From positions 384,001 to 448,000 of the forward strand of contig CAXWPJ010000010.1 in assembly GCA_963664115.2 (NCBI GenBank): a stretch of DNA of 64,000 bases, in the 5' to 3' direction. The DNA is from Terriglobia bacterium (lineage in GTDB: Bacteria; Acidobacteriota; Terriglobia; 20CM-2-55-15). Positions 1 through 64,000 of the stretch are shown one piece after another. Every line of letters begins with the position of its first letter. Position 1 is the first letter of the stretch. The notes beneath the pieces were generated by a model. That model saw only the letters and a program-made list of their open reading frames with translations, was not told the DNA's origin and searched no databases. The position numbers and the translations under genes were made by a program.

Positions 1-361
1 ACACGAAGTCGCCCTCGATACTTCCGGTTTCGGAAATTTCGGCTGAGCCGCCCATGACGACGACATCGCCATCCACGTCGCCGTGGATTGTCGCCATTGC
101 GCCGAAAAGGACCAGGTCCCCTACGGTCTCATCTGCTTCGATCGTGTAGTCGTCCCCGAACCGGACGATGTCAGTATTCCTGCGGCGAGTGCCGGCCGGC
201 GGTTCAGACTCGGTTCCAACTTCGCCTTCCTGTGCAGCCACGACTGCTTCGCTAATCGCTTCTGCAAGTGGCGTCGGCTGTTGGGCGCCGGCGGAACTCG
301 CAGTGAAACCGCACAGTAGGAGCGCGGCAATCCAGCGCCGAATTTCGATTCCGTCAATCAT
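1..361 (-). CDS. Secreted/membrane protein with bactofilin-like (polymer-forming) repeats; runs off the window start
   Basis: Not in the ORF track. ATG at 361 overlaps the TGA of the upstream gene (ATGA). Reads MIDGIEIRRWIAALLLCGFTASSAGAQQ...GDLVLFGAMATIHGDVDGDVVVMGGSAEISETGSIEGDFV: signal peptide plus G-x-V-x-GD repeats. Confidence 0.7.
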   Translation of the reverse strand, partial: MIDGIEIRRWIAALLLCGFTASSAGAQQPTPLAEAISEAVVAAQEGEVGTESEPPAGTRRRNTDIVRFGDDYTIEADETVGDLVLFGAMATIHGDVDGDVVVMGGSAEISETGSIEGDFV

Positions 362-819
362 GTTGACTCTCCTCCAAGACTGGCCATGCGTGTCAGGGCC
401 GCTCCCAATCCCGCGCACGTTGTGCCCATCATTATTCCAAGTACGACAAGGTAGCCGAGCAAGGGTTCGATCAGCACGCGCCGGAGAGCTTCAACGGCGA
501 CAAAGGTGGCCCGAACGTCTCCGGTAAGATTCATCACAGGTTGGACAACGACAGACAGGACATCTCTCAAAGCGCCCTGAAACAGCGGCTCCACAAAAGT
601 GAGACCTGCAAGGACGACGCCCATCATCCCCGCGGAGACGAGACGCAACACCGGCGGCCAGTGCGACCACGTCCGCCGGTACCAGGGAATTTTCGGCGGA
701 CTCTCGAGGGCCGCAAGCACTCGGGGGAGCAGCGTCGAAGGCGCCTCCGGCAGGGGCAGGCTTTTCAATCCACGGTCAATAAGCTCTTCAAGATTTTTAC
801 TATTCATCGGTCTTCGCAA
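358..819 (-). CDS. Putative membrane anti-sigma factor
   Basis: Directly downstream of an ECF sigma. LKSLPLPEAPSTLLPRVLAAL motif followed by two hydrophobic helices. True start may be the ATG at 807. Confidence 0.7.
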   Translation of the reverse strand: MRRPMNSKNLEELIDRGLKSLPLPEAPSTLLPRVLAALESPPKIPWYRRTWSHWPPVLRLVSAGMMGVVLAGLTFVEPLFQGALRDVLSVVVQPVMNLTGDVRATFVAVEALRRVLIEPLLGYLVVLGIMMGTTCAGLGAALTRMASLGGEST

Positions 820-830
820 ACGCCATGTCT

Positions 831-1358
831 CTATTGGAGTTGTCGTTTCAGTGTCGCGCGGCCCCTATGGATGTCGGTCTTCACTTTCCCCAATGAAACG
901 CCCAGCAACGCGGCAATGTCCTCATAGCTCTTGTCTTCAAAGTGGAACAGGACCAGAGGCACCCTTTGCTGATCCGGCAAAGCTCCGAGCGCCGCTTCCA
1001 GTCTTTGTTGCCGCTCGGCCCGCTCGATTTCTCGTGCCGGGGTCTCTCCGCTGGAAATGCTGTCCTCATATGCGTTTTCCGTTTCCTCGCCGTCACCCCG
1101 ACCCATTTCGCTGAAGAAGCGCCAGCGTTTTCTATAGCGTGTAAGGTGGTTGAGACATACATTCGTCGTTACTTTTTTCAGCCACCCGCCCAGGGCCGGA
1201 CTGGAGCCAATCGATTCGAAGTGCTCGAACGCCTTCAGGAAGACCGTTTGAGCCACATCCTCCGCGTCGGTGACATTGCCGAGCAGCCGGAACGCGGTGC
1301 CGAACACGAGGTCCTGGTACGCCCTTATAAATGTCTCAAATTGGTGGGCGCCCGTCAT
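831..1358 (-). CDS. ECF RNA polymerase sigma-70 factor
   Basis: Region 2 (DAEDVAQTVFLKAF, WLKKVTTNVCLNHL) and region 4 (SYEDIAALLGVSLGKVKTDIHRGR). Confidence 0.95.
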   Translation of the reverse strand: MTGAHQFETFIRAYQDLVFGTAFRLLGNVTDAEDVAQTVFLKAFEHFESIGSSPALGGWLKKVTTNVCLNHLTRYRKRWRFFSEMGRGDGEETENAYEDSISSGETPAREIERAERQQRLEAALGALPDQQRVPLVLFHFEDKSYEDIAALLGVSLGKVKTDIHRGRATLKRQLQ

Positions 1359-1603
1359 CGTGTGGAGATTGTTGGCCCTCTGCCGTCCCCTACATAACCC
1401 ACGAGGCCGGCGAAAGTTTCAAGAGAGACACGGTCAAGTGATCCGAGCAGGGGCTCAAATACTAGAGTTTGCCCGTCAGGAAACATGCCCAGTTTGGTTC
1501 GCTCCCTCTGTTTCCCTTCACTTTACCCTGCGTTTCTCTACGGGTGAGGTGTTCACCTCGACTGCACAGGGATCTATATTGAAGAGGAAAGATCCTTGAC
1601 GAG

Positions 1604-1792
1604 ATGACGCAGCAGGAGCTCGCCGAGAGGATCGCCGTCACGCGCCAGACCGTCAACGCCATCGAGCTCGGTAAGTATTCGCCGTCGCTGGAGATCGCGT
1701 TTCGCATCGCTAATATCTTTGGCATGCCGCTCGAGGAGGTGTTCCAACATCAGGTAGCTAAAGAGGCAGATCGAGATGGGCGTCATTGGTGA
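1604..1792 (+). CDS. XRE-family HTH transcriptional regulator, possibly N-terminally truncated
   Basis: MTQQELAERIAVTRQTVNAIELGKYSPSLEIAFRIA is a classic HTH_3 domain. Confidence 0.85.
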   Translation: MTQQELAERIAVTRQTVNAIELGKYSPSLEIAFRIANIFGMPLEEVFQHQVAKEADRDGRHW

Positions 1793-2218
1793 ATGTGCTC
1801 ACTGATGACTGCGGCGATGCCTGGGGCCCTGGAAATACGGTCATTTGATCGCCGTTCGTTGGATGCGTCGCCGGTTATACGGCAAAGTGACTCCGGCCCT
1901 AATCCCTATGGCTGCGGGTTCCTGAGGATGCTCTTATTGAACGATGTTCTATTTGAAGAACTGGAAAAGTGAGACGTCGTATAAACCTGCTGTTGCTACC
2001 AATTTATTGCAAGTATATGATCCGTCCGTGTTAATTCTAGCCACTGTCTAAGCAGCCCGAAGACTCGGAGAACCACCGGGGACCGTAACGTTGCGCCCTC
2101 CATTAATGGTGTCCGATTTCGGGGTCTGGCCTCCTCATTCTATTCACCAACTATTCCGTCTCATCCAGAGGCCGCGTGCCGGGCGTGCTCGGCAATTCCA
2201 GGTAAAAAGGAGTGAGCA

Positions 2219-2722
2219 ATGCTCGTTCGATCTGAGGAAATAACTGATCGGGATGCCGTATATGCCGTCAATGTAGCAGCCTTGGCAACGCCATCTGAGG
2301 CCGATCTTGTTGACGCCCTTCGAGAGCAAGCGCAGCCGGTCATTTCGCTCGTTGCTGACGTTAGCGGGGAAATCGTTGGCCACATCATGTTTTCGCCGGT
2401 TTCTCTTTCGGAGCATCCGGATCTAAATGCGATGGACCTAGCACCCATGGCGGTTGTGCCGAAATACCAGAGGAATGCTATTGGCTCAGCCCTTGTGCGG
2501 GTAGGTCTTGAGCGGTGTGTGCAACTGGGATTTGCTGCAGTGTTTGTTCTGGGACACCCAGAGTATTATCCCCGCTTTGGCTTCGTGCCTTCGTCCCGAT
2601 TCGGTATCGACTCTGAGTATGACGTGTCAGAGGACGTGTTCATGGCGATGGAGTTGGGGCCAGAAGCTTTGACTGGAAGGACTGGTAAACTCAAGTACCA
2701 TCCGGCATTCAGCGACGTATAG
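2219..2722 (+). CDS. GNAT N-acetyltransferase (YhbS-like)
   Basis: VGHIMFSPV, LAPMAVVPKYQRNAIGSALV, VLGHPEYYPRFGF motifs; AGGAG RBS. Confidence 0.9.
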   Translation: MLVRSEEITDRDAVYAVNVAALATPSEADLVDALREQAQPVISLVADVSGEIVGHIMFSPVSLSEHPDLNAMDLAPMAVVPKYQRNAIGSALVRVGLERCVQLGFAAVFVLGHPEYYPRFGFVPSSRFGIDSEYDVSEDVFMAMELGPEALTGRTGKLKYHPAFSDV

Positions 2723-2813
2723 CAACACAGTAGGGCAGTTGTTGGAGGCTACCCTTACCAGGACGAAATCGGCGGCAACAAACGATTGGACCGAGATTCC
2801 GAAGCGTTACAAG

Positions 2814-3936
2814 TTAGAAGTAGAAGCCCTTCTTGTGCTGGAAGGTCACGGAGTCCGGGTCCGGAACCTCGGATTCGGGGGCAAGTTCCACGGTGATCTC
2901 GCGGAGATCGTCGGTCGCTTGCAAGTCGCCGGGTAGGAATCCCAAGCGGTATCTGGATCGGAGATGAATGTCTATCGCGTTCAGCATGCCACTGTACTGG
3001 TTCGCAGTTACCGGGAAGCAAGGATGTCCCTCCAGTCACATCGGCAAGCGAGCGAAGGGCAGCCCGCGCTTGTAGCAACTGGGTGCGAGTCGGTAATCTG
3101 CGAAGCGGATCTGGGGAAAAAACATCGTCCAGGGGACCGCTTTTCATCCCTGCCTGTTCTTGATCCTGCCGCGCCTCGATGAACAAGAGAGCTTCTTCGC
3201 TCATTCCGAAGGAGTAAATCGTCGTATCTGATGCGTTCGCGATTTTCAGCAACTCACCATAGTTGTTGTCGCTGCTGGTGTCCCATCCGCTGCTGAAGAG
3301 AACAATGGCCTTGGTGCCCTCGATCGACTTCATCCGGTCGAGCGTGAGATAGACGGCGTCGTAGAACGCCGTGCTCAGTTGAGTCAGCGTGGATAGACGC
3401 TGATCCCGGATCCGGTCAATAAGGAGGGCCTTATTTTGAGTGAATTCAGCATCGATCCAGGGGCGCCTATCGTAGCCGACAATGGCAGCCCAATCTTCCG
3501 TCCGGAGCGATCGGATGAAGCCCTCGGCCGGAACCAGGCTCCGGTCTTCCGCAATGATGGACTCATCGAAGACAGAACGATTTAACAGTGCGCTGAATTC
3601 GATAATCACGGTCGCGGTGACCGGGCCACCCACTTCCTGAAAACTCGAAATCGGCTGCTCCGTACCGTCCACAAATAGCTTGATTTGCTCTTGCAGCAGT
3701 CCGCGAAGCGGCTGGCCGCTGGCGTCTCTGACGACGACGTCAACGGTGATGAGGTTCTCGTCCGTAACGTCGTTGGCGGAAGCGGCTGGACCGGTGGGGA
3801 CCTCCGTTGCTATCGCCGGTAGCGGAATGTTTCGTCCGACATCTCTTCGGGGGCCTTGCGCGCCGGCAACGCCAAGCCCGAATACGAGCAGCAAGAGCGT
3901 TGCTGTGGGACAACGTCGGGGCAAAAAACGTGTCAT
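2814..3936 (-). pseudogene. VWA-domain protein (Acidobacterial VWFA type), frameshifted near 3012
   Basis: N-terminal VDVVVRDASGQPLRGL and TAFYDAVYL...KAIVLFSSGWDT. The natural C-terminus (QYSGMLNAIDIHLRSRYRLGF...QHKKGFYF*) is in another frame and ends at 2814. Confidence 0.75.
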
Positions 3937-3950
3937 GGGTAGCACCTCGC

Positions 3951-5105
3951 TAGTGGTCCCCGTTAAACAGACTGTAACTTATCAAGATTTCGCCGGCCGC
4001 GCTGGACTTTAGCAAGGATGTCGGAAGCCGTTGCAGTCCAGATGAAGGGTTTCGGGTCTTCATTGTGACGAGCGAGGTAGTCCTCCACGGCCTGGATCAA
4101 CTCGGGGACCGAGCGGAAAACGCCACGCCGGAGTCGTTGCTCGGACAGATCCCGGAAAAAGCGCTCGACCATGTTGAGCCACGACGCACTGGTTGGCGTG
4201 AAGTGCACATGAAAACGCTTGTTACGCTTGAGCCAGTTGACGACTTTCTGATGTTTGTGAGTCGCATAGTTGTCGCAAATAATGTGGATCTCCTTATCTT
4301 TCGGCATGGCGCGTTTGATCTGATTCAGAAACCGGATCCATTCCTGATGGCGATGCTTTGGCATGCAGGTTCCGATGACCGAACCGTCCAGGATGTTGAG
4401 CGCGGCGAAAAGCGTGGTTGTCCCGTTACGTTTGTAATCGTGGGTCATGGTGCCACACCGCCCCTTCTTCAGAGGTAACCCGGGTTGCGTGCGGTCCAGG
4501 GCCTGCATCTGGCTCTTCTCATCGCAGGACAAGACAATGGCGTTTTCCGGTGGGCTCAGATACAGACCGACCACATCCTCCAGCTTTTCGGCGAATCGTT
4601 TGTCGTTGGATAGTTTGAAGGTTCGTGACAGATGAGGCTTCAGTCCATGGACCCGCCAGATTTTCCCGACCGTGGACTCGCTCACGCCAACGGCCTTCGC
4701 CATCGAGGCCCGACTCCAGTGCGTCGCGTTCGGGGGCTTCTCTTCCAGTGTCTTCTTGACGATCCGGGCTCGCTTCCGGCGACTGATCGTGGGAATCCGT
4801 CCGCTTCGCGGCGCATCCTTTTCGATCCCAGCCAAGCCCTGTTCCACAAAACGATTGCGCCAGCGGCCCGCTTTCTGGCGCGTGATCTCCAAGCGGGCGG
4901 CGATCTCATAATTGTTCCGACCTTCAGCGGCCAGTAATACAATTCGGGATCGTTCCGCCAACCGGACCGATGTACTCCGGCTTCGACTCAGTCGCTCCAA
5001 CTCCATCCGCTGCTTGTCATCCAATTCAATGGTCGGTGCTTTCCTCATTCTCTATTGGACGTTGGAAAGCTATTTTAGTTACATTACTTCGAGCGGGGTA
5101 CACTA
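3951..5105 (-). mobile_element. IS630-family insertion sequence
   Basis: Imperfect terminal IRs TAGTGGTCCCCG / TAGTGTACCCCG. Both ends lie in CTAG, consistent with TA duplication. Inserted about 15 bp upstream of the VWA start codon. Confidence 0.9.
3963..5048 (-). CDS. IS630-family transposase
   Basis: HTH plus DDE motifs: SCDEKSQMQAL, HDYKRNGTTTLFAAL, ICDNYATHK, SASWLNMVERFF. Confidence 0.95.
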   Translation of the reverse strand: MRKAPTIELDDKQRMELERLSRSRSTSVRLAERSRIVLLAAEGRNNYEIAARLEITRQKAGRWRNRFVEQGLAGIEKDAPRSGRIPTISRRKRARIVKKTLEEKPPNATHWSRASMAKAVGVSESTVGKIWRVHGLKPHLSRTFKLSNDKRFAEKLEDVVGLYLSPPENAIVLSCDEKSQMQALDRTQPGLPLKKGRCGTMTHDYKRNGTTTLFAALNILDGSVIGTCMPKHRHQEWIRFLNQIKRAMPKDKEIHIICDNYATHKHQKVVNWLKRNKRFHVHFTPTSASWLNMVERFFRDLSEQRLRRGVFRSVPELIQAVEDYLARHNEDPKPFIWTATASDILAKVQRGRRNLDKLQSV

Positions 5106-5313
5106 GAGGCTACATGGGACTTGCAGGCAGCGCAACGTTTCTCGATGGGGATTCACTGCCTGCTGCCGCGCCCCAATTTCGGATCGAGATTGCCTATTCA
5201 GCCCTTTGCGTCGTAAACTCCTTCTACCCTCGATGGGGTCAGTTGTGCCTCACCCGAGGCTTCAGGCCATAAGGGTTTGGGCTGACGACTGATCTCACGG
5301 CAGGTGGCGATAA

Positions 5314-6924
5314 ATGAATATCCTTCTATACAGTCCGGACAACGGTGTCACCCGCAACTTCATGCCCCACCTGTGGATGTTCCTGCTCAAGTCCCTGACC
5401 CCTTCCGAACATACGGTGTTTCTCCTCGACGGTAACGCCCAGCCGATGAGCGAGGCGCAGCTGGGGCAGTTTGTCCGCAAGAACAAGATTGAACTCGTGG
5501 GCATCGGCGCCATGACCCGAATGGCGGCGCGCGCCTACCGGGCGGCAGACGCCATGCGTGGCGCCGGCGCGAAGGTCGTTTTCGGGGGACCTCACGTCAC
5601 CGAAGTCCCGGACGAGCCTCTCGGGCTGACTGATGAACCCCAGCACGCCGACGCTGTGGCGCTGGGAGAAGCGGACGCGACCTGGCCGCGGATTGTTGCC
5701 GATGCGGCGCGCGGGCAATTGCAGCAACGATACGAGCCTCTCGACTCGTCTGGAAAAGAAGTTAAACCCGATCTTAAGGACTACCCGATCATTCCCTGGG
5801 AAGACATCGACCTCGAGCAGTTCAACCTGCTCGGTCACTTTCCGAAACCAGCGCGATATGTCCTCGGCAAGCTTGGAATGACCTGGAAGAGCCTGCACAT
5901 GGTCCCGATTGAGTCGGGAAGGGGATGTCCCTACGGCTGCGATTTTTGTACGGTGACCGGCTTCTTCGGCGACTCGATCCGGTTTCGGACCGACGAGAGC
6001 GTCGTCGACGAACTGCTCCGACTAAAAGCACGCGCACGACGGGATGGCGGCAAACTGGCGGTCTTCTTCATTGACGACAACTTCGCGATCAATGTGAAGC
6101 GCACGAAATCCCTGCTCCGCGAGATCATTGCCAAAGACGCAATCGTCCCATGGGTGGCCCAGGTCAGCGCAAACTTGCTCAAGGACGAGGAGTTGCTGGA
6201 CCTTATCGAGGATAGCGGCGGGAAGTGGATCTTCATCGGCATGGAGTCGATCGACCCGGAAAACCTGGCCGGCGTGAACAAGAGCTTCAACAAGCCGGGC
6301 GATTTCAAGGGGGTTCTCGATCGCCTTGCGAGCCGTGGAATTTACGCCATCACGTCGTTCATCTTCGGTATGGACGGCGATAGTCCGGGTGTTGCCGCCA
6401 GGACGATCGGACAGATCGAGACCTGGGCTCCCGGCCTGCCCGTCTATGGCCTGATGACGCCCTATCCGGCGACGCCACTTTACGATCGGCTGGCCAAGGA
6501 AGGCCGCTTGACACGACCGCAGCATTGGCTGGATTTTCGCCCGTTCCGAATGGCGTATACGCCTGACGGGATCTCGATCGCTCAGGCCGAGAAAGAAGTG
6601 CGTAGCGCCTGGACCCGTTCTTATTCTGCCCGTCAGATCGCGGCCTCACTCCGTAAGATCCGGCACCGGCCGTTCGCCGAGCGCGCCGTGATGTTCTCGG
6701 CCCAGATGGCGTTCCGGGGAATCTACTTTCCTCAAATGAAGAAGTCCCAGTGGGCCTTGCTGGTTGCACAAAACTCGCGGACGATCTGCGGGCTGATCTG
6801 GGAAGGCGTCCGCCTTCGGTTCACTCGTTCCCGAAGCCCTCAGGTAGCGGAGACCGAGGCCACGTCCGGCCCCGCACCAGTCGCGAGCCCGGCCCCCGCA
6901 ACCGGCTCGAAGATCGACAGATAA
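5314..6924 (+). CDS. B12-binding domain radical SAM protein
   Basis: Cobalamin-binding N-terminus (VVFGGPHVT), CxxxCxxC motif (RGCPYGCDFC), FIDDNF, IGMES, TPYPATPLY. Confidence 0.9.
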   Translation: MNILLYSPDNGVTRNFMPHLWMFLLKSLTPSEHTVFLLDGNAQPMSEAQLGQFVRKNKIELVGIGAMTRMAARAYRAADAMRGAGAKVVFGGPHVTEVPDEPLGLTDEPQHADAVALGEADATWPRIVADAARGQLQQRYEPLDSSGKEVKPDLKDYPIIPWEDIDLEQFNLLGHFPKPARYVLGKLGMTWKSLHMVPIESGRGCPYGCDFCTVTGFFGDSIRFRTDESVVDELLRLKARARRDGGKLAVFFIDDNFAINVKRTKSLLREIIAKDAIVPWVAQVSANLLKDEELLDLIEDSGGKWIFIGMESIDPENLAGVNKSFNKPGDFKGVLDRLASRGIYAITSFIFGMDGDSPGVAARTIGQIETWAPGLPVYGLMTPYPATPLYDRLAKEGRLTRPQHWLDFRPFRMAYTPDGISIAQAEKEVRSAWTRSYSARQIAASLRKIRHRPFAERAVMFSAQMAFRGIYFPQMKKSQWALLVAQNSRTICGLIWEGVRLRFTRSRSPQVAETEATSGPAPVASPAPATGSKIDR

Positions 6925-6966
6925 ACGGCCGCATTCGCGGTCGAATCCAGCCTACCCCGAACGGAA

Positions 6967-7725
6967 ATGGACAAGAACTCTCCAGCTCTGGTCGAGTCTC
7001 TCAGAGTTGCGCAGCAGATCATGATATTCACCGGCGCCGGCATCTCCACGGCGAGCGGAATCCCTGACTTTCGCGGGCCACAGGGCGTGTGGACGCGACG
7101 CAAGCCGGTCTACTACCAGGATTTCATGACGTCGGAAGAGGCGCGTGTTGAACACTGGGCGGACAAGTTAGAAGGATGGCCTGCAATGGCCGCGGCACGA
7201 CCCAACGCCGTGCATCACGCGATCGTCAAACTCGAAAAGGCTGAAAAAATTGGCAGCGTCGTGACCCAGAACATTGACGGCTTACATTCGCTGGCTGGAA
7301 CCCATCCCGATCTTCTGGTCGAACTCCACGGTACGAACTTACTTGTGGAATGTCAGAGCTGCCACCAGCGTGGCGATCCTGAACCGCAGCTTGATTACTT
7401 CCGGGAACACGGCCAGTCTCCTTTATGTGCCTGCGGCGGATTCCTGAAAATGGCGACGATCAGCTTCGGGCAGGGTCTGGATCCGAGCTCGCTCGATCGT
7501 GCGGCCGAAGCGGCCGCAAAGGCCGACCTTGTTGTCGCCCTCGGCTCCACGCTTTCGGTGCATCCCGCGGCCTCGTTTCCATTGTTGGCGGCCAGCCGGG
7601 GCGTTCCTTATGTCATCATAAATAGAGGAGTGACCGAGCACGATAACGAACCCGTCGTATCTTTAAGACTGGATGGCGACGTGGGAGAAATCTTCGCCCG
7701 CGCGGTAGACCTGGCCTTGGCATAG
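6967..7725 (+). CDS. cobB: Sir2-family NAD-dependent protein deacylase
   Basis: TGAGISTASGIPDFRG, TQNIDGLH, ELHG, zinc-binding cysteines, GSTLSVHPAA. Confidence 0.9.
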   Translation: MDKNSPALVESLRVAQQIMIFTGAGISTASGIPDFRGPQGVWTRRKPVYYQDFMTSEEARVEHWADKLEGWPAMAAARPNAVHHAIVKLEKAEKIGSVVTQNIDGLHSLAGTHPDLLVELHGTNLLVECQSCHQRGDPEPQLDYFREHGQSPLCACGGFLKMATISFGQGLDPSSLDRAAEAAAKADLVVALGSTLSVHPAASFPLLAASRGVPYVIINRGVTEHDNEPVVSLRLDGDVGEIFARAVDLALA

Positions 7726-7846
7726 CAGACCGTTCCGGCCCATCTCGAAAAGCCCCTGAAAAATGAAAGCTAAGGACTTCTGTTTGCCAGGGTCTATGCG
7801 TAGAATGGTTTTGACCCAGGTCACCGATGTAAGATTGCGAATGCGA

Positions 7847-8629
7847 ATGAAGCGACTGTTACAGATCATCGCTGGTGCGCTGCTACCTCTGCCCCTGCTC
7901 GCGATTCAGCTTTTTCCGGGACAAGAGCTGGGCGGTTACGGTGGAGTGGATGGTTCAGAGTTCGTATTTGCGCGGCTGCGGTACAACGAGGGATTGAGTA
8001 ATTTCCGGGGCTGGGGGGGAAGACCCAGCTGGGCGGTCGACTGGCCGAAAGCCGACAAGCAGTTCATATTCGCCATCGACCGGATGTCCAATGTCCGGGT
8101 CGTTCTCGACAAGGATGTTGCGATCGACATCATGGACCCCAATCTGTTCAGCTATCCCTTCCTCTATGCACTCGAAGTCGGCCGCGGTATGACCCTCAGC
8201 ACACCGGAGGCCGAACGTCTGCGCGAATACATGCTTCGGGGTGGTTTTCTGGTGATCGATGATTTCTGGGGCACTTATGAGTGGCAGAACTTCTACGCTC
8301 AATTGCACAAGATCTTCCCGGACCGGGAACCCGAGGAAATCCCGCTGACGCACCAGATTTTCCACTCGTTCTTCGACATCCCGGAGATCCTCCAGGTACC
8401 GAACGTGAACAATGGTTGCAGAGGAGGTCCCACATACCAGCGGGATGGCTATGTGCCCCATGCCCTGGCGATTTTCGATGACGATAGGCGCCCGATGATG
8501 GTGATCAACTTCAACACCGACATCGGCGATGCCTGGGAATGGGCCGATGTGGAGTGCTATCCCAACCGGTACGCGGGCTATGCATTCCGCATGGGGATCA
8601 ACTGGATCGTCTATTCGATGACCCACTGA
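7847..8629 (+). CDS. DUF4159 domain protein
   Basis: Signal peptide; FARLRY, WAVDWP, LREYMLRGGFLVIDDFWG, NTDIGDAWE, AFRMGINWIVYSMTH. Confidence 0.85.
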   Translation: MKRLLQIIAGALLPLPLLAIQLFPGQELGGYGGVDGSEFVFARLRYNEGLSNFRGWGGRPSWAVDWPKADKQFIFAIDRMSNVRVVLDKDVAIDIMDPNLFSYPFLYALEVGRGMTLSTPEAERLREYMLRGGFLVIDDFWGTYEWQNFYAQLHKIFPDREPEEIPLTHQIFHSFFDIPEILQVPNVNNGCRGGPTYQRDGYVPHALAIFDDDRRPMMVINFNTDIGDAWEWADVECYPNRYAGYAFRMGINWIVYSMTH

Positions 8630-8642
8630 ATGCGCGCGGTGA

Positions 8643-9263
8643 TTACCCCATGATCGACCCACCGCCGTGCGGGTCCACCCGCGGGCAGATACCCAGCCCC
8701 CGGCTGCTGTAACCTACCTCGTGGCTGCTGACGAAGAGCCCCTTTTTGCCAAAGGCCCCAATCGTTACAAAGCGTTTATTATCCGTACGATCCATTGTCC
8801 ACGTGTGTTTGTTTACCATCAGTCGCTTGCCTGTGGTGGCGAAGTAAAGGAATAGCGTCAGAACCACTTCTGCCGCCGAGGCGAGATACTGTCGGGAGCC
8901 CTTAATACTATCGGCATAGTATATTGGCTGGCCAACGCTGTCGGGTGTGACCGCCATCGCCACCGAGTGCCACCCCGGTTCGCATCCGATCTTGCCGAAC
9001 GGCTCTTCGAGGTACCAGGGATGGTCAAAAAAAACAGGTTCCCGCGACGGATCGGTACCGACCGCTTTCCTGAGGTTCAGGATCGATAAAGCGCTGTGGT
9101 CCTCCGGCGTGGGAAAAGTGATAAAGCCCTGTTTGTTCTGTACCTTGTCGGAATTCAAGCTCTCAATTTCCGCTTGGGTGAATCGGGCCCGAATGCCCAT
9201 GCGGTCCAATAGTTGTTGCACTTCTTGTGGAGACAATAGAAGGGAAGCCGCAGGCTCAATCAT
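8643..9263 (-). CDS. Hypothetical protein
   Basis: 206-aa ORF filling the gap between genes; no family recognised. Confidence 0.6.
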   Translation of the reverse strand: MIEPAASLLLSPQEVQQLLDRMGIRARFTQAEIESLNSDKVQNKQGFITFPTPEDHSALSILNLRKAVGTDPSREPVFFDHPWYLEEPFGKIGCEPGWHSVAMAVTPDSVGQPIYYADSIKGSRQYLASAAEVVLTLFLYFATTGKRLMVNKHTWTMDRTDNKRFVTIGAFGKKGLFVSSHEVGYSSRGLGICPRVDPHGGGSIMG

Positions 9264-9509
9264 AATACTATATATGTAGTTACTATTCCGCTGTTCTCGA
9301 ATTCCCGGGCAACTGCCCGAACCGTCCGATCCTTGTAACCCTAAGTTATATTAGAAGTTACGATTGACAGTCAATCCTCGCTATGGTAGTTTGCGATTCA
9401 CGTATTCTTAGGGGCGTTTCGGGAGCCGCAAATCTCGAGGGATGCGGTTTCCGCGTTAACCCGAGTTGGTTTAGATGTTAGTACAGCGCAAGAGACTGAA
9501 AACCTGAAA

Positions 9510-10790
9510 ATGACGACAGCAAGTAATTCTTCCGTTCTCTCCACTCGCGACGTCCGGCGGACCGTTCTCGATAACGGACTCGTGGTCCTGACGCGGGAAA
9601 GCCACCGCTCGCCGACCGTCAACAGCATGATCTGGTACGGCGTGGGGTCATCCGACGAAGTGGCGGGGCACACGGGAAGTTCCCACTTTCTTGAGCACAT
9701 GCTCTTTAAGGGTACCGCCCGATATGGAAAAGGCGTCATCGACCTGGTGACGATGAGGAACGGCGGTAGCAACAATGCCTTCACGTCCTACGATTTCACG
9801 GCCTACTACTTCAGTTTTGCCTCCGACCGCTGGGAAACGGCCATCGACATCGAATCCGATCGCATGATCCACACGATATTCGATCCTGCCGAATTCGAAG
9901 CGGAAAAGAGCGTTGTCATCGAAGAGTTGAAATCATGTCTGGACCAGCCGTGGGGAAAACTGATGCAGGAACTCAGTAAAACGGCTTTCGAGCGACACAG
10001 CTATCGCAACCCCGTCATCGGATGGCTTTCGGATGTGGAAGCGGCAACGCCCTCTGCGATGGAGGCGCACTATCGCCAGTACTATCACCCTGCCAACGCC
10101 ACCCTTGTTTTGGTTGGCGATTTCGAAACCGGCCACGCGTTGGACCTGGTAAAGGGCGCTTTCGGGCAGATTCCGGCGGGTGAATCCCAGCCCAGACATA
10201 CGCTTCAGGAACCCGAACAAAACGGTGAGAAACGGCTTGACGTGCGGTGGCGATCTGAGGTGCCCCGGATGGCCATCGCCTATCACACCCCGGCTATCGG
10301 GCATCCCGACTCTTACGCCTTGCAGGTTCTTTCCGTCGCGCTGGCCGAAGGCAAGGCCTCACGGTTCTACCAGCGACTCGTTGAGCGGGAGGGGTCCACC
10401 ACCTTCATGAGTGCAGAGTATGGCGAGTCCCGGGATCCGACGCTGTTCTATATTCGTGGCGAAGGCTGTGGCGACGGTCCTCCCGAAGCCATTGAAGCCA
10501 GTGTCCACGACGAATTGTCCCGGATCGCAACGGACGGAATCAACGCAGATGAACTCGAGAGGGCAAAACATCAGATCGAAGCCCACTTTGTGTTTTCGCT
10601 GGAGCGAACCCTGGATCAGGCGATGTTGCTCGGCCAGATCGAAACGCTCGCTGAACTGAACTACATCGACCAGTATCTGTCTCACATCGCCGCCGTCGAT
10701 ACCGCCGCCGTAGCCGAGGTCTGTCGAAAGTACCTTTGCGAGAGCAATCGGACCGTGGCGTGGTTGTTGCCCGAAGAGGCCGGTCCTTGA
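9510..10790 (+). CDS. M16 (pitrilysin-like) zinc peptidase, catalytic subunit
   Basis: HxxEH motif (HFLEHMLFKGT), NAFTSYDFTAY, YHPANATLVLVGD. Confidence 0.93.
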   Translation: MTTASNSSVLSTRDVRRTVLDNGLVVLTRESHRSPTVNSMIWYGVGSSDEVAGHTGSSHFLEHMLFKGTARYGKGVIDLVTMRNGGSNNAFTSYDFTAYYFSFASDRWETAIDIESDRMIHTIFDPAEFEAEKSVVIEELKSCLDQPWGKLMQELSKTAFERHSYRNPVIGWLSDVEAATPSAMEAHYRQYYHPANATLVLVGDFETGHALDLVKGAFGQIPAGESQPRHTLQEPEQNGEKRLDVRWRSEVPRMAIAYHTPAIGHPDSYALQVLSVALAEGKASRFYQRLVEREGSTTFMSAEYGESRDPTLFYIRGEGCGDGPPEAIEASVHDELSRIATDGINADELERAKHQIEAHFVFSLERTLDQAMLLGQIETLAELNYIDQYLSHIAAVDTAAVAEVCRKYLCESNRTVAWLLPEEAGP

Positions 10791-12121
10791 AGGCGCCCCG
10801 GTCGCTCTTGCCAAACAGTCGCCGCAAGGACAGACTCCCATCCCCGGGGAAGGCAGCATTTCACCCGGAACGCTTCACACTGAGCAATGGCTTGAGGGTC
10901 CTGCTTGCCGAAAACGCCGCATTGCCGGCCATATCTTTGAGCTTAAGTGTTCAGGCCGGCGCTCGCGCTGAGCCCGAAGACCGTGCCGGAACGGCCGTCC
11001 TGCTCAGCCGTTTGCTGGATGAAGGAACCACGAGCCGTTCTTCGTTGGAGATCGCCGAAGCCATCGAGTCCGTGGGCGGGGCCATCGATTGTGACTGCTC
11101 CTACGAACGGGTGTCGGCGTTCCTTGGCGTATTGAGCAAAGACATTGATCTCGGGTTGGCACTCGTCGCCGACATCGTGATGCATCCCGTCCTCGGGGAA
11201 GAGGCTTTGGCCAAAGAGCGCGACCGCGTCCTGGCGGAAATCCGCAGCGCGATGGACCGCCCACAGACCGTAGCGGGATGGGAATTTAATGAGCTGGTCT
11301 ATCGGGATCACCCTCTGCACCGTCCGGTGCACGGTTATCCTCACACGATAGAAAAGATCACCCGTGGAGACCTCCGGGAATTTCATAAACGGCATTTCCA
11401 TTCCAACAACGCCATGGTGTCCGTCGTCGGTGATTTCAAGACACCCGACATGTTGTCCCGATTGGAATCGGCGTTCGGCGGGTGGGAACCCGGCGAGATC
11501 GACAACAGTCGCGAAACTACGCTCGAACGCCAAAGCGATGTGCGCCGAAAGTTTCTGAAGGTGGAGAGCGAACAGGCGCATATCTATTTTGGTCATCTCG
11601 GCGTGCGGCGAACGCATCCGGATTACTATGCCCTGCAGGTTCTCGATACGATTCTGGGCGGGGGGGCCGGTCTCACGGCCCGCATACCGCGCAAGCTACG
11701 GGATGAGCAGGGCCTGGCGTATACGACCTTCGCCAGCATCACCGGGTCGGCCGGCTTGGATCCGGGCAAGTTCCTGGCTTACATGGGAACTTCTCCCGCG
11801 AACATCGGACGGGCGATAGCCGGATTCAAAACCGAAATCCAATCGGTCATTGCCGAAGGCGTGACTTCCGAAGAGTTGGATGACGCCAAAGCATATCTGA
11901 CAGGCAACTTCGTCTTTGCGTTCGAGTCCAATTCGCGAATCGCGCGATTCCTGCTGAGCGCGGAGGTCTTCGGTCTCGGGTTCGACTATGTCGAAAAATA
12001 CCCCGGCTACATCGAAGCCCTCACCTTGGAAGACATCGCTCGGGTCGCGGCCCAGCACTTGAGCACGGAACATTACTCGCTGGTGATTTCCAGCTCGGAA
12101 GATACCGAGGAGTTCGAGTAG
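10787..12121 (+). CDS. M16 peptidase, non-catalytic partner subunit
   Basis: M16 fold without HxxEH; LRDEQGLAY (R/Y pair); TTG start overlaps the upstream TGA. Confidence 0.9.
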   Translation: MKAPRSLLPNSRRKDRLPSPGKAAFHPERFTLSNGLRVLLAENAALPAISLSLSVQAGARAEPEDRAGTAVLLSRLLDEGTTSRSSLEIAEAIESVGGAIDCDCSYERVSAFLGVLSKDIDLGLALVADIVMHPVLGEEALAKERDRVLAEIRSAMDRPQTVAGWEFNELVYRDHPLHRPVHGYPHTIEKITRGDLREFHKRHFHSNNAMVSVVGDFKTPDMLSRLESAFGGWEPGEIDNSRETTLERQSDVRRKFLKVESEQAHIYFGHLGVRRTHPDYYALQVLDTILGGGAGLTARIPRKLRDEQGLAYTTFASITGSAGLDPGKFLAYMGTSPANIGRAIAGFKTEIQSVIAEGVTSEELDDAKAYLTGNFVFAFESNSRIARFLLSAEVFGLGFDYVEKYPGYIEALTLEDIARVAAQHLSTEHYSLVISSSEDTEEFE

Positions 12122-12216
12122 CTGTTTCTGGCGCCCGGGCCTGTCTTTAGGTATTCTTCCCTTCAAGAGCGGGCGCGCGATCGCACACCGGCGGCTCCCG
12201 CACTCAGTACGGAACA

Positions 12217-12651
12217 ATGTTACAAACGCGCATCATCATCGGTAGTTTCCTGCTGTTCGGACTGGCGATGATGGGGTTGTGGTCTGCCGCTTCCCAACCA
12301 CCGCCGGGCAATACGGACCCCCTGGTCTTCATTGAAGCCGAAGCGGACTTTCCCGACTATGTCGAGTTTCCCCGCCTTGGAATTCGGACAGGTAGCAATT
12401 TTGTGGGCCATAGAATTCAGGTGATCGAAGGGACGATCAGTAACGTCAGCGAACAAACCCTGCGTTCGGTCGAGTTGAACCTGTCGTTCAACGGCTACGA
12501 CGGGGAGGTCGTGCTGGAGTCTCCCGAGTAGGGCCTGCGTTCACCGCTTCCAGCTGGCGAGGACAGGCGCTACAGCTTTCGCTTCGAAAACCTTCCCGAG
12601 GGCTGGAACTACCGCGTTCCCGACGTCGATATTGTCCGAATCGGATACTGA
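12217..12651 (+). pseudogene. Secreted FxLYD-like Ig-fold protein with an in-frame TAG at 12529-12531
   Basis: IEGTISNVSEQTLRSVELNLSFNGYDG. The frame continues past TAG as GLRSPLPAGEDRRYSFRFENLPEGWNYRVPDVDIVRIGY* to 12651. Confidence 0.65.
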
Positions 12652-12906
12652 TCCAATGCGAAACTTACTAAGTTTCAGGATCGGAGCGGGCCACAGGCTT
12701 CGATCTCGTCTTCGACGTGACGGCGACCCCGCCTTTCAATGTTGCTGCCCCTATGCTGAGGCGCCACACCATGCGGTCGTTCTGCATCCCAATTCCTAAA
12801 TCCTGTTCACAGTTGAAAGTTTTCTTGCGTACAAAATCTGGCTGCAGTTATCTTGACGCTATTGTTCCACCCACAGCGTGACTCTCTATCGACGGAAAAA
12901 ACCTTG

Positions 12907-13899
12907 ATGATACGGAAAAGTCGGGTTGTTTGGCTGATCCCCTTCCTGTTCGTGGCCTGTGGTGGGCCCCCGAACGAAACGGCCACAAGTCCGCTTACAC
13001 AAATTGACCCGGCCGACGCCGAGGCCCAGTACAACCTGGCTCTGAGGTATTACGATGGCGAGAGCGGGGCGGCCGATTACGGCGCGGCGCGGGTGTGGTA
13101 TGAGAGGGCAGCCGCACAGGACTATGCCCCCGCGCAGTACAACCTGGCTTTGATGTACTACGACGGCGAAGGTGGGACCCGGGACTACAGTGTGGCGCGG
13201 CGATGGTATGAGAGAGCAGCCGAACAAGGATATGCTCCTGCGCAGCTCAACCTGGCTTTGATGCATTACGACGGCGAAGGTGGGACCGCCGACCATAGCG
13301 CGGCGCGCAGCTGGTATGAGAGCGCGGCCAAACAGGGACATCCCGATGCCCAATTCCTGTTGGCGCTGATGTATCACGAGGGCGAAGGCGGGGCCGTCGA
13401 CCACAGTGCGGCGCGGGCGTGGCATGAGAGTGCGGCCCGACAGGGCTATGCGACCGCGCAGTTCAATCTGGCGTTGATGCATTACACCGGCGAGGGCGGA
13501 GCTGCCGACTACAACGCGGCGCGGGCGTGGTACGAGAGAGCAGCCCAACAGAGGTATGCCCCGGCGCAGTTCAATCTGGCGCTGATGTACTACGCGGGCG
13601 AAGGTGGAGCCGTCGACTACAGTGTGGCGCGGACATGGTATGAGAGTGCGGCCCGTCAGGGGTATGCGCCGGCGCAGTTGAGTGTGGCGTTAATGTATTA
13701 CAACGGGGAGGGTGGGCCACCGGACGTCACTTTGGCCTATGCGTGGTTCCATGCTGCAGCTGAGCAAGGTGAGGCAGACGCGGCTGAATACCGGGAAAGT
13801 TTAGACGCAGCCTCTGAGTGGCCCAACGGCACCTCTCTCACAGAAGCTCAGCAGCTTGCAGACATGTACTATCAGACGTACGTGGAGCCATTTAATTGA
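12907..13899 (+). CDS. Sel1-repeat lipoprotein
   Basis: Lipobox LFVAC; about seven 36-aa repeats AQ(Y/F)NLALMYYxGEGGxxDYxxARxWYExAAxQG (108-bp DNA period). Confidence 0.92.
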   Translation: MIRKSRVVWLIPFLFVACGGPPNETATSPLTQIDPADAEAQYNLALRYYDGESGAADYGAARVWYERAAAQDYAPAQYNLALMYYDGEGGTRDYSVARRWYERAAEQGYAPAQLNLALMHYDGEGGTADHSAARSWYESAAKQGHPDAQFLLALMYHEGEGGAVDHSAARAWHESAARQGYATAQFNLALMHYTGEGGAADYNAARAWYERAAQQRYAPAQFNLALMYYAGEGGAVDYSVARTWYESAARQGYAPAQLSVALMYYNGEGGPPDVTLAYAWFHAAAEQGEADAAEYRESLDAASEWPNGTSLTEAQQLADMYYQTYVEPFN

Positions 13900-14068
13900 T
13901 CGGGGCATGGGGCTATTTCGTTAGCAATTTTCCTGCGGCAGGGAGAGCCTCCAGCTTGGGACGGGGGTGTCGTCAGGACATGAGCTTCTGATTGCGCAGA
14001 ACTCCTGCCTTTTAGTATCGTTTGTGGACGCTTGATTCCGGTCCGCCGTTTTACTAAGGACGTTCTTT

Positions 14069-14567
14069 GTGAGTCTGAACATTGGCAAGCTTTCTTTGAT
14101 GCTGAGCATGAGTGTGGGGCTATTGATGGCTGCCGGTTGCGGGGGTGGCTCGTCCCCTGAACCCGCTAACGACATTGCCGCTGAACCGTCACCCGCACCC
14201 GCCGCATCCACCGTCATCTTGGACGGCCTGATGTGGACAGCCGAAGATAACGGGCAGGACATCGATTGGAACAACTCGAGTGCCTACTGCGAGGAGTTGA
14301 CGCTGGACGGATTTACCGACTGGGGGCTGGCGACCGTGTCCCAGCTGGAGTCCCTGTACGATCCGACCGAAAGTTACATCCCGGAAGGCGGGGGGGGCTC
14401 CTGTGAACGTCAAGAATCCGATTCAGTTGACCTCTGACTCGGTCTGGAGTTCGGAGCGATCCGGTACGGGTTCCGCGTGGTATTTCTTTTTCGCCAGGGG
14501 CTACCGGAACTCGCTCCAGCTCATCAACCCCAGCGGCGGACGGGTGTTGTGCGTGCGTGTTCCCTGA
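14069..14567 (+). pseudogene. DUF1566 (Lcl-domain) lipoprotein, frameshifted in a G8 run at 14390-14397
   Basis: Lipobox AAGC, GLMW, YCEELTLDGFTDW. Removing one G gives VWSSERSGTGSAWYFFF...RVLCVRVP*, the typical DUF1566 end. Confidence 0.8.
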
Positions 14568-14668
14568 GTAACGAGAGGATCATTTTCGCTTCCGATAATG
14601 CCGTTAGGGGTTCTGAAAATAGCAGAAATACATCGTATATTTTGTCTTCTATGAGGGAGTAACAGCTT

Positions 14669-15745
14669 ATGAAACGCAACTTGCTGATGGGGTTATTTGG
14701 GTTGATGCTTTTGGCCGGTTCAATGGCCGCGGAAGTGGATGCCCAGATCCCTTCGATCGAAGAATTGGCCCAACTCCATGTGGCCCGTGCACGGGACGCG
14801 GCCTACGAGCCGGGATTTGATTTTACCTACATTTTCGACGGTCTTTGCCGAAAGCCCAGTCCCGCACAGCTTGCCGCTTCCGCGCAGCCAACCGCCACTC
14901 CGGTCCGCGCAGCCAACCGCCATCCGGCCAACCAGCCCGCTGGCCGAAGCACGGTCCCGCCGAGGGAAGAATGGCATCTGGAACCCGCCAAGATATTCGA
15001 CAACCTTTACTTCTTGGGGAGCGTCAACGACTCGGCCTGGGCGGTCACCACATCCGAGGGCATCATCATTGTCGATTCCACCGTGGAGTTCGCCGTCGAA
15101 GGACAGATTGTTGAAGGTCTCCGGGCCTTTGGTCTGGATCCCGCTGATATCCGCTACGTGGTTCTAAGCCACGCACATGGCGATCGCTATTTTGGAGCGA
15201 AGCATCTCCAGGACACTTACAACGCCCGCGTTATCATGTCGGGGGCCGACTGGGTTACAGTTGCCGACAGCAACGAGCCCGACGAACTCAAGCCCAGGAA
15301 AGACATGGTCGCCACCGACGGGATGAAGCTTACGCTGGGTGATACCACGCTTACGCTCAACCTTACGCCCGGGCACACTCCGGGGACGATTTCGACGCTG
15401 ATTCCGTTGAAGGATGGCAACGAAACCCATGTGGGTAGCATCTGGGGCGGGAACGCATTTGGCTACGAACGTTACGGGCTCCGTTACTTTCCGACGCAAT
15501 CCGACGCCATAAGAACCTGGAGAGACTCTTCCAGGCGCTACATGGAAATCGCGAAAGAGGCTGGTGCCGATACCTATCTGTCGATCCATCCGCACCATGA
15601 CCTGACCCCGGCCAAGATCAACGCCCTGCGGTTTCGCATGCCGGGTGACCCGCATCCTTTCGTCAGTGCTGACGCCGTCCAGAACCATCTGACGGTCAGC
15701 ACCGAATGCATGGAAGCACAGTTGGCCTGGAGAAACGGCCAGTAG
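14669..15745 (+). CDS. Secreted MBL-fold metallo-hydrolase (subclass B3-like)
   Basis: Signal peptide, KIFDNLYFLG, SHAHGDR, TPGHTPG, C-terminal HPF. Confidence 0.88.
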   Translation: MKRNLLMGLFGLMLLAGSMAAEVDAQIPSIEELAQLHVARARDAAYEPGFDFTYIFDGLCRKPSPAQLAASAQPTATPVRAANRHPANQPAGRSTVPPREEWHLEPAKIFDNLYFLGSVNDSAWAVTTSEGIIIVDSTVEFAVEGQIVEGLRAFGLDPADIRYVVLSHAHGDRYFGAKHLQDTYNARVIMSGADWVTVADSNEPDELKPRKDMVATDGMKLTLGDTTLTLNLTPGHTPGTISTLIPLKDGNETHVGSIWGGNAFGYERYGLRYFPTQSDAIRTWRDSSRRYMEIAKEAGADTYLSIHPHHDLTPAKINALRFRMPGDPHPFVSADAVQNHLTVSTECMEAQLAWRNGQ

Positions 15746-16013
15746 TCGAGTGGCTGTCGATCGCGGACGCATAGGGCGACCCCTCAGGCGGACTGACTGA
15801 CATCGTCCTGAACTGATTTCAATTCTTGAATTACTGGCCGAAGGGGCGCCGGTGACGTAAATAGGCCGGCGCCGTAATTCAAGGAGAAAGCGATGCGTTG
15901 GCGTGGACAGTGCCATCGAATCGATTCCAGAAGAGTCAGCCGCGGACGGACTGAACGTGACGCGACACCGCACGTTTGAATTACCGCGACCAATAGCTTC
16001 GTCCTAGATGTGA

Positions 16014-17160
16014 TCAGCTAAGAGTCGTTGTTGGCATAAGGAGGAGTTTCTTATTCTCTGCTGCTTTTCGCCAATCTTTGCTGTCGTGTGCAAGTTTGGC
16101 TTCCTCAAGTATCGGATAACCCCGCTCACGTTCCCATTGATCAAAGTCCAGCGGGCGGGTCAGCATCATCCGCACTGCGAAGGCAAGCGCCTGCGCTTTG
16201 GTTCCCTTGGCCAATTTGGGATGGATCAGCGACGGATCGTTCAAATAGCGTCGCGTGATGCTCTCAAACGACTCCGGCTTCTGGCCCGTGATGGCTTCGA
16301 CGTGATCGGTAGGTGCGCCGATCTCATAAGCGCCGTTCCGAATTTCCTCGGTGTAATAACGCAACTGAGCGACCTCGAAATCAGGGAAACCGAGGGCCTT
16401 TGCCGCCTTGGCGAATGACTTGAACGCTCGAAATCAGGGAAACCGAGGGCCATGCCGCCTTGGCGAATGACTTGAACGGCGTGTCCTGATACTTCACTTT
16501 CCTTCCCACGACATTGCTCAGGATGCTCGCGATATCACTCGACGAAAGCAGCTCGGGACCTGTCGGCCGATAGCTTTTGCCAATGTGGGGGCGCGGGTCG
16601 CTCAGCACGCCAACGGCGACGCGGGCGATGTCCTCATTGGAAGGAGGCGCGTTTCTGCCGTCTCCGAAGGGAGCGGAAAGGATCCCCAGGTGCATGATGG
16701 CCGGCCGGCCGAGCAGGTAGATGAACGCGAATATGCCGGGATTGACATGCACAACGTCCACGGAAGGCATCCAGCGGTACAGCTGATTGGCCATCCAGTG
16801 TTCGCGGCTCACGATCGATGGATGCGTCGGATGTGGGTTCCAGCCGCTCATCAGTGCGACGACTTCGAGTTTCGCTTCTTCGGCGGCCAGCGCGAACAAT
16901 GCGGCACCGTTCAGAAGAGTGGGTGCGAAAGGCGGGCAATGGTAAGCCCTCTGGACGCCGGTGAGGGACTTTCTGAGGTCGCGAAGGTCGAATAGATCGC
17001 CTACGAAAATTTCGGCTCCTGCGCTTTCCAGGGCTTTGCTGCGAGCATCACGCCGGCGAACAAACGCACGAACGGGAAATCCCTTTTCCCGCAATCGCAA
17101 CACGGCGGCAGCTCCGGTACGTCCAGCCGCCGAGGTCACCAGAATCTTGGGTTGAGTCAT
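16014..17160 (-). pseudogene. NmrA-family NAD(P)-binding protein split by an internal tandem duplication
   Basis: ILVTSAAGRTG Rossmann start. Removing the 52-bp duplicated copy restores one frame (...FKSFAKAAKALGFPDFEVAQLRYYTEE...). Confidence 0.8.
16374..16478. repeat. Imperfect tandem duplication, 53 + 52 bp
   Basis: CTCGAAATCAGGGAAACCGAGGGCC(TT/A)TGCCGCCTTGGCGAATGACTTGAACG occurs twice. Confidence 0.95.
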
Positions 17161-17212
17161 AACACTCTCCTTTTTGATGTGAGATCGTTGGTTTCTTTTT
17201 TCAAGTGAGGCC

Positions 17213-18553
17213 TTAAGAGGGGAAGCATTTTCCGAATGCCAGGAGGAACTTCGGGGAGCCCCGGAACCTGATCTTCCGCGTCAGCAGGGCCCATGCAAGA
17301 TTGCGTTCTTTGGCAAGAAAGCCCAGCCAGGTGTCCCCATCGGTGATAAGACGCAGGTCAGCCTGTCCCCTGTGCCCTTCTTCTATTCGCAGAGTCTTGT
17401 TTCGAATGACGACGGTCGCCTTCCTTTCCTCTTCCCCGGTGAACCTGAAGTGATACGTGGCGTCGAGTCCTTTAGACCGTTCTCTTTGAAACACCAGCGG
17501 CAGACCCGTGAGGAATTGATCGATTGACCGTGGATGGAGGCTGCCCCCGACGCGCTTGATTTCCTTGTGGGGGAAGCGACGCGCTGCATGCGCTTCAGCA
17601 TCCGACCCGGCAACGACATAGAGCTCTTCTTCCTTGTCCTGAAGCGGTTTGACTACGTCGCTGAGGAAGCCTTTTCGGTCGTTGAGGAAGGGCGTGATCA
17701 CGTCGTCACCCGCTGGGCACACCGCCATGCAGTAGGCCGCCTTGTAGTTGGCCCCGAAAGACAGGCTCTGCCACATCGAGGCCGACGCGGCGTCGCTCAC
17801 CTTCGTCCGGTAATCGCGGGCGTCCTTGCTGTCGGCTACCTGCTCGACCCAGTCCGTGAATCCGCCCATGAATTCCCGATAGTTATGCGTGTAGCACGCT
17901 GAGAAATTGAAGTGTCCGTCAGGCGAAATCGCGCCGACCGGGCAGGCCGCGACACACAGTTTGCATTCCAGGCAGGGGTTGTAATCGATGGGTTGGCTCG
18001 ATTCGGTGACCTCGGCGTCGGTGAGAACGGTTCCGAGGAGGACGAAGTTGCCAAACTTGGGATGGATCAGGTTTCGGTGAATCCCGATCTTGCCAAGGCC
18101 GGCTGCCGCGGCGACGGGTTTGTGTGAGACGACCCAGACTTTGCCGGGGAAACGATCCATCTCCATTGGGAATCCCATCGAAGGATTGATCGCCCGGATC
18201 CCTTCGTTCTCCAGTTCCCGGACGATCCTGCGCGAAATCTCGTTGACCGTGTCTCCCGCATGGTGGAATTCCAGATTGGCCACGGAACGGGCCGTGCTCC
18301 GGATCGGCTCCCGACTCATTCGGCAGACGAAACTGATCAGTGTTCGGGTGTGAGGGAAGTAACTGAGAATATCGTCCCGTTGGTCGTCGATTTCCCGACG
18401 AGCGATTGCGACAAAACCAACGTCGTCCGCACCAAACTGCAGACACAAATCCCGGAGCCGATCTGCATCGAGTTGCTTTGGGCCCGCGGGTTTTGGTTCA
18501 GTGGCTTCCGTTGTCTGATGACGCTTCACTGTGGGGTGCTCGGCGAGTCTCAT
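17213..18553 (-). CDS. Double [4Fe-4S] protein (QueG/reductive dehalogenase-like) with C-terminal SCP2 domain
   Basis: GADDVGF, SHKPVAAAAGLG, CLECKLCVAACP and CMAVCP; SCP2-like tail (TYHFRFTG...LLTRKIRFRG). Confidence 0.85.
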   Translation of the reverse strand: MRLAEHPTVKRHQTTEATEPKPAGPKQLDADRLRDLCLQFGADDVGFVAIARREIDDQRDDILSYFPHTRTLISFVCRMSREPIRSTARSVANLEFHHAGDTVNEISRRIVRELENEGIRAINPSMGFPMEMDRFPGKVWVVSHKPVAAAAGLGKIGIHRNLIHPKFGNFVLLGTVLTDAEVTESSQPIDYNPCLECKLCVAACPVGAISPDGHFNFSACYTHNYREFMGGFTDWVEQVADSKDARDYRTKVSDAASASMWQSLSFGANYKAAYCMAVCPAGDDVITPFLNDRKGFLSDVVKPLQDKEEELYVVAGSDAEAHAARRFPHKEIKRVGGSLHPRSIDQFLTGLPLVFQRERSKGLDATYHFRFTGEEERKATVVIRNKTLRIEEGHRGQADLRLITDGDTWLGFLAKERNLAWALLTRKIRFRGSPKFLLAFGKCFPS

Positions 18554-18616
18554 AGGAATGTCCTCACTGTATGTATATACAAGTAGGTGGATCAAAAAAA
18601 ATTCGCATTGACGTCT

Positions 18617-19066
18617 TCATGCGGCCCTCCGAACATTTTCGATGGCCTCTAGAAGGCTTGTCACACCCGCTGGGCCGAGAAGTTCTTTCGCCTTTATCTG
18701 GGCTTCTTCCCAAGCCGGGCTGGCCTTTTCGAGGAGCTTAGAGCCCTTCCGGCTGAGGCGAATCTGTCGGGCGCGCGCGTCCTCCTCGTCTGCGACCACC
18801 TTGAGCCAGCCGGCGGCCTTCATCCGGTCGACGTTCCGGCTTACCGTCGACATGTCCATCTTTAGCCGGGAGCAGATCTCCGCCGGGCGAACCACGCCGA
18901 GCCGGGCTGTCACGACCAGAATGTTCATTTGGCTTGTCTTGAGCCCCAACGGTCGTAGCGCTTCATCATAGATCTTCGTGATGACGCGGCTCAGAATCCG
19001 AACACGAACGGCAATACACTCTCGGGCGATGATATCTGGAGTGGTTTTGGTCTTCTGTGAACTCAT
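18617..19066 (-). CDS. MarR-family transcriptional regulator
   Basis: YDEALRPLGLKTSQMNIL, MDMSTVSRNVDRM, DARARQIRLS. Confidence 0.9.
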   Translation of the reverse strand: MSSQKTKTTPDIIARECIAVRVRILSRVITKIYDEALRPLGLKTSQMNILVVTARLGVVRPAEICSRLKMDMSTVSRNVDRMKAAGWLKVVADEEDARARQIRLSRKGSKLLEKASPAWEEAQIKAKELLGPAGVTSLLEAIENVRRAA

Positions 19067-19137
19067 TGTTCCATTATTTGTATATGCAACTATTGTGCCT
19101 GTCAACAAAAAAGTTTGATGATCTTAAAACTTATGTT

Positions 19138-19510
19138 CCTTCTGGAGGAAGGAAACCGAAACCGTCATCAACGCGCTGATCGAACACGCAGACAAACTCC
19201 CGACCGAACTCTATAAAACACTGACCTGGGATCGCGGATTGGAAATGGCCAATCACAAACGGTTCACTCTGGCCACCGACATTGCCGTTTACTTTTGCGA
19301 TCCGAGGAGTCCCTGGCAACGGGGTTCGAACGAAAACACGAACGGTTTGCTCCGACAGTATTTCCCTAAAGGTACGGACTTGTCGGTTCACTCACAGGAG
19401 CATTTGGATATGATCGCAAGGAAGCTCAACGGGCGACCTCGTGAGACGCTGGACTTCGCTAATCCGGCAGAGACATTAAACGCAGGTGTTGCATCGACCG
19501 GTTGATCTGA
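19138..19510 (+). pseudogene. IS30-family transposase, 3' remnant
   Basis: TLTWDRGLEMANH, VYFCDPRSPWQRGSNENTNGLLRQYFPKGTDLS, LNGRPRETL; no 5' part. Confidence 0.9.
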
Positions 19511-19565
19511 ATTCGTTTCTCAGGACTTGAGAATTTGATAGCGCCTAACTCACTCCTCTAGTATC
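19511..19565 (+). promoter_or_regulatory. Inverted array half-site followed by the conserved sigma70-like promoter
   Basis: TTTCTCAGGACTTGAGAAT (19516-19534) is the exact reverse complement of 22434-22452. It is followed by TAGCGC-17 bp-TATCGT. Confidence 0.7.
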
Positions 19566-19609
19566 GTTTACTCAACTTTTCACAGTTCGTTTCGACGCAC
19601 ACTAAAACG

Positions 19610-19757
19610 ATGGAATCAGGCACCAAACTTGGCCACTCCGAGATCTCAACTCTCTATAGGTAAGGGTGGAATGGGTGAAGTCTGGCGTGCACGGGATACG
19701 AAACTGGGCCGTGAAGTTGCTATAAAGACTTTGCCTGAAGAGTTTGCGAAGGATGAT
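19610..19757 (+). pseudogene. Ser/Thr protein kinase, N-terminal remnant
   Basis: [15 protein letters not shown] / [33 protein letters not shown], with one frameshift. Gly-rich loop and VAIK lysine are present, then the homology stops. Confidence 0.85.
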
Positions 19758-19798
19758 CCTGTCGCCCCACCGGCTTCTCGGACACCCAAATAACGAAC

Positions 19799-21724
19799 AT
19801 GAACTTCCAATATCATCCCTTTTCTCTCTCACTGCTCCGAAGCCTAGGCCCAATCGAAATCGTACATGTAGATCGGGTGTTAGAGGAGCAACTCGGCCTG
19901 ACGAGCGACGAGATTGCAGCTCAGCCTCTCATAGACTGGATTCATCCTGAAGACAGGGCCGTTATCAAGGAAGCCCTGGATTCCGGCGCTGGCTACGCGT
20001 GGGCCCGGCATCGGACGAAACATCACGATTGGGTACCTTTTGATTGGCAGGTAGAGACCGCGGATGGTGGGGTTTTTGTGCTCGGGCGACTGGCATCGGA
20101 AAGCCCGATGAGCCCCGCGTCTTTCGCCCCTAGCAAGTCGAATACGCAGGCTGAGGCGCTGGAGGCCATGGCGCTCGTCGTGGAGGCAAAGAACCCGGAA
20201 ATGCGATGCTCGATCCTGCTCGTCGATTCTGCGACCCGTCGCGTCACAGTCGGCGCCGGTCCGAGTCTTCCGGCCGAGTACAATGAGGCGGTTGAGGGAT
20301 TGCAAATCGGACCCGCCGTCGGTTCCTGCGGGACCGCAGCGTTTTGGAATGTGCCTGTCATTGTCGATAACATTGCAGAGGACCCGCTGTGGCGTAACCT
20401 GCGTGGGACGGCCTCCATCGCCGGTGTCTGCGCGTGCTGGTCGCACCCGATCACGGCGACGGACGGTACTGTCCTCGGTGCCCTGGCGCTGTATGCCGAT
20501 GAACCAAAATTTCCTGACGAGAGCCAGATGGATGGACTTGAGATCGCGGCTCGCATGGTTGGCATCGCGCTCGAACGTGACCGCCTGCAGGAGCAGCTGA
20601 GGCGATCCTCGAAGTTGGAAGCAATTGGCCGACTGGCCGGAGGGATCGCGCACGACTTTAACAACTATCTGACGGCAATCGTGGGCAATCTTGACTTGGC
20701 GATGCTGGGGCTTGCGCCCGACGACGAGCGAAGACCCCTGATCCTGGCGGCCCAGAATGCGTCGCTCAGGGCGCGTGACGTCACGCAACAATTGCTCACC
20801 TTTGCCTCGGGTGGTGCTCCCGTGACCTCGGCTCAATCACCCATCGAGCTGGCCAGGGAGACCGTCGATTTCTCGTTGGCGGGCTCCAACGTGCGCTATG
20901 AGATGCGTTTCGGGTCCGAAATCAAGAATGTCGAAGTCGATAGAGGACAGGCGAGCCAGGTGATCCAGAACGTGGTCCTCAACGCCGTTCAGGCGATGCC
21001 GGAGGGTGGCGACATTGTCGTTAGCGCGGAAAACGTCCCCGCCGAATCGTTGCCTCACTCGGAGTCATCCGGTTCGGGCGAGTTTGTCCGATTGTCGATC
21101 GCTGACCAAGGTCTGGGCATACCGGAGCACCATCTGACTCGCATCTTTGATCCGTTCTTCTCGACGAAAGACCAGGGACGGGGGCTGGGTCTGGCGACGA
21201 CCTATTCGATCATGAAGCGGCACGGGGGCCAACTGACCGTGGATTCCACGATGGGCAAGGGAACGACCGTCCAACTGTATTTCCCGGTGGCGCAGCGAGA
21301 AGCCCAGCCCCTAGACCCGGACGTTGAGCCTCTTCTCTGCCCCGTCGGCAGGGTGCTGGTGATGGACGACGAGGAGTCTGTTCGGGACCTGCTCAAGAGG
21401 ATGCTCGTGATGCATGGCGGCGAGGTCACGCTCGCTTCAGACGGGAGCGAGGCGATCCGAATGTTTGAGCAGGCCCGGGGAGAGGAGAAGCCCTTTGATC
21501 TGGTGATCCTCGACCTGACGATTCCCGGTGGCATGGGAGGCGTGGTCGCCCTGAGCCACCTCCGAAAACTCGATCCTGAGGTCCGCGCCGTCGCCACGAG
21601 CGGCTACGCGGATAGCCCGATTCTGTCGGAACACGCGGCGCACGGATTCGCCTGCAGCTTGAAGAAGCCCTACTTGCTGGAGGATCTGAAAACACTGCTA
21701 TCCTCCGTGTCGGGGGATGTTTAG
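19799..21724 (+). CDS. Hybrid sensor histidine kinase (PAS-GAF-HisKA-HATPase-REC)
   Basis: WIHPEDR, GSCGTAAF (GAF), GGIAHDFNN, FDPFFSTK, GRGLGLA, VLVMDDE, DLVILDLTIPGG. Confidence 0.95.
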   Translation: MNFQYHPFSLSLLRSLGPIEIVHVDRVLEEQLGLTSDEIAAQPLIDWIHPEDRAVIKEALDSGAGYAWARHRTKHHDWVPFDWQVETADGGVFVLGRLASESPMSPASFAPSKSNTQAEALEAMALVVEAKNPEMRCSILLVDSATRRVTVGAGPSLPAEYNEAVEGLQIGPAVGSCGTAAFWNVPVIVDNIAEDPLWRNLRGTASIAGVCACWSHPITATDGTVLGALALYADEPKFPDESQMDGLEIAARMVGIALERDRLQEQLRRSSKLEAIGRLAGGIAHDFNNYLTAIVGNLDLAMLGLAPDDERRPLILAAQNASLRARDVTQQLLTFASGGAPVTSAQSPIELARETVDFSLAGSNVRYEMRFGSEIKNVEVDRGQASQVIQNVVLNAVQAMPEGGDIVVSAENVPAESLPHSESSGSGEFVRLSIADQGLGIPEHHLTRIFDPFFSTKDQGRGLGLATTYSIMKRHGGQLTVDSTMGKGTTVQLYFPVAQREAQPLDPDVEPLLCPVGRVLVMDDEESVRDLLKRMLVMHGGEVTLASDGSEAIRMFEQARGEEKPFDLVILDLTIPGGMGGVVALSHLRKLDPEVRAVATSGYADSPILSEHAAHGFACSLKKPYLLEDLKTLLSSVSGDV

Positions 21725-22278
21725 GGCCCCTGGGCGCCACCCTCACCGGGGTTCTGTCAACTGATCTTCCGATGGCCGAACCGATGGCGCATGGTTACCA
21801 GTTGATCAACCTGTCGTGATCACTTCCCAAGTCCCAAAAGAAAGTGCCCGCAGCATCCGATGATGAGCCGATTTCAGCCGGTGCCGAGCAATTCGGAAAA
21901 GATTCAGAACGAGACCGTGAACAAAGAGGAATCGTTAAGTCTGAGCGGGGGACTTGAACCTTCTCATCTGCCGCTCCCGCTGCCGGGTTGGTTGGTGCGA
22001 GACTTCCGCTCGATTGTTCGCGTATTGATCGGTGTCATGGTTCACCGAAGGCATGATCGTGCACGACTTATCGGGATTTGAGATTGGACCAGTAAACACT
22101 GGCTCGTCAGGGGCGATCCATAGGTCTCTCGGAGTATTCCGGCGGGCGAGGCGAGCTCGGAGATTCGGCCGGTGGAGACTGGTCGGCGCGATCGTCAGGT
22201 CACGAGCGCCGCAAGGCGTGCGACGAAGATGAGGACGATCAGGAATGTGAAGAAGTAGAGAAGGAGAACGCCGAGGTC

Positions 22279-22398
22279 GACGGTCGCTTTCTCATGATCT
22301 CCGCAGCGAACCAACCTGAATTCGGTCTCAATCGTCCTCAAATCAACATCGTCCTCAACTGGTTTGAAGAACTGAAGGAACGGTTGCCGGTGCCGTAA
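22279..22398 (+). pseudogene. Ser/Thr kinase-PD40 protein, C-terminal remnant
   Basis: DGRFLMISAANQPEFGLNRPQINIVLNWFEELKERLPVP*, with no start. Confidence 0.8.
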
Positions 22399-22433
22399 AA
22401 CAGGCCGTTTGTTCCTGTCTATCGCTGAAATCC

Positions 22434-22475
22434 ATTCTCAAGTCCTGAGAAATCATCTTCTCGGACGTTGAGAAT
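22434..22475 (+). repeat. Array site, copy a
   Basis: ATTCTCA AGTCCTGAGAA ATCATC TTCTCGGACGT TGAGAAT. Confidence 0.9.
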
Positions 22476-22543
22476 TGAAACCACCACTTTCCGCTAAGGC
22501 GACCAACCTTCGATTGGGGCATATGGACGGTTTGCCGACTATA

Positions 22544-23390
22544 TTGTGCCACGAGCATAGAAGGCCGAATGGCCTTCGAGTGCGCAACTGCTCAACTGAT
22601 GAGGGAGGGCCCCTCGGAATCGGCTTGCAGGAGTTGGTTTCAAACCACCTTTGGCGGCTGTGGTCAAAAGCCATGGTCGTGAGCGCGTAAGGAAAAGGCC
22701 CGGCAGTGATCGGGTCAGGTGTCAGGCAAGAAGAGGACCGCAAGGGAACCACTGCTGAAGTGTCGAAAGCTTAGAGACGATGGCCAAAACCGCGGAGTTA
22801 TAGTTGCTGCGGGATGAGATCCGACGATACCTGTTTACGGGCGGAGTGGCCTCCGGCATGAGAGGTGGCCTGAGCTTGCCAAGAGGCGGTTGAGCGGAAC
22901 GTGGGAACCTGAACTTCGATGCTAACGGAGAAGCCACAAGTGGAAGCACCACGAGGGCGAGAGTACGGATGCGGGGTTCAGGGGCGGACTGCCTTGTAGT
23001 AGTGATGAACCTCTTGTAATGAGAGGGGAGCGAAGGGGGCAGGCCATTCGCGTCATGGTCCATGAACTCAGGAGGAACCGACTGTTGTGGCGGGGAGCAA
23101 CAGTAAGCCGTGTGAGAGAGGGGACGTCCGCGTTGCGCCTTGAAAGGGAAGTCTAGTCAGCCTGCCGTGGCAAATTCGCGTCATGGTCACTGCCGTAGAC
23201 AGGGAGGGAGTTGATAGCCCCGAAATCGATCGTGGTTGAAGTAGCCGACCTTGTCAACTGGTAACAGGAGGAACCGACTGTTGTGGCGGGGAGCAACAGC
23301 TCTCAGTGAATGGCAAGAGCCGTGTGAGTTGAGAGGCTCACGCACGGTTCTGTGAGAGGCTCGGGGTGAAATTCCCCGGGCCTACTCGGC
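22544..23390 (+). mobile_element. ORF-less or internally deleted group II intron
   Basis: 5' TTGTG followed by a CCACG/CGTGG basal stem. Domain V GAGCCGTGTGAGTTGAGAGGCTCACGCACGGTTC (23317-23350); domain VI ends CCTACTCGGC. Boundaries are inferred. Confidence 0.75.
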
Positions 23391-23671
23391 CGTCAAGTAG
23401 AAGGTCGACTGATGTGCCAGAGGGCGGCTTGTGCGGCGTTGACGATCAATTCCCTAAACACTAGGCGACAAGGGTGGATCTATCTCACGAATCTCACTCA
23501 GCTCCCTTTATCAGAGATGGCGGAACCGGCGACCCGAATCGAGGAGGACCTGACTCCAGGGCTCTTTGACAGACGGAATAAACGACGGCGTCGGAGAATG
23601 GCCGTGCTGGCAATGCCAGCAGAGGGCTGACGTCAGGTGGCGGATCAGCGGAATAAGCAGGGTCTGGTGTT

Positions 23672-24154
23672 ATGGAACCGACAAAGACAAAGCTCGTTGA
23701 ATTCGGTCGCTTTGCTCAGCGGGATGCGGGCAAGCACGGGAGAAAACGTCCAGAAACGATCTACTTTCTGGGCATGACCCTGTACTGCTCGCAGAATCGC
23801 AAAGGCAATTTCCGGGTGGGATTGCGCACTGAGAAGTCTCGACTTCAACGCAGTCTGGCCCATCTACGCGATCTGATGAGACGAATGCGTCACTTGCCGG
23901 TCCGGGAGCAGGTTCAGAATCTGAATCGGGTCTTGCGTGGTCACTACGCCTACTACGGCATCGCCGGAAACTTCCGGGCCCTCCAGCACGTTGCTCGGGT
24001 CGTGGAGCGTTACTGGCGCAAGATGCTGAGCAGCCGGAGTCGCGCTGGTTACGTCCGGTGGGAGGTATTCAACCGGATTAAGACGCGCTTTCCGTTGCAG
24101 CGGCCCAAGCTGGCGCTTCCGTATCGGGAGTTCCAGTCTCTTGCTGTGTTGTGA
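23672..24154 (+). pseudogene. Group II intron reverse transcriptase/maturase, C-terminal fragment
   Basis: KTKLVEFGRFA, PETIYFLGMT, LNRVLRGHYAYYG (domain X); the YADD region is missing. Confidence 0.88.
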
Positions 24155-24167
24155 ATCCGTTTCTGAA

Positions 24168-24241
24168 GAGCGTAGTGCGGGAAATCCGCACGCTACGTTC
24201 TGTGGGAGCCGGAGGCGGGTGACCGCCTCTGGCGACCCGGT
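24168..24241 (+). ncRNA. Domains V-VI of a second group II intron
   Basis: GAGCGTAGTGCGGGAAATCCGCACGCTACGTTCTGTGGGAGCCGG...GGCGACCCGGT directly after the RT stop codon. Confidence 0.85.
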
Positions 24242-24957
24242 CCTCGGGGTGAAATTCCCCGGGCCTACTCGGCCGTCAAGTAGAAGGTCGACTGATGTGC
24301 CAGAGGGCGGCTTGTGCGGCGTTGACGATCAATTCCCTAAACACTAGGCGACAAGGGTGGATCTATCTCACGAATCTCACTCAGCTCCCTTTATCAGAGA
24401 TGGCGGAACCGGCGACCCGAATCGAGGAGGACCTGACTCCAGGGCTCTTTGACAGACGGAATAAACGACGGCGTCGGAGAATGGCCGTGCTGGCAATGCC
24501 AGCAGACGACTATGGCAGCGCTGTCAATGTCGTCGTATGAGTGTTATGTCAACCCGCGCGCGGCCACAGGCCGTCGCGCGACGGAGGCGTACTTTACAGA
24601 ACGTCGAGGAGCCCGACCAAGCGCAACGCAACACTGGCGGATGGATCCGGCGCTGGAGCGGACAACTCGTGAGAACTGCGGGTTAGGGACGAAACCTGCT
24701 GGTGCCGAAACCGTTAACCAAAGAATTAGAGGTGGGAGAGCACAATCAGAAGGCCGCCAGCCCGCTTGACCTGACCCTGGCATCAACTCGTCGCGACGAC
24801 GTTAGCTTGCCCGTGCCCCGCAGTTCCACGCCCGGCATCGCTTCATTGAGTGGTAACGCGGGTGGTAACACCCATCAAGCGCTGGCGCCCGGATGAAACA
24901 GGATCGAAGCGGGGCACAAGCGCAGCGCTGAACACAGTTCGTTGCAGAGATTGAACG

Positions 24958-25764
24958 TCACACCGAGATTACGATCAGGTAGATCAGCAACCCGACCGGA
25001 TAGACAAGGCCGACGTTCGCCATGTTGGACGCGGTGAGATTGTCGAGCACCTCCTGCGTGTCAGCCAGCGATCCCAGCTTCCCCGCAGCTCGTGCGCTAG
25101 CGTAGACTGAAAAAAAGGTGATGGCCTCCGGCAGGCTGGAGGTGAAGCCCAGGATCAAACCGGCGATCGCGGGGCTTATGCCGATGCGGTTGACCACGTT
25201 CTCCGTCGCCCCGCCCAGGAAGAAGCCGGCGATGGCGAGGGTGACCAGGGCGGTCGCGGTCAGGATCAGGCCGATTCTGAGGCTGCCGGCGGCCGGCTCG
25301 CCGCCGCCCTCGAGCTCCGCGCGGTTTACCCGAACGTCAACGAAGCGGTACAGACCGAAGAACAGGAGCAGGACCGGAATCACCGTCCAGCTTTCGTCGA
25401 TGCCGTACAGCATGAGTACGATCGGGGCCACGATGGCGAGGACGGCGAACAGAATCTCGTCCAGGAACCGCCTGTTGAAGAGGTCGGGTAACTGGAGGTT
25501 CCACCCGGCTGCGAAACCCATGAGGATGAAATTGATTATGTTACTGGACGCGATGTTCCAGAGACCGGCTTCCCACACGCCCGCCAGACCCGCGGCGACC
25601 AGGCACACGAACTCCGGAGCGGAGGTCGCGAAGCCCGTCCACTGGCCGCGCGCCTTGGCCGTCCACTTCAGCGAAGCGGCCACATGCTCGATGCCCGTCA
25701 CGAGCCCGAATTTCGCGATCAAGATGATCGCCCCGGCCGAGAGGACCATGATCAGAATGGACAT
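24958..25764 (-). CDS. Na+/Ca2+ antiporter-like membrane protein
   Basis: Two alpha repeats (GFATSAPEF...NIASSNIIN and GFTSSLPEA...NLTASNMAN); many TM helices. Confidence 0.8.
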   Translation of the reverse strand: MSILIMVLSAGAIILIAKFGLVTGIEHVAASLKWTAKARGQWTGFATSAPEFVCLVAAGLAGVWEAGLWNIASSNIINFILMGFAAGWNLQLPDLFNRRFLDEILFAVLAIVAPIVLMLYGIDESWTVIPVLLLFFGLYRFVDVRVNRAELEGGGEPAAGSLRIGLILTATALVTLAIAGFFLGGATENVVNRIGISPAIAGLILGFTSSLPEAITFFSVYASARAAGKLGSLADTQEVLDNLTASNMANVGLVYPVGLLIYLIVISV

Positions 25765-25843
25765 CCATGCTTCCTCTCGCCGCTTCCGGCGGCAATGAAA
25801 CGACAACACTCACCTGGGCGATCGACCCGGAACGGACCCGCCA

Positions 25844-26464
25844 TTGCCGGGGCTGGGATTGTTCGATGTCGGGTTACGCCATAGTACTACGTGCTCCCCA
25901 ACTGGACGTTACGGCTTCTGCCCATGCGCTTCAACCGCAGACGGCGATGCCCTGAAGGTCAGCAAAGCGCTGCTCTGCAAATTTCCCGGTGAGATCGCGG
26001 AGGGAAACGGCAAGCGCCAAATCGTAATTGACGAACGGGCCGACGACGCGCAACGCACGTCGCTCGAGACGATTATCTCAGGCGAAGCGTGCGAACCCTT
26101 CAGCAATCATTTCTCTGTCTTCGGTTCATTATGCACGGAGTTTTTCGACACGCTCGTTCTGCCGATCGAACTCGAAGTGGACCTCGAGCGCAGAACGGCT
26201 AAGGTCGATATTCCAGGTGTCCTGAAGAGTGCTGGCAGGCCGATCATCAACAAGTTCAATGGCGAACCGTTCCACATTGCGATTGCACGTCCGACTGGCA
26301 GCTTCGAATTTACCTATGGGGAAATCGGACGCGGAACGACCGCAGTGACGGGTGACATGGAGATGTCGTTCGAAGATTCATGGGCGCTGTATTGTGTTCA
26401 CCACTACGATCAGAATGGTTTGATTCACTCAAGATCGAAGCTCACAGACTGGTTTGGAGCCTGA
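25844..26464 (+). pseudogene. DUF1326-family protein, probably N-terminally degraded
   Basis: PGEIAEGNG, VIDERADDAQRTSLETIISG, PTGSFEF; no convincing start. Confidence 0.6.
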
Positions 26465-26545
26465 ATTCGCGTTCCCCTGAATGACGGCAATGGGTCAAAG
26501 CGGAAGGTGTTGTCCGCCGACCAGACTTAAGCCGCTGTACCTGGT

Positions 26546-26611
26546 CGACCGCAGATCCGTGTCGTTCTGAACTGGTTTGAAGAACTGAAAGACCGGGTGC
26601 CGGTTCCATAG
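26546..26611 (+). pseudogene. Ser/Thr kinase C-terminal remnant
   Basis: RPQIRVVLNWFEELKDRVPVP*. Confidence 0.8.
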
Positions 26612-26626
26612 ATGACCATGAAAATG

Positions 26627-26666
26627 ATTCTCAAGTCCTGTAAATCATCTTCTCGGACATTGAGAA
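26627..26666 (+). repeat. Array site, copy b (1 nt shorter)
   Basis: ATTCTCAAGTCCTGTAA ATCATC TTCTCGGACAT TGAGAA. Confidence 0.9.
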
Positions 26667-27021
26667 CTGTAATTCCTGAAAACTGCTATGAATTGGGCCT
26701 GGCTTCCTGTCAGACGTTGCGATGTGCCCGAAGTGCTTTCGGAAGGTTACGGACAAGACGTTGGTCGAACTGTATGGGCTCTGGTCCTCAATTGGCGAAG
26801 CTGTTCATAACTATAATTATTGTATTTACTACAACTTAGCTAGAATTTGGTCTGTTTTTCCTCTCGTGTTCAATTATGTCCCCGAACTATGCTTCCGCCG
26901 AACGCAGAGTTCCTACGATGGGTGACGAGGCGTTTGGCTTCTTTTCGGAGGAGTTCAAAATGGGCGTGAGCCTTAGGATGCACGCTCTAATAAGTATGCT
27001 TATTGTCAGGAGGACAACAGG

Positions 27022-27165
27022 ATGGAACCGAAGAATATCGAAGGATTCGAGCTCGAACTTGAAATTAAAGTAGAAGAATTAGAAGAGCGCATCGCTCCCG
27101 GCGAGTTGGTTTGGCCCTTCCCTGGTGGCGGCAAAGGCAAAGGCGGAGGCCACGGCGGTCGCTAA
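27022..27165 (+). CDS. 47-aa peptide, RiPP-precursor-like (VEELEERIAP leader, Gly/Lys-rich tail)
   Basis: Below the ORF-track cutoff. AGGAGG RBS; MEPKNIEGFELELEIKVEELEERIAPGELVWPFPGGGKGKGGGHGGR*; followed by a terminator. Confidence 0.75.
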   Translation: MEPKNIEGFELELEIKVEELEERIAPGELVWPFPGGGKGKGGGHGGR

Positions 27166-27175
27166 AGCATTCTGT

Positions 27176-27210
27176 GAATCCCCTGTCGCTTGACAGGGGA
27201 TTCGCTTTTT
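27176..27210 (+). terminator. Rho-independent terminator
   Basis: GAATCCCCTGTC-GCTT-GACAGGGGATTC 12-bp stem followed by GCTTTTT. Confidence 0.85.
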
Positions 27211-27296
27211 CTCCTCCCACTTGCTGTCTGAACCCGCGAAATGCCCGAAATGCTTTCGGGAGGTTGACGAAAAAAGTCTGATGGGCATGGTGCTTT

Positions 27297-27458
27297 ATGA
27301 AGTGCCCCAGGTGTGACTCGGAAGACGTTCGGCGTTCTCGCCGTAGCTTACTAGATCGGTACGCTCGCTTCTTTCTCCTTCCATTCCGTTGCCGAAATTG
27401 CAATAGGCGATTCTACCGCTTTCGTTTCCTGCTCTCGCAACCGACAGCGAAACATTAA
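27297..27458 (+). CDS. 53-aa zinc-ribbon protein
   Basis: MKCPRCDSEDVRRSRR...PFRCRNCNRRF with two CxxC motifs. Confidence 0.7.
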   Translation: MKCPRCDSEDVRRSRRSLLDRYARFFLLPFRCRNCNRRFYRFRFLLSQPTAKH

Positions 27459-27732
27459 GTGCTTCAGAGAGGTTACGGAGAAGAGGCTGGTGGAGCCAAA
27501 GTGATTCTCAACTTCCGCGAAGGTCGTTTGAACTAAGCCGCTGGCGCGGCGGACACGTTGCGTGCGTGGTCGAGGACCTTGCCTGACCGAGAGAGGGTTT
27601 CGCGTTGTTACCGTTTGGAAAGTTCCCGGAGGTAACGGCTCGTGACGGTTACGTGGACGAGTTCGAGCTGCCACTGACGAAAGCTCTGGGCGCTCGACTT
27701 CTTGGCGAATGTTACCGCGACCTAAATGGGGG

Positions 27733-28935
27733 CTACATGTTGAGTCCTTCGCTGATCCGGCGAGCCCACCCCAACGAATCTAGGTAGTGGCTCCGAATTG
27801 TCATGGGCGGGAGGTCCTTGTAACGAACCTGATCCCACTCACCCCGCTCGTAAGCAAGCACACACTGGAGCGCGTCGCCAAGAGATCCTTCCGAGCGTAT
27901 CAACGCGGATTTGATTTCACTCGAAACGGGAATATCTCCGAGCGCCTCTTCCATGGGACAATCCATCAGAGCGTCGAGAACTGACAACAGACCGACCGTA
28001 AAGAACGTCTCTCGTGGCCCCTCGTCTGCTGAAGAAGCCAGTCTTTCGCACATAGCGGCCCGCACGATTGCCGTGGTCATAAGCTCGGGCGGCTTATCCT
28101 CCATCTTGCAAAACATCAGAAGGCTCGCCCATACGCGAATCCGCTCGATTCCAACCATCTTGACAGCGTGGTTGATTGACTTCATAGGCCGATCCAGCCC
28201 CATGAAAGCGGAGTTCGCAAAGCGCAACAACTTGTAGCTAAGCGTAACGTCGGCGCTAATCGTTGCCTCCAGTTCGTTCGAGCTGACGTCCGGGTTCTGG
28301 AGATTCGCTAAGACCCGCAACGCGCCCAGGCGACTGACGGATATAATCGTGGCTTCGCCGTTAGGTGTACAGAAGAAGTTTCCCCGGTACATGTCGAAGT
28401 TGTGCTGCTGGCACAACTCGAATTGTTTATAGGTATCGACATGGTCGGCCAGCAACTGGATGTTGGGACGGGATAACCGATCGACCTGCTTGGCCAGTTC
28501 GTCATCATTCAAATCAAGAACGTTGATCCGAACAATATCCGCAATCGACCGTCCGTTTCCGTTCAAGGACTCGAGCATCGTGCTTCCGACCGCGATCTTG
28601 AATCCCATTCTGGACAACTCAAGAAGCGCATCCGTGAAGGCGGTGTCGGAGACAATATCATCGAGCACCTCCAACACAACCCGGCGCTTTGAAAGAGACA
28701 GACAATGCCCGGCGATCACGGCTTCACGGGATACGCTCACGAAGGCTTGATGGTCCCCAACAATCTGATCGAGACGATCTTCGGTAAAAGTGCCCAGATC
28801 GTCACGTAGAGTGTCCAGCTCGCCGGCCGTGGGGAGAGGTCCTCTGTGTTCACGGGGCTGTGAAACGAGTGCGTAGGCTCGCAACCGCACGTTGGACTTG
28901 TATATTGGTTTTCGACTAACGTGTGGTTTTTTCAT
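27733..28935 (-). CDS. Degenerate EAL + HDOD domain protein (YuxH-like)
   Basis: VVLEVL, ISADVTLSYKLLRFANSA, FFTVGLLSVLDALM, YERGEW; catalytic EAL/DDF motifs degenerate. Confidence 0.88.
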   Translation of the reverse strand: MKKPHVSRKPIYKSNVRLRAYALVSQPREHRGPLPTAGELDTLRDDLGTFTEDRLDQIVGDHQAFVSVSREAVIAGHCLSLSKRRVVLEVLDDIVSDTAFTDALLELSRMGFKIAVGSTMLESLNGNGRSIADIVRINVLDLNDDELAKQVDRLSRPNIQLLADHVDTYKQFELCQQHNFDMYRGNFFCTPNGEATIISVSRLGALRVLANLQNPDVSSNELEATISADVTLSYKLLRFANSAFMGLDRPMKSINHAVKMVGIERIRVWASLLMFCKMEDKPPELMTTAIVRAAMCERLASSADEGPRETFFTVGLLSVLDALMDCPMEEALGDIPVSSEIKSALIRSEGSLGDALQCVLAYERGEWDQVRYKDLPPMTIRSHYLDSLGWARRISEGLNM

Positions 28936-29110
28936 GCCTTCTTCCCGACCGGGCAGGGTTCAAGTCCTCCGTGATTTGTTGGCCACCTTCGGTGAGGCGC
29001 TGTCGCCTGAGTTTTCTGCCTACTGGCGTTCGAGCCTCGACACCTTACCTATCGGAAAATTGACTTACTATCTTTACTATAAAAACTGTACCGTCTACCG
29101 AAGTGCTTTT

Positions 29111-30495
29111 GAGTTATTGTCAAAAGTGGTGTTTAGGAGATTGATTCAAGCGGCGGCCTGATCGACTTGTGTCGCTTCGACACCATCGTTGAATTTCACT
29201 CCGATGATTACCTTGCTCAGATCATCGAATCCTCGTAATCGTCGCCAATTGTTCTCAGCGCACTGGCCCAGTTTGAACATCATGTGCAGCATGCCATCCC
29301 GTGTCAGGCAACCTCTGGATCGCTTCGTTCGGTGTCGAATGGTGGCAAAGGTCGACTCAATGGGATTCGTCGTTCTGATGCTCTGCCAGTGCTTGGCCGG
29401 AAAGTCGTAAAAGGCCAGCAGTTCCTCTCTGTCTTTCTGCAGGCAGAGTGTGGCTTTCGGATACTTCGGTTCATAGGTTTCAATGAACAAGTCGAATGCC
29501 TTCTCGGCGTCTGCCTTCGTCTCGGCCTGCCAGATCGAGTGCAGGGCCTGTTTCGCCTTCGCCTGGACCGACTTGGGCAGGCAGTTGAGGACGTTCATGA
29601 CTTTGTGCATCCAGCAACGTTGTTGACGTGTCTCGGGATAGATTTCCTCCAGTGCGGCCCAGAACCCCATCGCACCGTCACCGATGGCCAACTTCGGAAC
29701 ATTCATCCCACGGGACTTCAGCTTCAACAAGACCTCGCGCCAACTCTGTGTCGATTCCCGTACACCGTCTTCGATCGCCAGGAAACGCTTCTCTCCGCGT
29801 TCATTCACGCCGATCACGACCAATGCACACAACTTGGTTTGTTCCGCCCGAAGTCCGCTGTAGATGCCGTCGGCCCAGACATAGACCCAGCGATCTGCAT
29901 CCAAACGCTCCTCGCATCCGAGGCGGTACTGTTCGCCCCAAACCTGTTTCAACCGCGATACCGTGCTCGCCGACAGACCCTGCGCCTGGGGACCGACAAG
30001 AACTTTTAGGGCCTCACCCATCTCGCCGCTGGAAACGCCTTTCAAATACAACCACGGCACCGCTGCTTCCAGCGACTTCGTCTTCCGAATGTACGGTGGT
30101 ACCAGGGCCGATCGGAACGTCACAGCTTCGCCCGTCTTGGCACGGACCTTCGGGATTTGGACTGTTACCGGACCCAATCCCGTCTGCAGTTCGCGTTCCG
30201 GCAGATAACCGTTGCGTACCACCCCGGCGTTTCCTGTCTCAGTTCGCCGGCCACCGTGCTGGGATAGCAGCTCTGCCAATTCGGCTTCCACTGCGCGTTG
30301 GATCAGTTGCTGTGCCCCAACTCGTAGTAGTTCTGTTACTGGATCCTCAATCGTTTCTCGACCTTCCGGTCCATTCACGTTACTCTTGCTCACAGTGGCG
30401 TATCTCCTATGGTTGCTTTGAAGTTTTGTCACAACAAATCAACCAGATACGCCGCTCTTATTCAATCCCTCAAACACCAGATTCGGTTATAACTC
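29111..30495 (-). mobile_element. IS256-family insertion sequence
   Basis: IRs GAGTTAT...TGGTGTTT / AAACACCA...ATAACTC; 9-bp target duplication AGTGCTTTT at 29102-29110 and 30496-30504. Confidence 0.93.
29146..30393 (-). CDS. IS256-family transposase
   Basis: RNGYLPER, YVWADG, IGDGAMGFW, QRCWMHK, RTTNPIESTF. Confidence 0.95.
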   Translation of the reverse strand: MSKSNVNGPEGRETIEDPVTELLRVGAQQLIQRAVEAELAELLSQHGGRRTETGNAGVVRNGYLPERELQTGLGPVTVQIPKVRAKTGEAVTFRSALVPPYIRKTKSLEAAVPWLYLKGVSSGEMGEALKVLVGPQAQGLSASTVSRLKQVWGEQYRLGCEERLDADRWVYVWADGIYSGLRAEQTKLCALVVIGVNERGEKRFLAIEDGVRESTQSWREVLLKLKSRGMNVPKLAIGDGAMGFWAALEEIYPETRQQRCWMHKVMNVLNCLPKSVQAKAKQALHSIWQAETKADAEKAFDLFIETYEPKYPKATLCLQKDREELLAFYDFPAKHWQSIRTTNPIESTFATIRHRTKRSRGCLTRDGMLHMMFKLGQCAENNWRRLRGFDDLSKVIIGVKFNDGVEATQVDQAAA

Positions 30496-30569
30496 AGTGC
30501 TTTTGGGGAGATTACTGAGAAGACGTTGGTGGAGGGAGCGTAATTCAAACTACCACCTTCCCAGTTCCC

Positions 30570-30598
30570 TTGACTCCCCTCCGGCCCGTCCATAGAGT
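30570..30598 (+). promoter_or_regulatory. Putative sigma70 promoter
   Basis: TTGACT-17 bp-TAGAGT upstream of the SYLF gene. Confidence 0.5.
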
Positions 30599-30684
30599 CA
30601 CAGCATAGAAATCACGCTTGATATTGAAATCGAAGAGTTGGAATGCCACGTCGGCGAGCCGATTCCCGAAATTAGGAGGTAACG

Positions 30685-31335
30685 ATGTCGATTGTGTTGA
30701 GCTTGACTCTGATACTTATCCCATTGGCGCAAAGTCGCGATGATGTGAGCGAACGCCTCGACGAGGCCGCCGAGGTCTTTAGTGAACTTCTGAACGCGCC
30801 CGATGCCGACGTGCCCGAGGGGTTGCTCGAAGATGCCGAATGCGTCGCGGTGATCCCCGACGTTCGGAGAGCGGCATTTGGATTCGGCGGCCAGTCGGGG
30901 CGCGGTGCAGCATCCTGCCGAACGGATGGAGGCTGGAGCGCTCCTTCTATGCTCGCTCTGGACGGGGGGAGTTTTGGCTTTCAGATCGGAGTCAGCTCGT
31001 CCGACGTAGTCCTGCTCTTCATGGCCGATGACAGCGTCGAGCACCTGCTCGAGAACGAGGTGACCTTGGGTGGGGATGCCAGCGTTGCGGCTGGCCCGAA
31101 GGGCCGGGACCTCGGCGCCGATACGAACCTGACGTTTCAGGCCGAAATCCTTTCGTACAGCCGAAGCCGTGGCCTATTTGCGGGGATCGCGATCGAAGGT
31201 GCCTCGATGCGACCCGACCGGGATGCGAACGAAGTGCTGTACGGCCGGGAGATCTCGCCTGCGGAAATCCTTATGGAAGGAACGCCCGTGCCCGAACTGG
31301 CGACGCGATTCATTGAAGCGTTGCGATCAAACTGA
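30685..31335 (+). CDS. Lipid-binding SYLF (Ysc84) domain protein
   Basis: WSAPS, GGSFGFQIG, LGGDASVAAGP, SYSRSRGLFAG; AGGAGG RBS. Confidence 0.92.
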   Translation: MSIVLSLTLILIPLAQSRDDVSERLDEAAEVFSELLNAPDADVPEGLLEDAECVAVIPDVRRAAFGFGGQSGRGAASCRTDGGWSAPSMLALDGGSFGFQIGVSSSDVVLLFMADDSVEHLLENEVTLGGDASVAAGPKGRDLGADTNLTFQAEILSYSRSRGLFAGIAIEGASMRPDRDANEVLYGREISPAEILMEGTPVPELATRFIEALRSN

Positions 31336-31438
31336 GCTTCGTTCGTCGGCTTCGTGTCTCGGTGTTGAATGCTCTACTTCCGCGTCTCGATTCCTCTTTC
31401 AAGTGGGTACACGTATCCCTCAGTTCCTAATTCTGGAA

Positions 31439-31478
31439 GTTCAAGTCCTGAGAAATCATCTTGTCGGACATTGAGAAT
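31439..31478 (+). repeat. Array site, copy c
   Basis: GTTCA AGTCCTGAGAA ATCATC TTGTCGGACAT TGAGAAT. Confidence 0.9.
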
Positions 31479-31636
31479 TTCAGCGAACGGAAGCTAGAAC
31501 GCAGCCCGACGCTACCCCTACGTTGCCCCAAGGACACGCGCGTAGCCTGTAACCAGTTGATTCCGTGGTGCTAAATGTTTTGAATCTACTGACAACTAGT
31601 CAGCTTCCTGCCGAATGGCTGGATTTCGAGGCGCCA

Positions 31637-32065
31637 CTACTTGGTGGGCGCGCCCGACAAGTGGTATTCGTTCCCTAATTCCTCTGTTCCGCCCATCTCC
31701 AACGTCTTGCCATCCGCGAACTCGACGCGCACGATGCGTCCCACGGGTTTCCCACTCTTGGCCGGTTGTACAGTGACGGTAACCTGATCCCCAGGTTTCA
31801 GGGAGTTCTTCCTCCAGCCGGCATCAATCATGTTGGCCGGAGCCCTAGTCTCCGCAACCCACTGCACCACCTCGCTGCTGTCGGTCTTTACGTCGAACTT
31901 CAGGAGACAGTGCGGGTTGGCCCAGAACCATTCCGTGACCGTCCCCTCAATCGTGAGATTTTTCCCGGTCTCAAAAGCCGCCCCGCTGTGGTGTGCGAAC
32001 ATCGGAACCGCGACGATCAAAGCACCGAGAGACAGGGACAGATGGATCACGATCTTCCTCTTCAT
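31637..32065 (-). CDS. DUF6152-family secreted protein
   Basis: Signal peptide, AHHS, GTVTEWFWANPH, LKPGD. Confidence 0.8.
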   Translation of the reverse strand: MKRKIVIHLSLSLGALIVAVPMFAHHSGAAFETGKNLTIEGTVTEWFWANPHCLLKFDVKTDSSEVVQWVAETRAPANMIDAGWRKNSLKPGDQVTVTVQPAKSGKPVGRIVRVEFADGKTLEMGGTEELGNEYHLSGAPTK

Positions 32066-32225
32066 GGGTGACCTCCGTCTTGCTTCAAGACTCCCTGCAT
32101 CCTAAGGAACTAAGCTGATTGTAAAGACAGCTCCCGCCACGCGGTCAATTCTGAGATCAAGCTGCCCATAAGCCCGCGTTTCTGGTTCCGGCCCCAGGTC
32201 CAGGTGAAGGGCCACCTGCAGGTTA

Positions 32226-33116
32226 CTAGTTGTCGTTCTCGACGCCGCTGGCGGCGTTGCCGAACAACTCGTTATATTGTTGCATCTCTACCGGCGAGCA
32301 GTACATCTCCATGACATCGGTATGGGGGTCTGCCAACTTAAACATGATCTTCATGGTCATCCAGGGTTTTGTATAAACCTTGGGGTCGTCAATCGTCTCC
32401 GTCCACTCCATGTGGTCGCTATCCACACGGCGGAAAACTTCCTCTACGGTTACCGCGTCGCTGATCGGCCGACCTGTAGAATCGAGCCAGACTCTGTCTT
32501 CCGGCATCATCCCCACCGTCTGGACGACCAGTGTGTAATCATCGGTCCACTTGCCAACCGAGTACCCATACCACCGTGGCTCCTTAAATGTTCCGCCCGC
32601 CATCACGCCTCCCTCAACTATCTTGGGGAGCTCTCGCCCATCGATCCAGATGTCCCGCGACCTGTTGTCATATTCATACAGGATCGCGATCTTATATGGG
32701 TTCTGAAAGATCTGCGTCATCCTGACGTTGTAGTGATTGATGCGCGGGAATCCTAACGGCTCGCACTTATTCCTCGGATCATTACCAAACGCCGGGAGAA
32801 CTGCGTCGACGCCCTCCAGTGCCTTATTGCTCCTGTATAATTCCAACCCGTAAGGAGTGTAAGGCAATGCATGTTCCGGCTTCCCGTCGTTTGGCATGGC
32901 CTGCACGCCACCGAACTGGATTGCGCCCCCCGGCCCGCTGGCCGGCGTCCAAGTCCCCGAAAGGTCACGACGTGGAGCAGGTCCTGGTTCGGAACTATCA
33001 GCCGCTTCCGGCGGCCGCCGACCCTGGGCGCGCGTATCAGGCGAGAGTGCCAACACTGTGAATGCTGTAAATACCGCAATCAACACAGTCGCCGGAAACA
33101 GAAAAGGCTTTGCCAT
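32226..33116 (-). CDS. Secreted hypothetical protein (DUF6152-associated family)
   Basis: DLSGTW, CEPLGFPR, GYSVGKW, TIDDPKVYTKPW, EMYC; paralogous to 51107-51859. Confidence 0.8.
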   Translation of the reverse strand: MAKPFLFPATVLIAVFTAFTVLALSPDTRAQGRRPPEAADSSEPGPAPRRDLSGTWTPASGPGGAIQFGGVQAMPNDGKPEHALPYTPYGLELYRSNKALEGVDAVLPAFGNDPRNKCEPLGFPRINHYNVRMTQIFQNPYKIAILYEYDNRSRDIWIDGRELPKIVEGGVMAGGTFKEPRWYGYSVGKWTDDYTLVVQTVGMMPEDRVWLDSTGRPISDAVTVEEVFRRVDSDHMEWTETIDDPKVYTKPWMTMKIMFKLADPHTDVMEMYCSPVEMQQYNELFGNAASGVENDN

Positions 33117-33192
33117 TTGGAAACCCCTCCGACTTCAAGTTAGCCTACATTTTACTTACCCGAAATAAATTTTTAGCCCTCCCTCCGGAAGC

Positions 33193-33459
33193 GTGGAGTA
33201 TACACCCGTTTCGGGCACTGGAATTCTCGTAGCCGTACCGATTCAAACCAGTCCGACGTTTGCAACGAGTAGACTGCGGGAATTGTTTCCACTTGCTCGG
33301 TTACGAGCTATGAATAATGTCGCTAACTACGACATCGAACCTGAAGGTGAGAGATTCATCATGACGACAGAGGACGAGGCAGGGGAGGCATCCTCGAAAC
33401 AAATCAACATCGTCCTGAACTGGTTTGAGGAACTGAAAGAACGGGTGCCGGTGCCATAG
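33193..33459 (+). pseudogene. Ser/Thr kinase-PD40 protein, longer C-terminal remnant
   Basis: LVAVPI...ELF...NYDIEPEGERFIM...QINIVLNWFEELKERVPVP*. Confidence 0.82.
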
Positions 33460-33588
33460 TTTTTGAGTTCAAGTCCTGATAAATCGCAGTATGAAAGGAC
33501 GCCCCTAGACTGGGGGTTGTTGAGAGAAGACTCACTCAACAACCTGATCAACGTATACAGCGTTGATCCCAGAAAAGGAGCGTTCGAG

Positions 33589-34653
33589 ATGAAACAAGAC
33601 AAGTATATGGGTATGGATGTGCACCAGGCAACGACGGTGGTTGCGGTGAGAGACGGGAGCGGCAAACTGGTGTTTGAAACGATCGTGGAAACCGAGGCGG
33701 GGAGTATCACACGGCTGCTGGAGGGATTGAGTGGGCCGATGCACGTGGGGTTGGAGGAGACCACGCAAGCGGGCTGGTTATCGGAAGTGATCCGGCCGTG
33801 GGTGAGCGAGGTGGTGGTGTGCGATCCGCGACAGAACAAGTGGATGCAAGAAGGGTCGAAGGGGGATAAGCCGGATGCGCGGAAGCTGGCCGAGCTGTTG
33901 CGGGTGGGACTGTTGCGCTCGGTGTATCACGGCCATGAAGCGACGCGAGAATTGAAGCAACTGGTGCAGGCCTATGACACGTTCCAGTTGGACACGCAAC
34001 GGGTGATGTCGCGGATCAAAGCGATATACCGGGGACGGGGGATCCCGACACCGAAGGACGGAGTCTATCGGCCGAGTCAGCGCGAACAGTGGTTGGAGAA
34101 GCTGACCGAGCCGGGGATGAGGCAGCGCGCCCGATGGTTGTATGCGGAACTGGACCAGGTCCAGTTGCTGCGGAAACAATCCAGAAAAGCGGTGCGAGTG
34201 GAGGGCCGGCACCATGAGGCGGTGAAACTGCTCGAGACCATTCCACAACTGGGACCGGTTCGGGCGGCACAGATCGTCGCCATCGTGGACACGCCGTACC
34301 GATTCCGCACGACACCGCAGTTCTGGAGCTACAGTGGCCTGGGTGTGGTGACCCACATGAGCGCGGAGTATGAGATGCAGAGTGGACGTGTGGTGCGACG
34401 GAGGAAACCGGTGGCCACACGCGGATTGAATGCGAACTGCAACCGGCGATTGAAGTCGGTGTTCTTCTCAGCCGCGGCATCGGGAAAACAAAGCGAGCCG
34501 TATCGGATTTATCTGGAGAGTCTCCAGATGCGTGGGATGCGGGAGGAAATGGCGCGGGTCACTCTGGCCCGTAAGATCGCCGCACTGGTGCTGACGCTTT
34601 GGAAGAAAGGAGAATCGTTCGATCCAAAGAAACTGAGCTGGATGACAACATAA
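33589..34653 (+). CDS. IS110-family DEDD recombinase/transposase
   Basis: MGMDVH, LEET, KGDKPDARKLA, TIPQLGPVRA, FWSYSGL, LARKIA. Confidence 0.93.
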   Translation: MKQDKYMGMDVHQATTVVAVRDGSGKLVFETIVETEAGSITRLLEGLSGPMHVGLEETTQAGWLSEVIRPWVSEVVVCDPRQNKWMQEGSKGDKPDARKLAELLRVGLLRSVYHGHEATRELKQLVQAYDTFQLDTQRVMSRIKAIYRGRGIPTPKDGVYRPSQREQWLEKLTEPGMRQRARWLYAELDQVQLLRKQSRKAVRVEGRHHEAVKLLETIPQLGPVRAAQIVAIVDTPYRFRTTPQFWSYSGLGVVTHMSAEYEMQSGRVVRRRKPVATRGLNANCNRRLKSVFFSAAASGKQSEPYRIYLESLQMRGMREEMARVTLARKIAALVLTLWKKGESFDPKKLSWMTT

Positions 34654-34714
34654 GCCGTTTCGATCCGTGACCGGTAGAGCCGTACTGAGTCGTTAGACGG
34701 AGTCGGAACAACTG

Positions 34715-34845
34715 AGGATCGAGGGTGAGGATCTGCACAAGATGTGGTCCCTGGATACGTCCAGAGGACACTTTTAAATCTCTATCCCCCCTCGCACGAC
34801 CTGAAACAGCGATAGCCTTCGAGGCTCAGATAGATCCATGGTCGG
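34715..34845 (+). ncRNA. Putative bridge/seek RNA of IS110 #1
   Basis: Two stem-enclosed internal loops: ACAAGATG / TAAATC match the target, and GCGAT / ATAGATC match the element's end junction. Confidence 0.7.
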
Positions 34846-35368
34846 CACATGCCGTCCCATATGCTGTTCAGTTTCTGAATCGACCGTCTTAAAGATGTAC
34901 GATTTCGCTCCGGATTGCCGGAACCAGGGCTTCACATAACGGTAGAGGGGCTGGCTGTCACGACAAAAGTGTCCGTCTGGCCGGCCATCGGGGAGCTGTT
35001 TCTCTTGACATCCCCTTTCATAGATCATCTTGTCGGAAGTTGAGAATTGGATTGTGTGGTTTTCGTCGATCCCGAGAGTAGGAAATAGAGACAGTTCTTT
35101 TGTTTTCCTATTGAATAAGACTGGATTCCAGGACTGTGACGGCTCTGAGCCGTTGGTCCAATCCGCCGACCGTCGTCCGGCAGAGCATCAGCGCCGCATA
35201 CCCCAGACACATGCCCCCGCCAATGGTCCATTCCCGGCGAGTTCTGGACAGGTTCAAAACGCTTTCGTTCACGACGTGGAGCCGAAACGTTTGTCAGTCA
35301 AACTTGTCAGAAACTTTCTCGGTGATTGCATTCTGCTTGGACTCGATATTCGAGTGCGCTATTTTTCG

Positions 35369-37579
35369 CTAGCCGCTCAACCATCCCGGCAGAATAGCCT
35401 TGATCTGGTTCCAATAGATCGCGCCGAGAATTACGACAGCGAGCAGGGCGAATAGGGAAACCGCACCGACACGAGTCCAACGAGTTCCTCCGTGGCCGGT
35501 CTGACGTAGGAAGAGGGTGACCAGATCGCGGCGTTCCTTGCGTGCCCCTTCTGGCAAGTGGGGCGTGTGGCTGAAGAGGTATCCGAGCCGCCGCGTCATG
35601 TACATGCGGAAGTTCACCGCCCAGCCGCAGGCCTCCAACAGAGCGCTCATGTCCCGCTTGCGCAGCTTGTTCCAACCCGCAAGGGCACTGAACAGGGCCA
35701 CCACGAGAACCAGGCTCATCAAGGTAATGCCGACCCTCAGAAGGCTGATTTCCGAAAGTGTGCTGATCAGGTAGGCCAGCGATGAACCGATGGCGGCGAA
35801 GGCAATGCCGCCGCCAAGCAGCAGGTCGCGCATGCCAATGCCAGATTGGGGTGGGGCTTGGGCCGATGGCGCCTCGGCAGGCTGCTGGAGCGATTCGCCT
35901 GCTTCCATCTTCGTCGTGACCTCGGTCGTGGCCTTTTCCAGGGATCCCGCCTGGGTGCCTACAAAGGCTTCAACCTTCTCGGATATTAGTTTCTTGGCTT
36001 TCACAAAAGGCGACTTGACCGCTTCGCCCAGGCTGATGGGGTTCTCGATCAAATCCACCACTCGTGCGTCCCACTCATTGCCATCGAGATCATAGAAGAT
36101 ACCGCGCTTGCCAATTTCGATGGCCCCCTGGCCGCCGGAGGTGAGAGCGGCGGCAATCTCGAAACTGGGCCCCAGCCCCTCGGGTACAGTGATCTCGGCG
36201 TACACCAGGTACATCTCGCTGGCCTGGGCGATCTTCTTGTGCTCGGCGCGATTTCGGACCTTTGTCGTGAATGTAAGTTCACGGCCGTCAATGATCAGGT
36301 CGCCCAATTCAAACAGGGCGCGGCGATCCGGGTCGTACATCGCGGAGAAACTTACAAAGTTGTTGGCCAGTTCCAGGAGCCAGCGTTGGTACAGGATGAG
36401 CGTCTCCAGGTCCGTCACCTGCTTCACTTCATCCTTCACCGCTAGATCCTCCAGCAGGAGCTCGAAGAGCCTCTTCTCGGCCGGACCATCTAAATATTCC
36501 CTCAGCGTTGTCTCGCTGATCCGTCCGACGCCATCCGACGGCTTTCCCGCCTGCCACCCTCGGTAGGGCTCGAAAATGGCCTGGACCTGCCCCCAGCCGA
36601 TCCGCGTGAGAGATTGGCGGGAGTTTGGCTGGGCACGGGCAAGGACCCGATTTTGTAATTCGTCCATCTGTTCCCGGTAGTACGGATTGATGGGGCCCCG
36701 CAGATTCAACACACCTTCAGCGTTTGGCGTTTGCAGGGGCGCTCGCGCGAGCTGACTTCTCAGAGCTTCCAGGTCGGAGCCGTCCAGGTTCCAGAGATCG
36801 TGTTCATTCAGGCAGATGCGTTCGGCGGTGCGGGCATCGAGCTGGACCATGTCGCATTGCAAGAAGAACTGTCGGATCTTGGCATCGAACTCCGACGTGA
36901 GCTTCACCGCGGCCGCCGTGTCGCCGCCCCAGGGCAGAATCCCTGCCGCGCCGTCATCTTCGGCGAGCGTCTTCCAGTCCAGGTACGTCCTCGCACGATC
37001 CAGGAATTGGCGCAGGTGATCTTCGTTTATTCCGTCTGCGCCGCTGATGTCCTTGGTACTGCCGACCTGTTTGAGTACGTCCGCTGCCAACTGTGCCGCC
37101 CCGGGATCCGAAACGTGCTCGGGGGGGAGCACCCCGTCGCCGTTGGGAGGCAATTTCCCATATGTATTCTGAAATACGCGGACCTGTTCGAGGCTGATCT
37201 GGTCCATGTTCTTTGCCTTCAACTGGCCCAGGATATGGATCGCGGCTTCCTGGAGCCCCCGGCCCTCCTCGTGGCTGGTATCCAGGTCCGCGAGGCGCAG
37301 GACATCGGAGGACTCAGCCATTCGGTCTCTCGTTGCCATCATATGGAATGTCCAGGTCACTCCCGCCCGCAAATGCTCGGCACGGATTGTCCCGCTGCCA
37401 TCCTGATTCAAGTACTTGAGGAACGCGGGATCGCATTGCAGGCTTTCGATCTGCACACTGGTGGCAGCCCAGCGAGCGGGGTGGAGCTGGTGAATGAAGG
37501 CCAAATCCTCCGCACTCTCGATGCGCAGTTGGTGGATGCCGCCGTAATTTCGAAAGACAATGGGCTTCACAACCCACAT
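35369..37579 (-). CDS. Large hypothetical membrane protein
   Basis: About 736 aa, with an EF-hand-like NQDGSGTI, a helical body and C-terminal TM helices. It is the only gene between sites d and e. Start uncertain. Confidence 0.75.
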   Translation of the reverse strand: MWVVKPIVFRNYGGIHQLRIESAEDLAFIHQLHPARWAATSVQIESLQCDPAFLKYLNQDGSGTIRAEHLRAGVTWTFHMMATRDRMAESSDVLRLADLDTSHEEGRGLQEAAIHILGQLKAKNMDQISLEQVRVFQNTYGKLPPNGDGVLPPEHVSDPGAAQLAADVLKQVGSTKDISGADGINEDHLRQFLDRARTYLDWKTLAEDDGAAGILPWGGDTAAAVKLTSEFDAKIRQFFLQCDMVQLDARTAERICLNEHDLWNLDGSDLEALRSQLARAPLQTPNAEGVLNLRGPINPYYREQMDELQNRVLARAQPNSRQSLTRIGWGQVQAIFEPYRGWQAGKPSDGVGRISETTLREYLDGPAEKRLFELLLEDLAVKDEVKQVTDLETLILYQRWLLELANNFVSFSAMYDPDRRALFELGDLIIDGRELTFTTKVRNRAEHKKIAQASEMYLVYAEITVPEGLGPSFEIAAALTSGGQGAIEIGKRGIFYDLDGNEWDARVVDLIENPISLGEAVKSPFVKAKKLISEKVEAFVGTQAGSLEKATTEVTTKMEAGESLQQPAEAPSAQAPPQSGIGMRDLLLGGGIAFAAIGSSLAYLISTLSEISLLRVGITLMSLVLVVALFSALAGWNKLRKRDMSALLEACGWAVNFRMYMTRRLGYLFSHTPHLPEGARKERRDLVTLFLRQTGHGGTRWTRVGAVSLFALLAVVILGAIYWNQIKAILPGWLSG

Positions 37580-38119
37580 TCTACTCTGGAGTGTCCCGGC
37601 CGCGTGGGTGCCACACGTATTTTCGCCGCGATCCGGTTTCCGAAGGTGCGGGTGGCGATTCGTTAGTTTCTTGTCGAAATCCGTTAGATTTCCTTTCTTG
37701 CGATCATGTTCTGAAAATCCGCTCAGGGGCGCGAGCGGCAGAACTGACGTCAATAGTTCGGCTCGATTGGCGTCGCTTTTCTGCTGCGGAGGCCTTGTTC
37801 TGGGCCGTCGTGGACATCATCAACTTAAGCTGTTCGATGGCGTTTTCGGCTCCCTCTGTCGCCTCCGGCGACAGTTTTGCCGGCATCTGGCCATCCATTG
37901 CACTGCAAACCCTGCTGCCGAGTAGAGGAAGCCACTATCGGTCCGTAGGTATCCCCTTGGCCGTATCCGCCGTTTCCGGCATCGTGCCCGTGCCCTGATC
38001 TTCAAGGTCAAGTCCTGTATCTGGACTCCTCTGTCAAGTAGGCGCAGCTCTCCCGTCAGCTTTCTTCGGCAAAATGCATTCAGCAGGACTGACTAGAAGT
38101 TACGAGGTGAGTAGCTAGT

Positions 38120-39966
38120 CCCTGAACAAGCGTGATTGACGAGGAAATGATAGTGCAATAAGAGCGGAAGTACCCGAAATGCCCCCTCTCCGTGCGAAAA
38201 AAACCTTGAACAGATTCTTCGGAAAAGGAGGCATTTCAGATGAACGATTATACGCGCAAGAACATGAGGAACCGCAAGCGGCGAATCGAACGTCGGCTTG
38301 GGGACCGGCATTGGACGGATCAGGTAGAGCCGATGTTTTCGGCGAGCAACATTCAGTACGAGATGGGAGAGCGGACGCGGGGCACATCGGTTGGTGGTAT
38401 CGGGACGATGCAACTGGTGGCGCGGCGGACCGGGCTGATCGAAGCCATCGACAAGGGCGTGCATGTGTTGAAGCGGCACCTGCCGTATCACGAGTCGGAT
38501 CACGTGCTGAACATCGCCTACAACGCCTTGAGCGGAGGAACGTGCCTGGAAGACATCGAACTGCGGCGCAACGATGCGGTGTATCTGGATGCGCTGGGAG
38601 CGCAACGGATTCCGGATCCGACGACGGCGGGAGACTTCTGCCGGAGATTCGAGGCCGACGACGTGGAGTGTCTGATGGAGGCAACCAATCAAGTCCGGCT
38701 CGGAGTCTGGCGACAGCAACCGGCGGCGTTTTTCGAAGAAGCGGTGTTGGACGCGGACGGGACACTGGCCGAAACCACGGGGGAATGCAAGCAAGGGATG
38801 GACGTGGCCTACGACGGGACGTGGGGATATCACCCGCTGATGATCTCGCTGGCCAACACCGCCGAACCGCTGTATCTGGTCAATCGTAGCGGCAACCGGC
38901 CGTCGCATGAAGGAGCCGCGGTCCGGTTCGACCAAGCCATCGCATTGTGCCGGCATGCGGGGTTTCGCCAGATCCTGCTGCGCGGGGACACGGACTTCAG
39001 CCAGACCCGGCATCTGGACGGATGGGACGACCAGCAGGTGGGTTTCATATTCGGGATTGACGCGATGGCGAACCTGAAGGCCCGGGCCGATGAACTGGAG
39101 CCGCGCCAGTGGAAGCGCCTGGAACGGCCCGCGAAATACGACGTGGCGACCGAACCGCGCCAACGTCCCGACAACGTGAAGGAAGAGATCGTTCGGCAGC
39201 GCGGTTTCGACAATATCCGCTTGCAGGGTGAGGATGTGGCCGAGTTTCGGTATCGACCCGGAGCCTGCGATCGGGACTACCGTGTCGTCGTGGTGCGGAA
39301 GAATCTGTCGGTGGCCAAAGGAGAGCAGGTGTTGTTTGACGACATCCGGTACTTCTTCTACATTACCAACCGTTCGGATCCGGCCGACCAGATTGTGATG
39401 CGTGCCAATCAACGGTGCAATCAGGAGAATCTCATTGAGCAGTTGAAGAACGGCGTTCAGGCGTTGCGGATGCCGGTCGGAGATCAGACCAGCAACTGGG
39501 CCTACATGGTGATCGCGTCACTGGCCTGGACACTGAAAGCGTGGTTTGCATTGCTGCTTCCCGAAACCGGACGTTGGGGCCAAAAATATCAGGCTGAGAA
39601 GCAAACCGTGCTGCGCATGGAGTTCAAAACCTTCTTGAACGCTTTCATGCTTGTGCCGTGCCAACTCGTGCGCACCGGGCGGCGCATTCTGTTCCGGATC
39701 CTGGCCTGGAACCGGTGGTTGCCGGTCTTGTTCCGCGGGGTGGATGTGTTGCGTCAGCCTCTGCGATGTTGACCCGATCATGACTCTGAGCCCGGGCGAT
39801 CGAGGTCCCGGTTTCTGTCAACCGTCCAACACCAGCGAGGCTGAACTGAAACAGATTCAACAGAAACTCGATACCTGGAACAGGCCATCCGGGAACGGGA
39901 TTCTATGCCTCGAATTCTATCGGCGCGAACTGGGCCTCGGCGGACTGGTTATGCGCTTGTTTTGGG
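38120..39966 (+). mobile_element. IS1380-family element, copy 1
   Basis: IRs CCCTGAACAAGCG / CGCTTGTTTTGGG; 6-bp duplication GCTAGT; 1847 bp. Confidence 0.92.
38240..39772 (+). CDS. IS1380-family transposase
   Basis: LDADGT, GYHPL, LRGDTDF, NQRCNQENLIEQLK. Confidence 0.92.
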   Translation: MNDYTRKNMRNRKRRIERRLGDRHWTDQVEPMFSASNIQYEMGERTRGTSVGGIGTMQLVARRTGLIEAIDKGVHVLKRHLPYHESDHVLNIAYNALSGGTCLEDIELRRNDAVYLDALGAQRIPDPTTAGDFCRRFEADDVECLMEATNQVRLGVWRQQPAAFFEEAVLDADGTLAETTGECKQGMDVAYDGTWGYHPLMISLANTAEPLYLVNRSGNRPSHEGAAVRFDQAIALCRHAGFRQILLRGDTDFSQTRHLDGWDDQQVGFIFGIDAMANLKARADELEPRQWKRLERPAKYDVATEPRQRPDNVKEEIVRQRGFDNIRLQGEDVAEFRYRPGACDRDYRVVVVRKNLSVAKGEQVLFDDIRYFFYITNRSDPADQIVMRANQRCNQENLIEQLKNGVQALRMPVGDQTSNWAYMVIASLAWTLKAWFALLLPETGRWGQKYQAEKQTVLRMEFKTFLNAFMLVPCQLVRTGRRILFRILAWNRWLPVLFRGVDVLRQPLRC

Positions 39967-39974
39967 GCTAGTCG

Positions 39975-40110
39975 ACTGCACCCGTATCTTCGGCCTCAAA
40001 AGTGGAACTGTATTGTTCCAGGCCATGATGGAAATTTGCGCGCGGGGAGCCAACCGATAAAATAACGGCCTCTAAGGGCCAAAGGACTTGTCGGCGTTGC
40101 CCCGCGCCGG
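39975..40110 (-). ncRNA. Putative bridge/seek RNA of IS110 #2
   Basis: On the minus strand: CAAGTCCT-hairpin-TTTAT (target) and CCATCA-hairpin-AGATA (donor junction). Confidence 0.68.
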
Positions 40111-40178
40111 TCTGACCGGTACGCCATCATCTCGAACCTCATCGCAGCTCGCTGAAAAGATATTCCGACTGTTCCGGG

Positions 40179-41213
40179 TCAGGCCGCCTGATACCGGGCC
40201 TGATGGTCACAGTCACGGTTCCAAACCGCCCACACGCGACGCGCCAACTTGTTGGCCAGTGCAACGATTGCCTTGTTGTGTCCGCGGAACTCGTGTTTCT
40301 GGAGACCCCATTGCTGGAGAGGTGTCGGTGTGGCGCCCTCTCGATGGGCACTCCACAACAGGGAACGGCCCCCATGAACCAACAGCATCCGGAGGTAACG
40401 ATCGCCTTGCTTACTGATCCGGCCCATGCGTCGCTGGTTGCCACTGGAATGTTCCCGGGGTGTGAGTCCCAGATAACTGGCAAAATGGCGGGACGTTCGG
40501 AATCGTTTGATGTTTCCAACAAACCCCACCATTGCCGTTGCCGTTAACAGGCCGATGCCGGGAATCGACGTCAGACGCGCGACCTCAGGCATCTGCCGAG
40601 CCAGCGTCTTCAACTCTTGTTCCACCGATCGCATGCGAGATTCCAATTCACGGATCTCGCCACACACCTGGTGAAACATCTCCCGAACGACACTGGGGAT
40701 GACGACATCTGCATCTTCGATCAGCTCCATTACCCCCGGCACCAGATGATCCGCTCCGGTCGGGATCACGTAGCCAAACTCCCGTAACAACCCCCGCACC
40801 GTATTGATCCGTGCGGTTCGGGTTCGCATCCACGCCGAACGGATTCGATGCAATGAGGTCAGTTGCTGTTGGGCCAGGGTTTTGACCGGCACTGGATGAA
40901 TATCGCTGTCACGATAGGCTTCCAACAATCCTTTCACATCCGTACGGTCGGTCTTGTTGCGCCTGACGTAGGGCGTCACATACTGCGGCGAGATCAGAAC
41001 GACCGTGTGTCCCAGTTCCCGGATCTTCCGACCCCAGTAATGGGCGGATCCGCAGGCTTCCATCACCACGGTCGCCAGCTCCTGGTTCGCAAAGAACCCC
41101 AGAAACTTTGCCCGACTTAAACGATAGGTTTTCTCTACATGCCCGGGGCGATCTGAAACACCAATTTGAAAAACATTCTTTGCCAGATCCACTGCTATCG
41201 TTCTATTCTTCAT
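40179..41213 (-). CDS. IS110-family DEDD recombinase/transposase
   Basis: IAVDLAK, MEACG, KTDRTD, SIPGIG, GLTPREHSSG, ISKQGD, ALANKLAR. Confidence 0.95.
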   Translation of the reverse strand: MKNRTIAVDLAKNVFQIGVSDRPGHVEKTYRLSRAKFLGFFANQELATVVMEACGSAHYWGRKIRELGHTVVLISPQYVTPYVRRNKTDRTDVKGLLEAYRDSDIHPVPVKTLAQQQLTSLHRIRSAWMRTRTARINTVRGLLREFGYVIPTGADHLVPGVMELIEDADVVIPSVVREMFHQVCGEIRELESRMRSVEQELKTLARQMPEVARLTSIPGIGLLTATAMVGFVGNIKRFRTSRHFASYLGLTPREHSSGNQRRMGRISKQGDRYLRMLLVHGGRSLLWSAHREGATPTPLQQWGLQKHEFRGHNKAIVALANKLARRVWAVWNRDCDHQARYQAA

Positions 41214-41373
41214 CTCGGACTCCTTTTTGTTCACACGTACACGTGTTTCGCCCGCTTTATTGCGAGGCTCAAAATGACTTTGGCACTTCGATGCCGACTC
41301 AGTCATCAAAGAGGAGTCCATACCATCAATAAATCATCTTCTCGGACGTTGAGAAACCCGCTGATTCAAATCA

Positions 41374-41402
41374 TTGCTTCCAACCCACTCGTTCTATAGC
41401 TT
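41374..41402 (+). promoter_or_regulatory. Conserved array-associated sigma70-like promoter
   Basis: TTGCTT-17 bp-TAGCTT, homologous to the blocks at 19.54, 48.06 and 55.42 kb. Confidence 0.55.
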
Positions 41403-41451
41403 TCTCGAGCTTTTTCACGTTTAGCAACATCAGAGACAAGGCCCCGAGCGT

Positions 41452-41568
41452 ATGCCCCTCACGTCAGGCACAAAACTCGGTCCGTTTGAGATCCGTGATG
41501 CGATAGGTGCGGGTGGCATGGGCGAAGTCTATCGGGCCACCGATACGCGGCTGGGCCGCACTGTTTAG
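41452..41568 (+). pseudogene. Ser/Thr protein kinase, N-terminal remnant
   Basis: MPLTSGTKLGPFEIRDAIGAGGMGEVYRATDTRLGRTV*. Confidence 0.87.
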
Positions 41569-41719
41569 GGCTCTGTATCGGACTGAGAATTATGATAAGA
41601 AGTGTGACATGATGCGGTCTTCGAATCTGGATGTTCACGGTTCTGGGTGTTATCCAGGAATACGCCCGCATTCCTGTTGAGAGATACGACCCGCAACCTG
41701 AACAGCAATGAGCGCTAGT

Positions 41720-43566
41720 CCCAAAACAAGCGCATAACCAGTCCGCCGAGGCCCAGTTCGCGCCGATAGAATTCGAGGCATAGAATCCCGTTCCCGGATG
41801 GCCTGTTCCAGGTATCGAGTTTCTGTTGAATCTGTTTCAGTTCAGCCTCGCTGGTGTTGGACGGTTGACAGAAACCGGGACCTCGATCGCCCGGGCTCAG
41901 AGTCATGATCGGGTCAACATCGCAGAGGCTGACGCAACACATCCACCCCGCGGAACAAGACCGGCAACCACCGGTTCCAGGCCAGGATCCGGAACAGAAT
42001 GCGCCGCCCGGTGCGCACGAGTTGGCACGGCACAAGCATGAAAGCGTTCAAGAAGGTTTTGAACTCCATGCGCAGCACGGTTTGCTTCTCAGCCTGATAT
42101 TTTTGGCCCCAACGTCCGGTTTCGGGAAGCAGCAATGCAAACCACGCTTTCAGTGTCCAGGCCAGTGACGCGATCACCATGTAGGCCCAGTTGCTGGTCT
42201 GATCTCCGACCGGCATCCGCAACGCCTGAACGCCGTTCTTCAACTGCTCAATGAGATTCTCCTGATTGCACCGTTGATTGGCACGCATCACAATCTGGTC
42301 GGCCGGATCCGAACGGTTGGTAATGTAGAAGAAGTACCGGATGTCGTCAAACAACACCTGCTCTCCTTTGGCCACCGACAGATTCTTCCGCACCACGACG
42401 ACACGGTAGTCCCGATCGCAGGCTCCGGGTCGATACCGAAACTCGGCCACATCCTCACCCTGCAAGCGGATATTGTCGAAACCGCGCTGCCGAACGATCT
42501 CTTCCTTCACGTTGTCGGGACGTTGGCGCGGTTCGGTCGCCACGTCGTATTTCGCGGGCCGTTCCAGGCGCTTCCACTGGCGCGGCTCCAGTTCATCGGC
42601 CCGGGCCTTCAGGTTCGCCATCGCGTCAATCCCGAATATGAAACCCACCTGCTGGTCGTCCCATCCGTCCAGATGCCGGGTCTGGCTGAAGTCCGTGTCC
42701 CCGCGCAGCAGGATCTGGCGAAACCCCGCATGCCGGCACAATGCGATGGCTTGGTCGAACCGGACCGCGGCTCCTTCATGCGACGGCCGGTTGCCGCTAC
42801 GATTGACCAGATACAGCGGTTCGGCGGTGTTGGCCAGCGAGATCATCAGCGGGTGATATCCCCACGTCCCGTCGTAGGCCACGTCCATCCCTTGCTTGCA
42901 TTCCCCCGTGGTTTCGGCCAGTGTCCCGTCCGCGTCCAACACCGCTTCTTCGAAAAACGCCGCCGGTTGCTGTCGCCAGACTCCGAGCCGGACTTGATTG
43001 GTTGCCTCCATCAGACACTCCACGTCGTCGGCCTCGAATCTCCGGCAGAAGTCTCCCGCCGTCGTCGGATCCGGAATCCGTTGCGCTCCCAGCGCATCCA
43101 GATACACCGCATCGTTGCGCCGCAGTTCGATGTCTTCCAGGCACGTTCCTCCGCTCAAGGCGTTGTAGGCGATGTTCAGCACGTGATCCGACTCGTGATA
43201 CGGCAGGTGCCGCTTCAACACATGCACGCCCTTGTCGATGGCTTCGATCAGCCCGGTCCGCCGCGCCACCAGTTGCATCGTCCCGATACCACCAACCGAT
43301 GTGCCCCGCGTCCGCTCTCCCATCTCGTACTGAATGTTGCTCGCCGAAAACATCGGCTCTACCTGATCCGTCCAATGCCGGTCCCCAAGCCGACGTTCGA
43401 TTCGCCGCTTGCGGTTCCTCATGTTCTTGCGCGTATAATCGTTCATCTGAAATGCCTCCTTTTCCGAAGAATCTGTTCAAGGTTTTTTTCGCACGGAGAG
43501 GGGGCATTTCGGGTACTTCCGCTCTTATTGCACTATCATTTCCTCGTCAATCACGCTTGTTCAGGG
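41720..43566 (-). mobile_element. IS1380-family element, copy 2 (inverted)
   Basis: Same IRs and same 1847-bp length; has its own GCTAGT duplication. Confidence 0.92.
41914..43446 (-). CDS. IS1380-family transposase
   Basis: Protein identical to 38240-39772. Confidence 0.92.
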   Translation of the reverse strand: MNDYTRKNMRNRKRRIERRLGDRHWTDQVEPMFSASNIQYEMGERTRGTSVGGIGTMQLVARRTGLIEAIDKGVHVLKRHLPYHESDHVLNIAYNALSGGTCLEDIELRRNDAVYLDALGAQRIPDPTTAGDFCRRFEADDVECLMEATNQVRLGVWRQQPAAFFEEAVLDADGTLAETTGECKQGMDVAYDGTWGYHPLMISLANTAEPLYLVNRSGNRPSHEGAAVRFDQAIALCRHAGFRQILLRGDTDFSQTRHLDGWDDQQVGFIFGIDAMANLKARADELEPRQWKRLERPAKYDVATEPRQRPDNVKEEIVRQRGFDNIRLQGEDVAEFRYRPGACDRDYRVVVVRKNLSVAKGEQVLFDDIRYFFYITNRSDPADQIVMRANQRCNQENLIEQLKNGVQALRMPVGDQTSNWAYMVIASLAWTLKAWFALLLPETGRWGQKYQAEKQTVLRMEFKTFLNAFMLVPCQLVRTGRRILFRILAWNRWLPVLFRGVDVLRQPLRC

Positions 43567-43591
43567 GCTAGTTTGGAAAGGAGAGAATCCC

Positions 43592-45507
43592 GTGGCGAAA
43601 CCGAAAAAGAGTGGAGTCAACCGTCGTGGTTTCTTGAAAGGTACGGCAATCGGTGCAGCGGCGTTGGTGACGCCGGTGCCGCTCACGCAGGCGCAACAAG
43701 CCGGCCCGCAGCCGGGCACGGCCGCACTGCCCTCTTCCGCGGAGTTGGCGGCCGAGACTGAGCCGCTGCCGCCAGACAGTCAAGTTTTGACCGTGCAGGA
43801 CGCCGGCTCGGATTTCATGGTGGACGTCTTCAAGTCGCTTGGCTTCGAATACATCGCCTCGAATCCCGGTTCGAGTTTCCGAGGTCTTCAGGAGTCATTT
43901 ATCCATTACGGCGGTAACCAGAATCCCGAGTGGCTGACTTGCTGCCATGAAGAGTCATCGGTTGCATTAGCCGACGGCTACTTCCGAGTTTCAGGCAAGC
44001 CAATGATGGTCATGGCGCATGGAACAGTAGGGTTGCAGCACGCGGCGATGACGATCTATAACTCCTTCGTTGCCCGGACCCCCGTTTATATCGTCCTCGG
44101 TAACGCTCTCGACGCCAACACCAGGCGGCCCGGCGTGGAGTGGAATCACAGCGTGCAGGATGCGGCGGCGATGGTTCGCGACTACATCAAGTGGGACGAT
44201 ACGCCGTATTCGCTGCAACACTTTGCCGAGTCGGCTGTGCGGGCCTACAAGATTGCGATGACCGTGCCGATGGCGCCGGTCGTACTGGTGGCCGATGGCG
44301 ACCTGCAGGAGTTCCCGACCGGGGACCGTTCCAGATTGCGTATCCCAAAGCTGACGGTGACGAGGCCGCCCGCGGCCTCTCCCGAAGCATTGGCTGAAGT
44401 GGCCCAATTGCTTGTGGCCGCGGAAGACCCCGTGATCGTTGCCGGCAACGCGGCGCGTACGGAAGAAGGAATGCGACTGATGGTTGAACTGGCTGAGACG
44501 CTTCAGGCGCCGGTGCAAGGGGGTAGCCGCAACATGCCCAATCGGCACTCCTTGAGTGGTGGCGGTGCGCTCGGCAATGCGGACGTGATTCTCGGTCTGC
44601 AGGTGAACGATTTCTGGGGGACGACCCATAGGCTCCGCGATCAGCAGGAACGCTCGTACCGATCAATTACCAAACCCGACGCTAAACTTATTAGCATCTC
44701 CACGAACGATCTGTACACAAAAAGCAACTATCAGGACTTCCAGCGCTACGCTGAGCTGGACATGGCGATTGCTGCCGACGTGGAAGCGACCCTCCCATCG
44801 TTGATCGAGGCCTGCAGGCGGCTCATCACGGGGGATCGCAGGCGTGTCCTCGAGGAGCGCGGCAACAGAATTGCTGCCACAAATGCACAGGCTTTGGCGC
44901 GCGCACGCACGGCAGCGACTCACGGATGGAATGCCAGCCCGATCAGCACCACGCGAATGGCTATGGAGTTGTGGGAAGCAGTTAGAACCAAAGACTGGGC
45001 GCTGGTGCGGGCTGGAAGGAGCACCCAACTGTGGAATATCGATAGGTTCTATCGGACAATAAGCGGCGGGGGCGCAGCTGCTGTTGGCTCCGGCCTTCCG
45101 ACGTCTGTCGGTGCGGCGCTCGCCCACAGGCCATATGGGCGGCTGTGTATCGGCATTCAGAATGACGGAGACATGATGTATGCGCCGGGGCCCTGTGGAC
45201 TGCCGCGCACCACCGCATTCCGCTGTTGCTGGTCATGCATAACAACCGCGCGTATCACCAGGAAGTCATGCACATCCAGCGCATGTCCAACCGTCGGCAG
45301 CGCGGAGTGACGACGGCAACCGACGGCGTTGGGACGAAGATTGAAGATCCCAATATCGATTACGCAACACTTGCCCGAAGCATGGGTCTGTACGGGGAAG
45401 GGCCCATTTCCAATCCCAATGACCTGGGACCGGCGCTACGGCGCGCGGTCGAGCGGGTGGAACAGGGCGAACCGGCACTGGTCGACGTCGTGACTCAACC
45501 CCGATAG
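43592..45507 (+). CDS. Tat-signal thiamine-diphosphate-dependent enzyme, frameshifted near 45190
   Basis: NRRGFLK, CHEESSV, NDGD. Adding one G restores GALWTAAHHRIPLLLVMHNN...DVVTQPR*. Confidence 0.85.
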
Positions 45508-45520
45508 GAGGAAAGCGCAG

Positions 45521-45901
45521 ATGTCAGCTGCCATGCGATTCTTGATCATCATGTCCTCCATATTAGTGATGGGCTCGACCCTAAGCGCGCCGACGCTGGC
45601 GCAGGCTCCCGACGTCGCGGTGCCGAGCGGCGACGTCGAAAACGGCAGGCAAATTTACGTCACGTACGGATGCTACCAATGTCACAATTATGCGGCTCAT
45701 GGCGGCAGAGCCGGGCCGCGGCTTGCTCCACGTCCCATAGCCTTTAGGGCGTTCGCTCGTTACGTGCGCACGCCGAGCAATCAGATGCCGCCTTACACCA
45801 CTGAGATCGTCACCGATCAAGAGCTGGCTGATATCTACGCTTTCCTGTTGACTGTGCCACCTCCACCCGCTGTAGACAGCATCCCGATTCTCAACGACTA
45901 G
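45521..45901 (+). CDS. Monoheme cytochrome c
   Basis: Signal peptide, CYQCH, MPPY. Confidence 0.9.
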   Translation: MSAAMRFLIIMSSILVMGSTLSAPTLAQAPDVAVPSGDVENGRQIYVTYGCYQCHNYAAHGGRAGPRLAPRPIAFRAFARYVRTPSNQMPPYTTEIVTDQELADIYAFLLTVPPPPAVDSIPILND

Positions 45902-46434
45902 TCACACCCGCACAGCGACGCCGTGATACGCGCCGCTGTGCGTTTCCATTGCTGAAACGTCGACGTTGCCACGGAGTTATTCAAAAGCGGTAACCCCAGG
46001 ACGACCTCGGGACCGGGGCGGCGCTGCTCCAGGCGTTGCTGAAGGGAATCGGGAGTAGTCTTCGCCCAGGCTATCGAGTAAGTTCGGACCATGGTCTTCT
46101 GGAGCTGGCATAGCGAAGTGGATTTCGTCGAGGAAGGCCGTTTTTCGGGGGCTTTCTAGTTACCGCGAAGGCGGTAACACATCCATGTGACCTTTCATTG
46201 ACCCCAAGTCCCCTCCCTCGTATTATTCAGCCAGATTTTCTAGGTTCTCTTAGCGACACGCAAAAAGCATGGTATCCAGCGCACAGCCAGGCAATTCAAA
46301 GGCAGGATGGCAGAAGTGCTGAAAGCCAAGGACGAAAAACTGGTCGGCGTGATTGAGGGAATCGTTTTCCTAGACATCGACGTTCAAAAATCCTAGCTAT
46401 AGCCCCACAAGCCATAAAACCAGAGGGTAATGCC

Positions 46435-47196
46435 ATGAAGTTTCTTCTGAGTGCCCTAGCCGCCGTCACAGCGGCAGCTAACATTTGCGCATTGGCCCAG
46501 GACTCTGGCGTCGTGCGTGTCCTTAGTTCTAATGGAGTGCGAGTTGTGCTCGAGGAGATGCAGCCGCAGATCGAACAGAGCATAGGACGACGGCTCGCGT
46601 TTGAGTTTAGTACTTCGCGAACTCTGACGGACCGGATCGAGGCAGGCGAAGCATTCGACGTGGCCATACTTACGCCGAGACTCATCGATGAGTTGATCTC
46701 GTTGCAGAAGGTGACGCCAGGGTCGAGCAACGAGTTCGCTCGAGTCGGCATTGGCGTAGGGAGTCGACAGGGAGCGCCTGTCAAGAGCGTCGACACACTG
46801 GAGGACCTCCGACGGACATTTCTAGAGGCGGAATCAGTTGCCTTCGGCTCGGACGGTCAGAGCCGACGAACCAACGAAGCAAGCTTCGAGGCCCTGGGCA
46901 TCGAAGATGAAATGCAGAGCAAGACGACATTGACGGGTCCGGGTGAAGCGCCCGTGCTCGTCGCGGAGGGTGAGATCGAGTTAGTACTGACCCTGGTCAG
47001 CGAGTTGTTACGCGAGCCAGGCGTTCAGCTACTTGGGCCACTGCCTCCTGAGGTCCAGGCATATGTCCACTTTGCCGCGGCCATGAGTGCGGGCGCTGGG
47101 GATCCAAGCACGGCGAGAACGCTTATCAACTTCTTATCGACCCCTGCTTTTGGAGCGGCTCTGGAGAAAAATGGTCTGGAGCCGATGAATCCGTAG
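46435..47196 (+). CDS. ModA-like substrate-binding protein
   Basis: Signal peptide, GEAFDVAIL, VAEGEIEL, LGPLPPEVQ; no ABC partners nearby. Confidence 0.85.
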   Translation: MKFLLSALAAVTAAANICALAQDSGVVRVLSSNGVRVVLEEMQPQIEQSIGRRLAFEFSTSRTLTDRIEAGEAFDVAILTPRLIDELISLQKVTPGSSNEFARVGIGVGSRQGAPVKSVDTLEDLRRTFLEAESVAFGSDGQSRRTNEASFEALGIEDEMQSKTTLTGPGEAPVLVAEGEIELVLTLVSELLREPGVQLLGPLPPEVQAYVHFAAAMSAGAGDPSTARTLINFLSTPAFGAALEKNGLEPMNP

Positions 47197-47323
47197 CGTT
47201 GAACCCTCCAATGCGAGCAGGATCACATGCCTGCAGGCGGACGTCGAAATTTCGTTGCCGCCCTATCCACCCGTTTTGCGGACAGTCTCCAGTTATCTAT
47301 ACTCTGATTCGACAGACACTTAA

Positions 47324-47380
47324 ATCAACGTGGTCTTGATTCGGTTTGAAGAACTGAAGGAACGGGTGCCGACCCCCTGA
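47324..47380 (+). pseudogene. Ser/Thr kinase C-terminal remnant
   Basis: INVVLIRFEELKERVPTP*. Confidence 0.78.
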
Positions 47381-47387
47381 TTCCCGA

Positions 47388-47426
47388 GGTCAAGTCCTGA
47401 CAAATCATCTTCTCGGACGTTGAGAA
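47388..47426 (+). repeat. Array site, copy f
   Basis: GGTCA AGTCCTGACAA ATCATC TTCTCGGACGT TGAGAA. Confidence 0.9.
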
Positions 47427-47538
47427 ACCATGTGGCACGTATAAATTCCTGACACCCTCCGATCTCTCAAGTCACGCCACCCGGTTCTTGTGCAAAAAAG
47501 TCAATTGAACTGGTTGTCACCAGGTTACACTCCGAGGA

Positions 47539-47926
47539 ATGGGACGCGGCATCGGCTTCATTTCGTTGATTCTTGCGGCGGCAGTCGGGGCATATCTTTA
47601 CTCAGAGCAGGCCAGTAACGTCACGCCGGGTGGCGGTGGACCGACAGATGCTATTGATGTGACCAGCGTGCGAATGGATCTCATAGGAATCGCCCAAGCC
47701 GAACGCACGTACTTTGCTACGAATGGCAGGTACGCTTCGCTGGATGAACTGCGCGCCAACGGTGACACGCAAATCACCCGCGACAGACGTCCCAACTATA
47801 CGTACTCCGTCGAGACCAGCAACCAGCAACGCAGGCTTCAGGATTATCGCTGACTACTCCGGCCCTGATCCTAATGCGACCAAACGCATCAGCGTTGACG
47901 AAACGCTCACCGTGCGTACTGAGTAG
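47539..47926 (+). pseudogene. Small pilin-like membrane protein, frameshifted by a 7-bp duplication near 47820
   Basis: N-terminal TM helix, IAQAERTYFATNGRYASLDEL. Removing one CCAGCAA copy gives ...ETSNAGFRIIADYSG...TVRTE*. Confidence 0.7.
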
Positions 47927-47954
47927 ACAGAACCGGCTATTCGGACAACAGTCC

Positions 47955-47996
47955 ATTCTCAAGTCCTGAGAAATCATCTTGTCGGACATTGAAAAT
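47955..47996 (+). repeat. Array site, copy g
   Basis: ATTCTCA AGTCCTGAGAA ATCATC TTGTCGGACAT TGAAAAT. Confidence 0.9.
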
Positions 47997-48036
47997 TGGC
48001 AGATTACTGAGGTTTACTTTGTGCAATTTTCTACGA

Positions 48037-48130
48037 TGTCGTTTCGCAGGAATTGAGAATTATTTAGCACCTAACGCCCTCCCTTAGTATTTTTTATAGA
48101 GTTTTTCACAGTTCAATTTGGGACACACTA
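48037..48130 (+). promoter_or_regulatory. Inverted array half-site plus conserved promoter block, with no downstream ORF
   Basis: TTCGCAGGAATTGAGAAT, then TAGCAC-17 bp-TATTTT and TTTTCACAGTTC, as at 19.5 kb. Confidence 0.65.
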
Positions 48131-48234
48131 TGTAGCTTCAGCATCTGGTGCGCGCGATTGGCCGTTGCCCGCGTGCGCCGTGCTAAGGCATCCCGCGTCT
48201 CCCGGAAGACGCGGTGTGTGCGATTGTTTCCCAG

Positions 48235-50880
48235 CTAGAAATTAAACCTCGCCGAAAGCGAAATTCGGCGCCCGTCCCGGGCACTCGTCGGCAGACCAAA
48301 GAAGCTTGAAGTCTGGATGCCGTTGAAGCTGTTGTAGTTGACTTTGTTCAGGAGGTTTTCGATCTGGGCGGTCAGCGTCATCCGCAACCCTGTCCGCTGG
48401 CCATAGTAGCCGCCCCCGACCACCGGGCCGGTTGCGGGGCCGGCTTCGCCGACGGCGATTTGATCGGACCGGAGTTGGATGGATTTGGAGAGGTTCATTC
48501 CGACTTCGAAGAAGCTGGGTCCGGTCAGCGAGTTGCGTGGCACGCCTGAGGGCCGGTCGTTGTTGCTCCCGTCCTGGTTGTCGTCCCGCCCGGTCCGCAG
48601 CGTATACGGGCGGCCGCTTTCCCAGTCCAGGCGCGTGTCGGCGTTGATGTTCCAGGGCAGGCGGATGTTGAACGACGAGCTGATCCTATGCCGTGCGCCG
48701 GAACGCCCCCACTCGGAATCGAGGTCGTAGTTGTCGGCGGGCAGCGACCAGCCAAAGCCGTAGGTGTCGGCGTATACGGAGTTGAAGTTGTAGTTGCCGT
48801 TGATGTTGAGAAAGCTCAGACGTTGCCGGCCGCCCAGGAGGATGTTGTGATTTCTGGACGTACCGGTCGATTCCAACTGGCTGACGACGCCCAGCGTCGG
48901 GTCTGGGATGACACAGGTAAGGGCGTCCTGTCCGGGTTGGCAGGAGCGGCGGGTCGATTTCGTGGCGTCGTAGGGAGCGTTGATGTTGCGCGCCCGGTGA
49001 AGACTCCCTCCTCGAACGTAGCGGTACGAGCCGGTCAGGACGAGGCCAGTCGAGAAGGAATGCTCGATGGAGGTTTCCGAGATCCAATTATAGGGTGCGG
49101 CGAGGTCTTCGAAGATCCTGCGGATCGAGGGGGTCTGGTCGTCCAATTCACCTCCCTCGGCCGGGTTCGGGTAGGACGGGTTCTTGATGATGAAGGTGCG
49201 CAGGAACTCGCCGTTCAGCCGCTTGGCGGCGGCGGTTTGATTGACGAAGAACTCGTTGTGGAAGAGTCCCGATCCCCCGCGAACGACGGTGGCCGGCCCG
49301 AGGGAATAGGCGAAGCCGAATGGCGGATCGATATTGTTGTTGTCGTCGAGGTTGGTCTGATTCTGATAACGGACACCGAAGCTCAGCGTCAGGTTGTTCC
49401 GCGCCCGCCAGTCGCTCTGCAGGTAGGTTCCGGTCTCCCACTGGGACACGCCGATCTTCGGTGTGCCCAGCGTCACCTCGTATTGGGACGGGATGCCGGC
49501 CAGGTAGTCATCGAGCGTGTCGAAGGTGAACGTTCCGTTGAAGTTGTTTCGGAAATCGGATACCTCTTCCACATAGACCCCGTCAAACCCGAAGCGCAGG
49601 GACCATCGGTTACCCGTGTACATCGTCAGGTTTCCGAACTCGAAATCGGTGCGGGTGCTTTCCTGGTTGTTGGGTGAACCGCCGGAACGGAACGCGCCGG
49701 TGACATCGACGTGAGGGGCGTCGAGGATGGGAACGTTCCGGCTGGTGACCCGGATATAGCGAAAACGGGCTTCGTTGTTGAACGAGCGCGAGATGATCGC
49801 CGTTTCCCTCACCTGGAAATTGAAATCGTCCCGGTCCGACGTGTGGCTCTGCTCGGGAAGGCCGAAGCCGCCCACGTTGTTGTTTTCTCTTTGGAAGGTT
49901 CCCCACGTAAGGCTCGAGTGGAGCAGGTGGTTGAGCGAAAGCTGGGCCGTGGCCCGCGCCGTGTAACTCTGAGTGTTCGTCGGCTGGGTCACCGCCGTAT
50001 TGACAAGGCCGGTGGGCGTGAATGCCAAAAGGTTTTCGCCGTTCTCCGAGTTTTCGTTCTGAAAGCTGAAGGTCAACGTCAGCCGGTCGCGAAGCACCGG
50101 GCCACTGATGTTTCCGTTGAAATTGCGGCGTTGGTAGGGCGGGCGGCTGTCGGCAAAGGCGTTCCGGGCATCGAGAGATTCGTCGGCGAAATCGAAGGTG
50201 ATATCGCCGTTGTAGCGGCCCGTGCCGCCGCGAGTGATGATTTCGGTCTGTCCACGGGACTGTCCGATGGTTTGAGCGGTGAAGGCATTCTCATTGATCC
50301 GGATTTCCTGGATCTCGTCGCGGTTCGGTAGGCGGCCGCCGCCAAAACCATCGATGACCAGGTCGTCGTTGCGCGGGTTGGCTGTCGTGCCGCTGGCCGG
50401 GCTGCGCAGGTCGTTGAGGTACTCGCGAAGCTCGGCTTCATCTTCGGGTAGGTCACTGTTGAGCTCGGCGATGTCGGAGGCGGAGAGCGATCCCGTCCAG
50501 GCGGCGCGCTGGGCGGGATTCAGGAACTTGATCGCAGCGAGCAGGAGCTGGTCGCCCAGTACGAGGATTTCCCCTTCGATCCCGTCGCGGTTGCCGCCGT
50601 TGGCCTCCAGCATGTCGTTCAAGGCGCGGAGATGAGCCTCGTAGACCGAGCGGACCTGCGTCTCCTGGTCAAACGGTATCGGCGGCGCGCCGGCGGCGGC
50701 CAAAGTTGCCTGAAGCCCCGCGACGCCGTCTTCCAACAAGATACGGCCCGCTTCGATGCGCTCGATGCCGATCTCTGCCTGGGGCTGGTCCCGGACCGGG
50801 GCCGTCTGTGCGGGTCGAGACACGGTAGGAGAAACGGCGACGAGTGTGAGTATGAGGAGCAGAGGAGTCAGCTGAGCCAT
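48235..50880 (-). CDS. Oar-type TonB-dependent receptor-like outer-membrane protein
   Basis: Signal peptide, IQEIRINENAF, DESLDARNAF, FGVRY, C-terminal ARFNF. Confidence 0.85.
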   Translation of the reverse strand: MAQLTPLLLILTLVAVSPTVSRPAQTAPVRDQPQAEIGIERIEAGRILLEDGVAGLQATLAAAGAPPIPFDQETQVRSVYEAHLRALNDMLEANGGNRDGIEGEILVLGDQLLLAAIKFLNPAQRAAWTGSLSASDIAELNSDLPEDEAELREYLNDLRSPASGTTANPRNDDLVIDGFGGGRLPNRDEIQEIRINENAFTAQTIGQSRGQTEIITRGGTGRYNGDITFDFADESLDARNAFADSRPPYQRRNFNGNISGPVLRDRLTLTFSFQNENSENGENLLAFTPTGLVNTAVTQPTNTQSYTARATAQLSLNHLLHSSLTWGTFQRENNNVGGFGLPEQSHTSDRDDFNFQVRETAIISRSFNNEARFRYIRVTSRNVPILDAPHVDVTGAFRSGGSPNNQESTRTDFEFGNLTMYTGNRWSLRFGFDGVYVEEVSDFRNNFNGTFTFDTLDDYLAGIPSQYEVTLGTPKIGVSQWETGTYLQSDWRARNNLTLSFGVRYQNQTNLDDNNNIDPPFGFAYSLGPATVVRGGSGLFHNEFFVNQTAAAKRLNGEFLRTFIIKNPSYPNPAEGGELDDQTPSIRRIFEDLAAPYNWISETSIEHSFSTGLVLTGSYRYVRGGSLHRARNINAPYDATKSTRRSCQPGQDALTCVIPDPTLGVVSQLESTGTSRNHNILLGGRQRLSFLNINGNYNFNSVYADTYGFGWSLPADNYDLDSEWGRSGARHRISSSFNIRLPWNINADTRLDWESGRPYTLRTGRDDNQDGSNNDRPSGVPRNSLTGPSFFEVGMNLSKSIQLRSDQIAVGEAGPATGPVVGGGYYGQRTGLRMTLTAQIENLLNKVNYNSFNGIQTSSFFGLPTSARDGRRISLSARFNF

Positions 50881-51106
50881 CCCTTTTCGGGCCCGCGTTT
50901 AAGTTGCGAACGTATGTTTTAGATCGGCCCGAGGTTAGAGAGGGTCCCGCTTGCGATCACGGTGCTTGCCCCGGCGTTCGCTTCGGATGGCGAAAGGCGG
51001 TCAGGTTCGACAAATCGGGATCGGTCGGATCCATCCTCAAACCGTCGGTGCATCCGATGTTGGAGGATAGGTCCGACCGCAGCTTCTGACCTTTCAGGAC
51101 CTAAAG

Positions 51107-51859
51107 TTAAGCCCCGGGAAAGGTCGGTGGATTTTCGTGATCGGCGCCAGGCAACGACAGCATGTGTGGCGCATCCACTTCGTTATCCGCACAACGCGCC
51201 GGCAACAGGCGTGGAAAGTCGACCCGAGCCATGGCCAGCTGATACGTCCAGGGTTTCGTGAAGAACTCCGGGTCTTCCACGGTCACGGTCCAATTAAATG
51301 TGTCCGGTCCGGTCTTGTCGAAACGCTCGACCAGGTGCAATTGCTCACTGTGCATCAGGCCGCCCCGATCCAGCCAGGTCTCGGGTCGCATCCCGAACGT
51401 ATCCAAAACCAGGGTATCGCCCTCCCATCGGCCGGTCGTATGTCCCATCCACGACGGATATTCCAATAGGTCATCGGGATGTTCAGCATCCATGTAGGCG
51501 ATGCGATGGTCAATGTGCTCCATTACAAACGCAACCACATCCTCACCCATCACGATCATGTACGGGTTAGAAGCGGCCATCGCGCGGTTGGGGCCATAGG
51601 GCTGGCAAGTATTTCCGAGGAAGTTTCCATGGTCGACGGCCAGATACCTTTCCTCGCCGTACTCTGTGAGAGAAATCTCCTCTCCTGGAAGCAAAAACTG
51701 GGTGAGGTCGGCGGTGAAATACTGCCAGATGCCATTAAAATCCCTAGCATCAGACTGGGCTTCCGTTGCGTCACCACCTGTCGCGGGCTGTCCCGCGCAA
51801 GAAGCAACGATCAGGACCAGCGCACTCCACATAACTAATTTCAGGGCAGGTTTGCTCAT
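51107..51859 (-). CDS. Lipoprotein (DUF6152-associated family)
   Basis: Lipobox VASC, DFNGIW, CQPYGP, GHTTGRWEGDTLVLDT, VEDPEFFTKPW. Confidence 0.8.
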   Translation of the reverse strand: MSKPALKLVMWSALVLIVASCAGQPATGGDATEAQSDARDFNGIWQYFTADLTQFLLPGEEISLTEYGEERYLAVDHGNFLGNTCQPYGPNRAMAASNPYMIVMGEDVVAFVMEHIDHRIAYMDAEHPDDLLEYPSWMGHTTGRWEGDTLVLDTFGMRPETWLDRGGLMHSEQLHLVERFDKTGPDTFNWTVTVEDPEFFTKPWTYQLAMARVDFPRLLPARCADNEVDAPHMLSLPGADHENPPTFPGA

Positions 51860-52024
51860 CGTGATCCTCCGTTCCGGATACTGACCCAGACCGCCTAGCG
51901 GCCCGGGACTGTTCTCGAAACAACTCCAAGGGATGCCGTCACAGGTGAAAACACAACTCACCTGTGACGAAAACGTGTGGGCGCGAGCCTCGTCGGCTGG
52001 TTCAGGACGTCTCTAGGGAGTACC

Positions 52025-52417
52025 CTAGTTTCTTCCGCTAAAAAGCTGCCGCCCATCTTCCATTGTTACGGATCCAAGGTGCACCCTCGGCGATCCGTTT
52101 CTGGATGGAGCTGCTCCTTCTATCGTGACGACGGATCCGATCGGCAAGACATCCTTTCGCCATCCCCGACGGTAGAGGCTGTTGGGTGTGCCCCCTTCGA
52201 CCGCATAGTTCACGACATTGCCGTTTTCGTCCGTCACATCAATGTAGAAGTGAATGTGGGGATTCATCCATTCCATTTTCGTGACTGTGCCGGTCATGCT
52301 GACCTCAGCATCATCTGCCACGTTATAAACAGTAGCGGCATTGTGGTGGGCGAAAAGAGGGAGGCTCATCAAGACGACTCCCAAACCCAATACCAGAGAA
52401 ATACGTACACTCGACAT
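52025..52417 (-). CDS. DUF6152-family secreted protein
   Basis: AHH, GTVTKMEWMNPH, PNSLYRRGW. Confidence 0.82.
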   Translation of the reverse strand: MSSVRISLVLGLGVVLMSLPLFAHHNAATVYNVADDAEVSMTGTVTKMEWMNPHIHFYIDVTDENGNVVNYAVEGGTPNSLYRRGWRKDVLPIGSVVTIEGAAPSRNGSPRVHLGSVTMEDGRQLFSGRN

Positions 52418-52576
52418 CGTAAACACCTCCTGCTGCGGTCAAGTCCCTAAGTGAATAAGCCAAGATTATTACGTGGCCAATATTAAGTGTCAAGCATCAT
52501 GAGTACGTGATGGGCCGAACAGCACGATGGTGTCTGACGTAACCTGGGCGAGCGACCGCGGGGTTCGCCACCTCGA

Positions 52577-55009
52577 TCAGAACTGAAATCTCATTCCGAC
52601 CTCGATTTGCCGCGGTGAGGTCGCGTTGAAAGACCTTCCGAAGAAGGGAGACCTCAGGACACCGCTGGGTGTTCCCAAGTGCGTCATGTTGAAGGCGTTG
52701 CTGAGATTTGCAAAGACATTCATTCTGGGTCCGGCGCCTGCAGCGCCCGAGGCGTCGCCTCTGAATTCAATGGCTTTCGAGACGTTGAAGCTGACATCGA
52801 AATAATTCGGTCCGAGTTCGCTGTTCTTGACGACCCCTTCAGGCCGGTCGTTACTTACGCCATCGCCGTTGTCATCCCGACCCGTGGTAATCGTATATCG
52901 CCTGCCGCTACGTGCCCCGACGACCGTGGTCAGGTACACGTCGAGCGGCAACCGCGAATTGACGCTCACATTGAACGTATGCGAGGGGTTGTTGGTCCGT
53001 CCCCACTCCTTCCAAACATTGCGGCTATCGACCGGCAAGCTCAGGCCCGTGCTCGGCTGATCGTGGAGTCCGTGGTAATACATATAGTCCGCGGTGACAT
53101 TGAAGACGCTGATACGCTGCCGCATGGTGGCCTTGAAATGCTGATGGGTCGACAGGCCGCCTTCGAGTTGGACAATCTGGCCTTCGTCGGGAAAGGGCCG
53201 GAGGCCCGTTTCAGGAAACGGCGCGTTCAAGTCCCGGACACGCTGGGCTTTGATTCCACGGCTCCTGTCGTAGGCTACCGTGACGAAAATATTATGGGGC
53301 AGGCTCTGCTCCAGTTGCAGTTGTACCACTGCGAAATACGAGTTTCTCAAATCAGGCGCAATCTGGTTGCGGGACGGGGGCCTGATGCTGCCTGATGAGA
53401 ACGGGTCGGGCCAACCCGGGTTGTCGATCTGGATCTCGTACCGCCGTTGTCCATCCAGCTTGCTGTACGTCTTCAAAGTGCGAAAATTCCACGGGTTCGT
53501 GAAGATAGCCCCACCGCCGCGGATAACCGTCGAGTTGCCGATCGCGTATGCAAAACCGATGCGTGGATCCACGTTATTCCGGTCGGAGATGCTGGTTTGC
53601 ACGAAATAACGTATGCCCAGCATCAGCGTGAAGGTCGGCGTGAGCTTGAAATCGTTCTGGGAGAAAAAAACAAGGTGCGTGTCGCTGATGTTAAACGAGG
53701 GTTCGCAGCATTTGATCCGGTACTTCAGCGGTGTTCCGGCCCGGTAGCTTTCCAGATCCGAAAACGTGAATTCGCCAAAGAAATTGTCTTCCGAAACCGA
53801 ATGTTCGCTCCGGTGCCAACCTCGAAATCCGCTTCGCATCGTCAGGTTTTCACCGGCATAGTAAATCAGGTTGTTCAGTTCGTAGTCGTTTCCGTTGATC
53901 AGGTCCCGGTTCTGTGAGCCCCCTCCGGTGAAGGCGTCCTTGACAACAATCCCCAGGGCATTGCTTAGGGGAGTGGTTTCGCTGCGATCTTTCCGCCAGA
54001 TGAAGTGGAGATCGTGCACGGTGCGCTCGGAAAGAATGGAGACTGCGCGAAGATCGACGACATGGTCTTGGGTCTCAGTGTGGGAAGCGCGTTCGGGCAG
54101 GCTGAAATTGCCCACGTTATCGTTCTCGATGTCATGGGTGGCGTACTGGAAACGCATGTGCAGTGAATGTGCGTCCGCAATCTGCAGCACGCCCCGGGTG
54201 TCGTAGGACCGGAACAACACGGGCCGGGTGACGCCGAGCGAAAAAGGCCCGTCCGGTGTTTCGGCCTTGACCGTGCCGACATTTTCCCGTCTGTTGTCCC
54301 TGAGGGCGAAGTTCAATGAGAGGCGATCTTGAATGACGGGACCGCTGATGTCGCCGTTGAGGGTCCGTTCATAGTAGGGCGGTTTATTGACCGCGAAGGG
54401 ATTTCGGGCGTTCAGGGCCTCGTCCTGGAAGGTTGCCGCGAAATTGCCGTGAAAGGCGCCGACACCGCCGCGCTCGATTACTTCGGTTCTCGCGCCGCCT
54501 TCATGCAGGCCCCCGGATCCGTTAGCGGTGGCGGTTTCGACATTAAACGGGTTATTCGTCACGCGGATCTGTTGGATGCGTCCGCTCCCTGCACTCCCAT
54601 CCCCGGAATCCCCCACATAAAATGCCACGTCCTGTTCACTCTGGTAGTTCTCCCAGGCGCGTCTCTGCGCCGGGGTCATGTAAGCAGGAAGCTTGCTATT
54701 CAACGCGTCATACATAAACCGGATGCCGGCCAGGGCCTGATCCTGCTGCTCGCCCTGCGGCGGTCCCTGGCTGAAATCCCAGGTTGCGCCAAACAGGTTT
54801 TCCGCAGCCTGACGCTCCACTTCGATGAGCAGTGCCAACTGCCTTTCCTGATCTGATGTGAGAGGCACCTGCGCATCCGCCAATGCCTCGGTCACCTGGT
54901 CTTTCAGCTCGTCGATGGGATTGCGGGCGGTCAGTTGCCCAAAGGCAGCGGTGGCGAACAAGATACAAATCAAGGCAGGACGCATCACGTTCATGCTAGC
55001 ACGCCCCAT
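52577..55009 (-). CDS. Oar-type TonB-dependent receptor-like outer-membrane protein
   Basis: IQQIRVTNNPF, DEALNARNPF, DPRIGFAY, C-terminal MRFQF; paralog of 48235-50880. Confidence 0.85.
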   Translation of the reverse strand: MGRASMNVMRPALICILFATAAFGQLTARNPIDELKDQVTEALADAQVPLTSDQERQLALLIEVERQAAENLFGATWDFSQGPPQGEQQDQALAGIRFMYDALNSKLPAYMTPAQRRAWENYQSEQDVAFYVGDSGDGSAGSGRIQQIRVTNNPFNVETATANGSGGLHEGGARTEVIERGGVGAFHGNFAATFQDEALNARNPFAVNKPPYYERTLNGDISGPVIQDRLSLNFALRDNRRENVGTVKAETPDGPFSLGVTRPVLFRSYDTRGVLQIADAHSLHMRFQYATHDIENDNVGNFSLPERASHTETQDHVVDLRAVSILSERTVHDLHFIWRKDRSETTPLSNALGIVVKDAFTGGGSQNRDLINGNDYELNNLIYYAGENLTMRSGFRGWHRSEHSVSEDNFFGEFTFSDLESYRAGTPLKYRIKCCEPSFNISDTHLVFFSQNDFKLTPTFTLMLGIRYFVQTSISDRNNVDPRIGFAYAIGNSTVIRGGGAIFTNPWNFRTLKTYSKLDGQRRYEIQIDNPGWPDPFSSGSIRPPSRNQIAPDLRNSYFAVVQLQLEQSLPHNIFVTVAYDRSRGIKAQRVRDLNAPFPETGLRPFPDEGQIVQLEGGLSTHQHFKATMRQRISVFNVTADYMYYHGLHDQPSTGLSLPVDSRNVWKEWGRTNNPSHTFNVSVNSRLPLDVYLTTVVGARSGRRYTITTGRDDNGDGVSNDRPEGVVKNSELGPNYFDVSFNVSKAIEFRGDASGAAGAGPRMNVFANLSNAFNMTHLGTPSGVLRSPFFGRSFNATSPRQIEVGMRFQF

Positions 55010-55390
55010 TACGCGGGTCTTGAGAGAAAAGATAGACGCGTCTGGGACTATTTGGATTTCTAAAGTATTGGATTAAAACATATTGCGATCGAATGCAGAT
55101 TCAATCAGAATTCGATCCTGATTCCACCTTTTCAAACCAGTTTAGCAGCCCGTGAACCCTGGGTCTCAAGCAGATACTCCAGGATTGCCTGACGGATTTC
55201 GGGCATCGGTTTCTCCATGCCCTGTTCCTCGACCATTTCACCGATCACCCGGTTCCACTGGGACAGCGTCAATTGAGGCGTCGCATCGTGATCGACGTGT
55301 ACCTTGGAATGGGCTGGACAAATCCGGGTAAATATTACTAGGGGCAGGGGTTATAAGCACGGAAGATGTTGCATCCTGCTGTCGATATCA

Positions 55391-55500
55391 TAGGATTTAT
55401 CAGGATCTGAGAGTTTGATTGCACCTAACTCCCTCCCTGAGTATTCTTTAGCGAGTTGTTGCGTTGGTTTCGCAACACACACAACGATGCAATTCGGCTC
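55391..55500 (+). promoter_or_regulatory. Inverted array half-site plus conserved promoter block
   Basis: TTATCAGGATCTGAGA, then TTGCAC-17 bp-TATTCT and ACACAACGATG (MQFGSQ, weakly kinase-start-like). Confidence 0.65.
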
Positions 55501-55570
55501 GCAACATTTATTTGTCGCGATGGACAAGCTGGTAGCTTGTGAATCACGAATGCTGATAGGAGGGTTATCG

Positions 55571-56056
55571 ATGCGCGGTCTTTTCTTGTTTGTCGTGGGA
55601 ATTATGGTCGGTCTGGCCGTTCAGTCTGCTGTTGCCCAGAACCAGAACAGCGGAATTGTGGGCCTGAATCATGTCGCACTCAGCGTCCCGGACATTGACG
55701 CTGCTGTGGAGCACTACACCGGGACGATGGGATTTCCTGAGGCGTTTCGGGTCACGGACGAAAACGGACAGGTCAGGCTGGTTTATGTCCAGATCAGTCG
55801 AAACACCTTCGTGGAGCTGCAACCGGCCAACCCGAACAGGCCACCGGGGATAAATCATTTGGGCCTGCACGTCGAGAATATGGGCGCGGCCACTGAGATG
55901 TTCAAACAGCGGGGAGCGAATGTCAGTGAGATTCGTAACAGCGACACCGGAGCCATCCTGTCGAACATCCTCGACCCCAACGGCGTCCGCATCGAGCTCG
56001 CCGAGTTGCCCCCCGAGTCGCTGCACCGGCAGGCGATGGAACGCTGGAATAGGTAA
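55571..56056 (+). CDS. Secreted VOC/glyoxalase-family protein
   Basis: LNHVALSV, FVEL, INHLGLHV, DPNGVRIEL; signal peptide. Confidence 0.88.
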   Translation: MRGLFLFVVGIMVGLAVQSAVAQNQNSGIVGLNHVALSVPDIDAAVEHYTGTMGFPEAFRVTDENGQVRLVYVQISRNTFVELQPANPNRPPGINHLGLHVENMGAATEMFKQRGANVSEIRNSDTGAILSNILDPNGVRIELAELPPESLHRQAMERWNR

Positions 56057-56272
56057 GCGCAAGAGCGGTTGAGCGAGGAATGCAGCGAGACAAGCGGTCT
56101 CTGAAAAAACCAGGGATCGCCTTATCGCGTCGTGCCTGTCCAAGCGACTGGCAGACAGGAAAAAACTCGCCCCGACAGGCGTGCCGTTATAACATGTGCC
56201 TATTCCAGTCTGTAGATCCAAGGGGACCCATGATTCCGGATACGACGGGATGAGGGTTTGGGAGAATCAACG

Positions 56273-56917
56273 ATGCGCCTGATTCCAGTTATTGCAGTTG
56301 TGCTAAGCCTGTTTGTTCAGTGCCCTTCCTTTGCGCAGGGGTGGATTAATTATTCCAATCAGGAAGATTTCTTCACGGTCAATTTCCCGGGTGAACCTGA
56401 AGTGGCTGACATCACCTACGACACGGAGTATTTCATCACCTTACCGGGGCGCGTCTATAGCCACGAGGATAGCGGGAGCCGCTATTCGGTCACCGTCATT
56501 GACTACACGGATGCCGCCCAAAGGCACACAGAGCTAGTGGATAGCTGCCGAGCCCGGGGAGGAGATGGGGACAGTTGCGCTAACCGTTTGGCGACGGATT
56601 TGCAGGGAGCGATCATCTATGCGTCGTGGGACTTTTTGAAGAGAGACGACGCCGACTTAACGCATTTTGTATACACACAGGCGGACCGTGTTGCAGGCCA
56701 TGCCCTGCAGTTCGACAACGCCGATGGAACCCGTACGTACGTGGCTATCCATATGCACGAAGACCGTCTCTATATCCTGGATGGAACCGTGTCCGTGAAT
56801 TCAGTACCGCCGTCCTTGTTCCAGCAATCCATGGGATTCCTTGACGCGGAGGGGAATTCGATTCGATATGATTCCGCCTATACCAACGGATATCCACCAC
56901 CCAGGCGTGCCAGATGA
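56273..56917 (+). CDS. Secreted hypothetical protein
   Basis: Signal peptide, FTVNFPGEP, RLYIL, FQQSM. Confidence 0.75.
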   Translation: MRLIPVIAVVLSLFVQCPSFAQGWINYSNQEDFFTVNFPGEPEVADITYDTEYFITLPGRVYSHEDSGSRYSVTVIDYTDAAQRHTELVDSCRARGGDGDSCANRLATDLQGAIIYASWDFLKRDDADLTHFVYTQADRVAGHALQFDNADGTRTYVAIHMHEDRLYILDGTVSVNSVPPSLFQQSMGFLDAEGNSIRYDSAYTNGYPPPRRAR

Positions 56918-56982
56918 CCGCCCGTGGGTGACTCGATATGGAAAATCGTTCAACCGTTTCTTTCGATTCTAGAGAGGTGAGC

Positions 56983-57375
56983 ATGCAGTTCAAATCCTTT
57001 AGCCTGGCTATCATTTGTGTGGTTGCCCTGGCCGTGCCGGTTCTGGCACACCACTCCCACGGCAACTACGACGCATCGACGTGGACCATGTATGAGGGTA
57101 CGGTCAGAGAAGTGCACTTGATCCGTCCGCACTCCTGGATTTACATGGATATCGAGGACGACCGAGGTCAGAGCGTCCTGTGGGCTATGGAGGCCGCCGG
57201 TCCCAACAGAATCCAAGGAAACGGAGTCAACTCCGACGACATCAAACCCGGAGATACGATCCAGGTGCGATGCCATCGCCAGAGGGACGGCGGTCCCGGC
57301 TGTCTCTTAGGGTTTGTCACACCTCTACATGGGGATGCGGCACGTGGCCACGGCGTCGAGATGTTGTGGGACTAG
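56983..57375 (+). CDS. DUF6152-family secreted protein
   Basis: AHHSH, GTVREVHLIRPH, IKPGD. Confidence 0.8.
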   Translation: MQFKSFSLAIICVVALAVPVLAHHSHGNYDASTWTMYEGTVREVHLIRPHSWIYMDIEDDRGQSVLWAMEAAGPNRIQGNGVNSDDIKPGDTIQVRCHRQRDGGPGCLLGFVTPLHGDAARGHGVEMLWD

Positions 57376-57387
57376 CAAGGAGGTAAT

Positions 57388-57879
57388 GTGCTTCCAACGC
57401 TACGGGCTCTGGCGGTACTCGGAATTTTAACGACGCTGTCCCCCTTCGCGAATGCCCAGGGTGTAGTGATGCAGCGCAACCTGTCGCTGGAGATGGCAAA
57501 AACGATCGCCGAAGCCACCCTGGCGGAATGCCAATCCCGGGGCTTCAACACGTCCGTGGCCGTTGTAGACCGCGCCGGCCAGCCGATGGTGATGCTGCGT
57601 CCCGAAGCAGCGACGGCGCAAACGTTGGAAATGGCGCGGCGCAAGGCCTATACGGCGCGCATGTTCCGCAGAACGACTCTGGAATTTCAAGCCCGTACCG
57701 AAGACCCCGCCCGGGCCCCCCAACGCCAGATCTTCGACATCCTCGCCCTCGGCGGTGGCGTACCAATCCAGGTGGGCGACGACACGATCGGAGCGGTCGG
57801 CAGTGCGGGGTCCAACCAGGAGACAGACGATGCCTGCGCGAAGGCGGGGGTCGACAGTGTGCGAGACCTTTTGAGATAG
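57388..57879 (+). CDS. Secreted GlcG/HbpS-family heme-binding protein
   Basis: VAVVDRAG, ARRKAYTA, GGGVPI, GAVGSAG, DDACA. Confidence 0.9.
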   Translation: MLPTLRALAVLGILTTLSPFANAQGVVMQRNLSLEMAKTIAEATLAECQSRGFNTSVAVVDRAGQPMVMLRPEAATAQTLEMARRKAYTARMFRRTTLEFQARTEDPARAPQRQIFDILALGGGVPIQVGDDTIGAVGSAGSNQETDDACAKAGVDSVRDLLR

Positions 57880-57946
57880 AGATAGAAGCGCGGACTCCGT
57901 TGTAGGGTTGTCCATAATCAAGCGAATTCTGCAGGAGGGAAGTGAA

Positions 57947-59824
57947 GTGAAGAAGTCCAACAAGAGCAGTGCCAGCAAGAGCAGTGAAGGTGGGGTAGGG
58001 CGACGCAATTTTCTCAAGAACGCCGCCGGCGGTGCCATGGCCGCGGGTGCGGCGGCCTTGGTCGCAAAGCCGGTTGCGTCTGCGGCGGAAGCTGCGGCCC
58101 CCGAGCCATCGCCTGTCGTGCAGGTGAATTCGAACCAGAAGTATGGTTCCGATTTCATGGTGGACGTGCTCAAGTCCCTTGGAGTCGAGTACTGCGCCGC
58201 GAATACTTCCGCCAACTTCCTCGGCCTTCACGAGTCCATCATCAACTACGGTGGGAACCAGGGTCCGGAGTGGTTGACGGCATGCCACGAGGAGCATTCC
58301 GTTGCGATGGCCCAGGGCTACTTCAAGATCGAAGGCAAGCCGATGATGATCCTTGCCGATGCCACAGTAGGGTTGATGCACGCTTCGATGGCGGTCTACA
58401 ACGCATATGCTGATCGGGTCCCGGTTCTCCTTTTTCTGGGCAACAAACTCGATGTTACCGAGCGTGGAGGCTTCACAGGCGGTGCCCACGCCGCTCAGGA
58501 TCCTGCGGGCCTGGTTCGCGACTTCACTAAGTGGGACGACTCTCCGGTCTCACTCCAGCACTTTGCGGAGTCTGCGGTCCGGGCGTATCAGATTGCCATG
58601 ACGCCGCCCCAGGAGCCGGTGGCCATCCTGGTTGAATCGGTACTTGCGGATGCGGTGGCTCCGGAAGGCCTGAGAATTCCCAAATTAACACTCAACGCCC
58701 CACCGGCGGGCGATGCGCCGGCGGTGAAAGAAGCAGCGCGCATGCTGGTGGCCGCGGAAAATCCGCTGATCGTAGCGGGCCGCGTGGCCCGGACCCCCGA
58801 GGGGATCGATCTGCTCGTAGAACTGGCCGATGCCCTGCAGGCGCAGGTCTGGGACCAGCGCCAACGCATGAACTTCCCGACGAACAACCCGCTGTTCACT
58901 CAAAGGGATTCAGGGGCGGATGTAATCCTGGCCCTGGACGTCAGGGACCACTACGCGCTGGGCCACCGTGGAAACGCTAAGACAGACGCTCAAACGATCG
59001 GCATTTCGCCTGTGATTCTGAACCATAAGGCCGTTTATGGAGAGATCGGGCGTTATGCGGAAGCGGACCTGTCGATCCCCGCCGATCCGCAGGCAACCCT
59101 GCCGGCACTGATCGAAGAGGTGAAGCGTTTGACGACGGGTGACCGGAGGCGGGTCTTCGAGGAACGCGGCGCCAGCCACAGGGCGACACACCTTCGGGTG
59201 AAGGAACAGGCGCGCCGCGAAGCTGCGGTCGGATGGAACTCAATTCCCATCAGTACCGCGCGCTTGTCGGCGGAGATGTGGAACGTCATGAAGGACGAAG
59301 ACTGGTCTTTGGTGGGAAAAGATAGCTGGATCAGCTTCTGGCCGACCCGGCTGTGGGACTTTACGAAACCCTATCACTTCATCGGTGAGCAGGGCGCTTC
59401 CGGTATTGGTTATTCCGCGCCGGCCGCCGTCGGAGCTGCCCTGGCCAACAAAAAGTACGGGCGCATCAGCGTCAACATCCAGTGCGACGGCGATCTCAAC
59501 TATGTTTCGAGTGTCCTGTGGACAGCAGTCCATCACCAGATCCCTCTGCTCGAGGTCATGCACAATAACCGCGGATGGCATCAGGAAGTGATGGGTTTGA
59601 CGCGCACATGCGCCAATCGCAATCGAGGCATCGAGAACGCCCACATCGGCACCACGCTCATCGAGCCTCACATTGACTATGCGGGCCTGGCGAGATCCTA
59701 TGGGATGTACGCAGAAGGACCCATCGAAAACGCGAACGATCTCGGCCCCGCGCTCAGGCGCGGCATCCAACGGATAAAGGCCGGCGAGCCGGCGCTGATC
59801 GACGTCGTGACGCAGCCACGCTAG
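57947..59824 (+). CDS. Tat-signal thiamine-diphosphate-dependent enzyme
   Basis: GRRNFLK, CHEEHSV, CDGD...HNN ThDP motif, DVVTQPR. Confidence 0.9.
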   Translation: MKKSNKSSASKSSEGGVGRRNFLKNAAGGAMAAGAAALVAKPVASAAEAAAPEPSPVVQVNSNQKYGSDFMVDVLKSLGVEYCAANTSANFLGLHESIINYGGNQGPEWLTACHEEHSVAMAQGYFKIEGKPMMILADATVGLMHASMAVYNAYADRVPVLLFLGNKLDVTERGGFTGGAHAAQDPAGLVRDFTKWDDSPVSLQHFAESAVRAYQIAMTPPQEPVAILVESVLADAVAPEGLRIPKLTLNAPPAGDAPAVKEAARMLVAAENPLIVAGRVARTPEGIDLLVELADALQAQVWDQRQRMNFPTNNPLFTQRDSGADVILALDVRDHYALGHRGNAKTDAQTIGISPVILNHKAVYGEIGRYAEADLSIPADPQATLPALIEEVKRLTTGDRRRVFEERGASHRATHLRVKEQARREAAVGWNSIPISTARLSAEMWNVMKDEDWSLVGKDSWISFWPTRLWDFTKPYHFIGEQGASGIGYSAPAAVGAALANKKYGRISVNIQCDGDLNYVSSVLWTAVHHQIPLLEVMHNNRGWHQEVMGLTRTCANRNRGIENAHIGTTLIEPHIDYAGLARSYGMYAEGPIENANDLGPALRRGIQRIKAGEPALIDVVTQPR

Positions 59825-59835
59825 GAGAAGAGAAC

Positions 59836-60204
59836 ATGAAGCGCCTAGGATGGATTTGTTTGCCGTTTGCACTCGCGCTCGTCTCGCTGGGATCGGGCGC
59901 CCAGGCCCAGACCCGTGAGGCCGGCGCCGAGGGTGACGCTGTCGCTGGTAAAGAGCTCTTTCTGAAAAATTACTGCTGGTCCTGCCATGGCTATGCAGGC
60001 GCGGGTGCCGTGACTGGGCCGCGACTTGCCCAAACTCCGTATACATCCGAAGGTTTCACTGCTTTTATAAGGAATCCCGTCCGCATGCCGCCTTACAGAG
60101 CCGAGGTGTTGACGGATTCGGAAGCAGCGGACATCTTCGCTTATATTCGAACGTTTCCCCCGCCACCCCCGCTCGAAGACATTCCGCTGCTCGACCTGGA
60201 CTGA
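59836..60204 (+). CDS. Monoheme cytochrome c
   Basis: Signal peptide, CWSCH, MPPY. Confidence 0.9.
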   Translation: MKRLGWICLPFALALVSLGSGAQAQTREAGAEGDAVAGKELFLKNYCWSCHGYAGAGAVTGPRLAQTPYTSEGFTAFIRNPVRMPPYRAEVLTDSEAADIFAYIRTFPPPPPLEDIPLLDLD

Positions 60205-60222
60205 AGGTTCGGGGGCGCTGCG

Positions 60223-61263
60223 ATGGTTCCGATCGTGCACTTCGTGGGCAGCATCCCGCTGCCCGATGCCGAAACCGTGTTTCGCGATCTTTCGGCTGCG
60301 GTCGGCCCGCACCTGGTCCGGCTGCCCGACGGCGAGACGGGTATCCGTAAAAGCTGGATAAAATTTCTTCAAGACGTTCTGGCTGATTCTCGAGCAATAG
60401 AAATCGCCGATGACGTGCCACCGTTTCAGTTCGTGCAGCATGACGGTAAGGTGGTGCGCGAAATCCCGCTGCTCCGGATCATAGCGGGCGAACAACCCAG
60501 AGCGGAGGACTTTGAAACCGGCTACGCAGCCATGGCCATCGAGTCCTGGGGAATGTTCGATCGCCTTCAGAACGACGGTGTCATCCCGGAGGGCGTCAAG
60601 TTTCAGATTTCCATCCCGACGCCCATCGCACCGACCTACAACAATATGGTCCCCGCAGACCGGTCCGCGCTGCTGCCGGAACTTACGAGACACTTCATCG
60701 GTGAGGTCACCATGATCGCCCAGAGCTTGCCGAACGATCGGATCGCGATCCAGTGGGACGTGTGCCAGGAGGTGCTGGCTTGGGAGGGTTACTATCCAGA
60801 AGGATCCATCGATTTCAAGACTGAGACTCTCGGAGTACTCACCGAGATCGGTGATGCCGTGCCCGAGGGAATCGATCTCGGCTACCATCTCTGCTACGGC
60901 AGCCCAGCGGACGAGCACATGGTGCTACCGACCGACAGCGGTATCATGGTCGATATCGCCAACGCCGTAATTCGGCGCGTTAATAGAACCATCGAGTATT
61001 TTCATATGCCGGTGATCCAGAATCGCAGCGACGACGCGTACTTCGAGCCGATGAAACAGTTGAATCTGAAACCGAGGACGGCCCTTTATCTTGGCCTCAT
61101 CCACCGCGAGGATCACCGAGGGAACGCGGCCCGGCTTGCCACCGCCCGCCGTCACACGCGGGTTGATGGCGTCAGTACTGAATGCGGCATGGCGCGCGGC
61201 AACCCGGAGGGGTTTCCGGCCTTGCTGGCGGACCACGCGGACACTGCGAAACTTGAGGTCTGA
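60223..61263 (+). CDS. MetE/UROD-like (cobalamin-independent methionine synthase II-like) protein
   Basis: HFVGSIP, LPDGETG, IQWD, HLCYG, TECG zinc ligands. Confidence 0.8.
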   Translation: MVPIVHFVGSIPLPDAETVFRDLSAAVGPHLVRLPDGETGIRKSWIKFLQDVLADSRAIEIADDVPPFQFVQHDGKVVREIPLLRIIAGEQPRAEDFETGYAAMAIESWGMFDRLQNDGVIPEGVKFQISIPTPIAPTYNNMVPADRSALLPELTRHFIGEVTMIAQSLPNDRIAIQWDVCQEVLAWEGYYPEGSIDFKTETLGVLTEIGDAVPEGIDLGYHLCYGSPADEHMVLPTDSGIMVDIANAVIRRVNRTIEYFHMPVIQNRSDDAYFEPMKQLNLKPRTALYLGLIHREDHRGNAARLATARRHTRVDGVSTECGMARGNPEGFPALLADHADTAKLEV

Positions 61264-61387
61264 GCTGAGGTCCGAGACAGCGCATATGGAGTACGTGAGA
61301 CTATCCGAACTGAGCGCAGAATCCACAGAAGCAGTGCGGTCATAGACCGCACGACAAGACACGCGGCAAAGCCGCGGGGAGTTATAG

Positions 61388-62266
61388 ATGACGCGAGCCC
61401 GTTTTGTTTTTTTCAATGTTCTTCTGGTTACAGCAATGGTGTTGCTGAGCGTTTCGGTGCTAAAGGCCCAGGGCCAGCCGGATTACGAGACCATAGAGGT
61501 CGCCGACAACGTTTACATCTTCCGCTACGGTGGCAGTCAGTCGATGTTTTTGGTGACTCCTGAGGGCGTCATCGCGACCGATCCGATTAACGCTCAGGCT
61601 TCGCGCGTCTATTTGGAGGAGATCCGGAAGCTTACCTCCGAGCCCGTGCGATACGTAGTCTACAGCCATCATCATCTGGACCACGTCAGCGGCGGCGCGG
61701 TGTTTAAGGAAGCGGGTGCCACTTTTGTTGCACAGAGGCAGGCCAAGGCGGCTCTTCTCAGTCTCGACTCACCGAACGTCGTGATTCCTGACCTTCTCGT
61801 GGACGATCAGTCGGTCCTGACTCTCGGCGGTATGGAGTTGGAGCTTAATTTCGTCGGACGGAATCACAGCGATAACAGCCTGGTCATGCGAGTGCCTGAC
61901 GCCGGGGTCATATTCGCGGTCGATTTCCTTCCGGTTCGGGAACTGCCGTTCCGTAATTTTCCCGATTCCTATCTCCTCGAATATTTCGAATCGATCGACC
62001 GGGTTCTGGCAATGGACTGGGATCGTATGATTGCCGGCCACAGCCGTCAGGGCGGAATCGGAACGAAGGACGATATCCGTGCGCTTAAGGTCTATCTCGA
62101 TGAACTGTTCGCTTTGGTCCGGACGGCGAACGCCGAGGGACAGTGCTTCGACCAGGCGTTCGAGGAAATTCAGCTTCCAAGCGTCGCCACAGACTGGATA
62201 CGCCAGGAGTTTCTGCCCGGCAACATCGAGCGGATGTGTTACTTCTTCAGAAACGGCTATCGGTAG
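61388..62266 (+). CDS. Secreted MBL-fold metallo-hydrolase
   Basis: SHHHLDH, NHSDN, FAVD, IAGH. Confidence 0.88.
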   Translation: MTRARFVFFNVLLVTAMVLLSVSVLKAQGQPDYETIEVADNVYIFRYGGSQSMFLVTPEGVIATDPINAQASRVYLEEIRKLTSEPVRYVVYSHHHLDHVSGGAVFKEAGATFVAQRQAKAALLSLDSPNVVIPDLLVDDQSVLTLGGMELELNFVGRNHSDNSLVMRVPDAGVIFAVDFLPVRELPFRNFPDSYLLEYFESIDRVLAMDWDRMIAGHSRQGGIGTKDDIRALKVYLDELFALVRTANAEGQCFDQAFEEIQLPSVATDWIRQEFLPGNIERMCYFFRNGYR

Positions 62267-62561
62267 CTACGAAGTGTGCCTGAATCACTATCGAGGTGAT
62301 TCGGGCGATTTCCGCACGCGTGCCGACGCCGTGGCGAACCGTGGGTGATGGTATCGATTTCATGGCAAGCGAATCTCTCGAGGGTTCTCCTCTGGTGTCC
62401 GATAAATCTTCGGAAGCGGAGTAGGGCGACGCCGGCGTCGACCTGACTCTTGTCCGCTGGATGCTTTCGCTGACTTCCGCCGAACCCTTACAGGTGTTGC
62501 AGGAAAACGTCCGTTCGATCGAGAAGCTCCGTGGCCGATTCGCCAACCGTTGACTGGAATC

Positions 62562-63122
62562 TCAGCCCAACAGTTCGCTGACCTTGAAGCTCACGTTCGG
62601 GAAAGCCAGGACTTGGACCGAATCATCAGGATCCAAAGTGACCTGGGTTTGGTAGGAATGGCTTGAAGGATCCCGGTATACGAGCAGCCGATTTGCCTCA
62701 AGATCCTCTATCCAGACTTCGGTAACATTCGCAGCCGCATAACGATGTAACTTAACGCCGCGGTCGTATGCCAGCGTCGTGTCGGAAATCTCAAGTACCA
62801 GGAGGGCGTCGGACGCTTCGATATTCTTACCCCGACAGGTGTCCTTTCGGGGCCGCAACAGAACAACGTCCGGTTGAGGTTCCGTGTAGTCACTCAGTTG
62901 CAGGGGATTTTGAACGCTGACGACGGCCCGTCCCCGGAACGCCTCGGCGAATACCTGCGTCGCCCCGTTTACACACCCGGCATGCCGGATGCCGATTGGG
63001 CTCATCTGGATGATCTCGCCGTCGATGAGCTCCACCCTATCCTCCGGGGCGAAAATGCCAGCGTCGGCCATCTTGTAATACTCTTCGACGGTAAACAGCT
63101 TCTTAGGTGCTTCGATTCGCAT
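62562..63122 (-). CDS. Uma2-family endonuclease
   Basis: RVELIDGEI, EPQPDV, LVLEISDTTLAYDRGVK. Confidence 0.92.
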   Translation of the reverse strand: MRIEAPKKLFTVEEYYKMADAGIFAPEDRVELIDGEIIQMSPIGIRHAGCVNGATQVFAEAFRGRAVVSVQNPLQLSDYTEPQPDVVLLRPRKDTCRGKNIEASDALLVLEISDTTLAYDRGVKLHRYAAANVTEVWIEDLEANRLLVYRDPSSHSYQTQVTLDPDDSVQVLAFPNVSFKVSELLG

Positions 63123-63278
63123 TTGGGATTTCCTGAGGGCTCAATCACACTCCGGCGCGGTGTGGATCGCATCAATACTCACTTCTGCTCCTGCAATCGA
63201 CCGTCCAGGGTTCGATCTGACGAAACTCTTGTGAAATTGGTGAAGCTTCAGATGGGAAGTCGTTATTTGTTTGGACTA

Positions 63279-64000
63279 GGAGTCTGCGCGGCAGAAGGAC
63301 GGAAATTGGGCGGATAAAGATCGAAGATAGGTCATGGCACGAACCTATCGGACTTATCGCCCAGAACAAACACTGCTGATACCACCGTCGTTGAGAGATT
63401 GGTTGGCCGAAGATCACCTGTCGTACTTCATATCGGACGTGGTGGACGCGATGGATTTGAGCGCGTTCGAACAGCGGTATGGAACCGACGGTCCGGGCAA
63501 TCAGGCGTTTGATCCGCGGATGATGGTGAAGGTGCTGATTTATGGGTACGCGACCGGAGTGTTCTCGTCCAGGAAGATCGCGGCGAAGTTGACCGACGAC
63601 GTGGCGTTCCGGATGTTGGGAGCGGAGAACTTTCCGGCGCACCGAACGATCTCGGATTTTCGCAAACTGCATCTTGAGGAGTTCGGAAACCTGTTTGTGC
63701 AAGTGGTGATGATGGCGCGGGAAGCGGGACTGGTGAAGATGGGAACCGTGGCGGTGGACGGGACCAAGATGCGGGCGAATGCAAGCAAACGCAAAGCGAT
63801 GAGCTATGAACGGATGAAGAAGCAGGAGACCGAATTGGGTGAACAGATTCGGGATCTGTTGAACCGGGCCGAGGCGACCGATGAGGACGAAGACCAGCGA
63901 TACGGCAAGGACCGGCGCGGAGACGAACTGCCCGAGGGGTTGTCGACCCGCAAGAAGCGATTGGCCACGATACAGGCGGCCATGAAGCGGCTCGAAGAAC
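63279..64000 (+). mobile_element. IS1182-family element; transposase starts at 63334 and runs off the window end
   Basis: Not in the ORF track. MARTYRTYRPEQTLLIPPSLRDWL...YGYATGVFSSRKI...AHRTISDFRK...AVDGTKMRANASK; left end follows ACTAG and is approximate. Confidence 0.9.

Follow-up and report, generated by a model that had tools for sequence, protein, structure and literature searches.

The 64-kb stretch of DNA analysed here (the window), from an uncultured acidobacterium, carries cargo genes, insertion sequences and remnants of Ser/Thr-kinase genes, punctuated by copies of a short dyad site (Table 1). The site occurs in two classes distinguished by the spacer between its arms: ATCATC in the R class and ACGACM in the L class, which is inverted and adjoins a predicted promoter. 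The kinase remnants form the scaffold of the array; four R copies in the window are preceded by a recognisable kinase 3' remnant and a fifth by a few kinase codons, the R site being retained even where the gene has shrunk to that extent.

Table 1. Sites, gene remnants, cargo and mobile elements of the array, in window coordinates
Position	Strand	Feature
19511..19530	-	L-class site, truncated at ~19508 by an IS30 end; one arm and the greater part of the spacer remain
19535..19564	+	Sigma-70-like promoter predicted from sequence (TTGATA, 18 bp, TAGTAT), just inside the L site
19610..19757	+	Ser/Thr-kinase gene 5' remnant, frameshifted
19799..21724	+	Cargo: hybrid histidine kinase (GAF, HisKA, HATPase, receiver), flanked by kinase 5' and 3' remnants
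22342..22398	+	Kinase gene 3' remnant, ending ..VLNWFEELKERLPVP and stop
22438..22471	+	R site, intact 13-8-13; 22/26 arm bases equal to VloxP
22601..24241	+	Group II intron remnants, within the interval after the 22438 R site
26553..26611	+	Kinase 3' remnant
26631..26663	+	R site, left arm one base short
27508..27527	-	Half L site, directly beside an IS91-type element that starts at 27528
31441..31474	+	R site, intact
33300..33459	+	Kinase 3' remnant, longer
33469..35043	+	R site interrupted by IS110-a: left arm 33469-33482, IS ~33483-35023, spacer and right arm 35024-35043
35369..37753	-	Single-gene cargo, up to 794 aa; Atlas look-alikes unnamed
38008..41352	+	R site interrupted by IS110-b: left arm 38008-38017, remainder 41330-41352
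~38018-41329		IS110-b; transposase 40179-41321 (-); IS1380 nested at 38240-39772
41453..41566	+	Kinase 5' remnant straight after R site
46151..46226	+	L-type site of second arm family, 46151-46192, then promoter-like TTGACC-17-TATTAT
46435-47196		Solute-binding-protein gene, downstream of the preceding site and promoter-like block
47322..47380	+	Kinase 3' remnant
47390..47423	+	R site, intact
47539..47853	+	Single-gene cargo, with an R site on either side
47959..47992	+	R site, intact
48023..48056	-	L site, degenerate, facing last R site (47959-47992), then promoter block
55377..55410	-	L site, very degenerate, with promoter block upstream of a glyoxalase-family gene

All seven direct copies named in the original prediction were located: four are intact 34-mers (none arose in 100 shuffles), one is a base short and two are split, although they are far from the whole set, which numbers 218 across the genome. 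As predicted, they lie outside real genes, and the supposedly invariant spacer does read ATCATC in 7/7 of them, but the claim does not extend to the L class. The splits are real, and their cause can be named as IS110 insertions, one of them with an IS1380 inside. The shortened R site is identical to the sequence made by joining both IS110-b junctions, making it a possible excision scar of that element. Both predicted single-gene units are present; the larger protein has no Pfam or NCBIfam match, and for the smaller, which likewise lacks a Pfam match, one Atlas cluster carries ComP_DUS on 31% of its members, so that its description as pilin-like is a lead only. An Rfam search of the window returned nothing beyond the group II intron pieces.

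Architecture and distribution of the site

The site spans 34 bp in a 13-8-13 geometry with arms of 13-14 bp. Its outer TCAA/TTGA are 95-98% conserved among 147 R copies, while the base preceding TT varies (G, A or C). The distance between the arms is fixed: 128 arm-selected matches have a 6-bp spacing, three have 5 or 7 bp and none has 4 or 8 bp. ATCATC forms the centre of 106 of these 128, so the spacer does not vary as freely as the arms; positions 12, 23 and 30 change while spacer length and sequence are held. There is no covariation at eight mirrored pairs of arm positions, which argues against selection for a hairpin, and the predicted folding of the DNA is weak (-3 to -7.5 kcal/mol in six copies). 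A second arm family with an identical layout is present in three genera. L stands immediately upstream of a -35/-10 promoter pair at 30 of the 47 L sites, and R often stands ahead of the next promoter.

The 218 curated sites (171 R and 47 L), which partition the accessory DNA of the genome into cassettes, do not form the one local array that had been envisaged, since 48 of 104 50-kb bins contain at least one. Nor are they evenly scattered in the manner of REPs: they cluster, with a median neighbour spacing of 1.5 kb vs 7.9 kb at random, and share polarity in 157 of 164 neighbours less than 10 kb apart. Neighbours are arranged as 97 R-R and 3 L-L direct pairs against 57 alternating ones. Within 68 intervals, the cargo frame runs with the sites in 45 and against them in 23, and cassettes often have their own promoter. 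Other genomes hold R matches as well, with 72 copies in G002 and 43 in G003, and kinase genes are also numerous elsewhere (71 kinase-domain matches in G007). Blastn of the site against plasmids gave two matches, which is chance level.

Relocated modules and a candidate recombinase

Comparison of 228 inter-site intervals yielded seven pair matches, representing four distinct modules, that are bounded by a site at each end and sit in unrelated surroundings to the left and the right. One module of 1252 bp occurs on contigs C2 and C6 at 99.8% identity, and another of 678 bp is found in three places in two genomes; some duplicated blocks, shared by C6 and C11, may be strain haplotypes in the metagenome assembly, and a kinase array common to G004 and G007 may be an artefact of assembly or binning. 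The synteny breaks fall inside the site, as had been anticipated. The sharper expectation that they coincide exactly with ATCATC agrees with the most recent events, a crossover at the site centre fitting six of the eight most recent non-redundant pairs (at least 99% identical flank; three of the six informatively), but not with older ones. Across all flank-sharing pairs, older ones included, the arm variants fail to go with the flank in the way expected of one crossover at the centre. Among upstream-identical pairs, 3 of 12 agree at position 12 (baseline 36%); among downstream-identical pairs, 7 of 17 agree at position 23 (baseline 52%); and both ends of the 1252-bp module disagree with such a crossover. 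Linkage to the adjacent flank is confined to a few bases at the outer edges of the site. Over 144 adjacent pairs, interior variants are shared no more often than between sites paired at random, which dismisses the central 14 bp as a duplicated target; by inspection, no target duplication was seen at 29 L...R pairs or between 144 adjacent R pairs. Circles and empty-site junctions were not seen in the assembled contigs, but those break at repeats, and with joints that are short-sided and reflect other copies, the sequencing runs speak neither for nor against circles.

What enzyme could act on these sites? The prediction that it would be encoded outside the window is supported by a candidate on contig C5 (52189-53139), a simple tyrosine recombinase, YR-A, with intact catalytic motifs. 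It lies between two facing L sites, the only such pair in the genome, 91 and 77 bp from its open frame, and is the sole one of 27 tyrosine-recombinase matches to be flanked on either side by a site no more than 100 bp away. Among 7627 clustered open frames near sites we find kinases, IS proteins and cargo, the only recombinases being YR-A and those linked to IS91-type elements. The PDB matches of YR-A are XerA, XerD and XerH, making it Xer-like rather than Cre-like by sequence, and against the integron integrase profile TIGR02249 it scores 61 bits, the cut-off being 265. Homologues abut second-family sites in G007 and twice, in broken form, in G017. The motif ATCGCC[TA], related to the R spacers AGTCGCCT and AATCATCT, occurs in the 200 bp upstream of 28 of 62 distant metagenome homologues vs 11% of 1348 control windows. 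On a quick tree with a long branch for the row of the present genome, upstream windows exceed 10 bits on the arm matrices in 5 of 20 cases in the two nearest clades vs 0 of 48 in the rest. The family is very large (7999 matches among 8000 candidates scored), and most homologues have no site of arm family I or II nearby; conversely, a search of 11 site-rich genomes found no YR-A in seven, G002 among them. Other candidate enzymes were rejected: serine resolvases number 3 to 60 per genome, out of step with site counts, and none is tied to arrays, while the VCre-like proteins of G002 and G003 have no family I or II site near them, the latter being frameshifted and accompanied by a different palindrome of its own.

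Taking as observed the site, its two spacer classes, its polarity, the kinase scaffold, the relocated modules and the location of YR-A, flanked by an L site on each side, we consider it likely that the 34-bp lox-shaped site serves a single-subunit tyrosine recombinase of the YR-A family to excise, insert and exchange cassettes. YR-A would bind both arms in double-stranded DNA and exchange strands within the central 6 bp. Recombination between directly repeated R sites would excise cassettes, which could then be inserted in tandem at other R sites. Because the L and R spacers differ, the two classes should cross-react rarely, and two crossovers could exchange an L...R unit as a whole. The cassette from which the arrays began may have been a promoter-bearing Ser/Thr-kinase/beta-propeller gene, its middle since mostly replaced by other cargo. 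After loss of YR-A, arrays would either stand still or be reshaped through homologous recombination and IS elements.

Competing explanations

An unlikely alternative is that the sites descend from recombinase attachment sites but now spread and exchange flanks mainly through homologous recombination and gene conversion among the ~200 near-identical copies, together with the kinase and promoter remnants, IS insertions assisting. The restriction of flank linkage to the outer few bases, with interiors shared no more than at random, fits such a process, as do the mosaic arrays of genomes in which YR-A was not found. By itself, however, it leaves unexplained the held spacer beside variable positions 12, 23 and 30, the existence of two spacer classes and the repeated placement of YR-A beside sites. 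The site also serves as an insertion point for IS110, IS30 and IS91-type elements, and we regard it as improbable that the simple recombinase paired with the IS91-type transposase is itself the enzyme recognising and recombining the sites. By inspection, these elements stand directly after the spacer of a half-site in 8 of 8 cases in this genome and at half-sites likewise in G002 (2/2 seen), G013 (2/2) and G046 (2/2), counting outside this genome only rows at recognisable element ends. Yet three of three copies examined in G001 are not in sites, the linked recombinase is absent among the 12 recombinase matches of G003 despite its 43 R matches, and the element junctions share only ~3 bases, no more than expected of a transposase target, which counts against the recombinase reading.

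The position of L immediately ahead of a conserved -35/-10 pair, and of R often before the next promoter, would suit an operator for a transcription factor acting at kinase promoters and copied along with tandem kinase genes. We hold this to be quite improbable, given that R is kept where kinases are down to a few codons or the cargo is reversed, and that flank exchange breaks within the site; strict conservation of the centre is, moreover, not required of an operator. Very improbable, in our estimate, is recombination of pdif-like sites by the host XerC/XerD, even though every close relative examined has both proteins, so that no enzyme would be missing on this view. The 11-6-11 dif-like label of the original prediction captured a dyad of the tyrosine-recombinase type around a constant 6-bp centre, but it understates the arms and the host dif is a separate canonical site (C2:108.1 kb, at the GC-skew maximum), so the array sites are not dif itself. 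One arm matches the XerC-side arm of dif at 8/11 positions; the other reaches only 5/11 with the XerD-side arm and lacks TTATG, and second-family arms are unlike dif. The predominance of direct R-R neighbours over alternating ones also departs from dif modules, which alternate as described in PMC13141974. To a single-strand hairpin element, attC- or REP-like and handled by an integron integrase or HUH transposase, we assign only the slightest probability: some weak folding is predicted and the genome does encode a TIGR02249-positive integrase (C9:714.6 kb), but mirrored positions do not covary, length is fixed, and the nearest site is 196 kb from that gene.

Relation to known systems

Integrons comprise intI, attI and attC, with polarised cassette arrays. 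The present arrays resemble sedentary chromosomal integrons in their polarity and in having a recombinase gene at an array head with a site and a divergent promoter. They differ in that no integrase lies beside an array, the site has neither the GTT/AAC core and inverse core nor the variable, covarying hairpin of attC, cassettes often bring their own promoter and cargo points both ways. Acinetobacter dif modules are bounded by alternating pdif sites, and their moves need identical or near-identical spacers (PMC13141974); pdif sites also attract specialised IS elements (PMC10132070). Like them, the present arrays consist of gene modules flanked by short sites of tyrosine-recombinase type centred on 6 bp, and their sites attract IS elements; unlike them, the arms do not follow the XerC-arm/6 bp/XerD-arm pattern, repeats are mostly direct and share one spacer, and there are two spacer classes per arm family, ~220 chromosomal copies and a dedicated recombinase candidate. 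In their probable manner of working the arrays are integron-like or pdif-like, and their site is non-attC, as predicted, but they belong to neither group. Like REP sequences, which are IS110 targets (PMC12288879), the site is an abundant intergenic palindrome used by IS110, but it shows strong polarity, two spacer classes and flank exchange in place of a hairpin kept by covariation. Transposon or MITE ends are rejected, as target duplications are lacking and R and L are unequal in number.

It is conceivable, at somewhat short of even chances, that this is a previously undescribed natural Cre-lox-like cassette system, in which a single recombinase and two non-interchangeable spacer classes underlie kinase amplification, cargo capture and trade across arrays and genera, with several specialised IS families and hundreds of sites per chromosome. 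In the open-access article texts searched we found no description of the site or system; supplements such as the 500-pair table of PMC10250229 might hold YR-A relatives. If YR-A does act on the sites, they would represent a third route of cassette shuffling beside integrons and dif modules, of double-stranded lox type and operating over a whole chromosome, posing the puzzle of how a genome with ~170 identical-spacer sites escapes lethal deletions. Such activity would also reveal what a very large, unannotated recombinase family of Acidobacteriota does and where it acts, and would provide a mechanism for the Ser/Thr-kinase expansions of the lineage, and new recombinase/site pairs with ready-made orthogonal spacers.

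A known site with similar arms is VloxP (taken from NC_010113), which belongs with VCre, as SloxP does with SCre, to the Cre-type 13-8-13 systems (PMC3082901). It is the top match of the arm matrix on the 81-kb plasmid p0908, at 32 bits against 17.8 for the best of 50 shuffles, and shares with our site the 34-bp dyad, 22 of 26 arm bases and G-A-N-A beside the spacer. The 13-8-13 pseudo-palindrome and a site lying no more than ~1 kb from the gene of its recombinase, as used to define Cre-type systems in PMC10250229, are both found here; the recombinase, however, is not of the Cre family, and known systems have a single site by the gene where here there are hundreds, in arrays. A tblastn search of this genome with VCre gave nothing below E 2.5; when VCre was compared with the 27 recombinase proteins, YR-A matched at no better than E 7e-4. 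As YR-A is closer to XerA/XerD by sequence, the likeness of the site to VloxP may reflect convergence or deep kinship.

Site classes and their arrangement

All seven direct copies with an ATCATC centre described in the original prediction were found in the window in the same orientation: four exact, one a base short and two split, the latter both by IS110 insertions, with an IS1380 nested inside one. The four exact core-pattern matches compare with none in 100 shuffles. The window spans C10:384001-448000 of the host genome (G000; 4.89 Mb in contigs C1–C12), across which a matrix scan gave 190 matches above 18 bits, while two shuffles of C9 stayed at or below 4 bits. After addition of a second class and removal of mirror duplicates and three doubtful rows, the curated set comprised 218 sites: 171 R (34 bp, spacer ATCATC) and 47 L (inverted, promoter-adjacent, spacer ACGACA or ACGACC). 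The supposedly invariant spacer is thus constant among the seven window copies, but the L class carries a second one. Clustering was borne out: the median nearest-neighbour distance is 1.5 kb versus 7.9 kb at random, and none of 1000 simulations fell below 5.1 kb. The notion of a single array did not hold, as sites occupy 48 of 104 50-kb bins genome-wide. With L read as inverted relative to R, polarity agrees in 157 of 164 neighbour pairs less than 10 kb apart; the pair types are R-R (97), L-R (30), R-L (27) and L-L (3). R facing L recurs with homologous linkers, spaced by 17–24 bp in 16 cases and by 108 bp in five.

Among 147 R copies, positions 1–11, 13–22, 25–28 and 31–34 are 90–99% conserved, and positions 12, 23, 24, 29 and 30 vary. 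Under arm-only selection the arms are separated by 6 bp in 128 matches, by 5 or 7 bp in three and by 4 or 8 bp in none. Mirrored arm positions show no excess pairing (for 12/23, 0.39 observed versus 0.40 expected), so R behaves as a double-stranded binding site rather than a hairpin. R is not dif, contrary to the proposed dif-like 11-6-11 identity: C2 bears a separate canonical 11-6-11 dif where the cumulative GC skew peaks, and R matches its arms at 8/11 and 5/11 bases. R resembles Cre-type sites in being readable as 13-8-13 and in having, next to its spacer, the G(T)-A-T(G)-A motif that the consulted portion of PMC10250229 attributes to active sites. In p0908, given as the VCre source plasmid in the consulted part of PMC3082901, only one 13-8-13 palindrome (VloxP) has no more than a single mismatch, and it is also the best arm-matrix match (32.1 bits; shuffles at most 17.8); it shares 22 of 26 arm bases with R and three of eight spacer bases. 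Two VCre-like recombinase genes in other genomes, one frameshifted and preceded by its own 13-8-13 palindrome, are unrelated to the R/L sites. Another repeat, ..GTCGTATGGGTGTTATGTCAA.., has a good XerD-type arm and is often joined to R sites or lies 3' of kinase 5' remnants.

Kinase scaffold and inserted elements

In 86 of 171 cases an R site comes after the 3' end of a Ser/Thr-kinase/beta-propeller gene; a conserved promoter-like block, which lies ahead of kinase 5' ends, adjoins 30 of the 47 L sites. In G000, tblastn detects 129 patches homologous to the kinase gene, only five frames of 870–906 codons are left among 27 kinase-domain matches, and cargo is placed between the remnants (for example, at window 19.5–22.5 kb). 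In relatives with intact kinases the same positions are occupied by a second arm family (family II, CACWT..CG..CG..GTG) sharing the layout of the R/L family (family I), with 75 distinct sites and two main spacers, GTCGYN downstream of the stop and ACCGCM upstream of the promoter. Family II sites also occur in G000, often adjoining family I sites, and in one G002 site the spacer marks the junction of a family I left half with a right half from family II. The R pattern is present in 6 of 41 genomes (116, 72, 33, 8, 1 and 1 copies; controls 0); among 35 genomes of the taxonomic family, eight from three genera contain the family II R pattern (5–13 copies; controls 0–3). A kinase array of about 8.7 kb is 99.5–99.9% identical between G004 and G007, which belong to different genera; loci shared in this way could reflect recent transfer or misbinning, and the G004 contig, only 16 kb long, could be misbinned.

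Insertion sequences also meet the sites. By inspection, the right ends of one IS110 type (IS110-a) adjoin the spacer in 7/7 cases, the left ends of another (IS110-b) lie within sites in about 12 of 13, and IS30 right ends do so in 11 of 14. The one-base-short window copy has the sequence expected from joining both IS110-b junctions and is a possible excision scar. Elements in which an IS91-type transposase is accompanied by a simple tyrosine recombinase come immediately after a family I or family II spacer in 8/8 cases in G000 and lie in sites in none of three copies examined in G001; the partner recombinase might steer their targeting.

Relocated modules and crossover position

Four genomes yielded 228 inter-site intervals, for which 32 non-redundant pair matches place at least 90% of an interval elsewhere. 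Seven of these matches (four distinct modules) combine sites at both ends with unrelated flanks to the left and right; flanks are unrelated in another 14 with a single recognised site, three have no recognised site, and eight have one or both flanks in common. Arrays of G001 and G002 match dispersed places in G000 piece by piece at 90–98% identity, and inspection of 29 L...R pairs revealed no target duplication. Synteny was predicted to break exactly at ATCATC. In all 29 pairs that share one near-identical flank, identity stops within the site, and six of the eight non-redundant pairs whose flanks are at least 99% identical are compatible with a central crossover, three of them informatively (between positions 12 and 23, before 23, and after 9). 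The two misfits are both ends of one 1252-bp module. Over all pairs, which are not independent, position 12 tracks the upstream flank in 3/12 and position 23 the downstream one in 7/17, no better than baseline; for positions 35, 36 and 37, agreement with the downstream flank is 17/17, 17/17 and 16/17. A clean central crossover is therefore not proven, and repeated events, conversion or IS traffic may blur the signal. A search of public contigs for excised-circle junctions returned none. C6 and C11 have large near-identical blocks in common, with rearrangements at R sites; these may represent either genuine duplications or haplotypes of different strains.

Candidate recombinase and proposed mechanism

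A recombinase was expected outside the window, and a candidate, YR-A, is encoded on C5. By sequence a Xer-like simple recombinase, it is one of 27 tyrosine-recombinase matches in G000, which include XerC, XerD, an integron integrase, eight IS91-linked copies and phage-type integrases; a Cre-family protein is missing from the R/L system. The YR-A open frame is flanked at 91 and 77 bp by the sole facing L pair in G000, and the gene stands at the head of two divergent arrays. In G007, about 140 bp separate the homologue from a family II L site that is accompanied by a divergently oriented kinase promoter and array, and G017 has two broken copies, each adjoining a site. Among the best 80 of 307 metagenome loci, ATCGCC[TA] occurs in 28 of 62 distinct upstream regions versus 11% of control windows; its distance is almost constant, and several copies fall in clear 13-8-13 dyads. 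In a quick tree, spacer types track clades of homologues; windows above 10 bits on R/L-like arms number 5/20 in the clades of the G000 and G007 enzymes and 0/48 elsewhere. Other results count against YR-A. It was not found in G002, G003, G004 and G045 at E 1e-8 or in G013, G021 and G046 at E 1e-15, it is broken in G001, and the majority of homologues lack a family I or II site within 330 bp.

The site, spacer classes, polarity, kinase scaffold, relocated modules and YR-A position are supported directly. We lean towards the view that the R/L sites and YR-A constitute a cassette-moving site-specific recombination system. YR-A would recombine sites with matched spacers, R × R events would yield cassette excision and tandem insertion, and L and R, as non-interchangeable sites, would permit exchange of whole units; L beside the -35 box may regulate too. 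The main rival, homologous recombination among relic sites, seems to us rather improbable. Acinetobacter dif modules, as presented in the consulted part of PMC13141974, work alike, and the chromosomal integron has a similar layout, but the R/L system fails defining tests of each. The literature searched contained no description of this site or system, and the consulted portion of the main text of PMC8138268 leaves Acidobacteria unmentioned. The sites are real and, on this reading, would make up a new form of cassette-type site-specific recombination, with YR-A as its named candidate enzyme.

Locations of features in the window and in the compared genomes
Feature	Location	Remarks
YR-A	C5:52189-53139	
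One-base-short R site	window 26631-26663	
Family II site	window 46151-46192	
..GTCGTATGGGTGTTATGTCAA.. repeat	window 24524-24560	about a dozen further places
IS91-linked elements	window 27528 onward; C1:92.9k, C1:107.7k, C2:196.4k, C3:2.9k, C12:35.3k, 158.2k, 487.0k, 569.3k	
DUF6152 genes (three)	window 31637-33116, 51107-52426, 56938-57375	two form a pair with a protein of about 290 aa that has no Pfam match
Decayed group II intron	window 22601-24241	two domain V/VI pieces, maturase fragment
Direct repeat, 269 bp	window 23360/24243	99% identity
Short frame, about 35 codons	window 27060-27165	
Short frame, possibly pilin-like	window 47539-47853	
Integron integrase, intact	L016 9591-10760 (C9:714.6 kb)	196 kb from nearest site
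VCre-like gene, G003	L045 1438-2421	palindrome 2456-2495
VCre-like gene, G002	L158 about 8972-9862	
Near-identical blocks	C6:19-48 kb; C11:1-10 kb and 55-81 kb	
Kinase loci near-identical across two genera	L096 vs L063; L101 vs L087	99.5-99.9%

The pilin-like gene predicted at 47.5 kb is still a lead and nothing beyond; three other sequencing runs are without 7 bases near 47815, so its short frame may be a strain lesion or an assembly error. The 35-codon frame, with an acidic leader ending ..EERIAPG.. and a Gly/Lys-rich tail, is bracketed by recurring AAGTGCTTTCGGAAGGTT-like motifs of repeat family D8 and looks like a peptide precursor.

What the first reader, a model, noticed from the sequence alone, without database searches (positions are those of the whole stretch)
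33467..35047. IS110 #1 is inserted in the spacer of the array site, and its bridge RNA guides are readable
Seen: removing 33486-35026 restores a full site. In the 3' non-coding end, ACAAGATG (34737-34744) is the reverse complement of the right target flank CATCTTGT. After an inner hairpin, TAAATC (34775-34780) equals the left flank plus core. A second loop has GCGAT (34809-34813) and ATAGATC (34830-34836), matching the right-end/left-end donor junction CATAGATC-GCAG. Established: IS110/IS1111 recombinases use a non-coding RNA with target- and donor-binding loops. Inference: a natural bridge recombinase programmed against this array site, which also implies the site is abundant enough to be a stable target.
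Basis: partly seen in the sequence, partly recalled or inferred. Interest (0 to 1): 0.75.

Follow-up and report, generated by a model that had tools for sequence, protein, structure and literature searches.

The report
RNA-guided jumping gene targets unknown repeat
This small bacterial jumping gene sits, in all seven of its copies, at the centre of an unnamed 38-letter DNA repeat found about 170 times in the genome, and it carries a predicted guide RNA that spells that spot; the guiding trick is known, but the repeat, likely a gene-shuffling site, appears undescribed.

Summary
Confirmed. The 1541-bp element is an IS1111-type IS110 element with a 3' bridge/seek RNA. All four quoted segments are at the stated coordinates. 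All 7 genomic copies have the repeat's right half as flank, and all 6 intact copies sit at TAAATC|ATCTT. They favour the rare site variant that the guides spell (5 of 6, against 4 of 132 empty sites; p=2e-6). Across related elements both target guides change with the flanks (6.05/7 and 5.47/6, against about 3 when permuted; p<5e-5). One correction: the donor match GCGAT is weak. It does not follow the core and can be masked by a conserved 3' tail; ATAGATC does follow it. The mechanism is published, as is IS1111 targeting of attC and REP repeats, and this scan found attC cases on other DNA before. What looks new is the target: a 38-bp palindrome (16-6-16, about 170 copies, two acidobacterial genera) that marks flank-swap breakpoints. 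A second, distant IS1111 family hits it in both arms with matching guides. Its recombinase was not identified. Close relatives use short dispersed targets, so aiming at this site is probably a recent retargeting. Expression and activity are untested.

The parts
33401..33459 (+). 3' tail of a Ser/Thr kinase-PD40 gene (ends ...WFEELKERVPVP-stop); such tails precede about half of the main-type sites
   Evidence: 66 of 128 main sites have the tail; 81 of 89 tails are followed by a site arm; full-length family typed
33467..33485 (+). left half of the 38-bp site, ending in the core TC (33484-33485)
33486..35026 (+). IS1111-type IS110 element, 1541 bp (33484-35024 in the 7+3 convention); 7 copies in the genome at 99.6-100% identity
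33491..33498 (+). left sub-terminal inverted repeat ATGAAAGG, 7 nt in from the end when the core is counted left
   Evidence: sequence directly
33589..34653 (+). DEDD recombinase/transposase, 354 aa; D10, E57, D93, D96 and S258, all invariant in 35 homologues
   Evidence: PF01548 + PF02371; NF033542 122 bits, under its cut-off of 140
34718..34873 (+). predicted bridge/seek RNA core: target-binding stem-loop, donor-binding stem-loop and 3' tail
   Evidence: expression not shown
34737..34744 (+). target guide 1, complement of the top strand (last core base plus 7 nt of right flank)
   Evidence: changes with the right flank in 22 guide sets
34775..34780 (+). target guide 2, same sense as the left flank plus core
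   Evidence: changes with the left flank in 17 guide sets; unpaired probability 0.89
34801..34813 (+). first donor-loop segment (AAACAGC then GAT); 5 of 7 match to the left end, weak as a guide; pairs with the 3' tail
34830..34836 (+). second donor guide ATAGATC, same sense as right end plus core
   Evidence: its last two bases follow the core class in 30 of 30 sequences
34863..34871 (+). conserved 3' tail complementary to 34801-34810; predicted to mask the first donor segment
   Evidence: helix 96.7% paired in 30 sequences, one compensatory column pair; unpaired probability falls from 0.90 to 0.15 when the tail is included
35005..35010 (+). TTGACA, predicted -35 box of a promoter formed at the circle junction (weak -10 candidate CAGTAT at 17 bp)
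   Evidence: junction printed; inference from PMC11187229
35014..35021 (+). right sub-terminal inverted repeat CCTTTCAT, followed by the 3-nt extension AGA and the core TC
   Evidence: sequence directly
35027..35045 (+). right half of the 38-bp site
38018..41328 (-). second, distant IS1111 element (transposase 23% identical; interrupted by an IS1380) inserted in the left arm of another copy of the site (halves 38006-38017 and 41329-41354), with its own matching guides
22436..22473 (+). intact copy of the 38-bp site (others at 31439, 47388 and 47957; a degenerate one near 26628)

Best explanation
This is an IS1111-type insertion sequence that sits in the middle of the 6-bp spacer of a repeated 38-bp palindrome, and its 3' non-coding RNA likely guides its DEDD recombinase to that spot. 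Shown: the anatomy, the fixed insertion point and orientation, the preference for the guide-matching site variant, and the change of both target guides with the flanks across relatives. Inferred from ISEc11 and IS621 work: the element forms a circle; the joined ends make a promoter (TTGACA in the right end); the RNA is made with the transposase message; guide 1 pairs with the top strand right of the TC core and guide 2 with the bottom strand left of it; ATAGATC pairs with the donor's right end; recombination at TC inserts the element without a real duplication. Also inferred: the target is a tyrosine-recombinase-type site of a gene-shuffling system, which offers many intergenic landing places, and the element was retargeted to it recently by changes in its guides.
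For: 7 of 7 right flanks and 6 of 6 intact left flanks are site halves, in the same register and orientation, with different outer flanks. Variant choice: TAAATC 6 of 6 vs 36 of 132 empty sites (p=6e-4); ATCTTGT 6 of 7 vs 31 of 132 (p=1.5e-3); both 5 of 6 vs 4 of 132 (p=1.9e-6). Covariation: guide 1 6.05/7 (n=22) vs 3.27 permuted; guide 2 5.47/6 (n=17) vs 3.01; without the core 3.47/4 vs 1.42; none of 20,000 permutations reached the observed values. The consensus fold leaves the guides unpaired inside conserved stems; 12 of 35 pairs show two-sided change, 0 of 500 shuffles reach that, slid controls 2-5. Catalytic D/E/D/D and S are invariant. The guide order (top-strand complement first) and the 7+3 ends are as described for IS1111 (PMC11187229). 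A 97% relative in G002 sits at the same point.
Against: No expression or circle was seen: RNA-run contigs cover only pieces, at depth 2-10, and no end-to-end joint appears in 8 runs, all of them contigs, which drop rare forms. The 3' end as a single sequence folds no better than shuffles (z=-1.13 and -0.84), and its minimum-energy fold pairs the last three bases of guide 1 (mean unpaired probability 0.60). The base after guide 1 is T where the core predicts A, and this position varies among relatives without following the core. The first donor segment does not covary with the left end. The transposase scores under the NCBIfam IS110 cut-off. The relatives in the permutation test are kin, so its p-values overstate.
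Confidence: 0.9

Rival explanations
1. The protein recognises the palindrome or its hairpin, or follows a protein bound there, and the RNA matches are incidental.
For: All 7 empty exact 13-mer targets in the genome lie in site-like contexts, so sequence and palindrome cannot be separated here. Two IS1111 families and a recombinase-Y2 element all gather at the site.
Against: The element picks the rare variant that its guides spell. Relatives with the same scaffold and other guides insert elsewhere: 0 of 8 (G001), 0 of 9 (G003) and 0 of 7 (G021) rebuilt insertions lie in a site.
Confidence: 0.05
2. One old insertion was copied by segmental duplication, cassette shuffling or mis-assembly, so the seven copies are not independent choices of target.
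For: Parts of C6 and C11 are near-duplicates, and the sites are shuffling breakpoints.
Against: Outer flanks and site variants differ among the copies. An empty allele exists for one of them. In two other runs the element's shared contig starts at 33480, with A/T variation just before it.
Confidence: 0.04
3. The RNA works as a seekRNA only: the target loop guides, while the donor ends are recognised mainly by protein at the inverted repeats, and the second loop is structural or only half a guide.
For: The short 82-nt ISEc11 seekRNA sufficed for movement (PMC11187229). Here the first donor segment is weak and can be masked by the tail.
Against: ATAGA(T/A)C follows the core class in 30 of 30 sequences, and the second stem-loop is conserved with two-sided changes. 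The core switch may, however, be a single evolutionary event.
Confidence: 0.3
4. For the target only: the 38-bp repeat is a REP/MITE-like selfish repeat or an integron attC variant, not a double-stranded tyrosine-recombinase site.
For: It can fold as a hairpin, lies between genes, often just after stop codons, and IS110/IS1111 elements are known at REP and attC. G000-G002 encode an integron integrase.
Against: 15 site pairs share one flank and differ in the other, against 0-3 at 14 shifted anchors. The arms are conserved while the 6-bp spacer comes in classes (ATCATC, ACGAC(A/C), ATCCTC, ATCCGG). G003 has 56 sites and no integron integrase match. No site lies within 4 kb of the G000 integrase. 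The G of the would-be GTT box is only 54% conserved.
Confidence: 0.2

Closest known systems
IS1111 family and seekRNAs: ISEc11, ISKpn4, ISPst6, ISPa25 (attC) and ISPa11 (REP); Siddiquee et al. 2024, PMC11187229 (parts 1-3 of 9 read)
   Same: Non-coding region downstream of tnp, sub-terminal inverted repeats with 7+3 extensions, one orientation, top-strand complement before the bottom-strand match, natural reprogramming between relatives, repeated intergenic sites as targets.
   Different: The target is neither attC nor a described REP; insertion is at the centre of a 6-bp spacer. The inverted repeats are short (8-9 bp against the usual 11-13), the catalytic motif reads SA rather than SG/TG/TA, and the transposase is at most 29% identical to the 25 best plasmid-borne IS110 hits listed.
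IS621 bridge recombinase; Durrant et al. 2024, PMC11208160 (section 12 and passages); Hiraizumi et al. 2024, PMC11208158 (passages)
   Same: Two stem-loops, each with an inner hairpin between two guide segments; 2-nt core; DEDD plus serine active site.
   Different: The RNA lies at the right end and the guide order is reversed. Only one donor segment clearly covaries, and a 3' tail can cover the other. Durrant et al. note multi-loop donor regions in many IS1111 RNAs, so this may not be unique. Sequence likeness to IS621 is weak (E=3e-5).
IS1202 family at pdif/dif sites and Acinetobacter dif modules (PMC10132070; start of abstract in a search listing only)
   Same: An insertion sequence that homes on an Xer-type site; arrays of modules bounded by such sites.
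   Different: By that abstract, IS1202 elements have terminal inverted repeats and land 5 bp from the XerC arm; that they use a DDE enzyme and no RNA guide is recalled. Here conservation extends to 16-bp arms, most neighbouring sites are in direct orientation, and the match to the genome's own dif is partial (XerC arm 6-8 of 11, XerD arm mostly 5-6 of 11).
IS4321/IS5075 in the 38-bp terminal repeats of Tn21 (reference title seen; the 38-bp length is recalled)
   Same: IS1111 members aimed at the repeated site of another mobile system.
   Different: The target here is itself palindromic and is a flank-swap breakpoint, not a transposon end.

Membership tests
IS110 superfamily | DEDD (RuvC) domain plus C-terminal Tnp domain with catalytic serine | tested here: met
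   PF01548 54.6 bits and PF02371 36.1 bits, both over the cut-off; D10, E57, D93, D96, S258 invariant in 35 homologues
IS110 superfamily | NCBIfam NF033542 curated cut-off | tested here: not met
   122.3 bits against 140, over the whole length; read as a divergent lineage, not as non-membership
IS1111 family | long non-coding region downstream of tnp | tested here: met
   about 100 bp upstream, about 370 bp downstream
IS1111 family | sub-terminal inverted repeats with 7-nt left and 3-nt right extensions | tested here: met
   ATGAAAGG pair with TCGCAGT and AGA outside; 8-9 bp, at the short end of the 7-17 bp range (PMC11208160)
IS1111 family | single target and single orientation | tested here: met
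   7 of 7 right flanks, 6 of 6 intact left flanks
IS1111 family | RNA with top-strand complement 5' of the bottom-strand match | tested here: met
   (predicted RNA)
IS1111 family | transposase falls in the IS1111 clade of a reference phylogeny | not tested
   no ISfinder reference set at hand; the tree holds only close relatives
IS1111 family | circular intermediate with a junction promoter | tested here: inconclusive
   perfect -35 and weak -10 in the rebuilt junction; no junction in contigs of 8 runs
bridge RNA (IS621 type) | donor-binding loop with two guide segments that covary with the donor | tested here: inconclusive
   the second segment follows the core in 30 of 30; the first does not (0 of 22 GT; 4-5 of 7 match)
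bridge/seek RNA | RNA is expressed, binds the transposase and is required | not testable with these tools
   only contigs of RNA runs were available
IS1111-attC group | target is an integron attC site | tested here: not met
   38 bp long, GTT box not conserved, no link to the integron integrase; the attC definition is recalled
Xer dif/pdif site (for the target) | 11-6-11 layout with arms like the host dif, acted on by XerC/D | tested here: inconclusive
   6-bp spacer flanked by AA and TT; XerC-arm match 6-8 of 11 in 160 of 171 sites, XerD-arm 5-6 of 11 in 150 of 171; enzyme not tested

The most novel reading that the evidence does not exclude
The 38-bp palindrome is the recombination site of an undescribed chromosomal cassette-shuffling system, with about 170 sites per genome, possibly run by the host's XerC/D. 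It has become a shared landing pad: RNA-programmed IS1111 elements have aimed at it three ways (spacer centre, left arm, right arm), and a tyrosine-recombinase/Y2 element joins it at the spacer edge. In addition, this lineage's guide RNA carries a 3' tail that switches its donor loop off.
Probability: 0.35. Interest if true: 0.72.

Novelty: new member of a known kind. Interest (0 to 1): 0.43.

Why it matters
The guiding principle is published, so the element itself is not a surprise. Its value is threefold. It gives a clean natural reprogramming series (30 guide sets on one RNA scaffold, with flanks) in a divergent transposase lineage, useful for working out IS1111 pairing rules and the disputed role of the donor loop. 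It shows single-base discrimination among variants of a repeat inside one genome. And it points to an apparently undescribed, very abundant recombination-site array that several mobile elements parasitise; inserting in the spacer would be expected to block that site and freeze the neighbouring cassettes.

Tried and rejected
(1) The 321-aa tyrosine recombinase between two inverted variant sites (C5:52189-53154) as the site's enzyme: not found in G001-G004, and none of its 9 homologue loci in other genomes carries a site; rejected. (2) Integron integrase/attC: rejected. (3) Of the tyrosine recombinases of G000, only the XerD-like and XerC-like ones have close matches in G002, G003 and G004 alike; an integrase at C9:517744 also has matches in G002 and G003. 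No cognate enzyme was identified. (4) Handshake-guide rule for the two bases after each guide: checked by eye in both orientations, no consistent pattern. (5) Rfam, window 31300-41500: 0 matches at E<=1. (6) Circle junction and RNA boundaries: not seen in contigs of 8 runs; the two RNA runs hold only 0.23 and 0.12 of the words, so nothing is claimed about expression. (7) Single-sequence folding stability: not significant. (8) My note that L030 gives a second compensatory change in the tail helix was wrong: both affected pairs are broken there. (9) The covariance model of this RNA does not match the second element's RNA in the window (1 match only). (10) Paper searches for a description of the site found none (0 papers; 75 and 76: listings only, none on this repeat). 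The library lacks most subscription journals, and no supplements were opened, so ISfinder or supplementary tables may already list this element.

Full report
Observation. The four quoted segments are at the stated coordinates, and removing 33486-35026 rebuilds a site that matches the intact repeats of the window. The element encodes a 354-aa protein (33589-34653) with both IS110 Pfam domains over their cut-offs. D10, E57, D93, D96 and S258 are invariant in 35 aligned homologues. It scores 122 bits against NF033542, under the cut-off of 140, is at most 29% identical to the best plasmid hits listed, and resembles ISCro4 and IS621 only weakly, so it is a divergent lineage. The ends follow the IS1111 rule of PMC11187229 (parts 1-3 of 9 read): an ATGAAAGG inverted pair with 7 nt outside on the left and 3 nt on the right, a long 3' non-coding end, and TTGACA placed to form a junction promoter. 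In 5000 shuffles of the 3' end the two target segments never occurred together in order, whereas GCGAT occurred in 1766.

Other copies. The genome holds 7 copies at 99.6-100% identity. All 7 have the site's right half as right flank. The 6 with an intact left end all follow TAAATC; the seventh has lost its first 18 bp to what looks like an IS1380 end. The outer flanks all differ, and one locus is also present empty (C6:45054), though this may be a strain variant or a duplicate. The repeat is variable at exactly the guided positions, which allows a test. Among 132 empty sites with AAATC, 36 have T before it, 31 have ATCTTGT and 4 have both; among filled sites the counts are 6 of 6, 6 of 7 and 5 of 6 (Fisher p=6e-4, 1.5e-3, 1.9e-6). 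Only 7 exact empty 13-mers remain genome-wide, all in site-like contexts (0.05 expected by chance). A 97% relative in G002 sits at the same point. In two other sequencing runs the element's shared contig begins at 33480, with variation just before it.

Covariation. Homologous loci came from genomes and metagenomes. I kept elements of at least 60% identity, plus one broken copy (L109), that have the conserved RNA scaffold: 30 distinct target loops. 65 hits lacked the scaffold motif, mostly at about 50% identity or at contig ends, and 9 more distant scaffold hits were left out. With one flank per loop, guide 1 matched the reverse complement of the right flank at 6.05 of 7 (n=22; best of four registers, also in the control) against 3.27 permuted. 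Guide 2 matched the left flank plus core at 5.47 of 6 (n=17) against 3.01, or 3.47 of 4 against 1.42 without the core. None of 20,000 permutations reached these values. The loops are kin and some share guides, so the p-values overstate. Poor matches exist (L018 3 of 7, L035 4 of 7). An alignment of 30 RNA regions (L036 dropped for a mis-anchored end, a paralogue remnant from G000 added) folds into two stem-loops with inner hairpins and unpaired guides. For the structure that I named, 96.7% of cells pair and 12 of 35 pairs change on both sides, above all 500 shuffles and all slid controls. The single sequence is no more stable than shuffles.

The donor loop is the weak part. Two end classes exist, with core TC (8 sequences) or AC (22). 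ATAGATC or ATAGAAC follows the core in 30 of 30, as do the last bases of target guide 2. The GA in GCGAT does not: none of the 22 AC-core elements has the expected GT, and the seven bases before it match the left end at only 5 of 7 or 4 of 7. This segment is complementary to a conserved tail at 34863-34871: 8 pairs, 96.7% paired, one compensatory column pair that may be a single event. Adding the tail lowers its unpaired probability from 0.90 to 0.15. Whether this is a pseudoknot, an alternative fold or the multi-loop that Durrant et al. mention for IS1111 (section 12 read) is open. A search for such masking returned 11 papers (10 listed); passages of two of them that I then read did not describe it.

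The target. The site is a 16-6-16 imperfect palindrome: 170 hits with up to 10 substitutions, or 171 by an arms-only matrix, with 0 in a reversed-genome control. 128 have the spacer ATCATC; most others have ACGAC(A/C) and tend to lie inverted upstream of kinase gene starts (16 of 24). 81 of 89 kinase C-terminal tails are followed by a site arm. 15 site pairs share one flank and differ in the other, against 0-3 at 14 shifted anchors, so the sites are recombination breakpoints. The site was found in 9 of 61 genomes searched, all in two genera (136, 90, 56, 13 and 2 copies in the own genus; 1-5 in 4 of 5 of the other), and the spacer differs in some (ATCCTC, ATCCGG). Conserved arms with classed spacers suggest a tyrosine-recombinase site (inference). 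The arms partly match the genome's own dif-like site. Neither the integron integrase nor the recombinase between two variant sites tracks the site across genomes, so the enzyme is unknown; host XerC/D is my best guess, at about one in three. Named homologue records are Acidobacteriaceae and Terriglobia assemblies; four of the runs that hold at least 88% of the words are labelled sponge metagenome.

Convergence. A second IS1111 element in the window (38018-41328; transposase 23% identical) sits in the left arm of another site. 11 of 13 right-end matches in the genome are followed by an exact or one-off site arm, and its 3' end carries CAAGTCCT and TTTATC around a hairpin. In G002 a related subfamily inserts in the right arm with the guide CAACGTCCG, while relatives in G001 and G029 have other guides and other flanks. 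Relatives of the first element at 64-70% identity use short dispersed targets: 0 of 8, 0 of 9 and 0 of 7 rebuilt insertions lie in a site. Aiming at the site is therefore probably a recent retargeting, not a trait of the lineage.

Verdict. RNA guidance by IS1111 elements, their natural reprogramming and their use of attC and REP repeats are published (PMC11187229, PMC11208160), and earlier notes of this scan report attC cases in other genomes (not checked). The element is a new member of a known kind. The site array is the part that may be new; three paper searches found no description of it, within a library that lacks most subscription journals. Expression, circle formation and activity are untested.

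Noticed in passing
G000:C3:2939 and C12:569262; L181, L182 (G002); L162 (G004): Elements made of a tyrosine recombinase gene plus an IS91-type Y2 transposase gene are joined to the site exactly at the edge of the 6-bp spacer, their end replacing one arm; six identical copies of a related element lie about 25-30 bp outside site arms or remnants. This looks like recombinase-mediated insertion at the site.
   Followed up: partly
window 22340-22473, 33401-33485, 47322-47425 and genome-wide: Ser/Thr kinase-PD40 genes are mostly in pieces: 40 N-termini, of which only 4 run intact to the usual C-terminus, and 89 C-terminal tails, bracketed by inverted variant and main sites. They may be the ancestral cassette of the array.
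   Followed up: partly
G000:C12:531000-531500 (L004): Right-end remnant of a paralogous element with core AC and a different target loop that matches its own flank at 8 of 9; no transposase hit there.
   Followed up: partly
L205 (G002:C2:3551909-3555656); run X9: Nested insertions: the first element in the spacer and a second-family element in the right arm of the same site.
   Followed up: yes
window 33589-34653: The transposase does not group with the other TC-core transposases in the tree (open fork, long branch), although its ends and RNA are of the TC type; possible mosaic, not tested.
   Followed up: no
G000:C5:52060-53269 (L003): A 321-aa tyrosine recombinase lies between two inverted variant sites and two outward-facing kinase starts; probably cargo.
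   Followed up: yes
G000:C2, near 108118-108145, minus strand: Single canonical dif-like site of the chromosome.
   Followed up: partly
window 13017-13750: Tandem 108-bp repeats in a secreted-looking protein (12853-13899), probably Sel1/TPR-like 36-aa repeats (label recalled).
   Followed up: no
window 23069-24769: Group II intron maturase fragment (PF08388) with a 269-bp direct repeat and a 35-bp repeat, inside a cassette between two sites.
   Followed up: no
window 38240-39772 and 41914-43446; 29146-30432; 3963-5048: Two IS1380 copies (one inside the second IS1111 element), an IS256/Mutator-type and a DDE_3 transposase; the IS1380 end occurs dozens of times in the genome.
   Followed up: no
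G000 contigs C6 (24227-48382) and C11: Near-duplicate cassette blocks in different order, possibly strain haplotypes or real shuffling.
   Followed up: no

Follow-up and report, generated by a model that had tools for sequence, protein, structure and literature searches.

IS110 #2, a minus-strand insertion sequence of the IS1111 group (IS110 family), sits flush at one position of a palindromic repeat of about 40 bp in the window, the 64,000-nucleotide stretch of Terriglobia bacterium DNA analysed here. It was likely moved by RNA-guided recombination, through a two-loop RNA predicted downstream of its transposase gene (probability about 0.88). Its ends and junctions, its preference for one site and one strand, and the covariation of guides with targets are read directly from the DNA. 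Both the element itself and its convergence with IS110 #1, on another copy of the repeat, are of known kinds. The features are collected in Table 1.

Table 1. Coordinates in the window of IS110 #2, its predicted RNA, the repeat and the features used for comparison.
Feature	Position	Strand	Details
IS1111-group element (IS110 #2)	38018..41328	-	1458 bp without nested IS1380
Left end	41310..41328	-	11-bp subterminal inverted repeat 41310-41320; 7-nt extension TGATGGT 41322-41328
Right end	38018..38037	-	TTGACA 38032-38037; inverted repeat 38022-38032; 3-nt extension ATA 38018-38020
DEDD transposase/recombinase	40179..41213	-	344 aa; PF01548 and PF02371
Predicted bridge/seek RNA core, two internal loops	39976..40110	-	fold; aligns with non-coding region of ISPa25/ISKpn4/ISPa62
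Target loop (predicted)	40053..40090	-	guides 40082-40090 and 40057-40061; 4-nt tail CGGT 40053-40056
Donor loop (predicted)	39981..40034	-	guides 40026-40034 and 39985-39989; 4-nt tail CGGG 39981-39984
Nested IS1380-family element	38119..39967	+	ORF 38240-39772; NF033539 above cut-off
Left part of split target repeat	38008..38017	+	beside IS110 #2
Right part of split target repeat	41329..41355	+	beside IS110 #2
IS110 #1 (comparison)	33486..35026	+	other copy of repeat, position 17|18, shared TC core
IS110 #1 guides	34737-34744, 34774-34780, 34806-34813, 34830-34836	+	predicted loops
Empty repeat copy	22438..22474	+	other starts 26631, 31441, 47390, 47959
Variant (B-type) repeat half	19513..19530	-	cut by IS30-like end

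The transposase joins a DEDD RuvC domain to a Tnp domain with an SG motif, lies within the 330-350 aa of the group and scores 316.6 bits against NF033542 (cut-off 140). Judging by family motifs, D9, E52, D89 and D92, together with S257 of the SG motif, are its putative catalytic residues. The inverted repeat is perfect over 11 bp and agrees, as do the extensions, with the IS1111 pattern of 11-13 bp and the 7/3 rule (PMC11187229), and the element shows the single target, single orientation and lack of target duplication of that group. In its non-coding region, which is about 300 nt long and lies downstream of the transposase, the top-strand match precedes the bottom-strand match, which is the general IS1111 order (PMC11187229). 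The nearest named elements by transposase are ISPa25, ISKpn4, ISPa62 and ISPpu24 (46.5-48% identity), making the likeness to IS1111 elements of integron attC sites closer than the initial annotation had claimed. Transposase and alignable RNA scaffold are related to those of ISPa25/ISKpn4 in the IS1111-attC subgroup, to which ISPst6 has also been assigned (PMC11187229), but members of that subgroup insert in attC sites and the target of IS110 #2 fails the attC tests. In a quick tree its relatives form a separate 10-row clade, whose sister relation to the IS1111-attC group is unsettled.

IS110 #2 differs from four intact copies by 0, 1, 0 and 0 letters. Contigs carrying the empty site lack exactly 1458 nt, with zero shared (ambiguous) letters at the joint, and the join is flush, with no duplicated core. 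The range first given, 38006..41355, does hold the element but takes in the split repeat as well; the true ends are 38018 and 41328. The nested IS1380, of which the genome has dozens of copies, sits in the non-coding end and is bracketed by a duplicated CTAG (38115-38118 and 39968-39971).

Counted over the copies of the element, a single repeat position holds 10 of 12 downstream ends, 7 of 8 upstream ends and, among downstream ends that are identical, 9 of 9. One of the 8 upstream ends (C3) and one of the 12 downstream ends (C7) are exceptions outside the repeat. The AT variant of the repeat, which matches the guide, is found at 7/7 occupied sites versus 38/167 empty ones (Fisher p=5e-5), and a C12 remnant occupies the site despite a non-matching guide. 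Within the repeat, IS110 #2 is inserted between positions 10|11 and IS110 #1 between 17|18; the former lies 7 nt to the left and points in the opposite direction, in keeping with the "few nt" first described.

In the predicted RNA, the motifs listed by the initial annotation are where it had placed them: CAAGTCCT at 40083-40090, TTTAT at 40057-40061, CCATCA at 40026-40031 and AGATA at 39985-39989. The fold prediction puts a hairpin between the two members of each pair, and the order of target loop then donor loop matches that of IS110 #1 (loops 34737-34836). The first guide matches the target at 8/9 bases, the mismatch being the last base, and the donor-loop guides match the element's own ends. 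In dinucleotide shuffles of the 300-nt end, the CAAGTCCT 8-mer, a motif picked after inspection, recurs in 44/20000, and with TTTAT 12-60 nt downstream in 2/20000. The seekRNA of the relative ISKpn4 has been demonstrated experimentally (PMC11187229). Four RNA-library contig sets cover parts of IS110 #2 and one 199-nt contig spans the predicted RNA, although contigs are no proof of transcription and can be interrupted at branch points. An Rfam search of the 64-kb window returned group II intron parts only, and nothing on the IS RNA or the repeat.

The alignment of RNA loops across relatives, which had been proposed as a check, reveals that guide segments of the target loop change with the target in 8/8 guide classes, each class having the top score, alone or jointly, on its own target; TTTCT or TTTAA guides belong to relatives that occupy the CT or AA variants of the repeat. 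From 80 GTDB loci, 57 were kept (15 were without an inverted repeat, 6 had no anchor or short flanks, and 2 were near a contig end). Of 69 elements of the IS1111 group, 60 have a second guide that agrees with the left flank at 4 or more of 5 bases, and in 0/69 does the flank end in the same two bases as the element. Positions 3 and 4 of the donor-loop tail match the target 41 and 31 times of 69 (permuted means 21.8 and 20.4) and the donor only 15 and 8 times; the 69 elements are related, so that permutation p-values overstate, their ends are anchored by the 7/3 rule, and the tail counts are alignment-based, an earlier alignment-free search having recovered only 40 and 25 of 69. The corresponding test of the target-loop tail is weak (53 versus 48 permuted, with position 4 invariant). 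Two loci are exceptions: in L094 the right flank matches 5/9 guide bases, and in L097 the first guide fits only with a 1-nt shift (3/9 in register). Furthermore, a relative 75% identical to IS110 #2 inserts at the mirror position, in the other repeat arm. The close relatives form a natural retargeting series (by 1 base, onto the mirror arm, or to unrelated sites), which fixes the guide register.

By analogy with studied relatives, IS110 #2 would be copied out as a circle, and a putative promoter at the circle junction would drive both the transposase and the RNA. In the circle-form junction the hexamer at 17 nt is TGGTAT, a poor -10 box with 3/6 consensus bases, and none of the 15 joints listed is a circle joint of IS110 #2. 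Base pairing would take place between the target loop and CAAGTCCTG|ATAAA, and between the donor loop and the joined ends. Under the cut and handshake geometry of IS621 (PMC11208158), the observed junction would be the first (top-strand) cut, with the loop tails base-paired to the incoming partner strand. At the IS621-equivalent core positions the target would then have TG and the donor CA, 0/2 being identical, and a recently active element with such a core fits top-strand-led insertion. This suggests that the IS621 core limit may not bind the group of IS110 #2; the significance for bridge-recombinase work is modest.

The repeat consists of two 17-bp arms and a 6-bp spacer, with 167 empty copies (about 170) in the genome. 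It is present in 8/61 genomes, G000 included, which belong to two genera of one family, and its pattern occurs in 7 stretches of metagenome contigs and in none of the viral contigs. It is also split by IS30 and group II introns, and the three IS110 cut points in it (10|11, 17|18 and 24|25) are symmetric about the palindrome centre. A non-coding repeat in so many copies would offer a safe and abundant landing site.

On sequence comparison, convergence of IS110 #1 and IS110 #2 on this repeat holds, because their transposases lie far apart in the tree and relatives of IS110 #1 use other targets with other guides. The phylogeny proposed by the initial annotation was run as a quick tree, with IS110 #1 on a long branch; the "very different transposase" in opposite orientation is borne out by 23.2% identity over 293 aa and by a minus-strand gene read from 41213 to 40179. 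The relatives of IS110 #1 that were compared (64-70% identical) comprise 22 copies in three same-genus genomes. IS110 #1 would have come to the repeat independently by a changed guide reading the other strand, and a sister lineage of IS110 #2 would have been retargeted to the mirror position. "Two bridge systems" is an undercount.

Three other accounts of the insertion deserve weighing. A common or swapped RNA module, in place of convergence, could explain the equal loop order and the position of both RNAs downstream of the transposase; it is very improbable, given that the order is general to IS1111 (PMC11187229), that the proteins are only 23% identical with no DNA match between the elements, that opposite strands are read and different sites cut, and that relatives of IS110 #1 use other targets on the same scaffold. 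Recombination through a shared TA (or AT) core, at a target that lacks one base of the repeat consensus, is equally hard to credit. Both window junctions can be read as containing TA, and the shorter form does exist as one empty site, at 26631; against this, that form occurs once versus 167 normal sites, empty contigs skip the 1458 nt without ambiguity, and the ends of relatives stay unchanged in CT and CC variants, which offer no TA. In 28 complete copies the dinucleotide to the left of the junction changes with the target (CT 11, AT 8, CC 6, TC 2, AA 1) while the element ends are fixed, and the core of AT or TA first suggested was rejected on these grounds. Finally, pairing alone may be insufficient, with the repeat hairpin, or a host protein on it, acting as an added gate and hence causing the pile-up of unrelated elements. 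A two-bulge hairpin is predicted for either repeat strand (-7.4 to -12.3 kcal/mol), in 16/20 cases an IS30-like end lies directly against a half repeat, three group II introns lie at repeat position 24|25, and a study of ISPpu10 reports a target stem-loop gate (10.64898/2026.03.19.712850). Such a gate would supplement the RNA guide, not replace it. We consider it rather unlikely: close relatives insert at unrelated targets, and the hairpin-paired positions 12 and 23 are without covariation. The 14-mer target has 20 exact matches in empty repeats and 8 elsewhere, split repeats included, and is so scarce outside the repeat that the genome cannot separate pairing from the gate.

Canonical attC sites carry an invariant GTT in R' and AAC in R''. 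The repeat is no canonical attC, as G precedes TT in 76/148 and C follows AA in 7/148; complementarity of a cassette start to its own end box is seen in 30/93 versus 27.7 permuted, a weak test in which one motif dominates. IntI was found in G000, G001, G002 and G026, and not in G003 (37 sites, 95% complete) or G004; in G000 it lies 195 kb from the nearest repeat site, with a 73-bp attC-like site near it. An unlikely reading is that the repeat is a non-attC recombination site of an integron-like gene-cassette system that draws attC's parasites (IS30, group II introns and three RNA-guided IS110 specificities that between them tile the two arms and the centre), that some of the shuffling may be the work of IS110 recombinases joining one target to another, and that IS110 #2 is a natural bridge recombinase without an identical core base. 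With slightly better than even odds, the repeat is instead a REP-like passenger carried by a kinase gene family in decay, its flanks swapped by homologous recombination, gene conversion and IS elements, with no dedicated recombinase. Consistent with the passenger reading, 69/148 A-type sites follow a Ser/Thr-kinase 3' end, two degenerate copies of IS110 #2 have hybrid flanks, and the crossover inferred from variable bases varies, no fixed point having been found in the repeat. No constant neighbouring recombinase was found (26/27 tyrosine-recombinase hits checked for distance): a 316-aa tyrosine recombinase lies between two B-type sites on C5 and a 306-aa one is within 300 nt of a site in 3/6 copies, and other B sites have neither gene nearby. 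The repeat is, like REP/BIME elements, a short extragenic imperfect palindrome in many copies, with inverted A/B doublets that resemble BIMEs. Against the passenger reading, a RAYT gene flanked by the repeat is lacking, the surroundings of the two Y1 transposase genes holding just a single degenerate site, at a distance of about 300 nt and to one side; 95/102 neighbouring sites within 10 kb share a strand; the spacer is bimodal and conserved (129 ATCATC and 17 ACGACM of 168); and two modules, one of 1252 bp (1249 identical) and one of 352 bp (339 identical), have a copy of the repeat at each end and lie among different neighbours, as in integron arrays. The repeat may mark edges of shuffled gene modules, many of which appear to carry their own upstream leader. 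Should it turn out to recombine cassettes, its parasites would have revealed a new platform for gene shuffling.

Among known systems, the IS1111-attC group is the closest, sharing 7/3 extensions and flush insertion before CG. ISPa25 likewise begins with TGATGG, finishes with ATA and shares the RNA scaffold, and both ISPa25 and ISPa62 show the same ends, scaffold and donor-TG/target-CG mismatch; IS110 #2 differs in its target, a non-attC repeat of about 40 bp, and inner-arm members mismatch at both core positions (TG versus CA). IS621/ISCro4 bridge recombinases match in the Tnp domain (E 2e-11) and have a two-loop RNA, and their cut and handshake register maps onto IS110 #2, which in contrast has a downstream RNA, guides in reverse order with respect to the gene, long subterminal repeats and no shared CT core. 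Integron cassette arrays and CALINs resemble the repeat loci in having sites that follow gene ends and share a strand, modules found in altered contexts, and parasitism by IS1111-type elements and group II introns, but the repeat is too short for attC, many of the modules appear to have their own leader and IntI is distant. Two IS110-family elements on one dispersed palindromic repeat have a precedent in ISPpu9/ISPpu10 of Pseudomonas putida, all copies of which lie in one REP (PMC1525189; PMC12288879); those two share an insertion point and are 57.8% similar, whereas here we find 23% identity, opposite strands and three cut points. New are the mirror-arm relative, the splitting of the repeat by IS30 and group II introns, and the repeat-bounded identical modules among different neighbours.

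The transposase of IS110 #2, the second of two IS110-family elements in the window, shares 23.2% identity with that of IS110 #1 (ORF 33589-34653). Placing the ends of #2 at 41328 and 38018 rests on an 11-bp subterminal inverted repeat, which is extended by 7 nt on one side and 3 nt on the other; these extensions follow the IS1111 rule given by Siddiquee et al. (PMC11187229). Without its nested IS1380, #2 measures 1458 bp and shows 0, 1, 0 and 0 differences from four intact copies elsewhere in the source genome (4.9 Mb over 12 contigs, window included). Since these copies occupy other sites, we conclude that #2 moved recently. A second #2 right end, on contig C5 (206479-210289), carries IS1380 at the same CTAG and is followed by another IS1380. 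Two #1 copies (contigs C9 and C12) likewise have an IS1380 in their left end, inserted at a CTAG. Within the window, an identical, inverted IS1380 pair (38115-39971 and 41715-43571) brackets the #2 transposase, possibly as a composite or invertible unit.

Features of the window around IS110 #2 and its target repeat
Feature	Position	Strand	Remarks
#2 transposase, IS110 family, 344 aa	41213-40179	minus	ORF
Nested IS1380	38119-39967		CTAG duplicated; in the #2 non-coding end, downstream of both loops
Empty repeats	starts 22438, 26631, 31441, 47390, 47959		same-strand arrays bounding recurrent modules with varied neighbours (167 sites in the source genome)
Group II intron pieces	22555-24270		3' end duplicated (269-bp repeat); about 80 nt past a palindromic-repeat copy, outside it
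Mixed kinase unit	19513-22474		B-type site, kinase 5' fragment, foreign histidine-kinase-like gene, kinase 3' fragment, A-type site

Both elements target a palindromic repeat whose arms, 17 bp each, flank a 6-bp spacer. The 167 empty copies in the source genome (at most 9 mismatches in 37) are split by spacer into 148 A-type and 19 B-type; a looser arm pattern finds 168, and its reversed control 0. The preference of #2 for this site holds among its copies: 10 of 12 downstream ends lie between repeat positions 10 and 11 (10/11), with one at the mirror position on the opposite arm (24/25) and one elsewhere, while 7 of 8 upstream ends run on into the repeat. All #2 ends are oriented against the repeat direction; #1 sits at 17/18, along the repeat direction (8 left and 7 right ends), the overlap being TC. 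The four motifs first read as guides to the target and to the element's own ends are present (40083-40090, 40057-40061, 40026-40031 and 39985-39989), each pair flanking a hairpin; the target pair, picked after looking, recurs in 2 of 20000 shuffles. The AT variant of the repeat, which matches the #2 guide, accounts for 7/7 filled sites versus 38/167 empty ones (p=5e-5). Three repeats (C1 108672, C6 137768 and window 26631) are 1-3 nt short, with TA or TATC after CCTG, and look like imprecise excision footprints of #2.

The AT or TA core that had been proposed does not stand. The dinucleotide left of the junction differs between copies (CT 11, AT 8, CC 6, TC 2 and AA 1 of 28), and AT/TA therefore belongs to the target sequence. 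Public empty-site contigs from three runs, possibly representing other repeat copies, skip exactly 1458 nt with 0 shared letters. For IS621, the accessible text of PMC11208158 places the top-strand cut 3' of core positions 8-9, after which the loop tails pair with partner positions 6-9. On the window plus strand, the target reads CAAGTCCTG up to the cut and ATAAA beyond it, and the donor (the joined element ends) reads ATACCATCA and then TATCT; positions 8-9 are therefore TG in the target and CA in the donor. The donor-loop tail CGGG fits target CCTG (one G-T wobble), and of the target-loop tail CGGT, 3/4 positions fit the donor. We compared 69 IS1111-group elements (57 of 80 GTDB loci, 8 of the #2 clade and 4 named), their ends anchored by the 7/3 rule and their kinship inflating the tests. 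In 60/69, at least 4/5 positions of the second guide agree with the left flank. Element and right flank agree at the first base in 52, at the second in 32 and at neither in 8, five of them from the #2 clade. Positions 3-4 of the donor-loop tail track the target (41 and 31; permuted 21.8 and 20.4), not the donor (15 and 8), in these 69 related elements. Complete copies show the top-strand product only, which, we infer, fits the top-strand-led, copy-out models in the accessible parts of 10.1101/2025.10.25.684509 and 10.64898/2026.08.31.748434.

Among relatives of #2 (75-93% identity), the ends stay unchanged and the targets differ. Three (L098, L128 and L091) use the inner arm, as #2 does, at CT or AA variants; others insert in the opposite direction at 24/25, with 11 complete copies in the same-genus genome G002, all followed by CGGACGTTGAG, and remnants on C1 and C10 of the source genome. 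The L097 and L106 groups use unrelated sites. Both target guides shift with the target, and 8/8 guide classes are best or tied on their own target (28 complete copies). As exceptions, L094 has hybrid flanks, L097 fits after a 1-nt shift, and a transposase-less right end within the repeat (C12 18660-18960) has target guides that fit another sequence and may have been mobilised in trans. Likewise, 22 fetched copies of #1 relatives (64-70% identity) use two other targets with guides matching those. Because relatives use other targets with matching guides, we conclude that the #1 and #2 lineages converged by guide change; the suggested convergence of two systems on one repeat is thus real, and it has precedents. 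One repeat copy in G002 (C2 3550921-3554200; L121) holds both a mirror-type element and a #1-like end, 98% identical.

The repeat occurs 8, 81 and 37 times in three same-genus genomes (G001, G002 and G003), is absent from the fourth (G004) at 2 mismatches, and occurs 1-3 times in each of four sister-genus genomes, for 8/61 genomes overall including the source. Of the public runs in which the element occurs, three are sponge metagenomes. The repeat may act as a site for recombination, or it may be a REP-like passenger. Flanks near-identical for up to 800 bp change partner exactly at the repeat, repeat-bounded modules of 1252 and 352 bp occur in different contexts, and neighbouring repeats no more than 10 kb apart share a strand in 95/102 cases. 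A Ser/Thr-kinase 3' end precedes 69/148 A-type sites, and kinase fragments far outnumber whole genes (both ends in 4/64 ORFs). We found no fixed crossover position within the repeat and no RAYT gene flanked by it. As a canonical attC, the repeat failed the attC tests; IntI lies 195 kb from the repeat in the source genome and was not found in G003, and a literature search on the repeat listed titles of general integron papers only. Other elements also use the repeat: IS30-family ends adjoin a half site in 16/20 cases (window 19488-19507; L189), and three short group II introns lie at 24/25 (C12 564490, 20172 and 17035; L187, L188), where the mirror IS1111 relative also sits. Contig C9 (714590-715873; L161:5591-6547) encodes a complete integron integrase that scores above the TIGR02249 cut-off; downstream of it lie small genes on the same strand and an attC-like site of 73 bp, all unrelated to the repeat. 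On C5 (52189-53154; L160:8190-9140), a 316-aa tyrosine recombinase lies between two inward-facing B-type sites, each with a kinase 5' fragment next to it on the outer side.

The best plasmid matches to #2 are ISKpn4 (46.5%), ISPa25 (47.1%), and ISPa62 and ISPpu24 (48%), all located in integron cassette arrays; for #1, no plasmid match among those listed exceeds 29%. A quick tree unites #2 with nine relatives in one clade (100) within an IS1111 group (99), the clade's node within the group being unresolved, and #1 falls outside on a long branch. Durrant et al. (PMC11208160) depict IS1111 bridge RNAs with cores in a figure, and the accessible part of PMC13626964 holds nothing further on IS1111. 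In a search with subscription papers and supplements outside its scope, no listed title or abstract applied the handshake pairing to the attC group or described opposite-strand tiling of one repeat. The value of #2 lies in a natural retargeting series, a coreless register and the repeat itself. According to the parts of the sources available, ISPpu9 and ISPpu10 are two IS110s that share one repeat, both at the same point (PMC1525189; PMC12288879), and ISKpn4 and ISPa25, 46% identical to each other, both use attC (PMC11187229). ISPa25 and ISPa62 equal #2 in end layout and have an alignable RNA, with donor TG against target CG; the accessible Table 1 of PMC13604230 gives insertion points (AA↓CG and AG↓CG) that agree with this reading. 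Flush insertion and a one-base core mismatch are therefore not new, being present in ISPa25 and ISPa62. Hence, #2 is a new IS1111-group member that probably works like ISPa25 and ISKpn4, but on a non-attC repeat.
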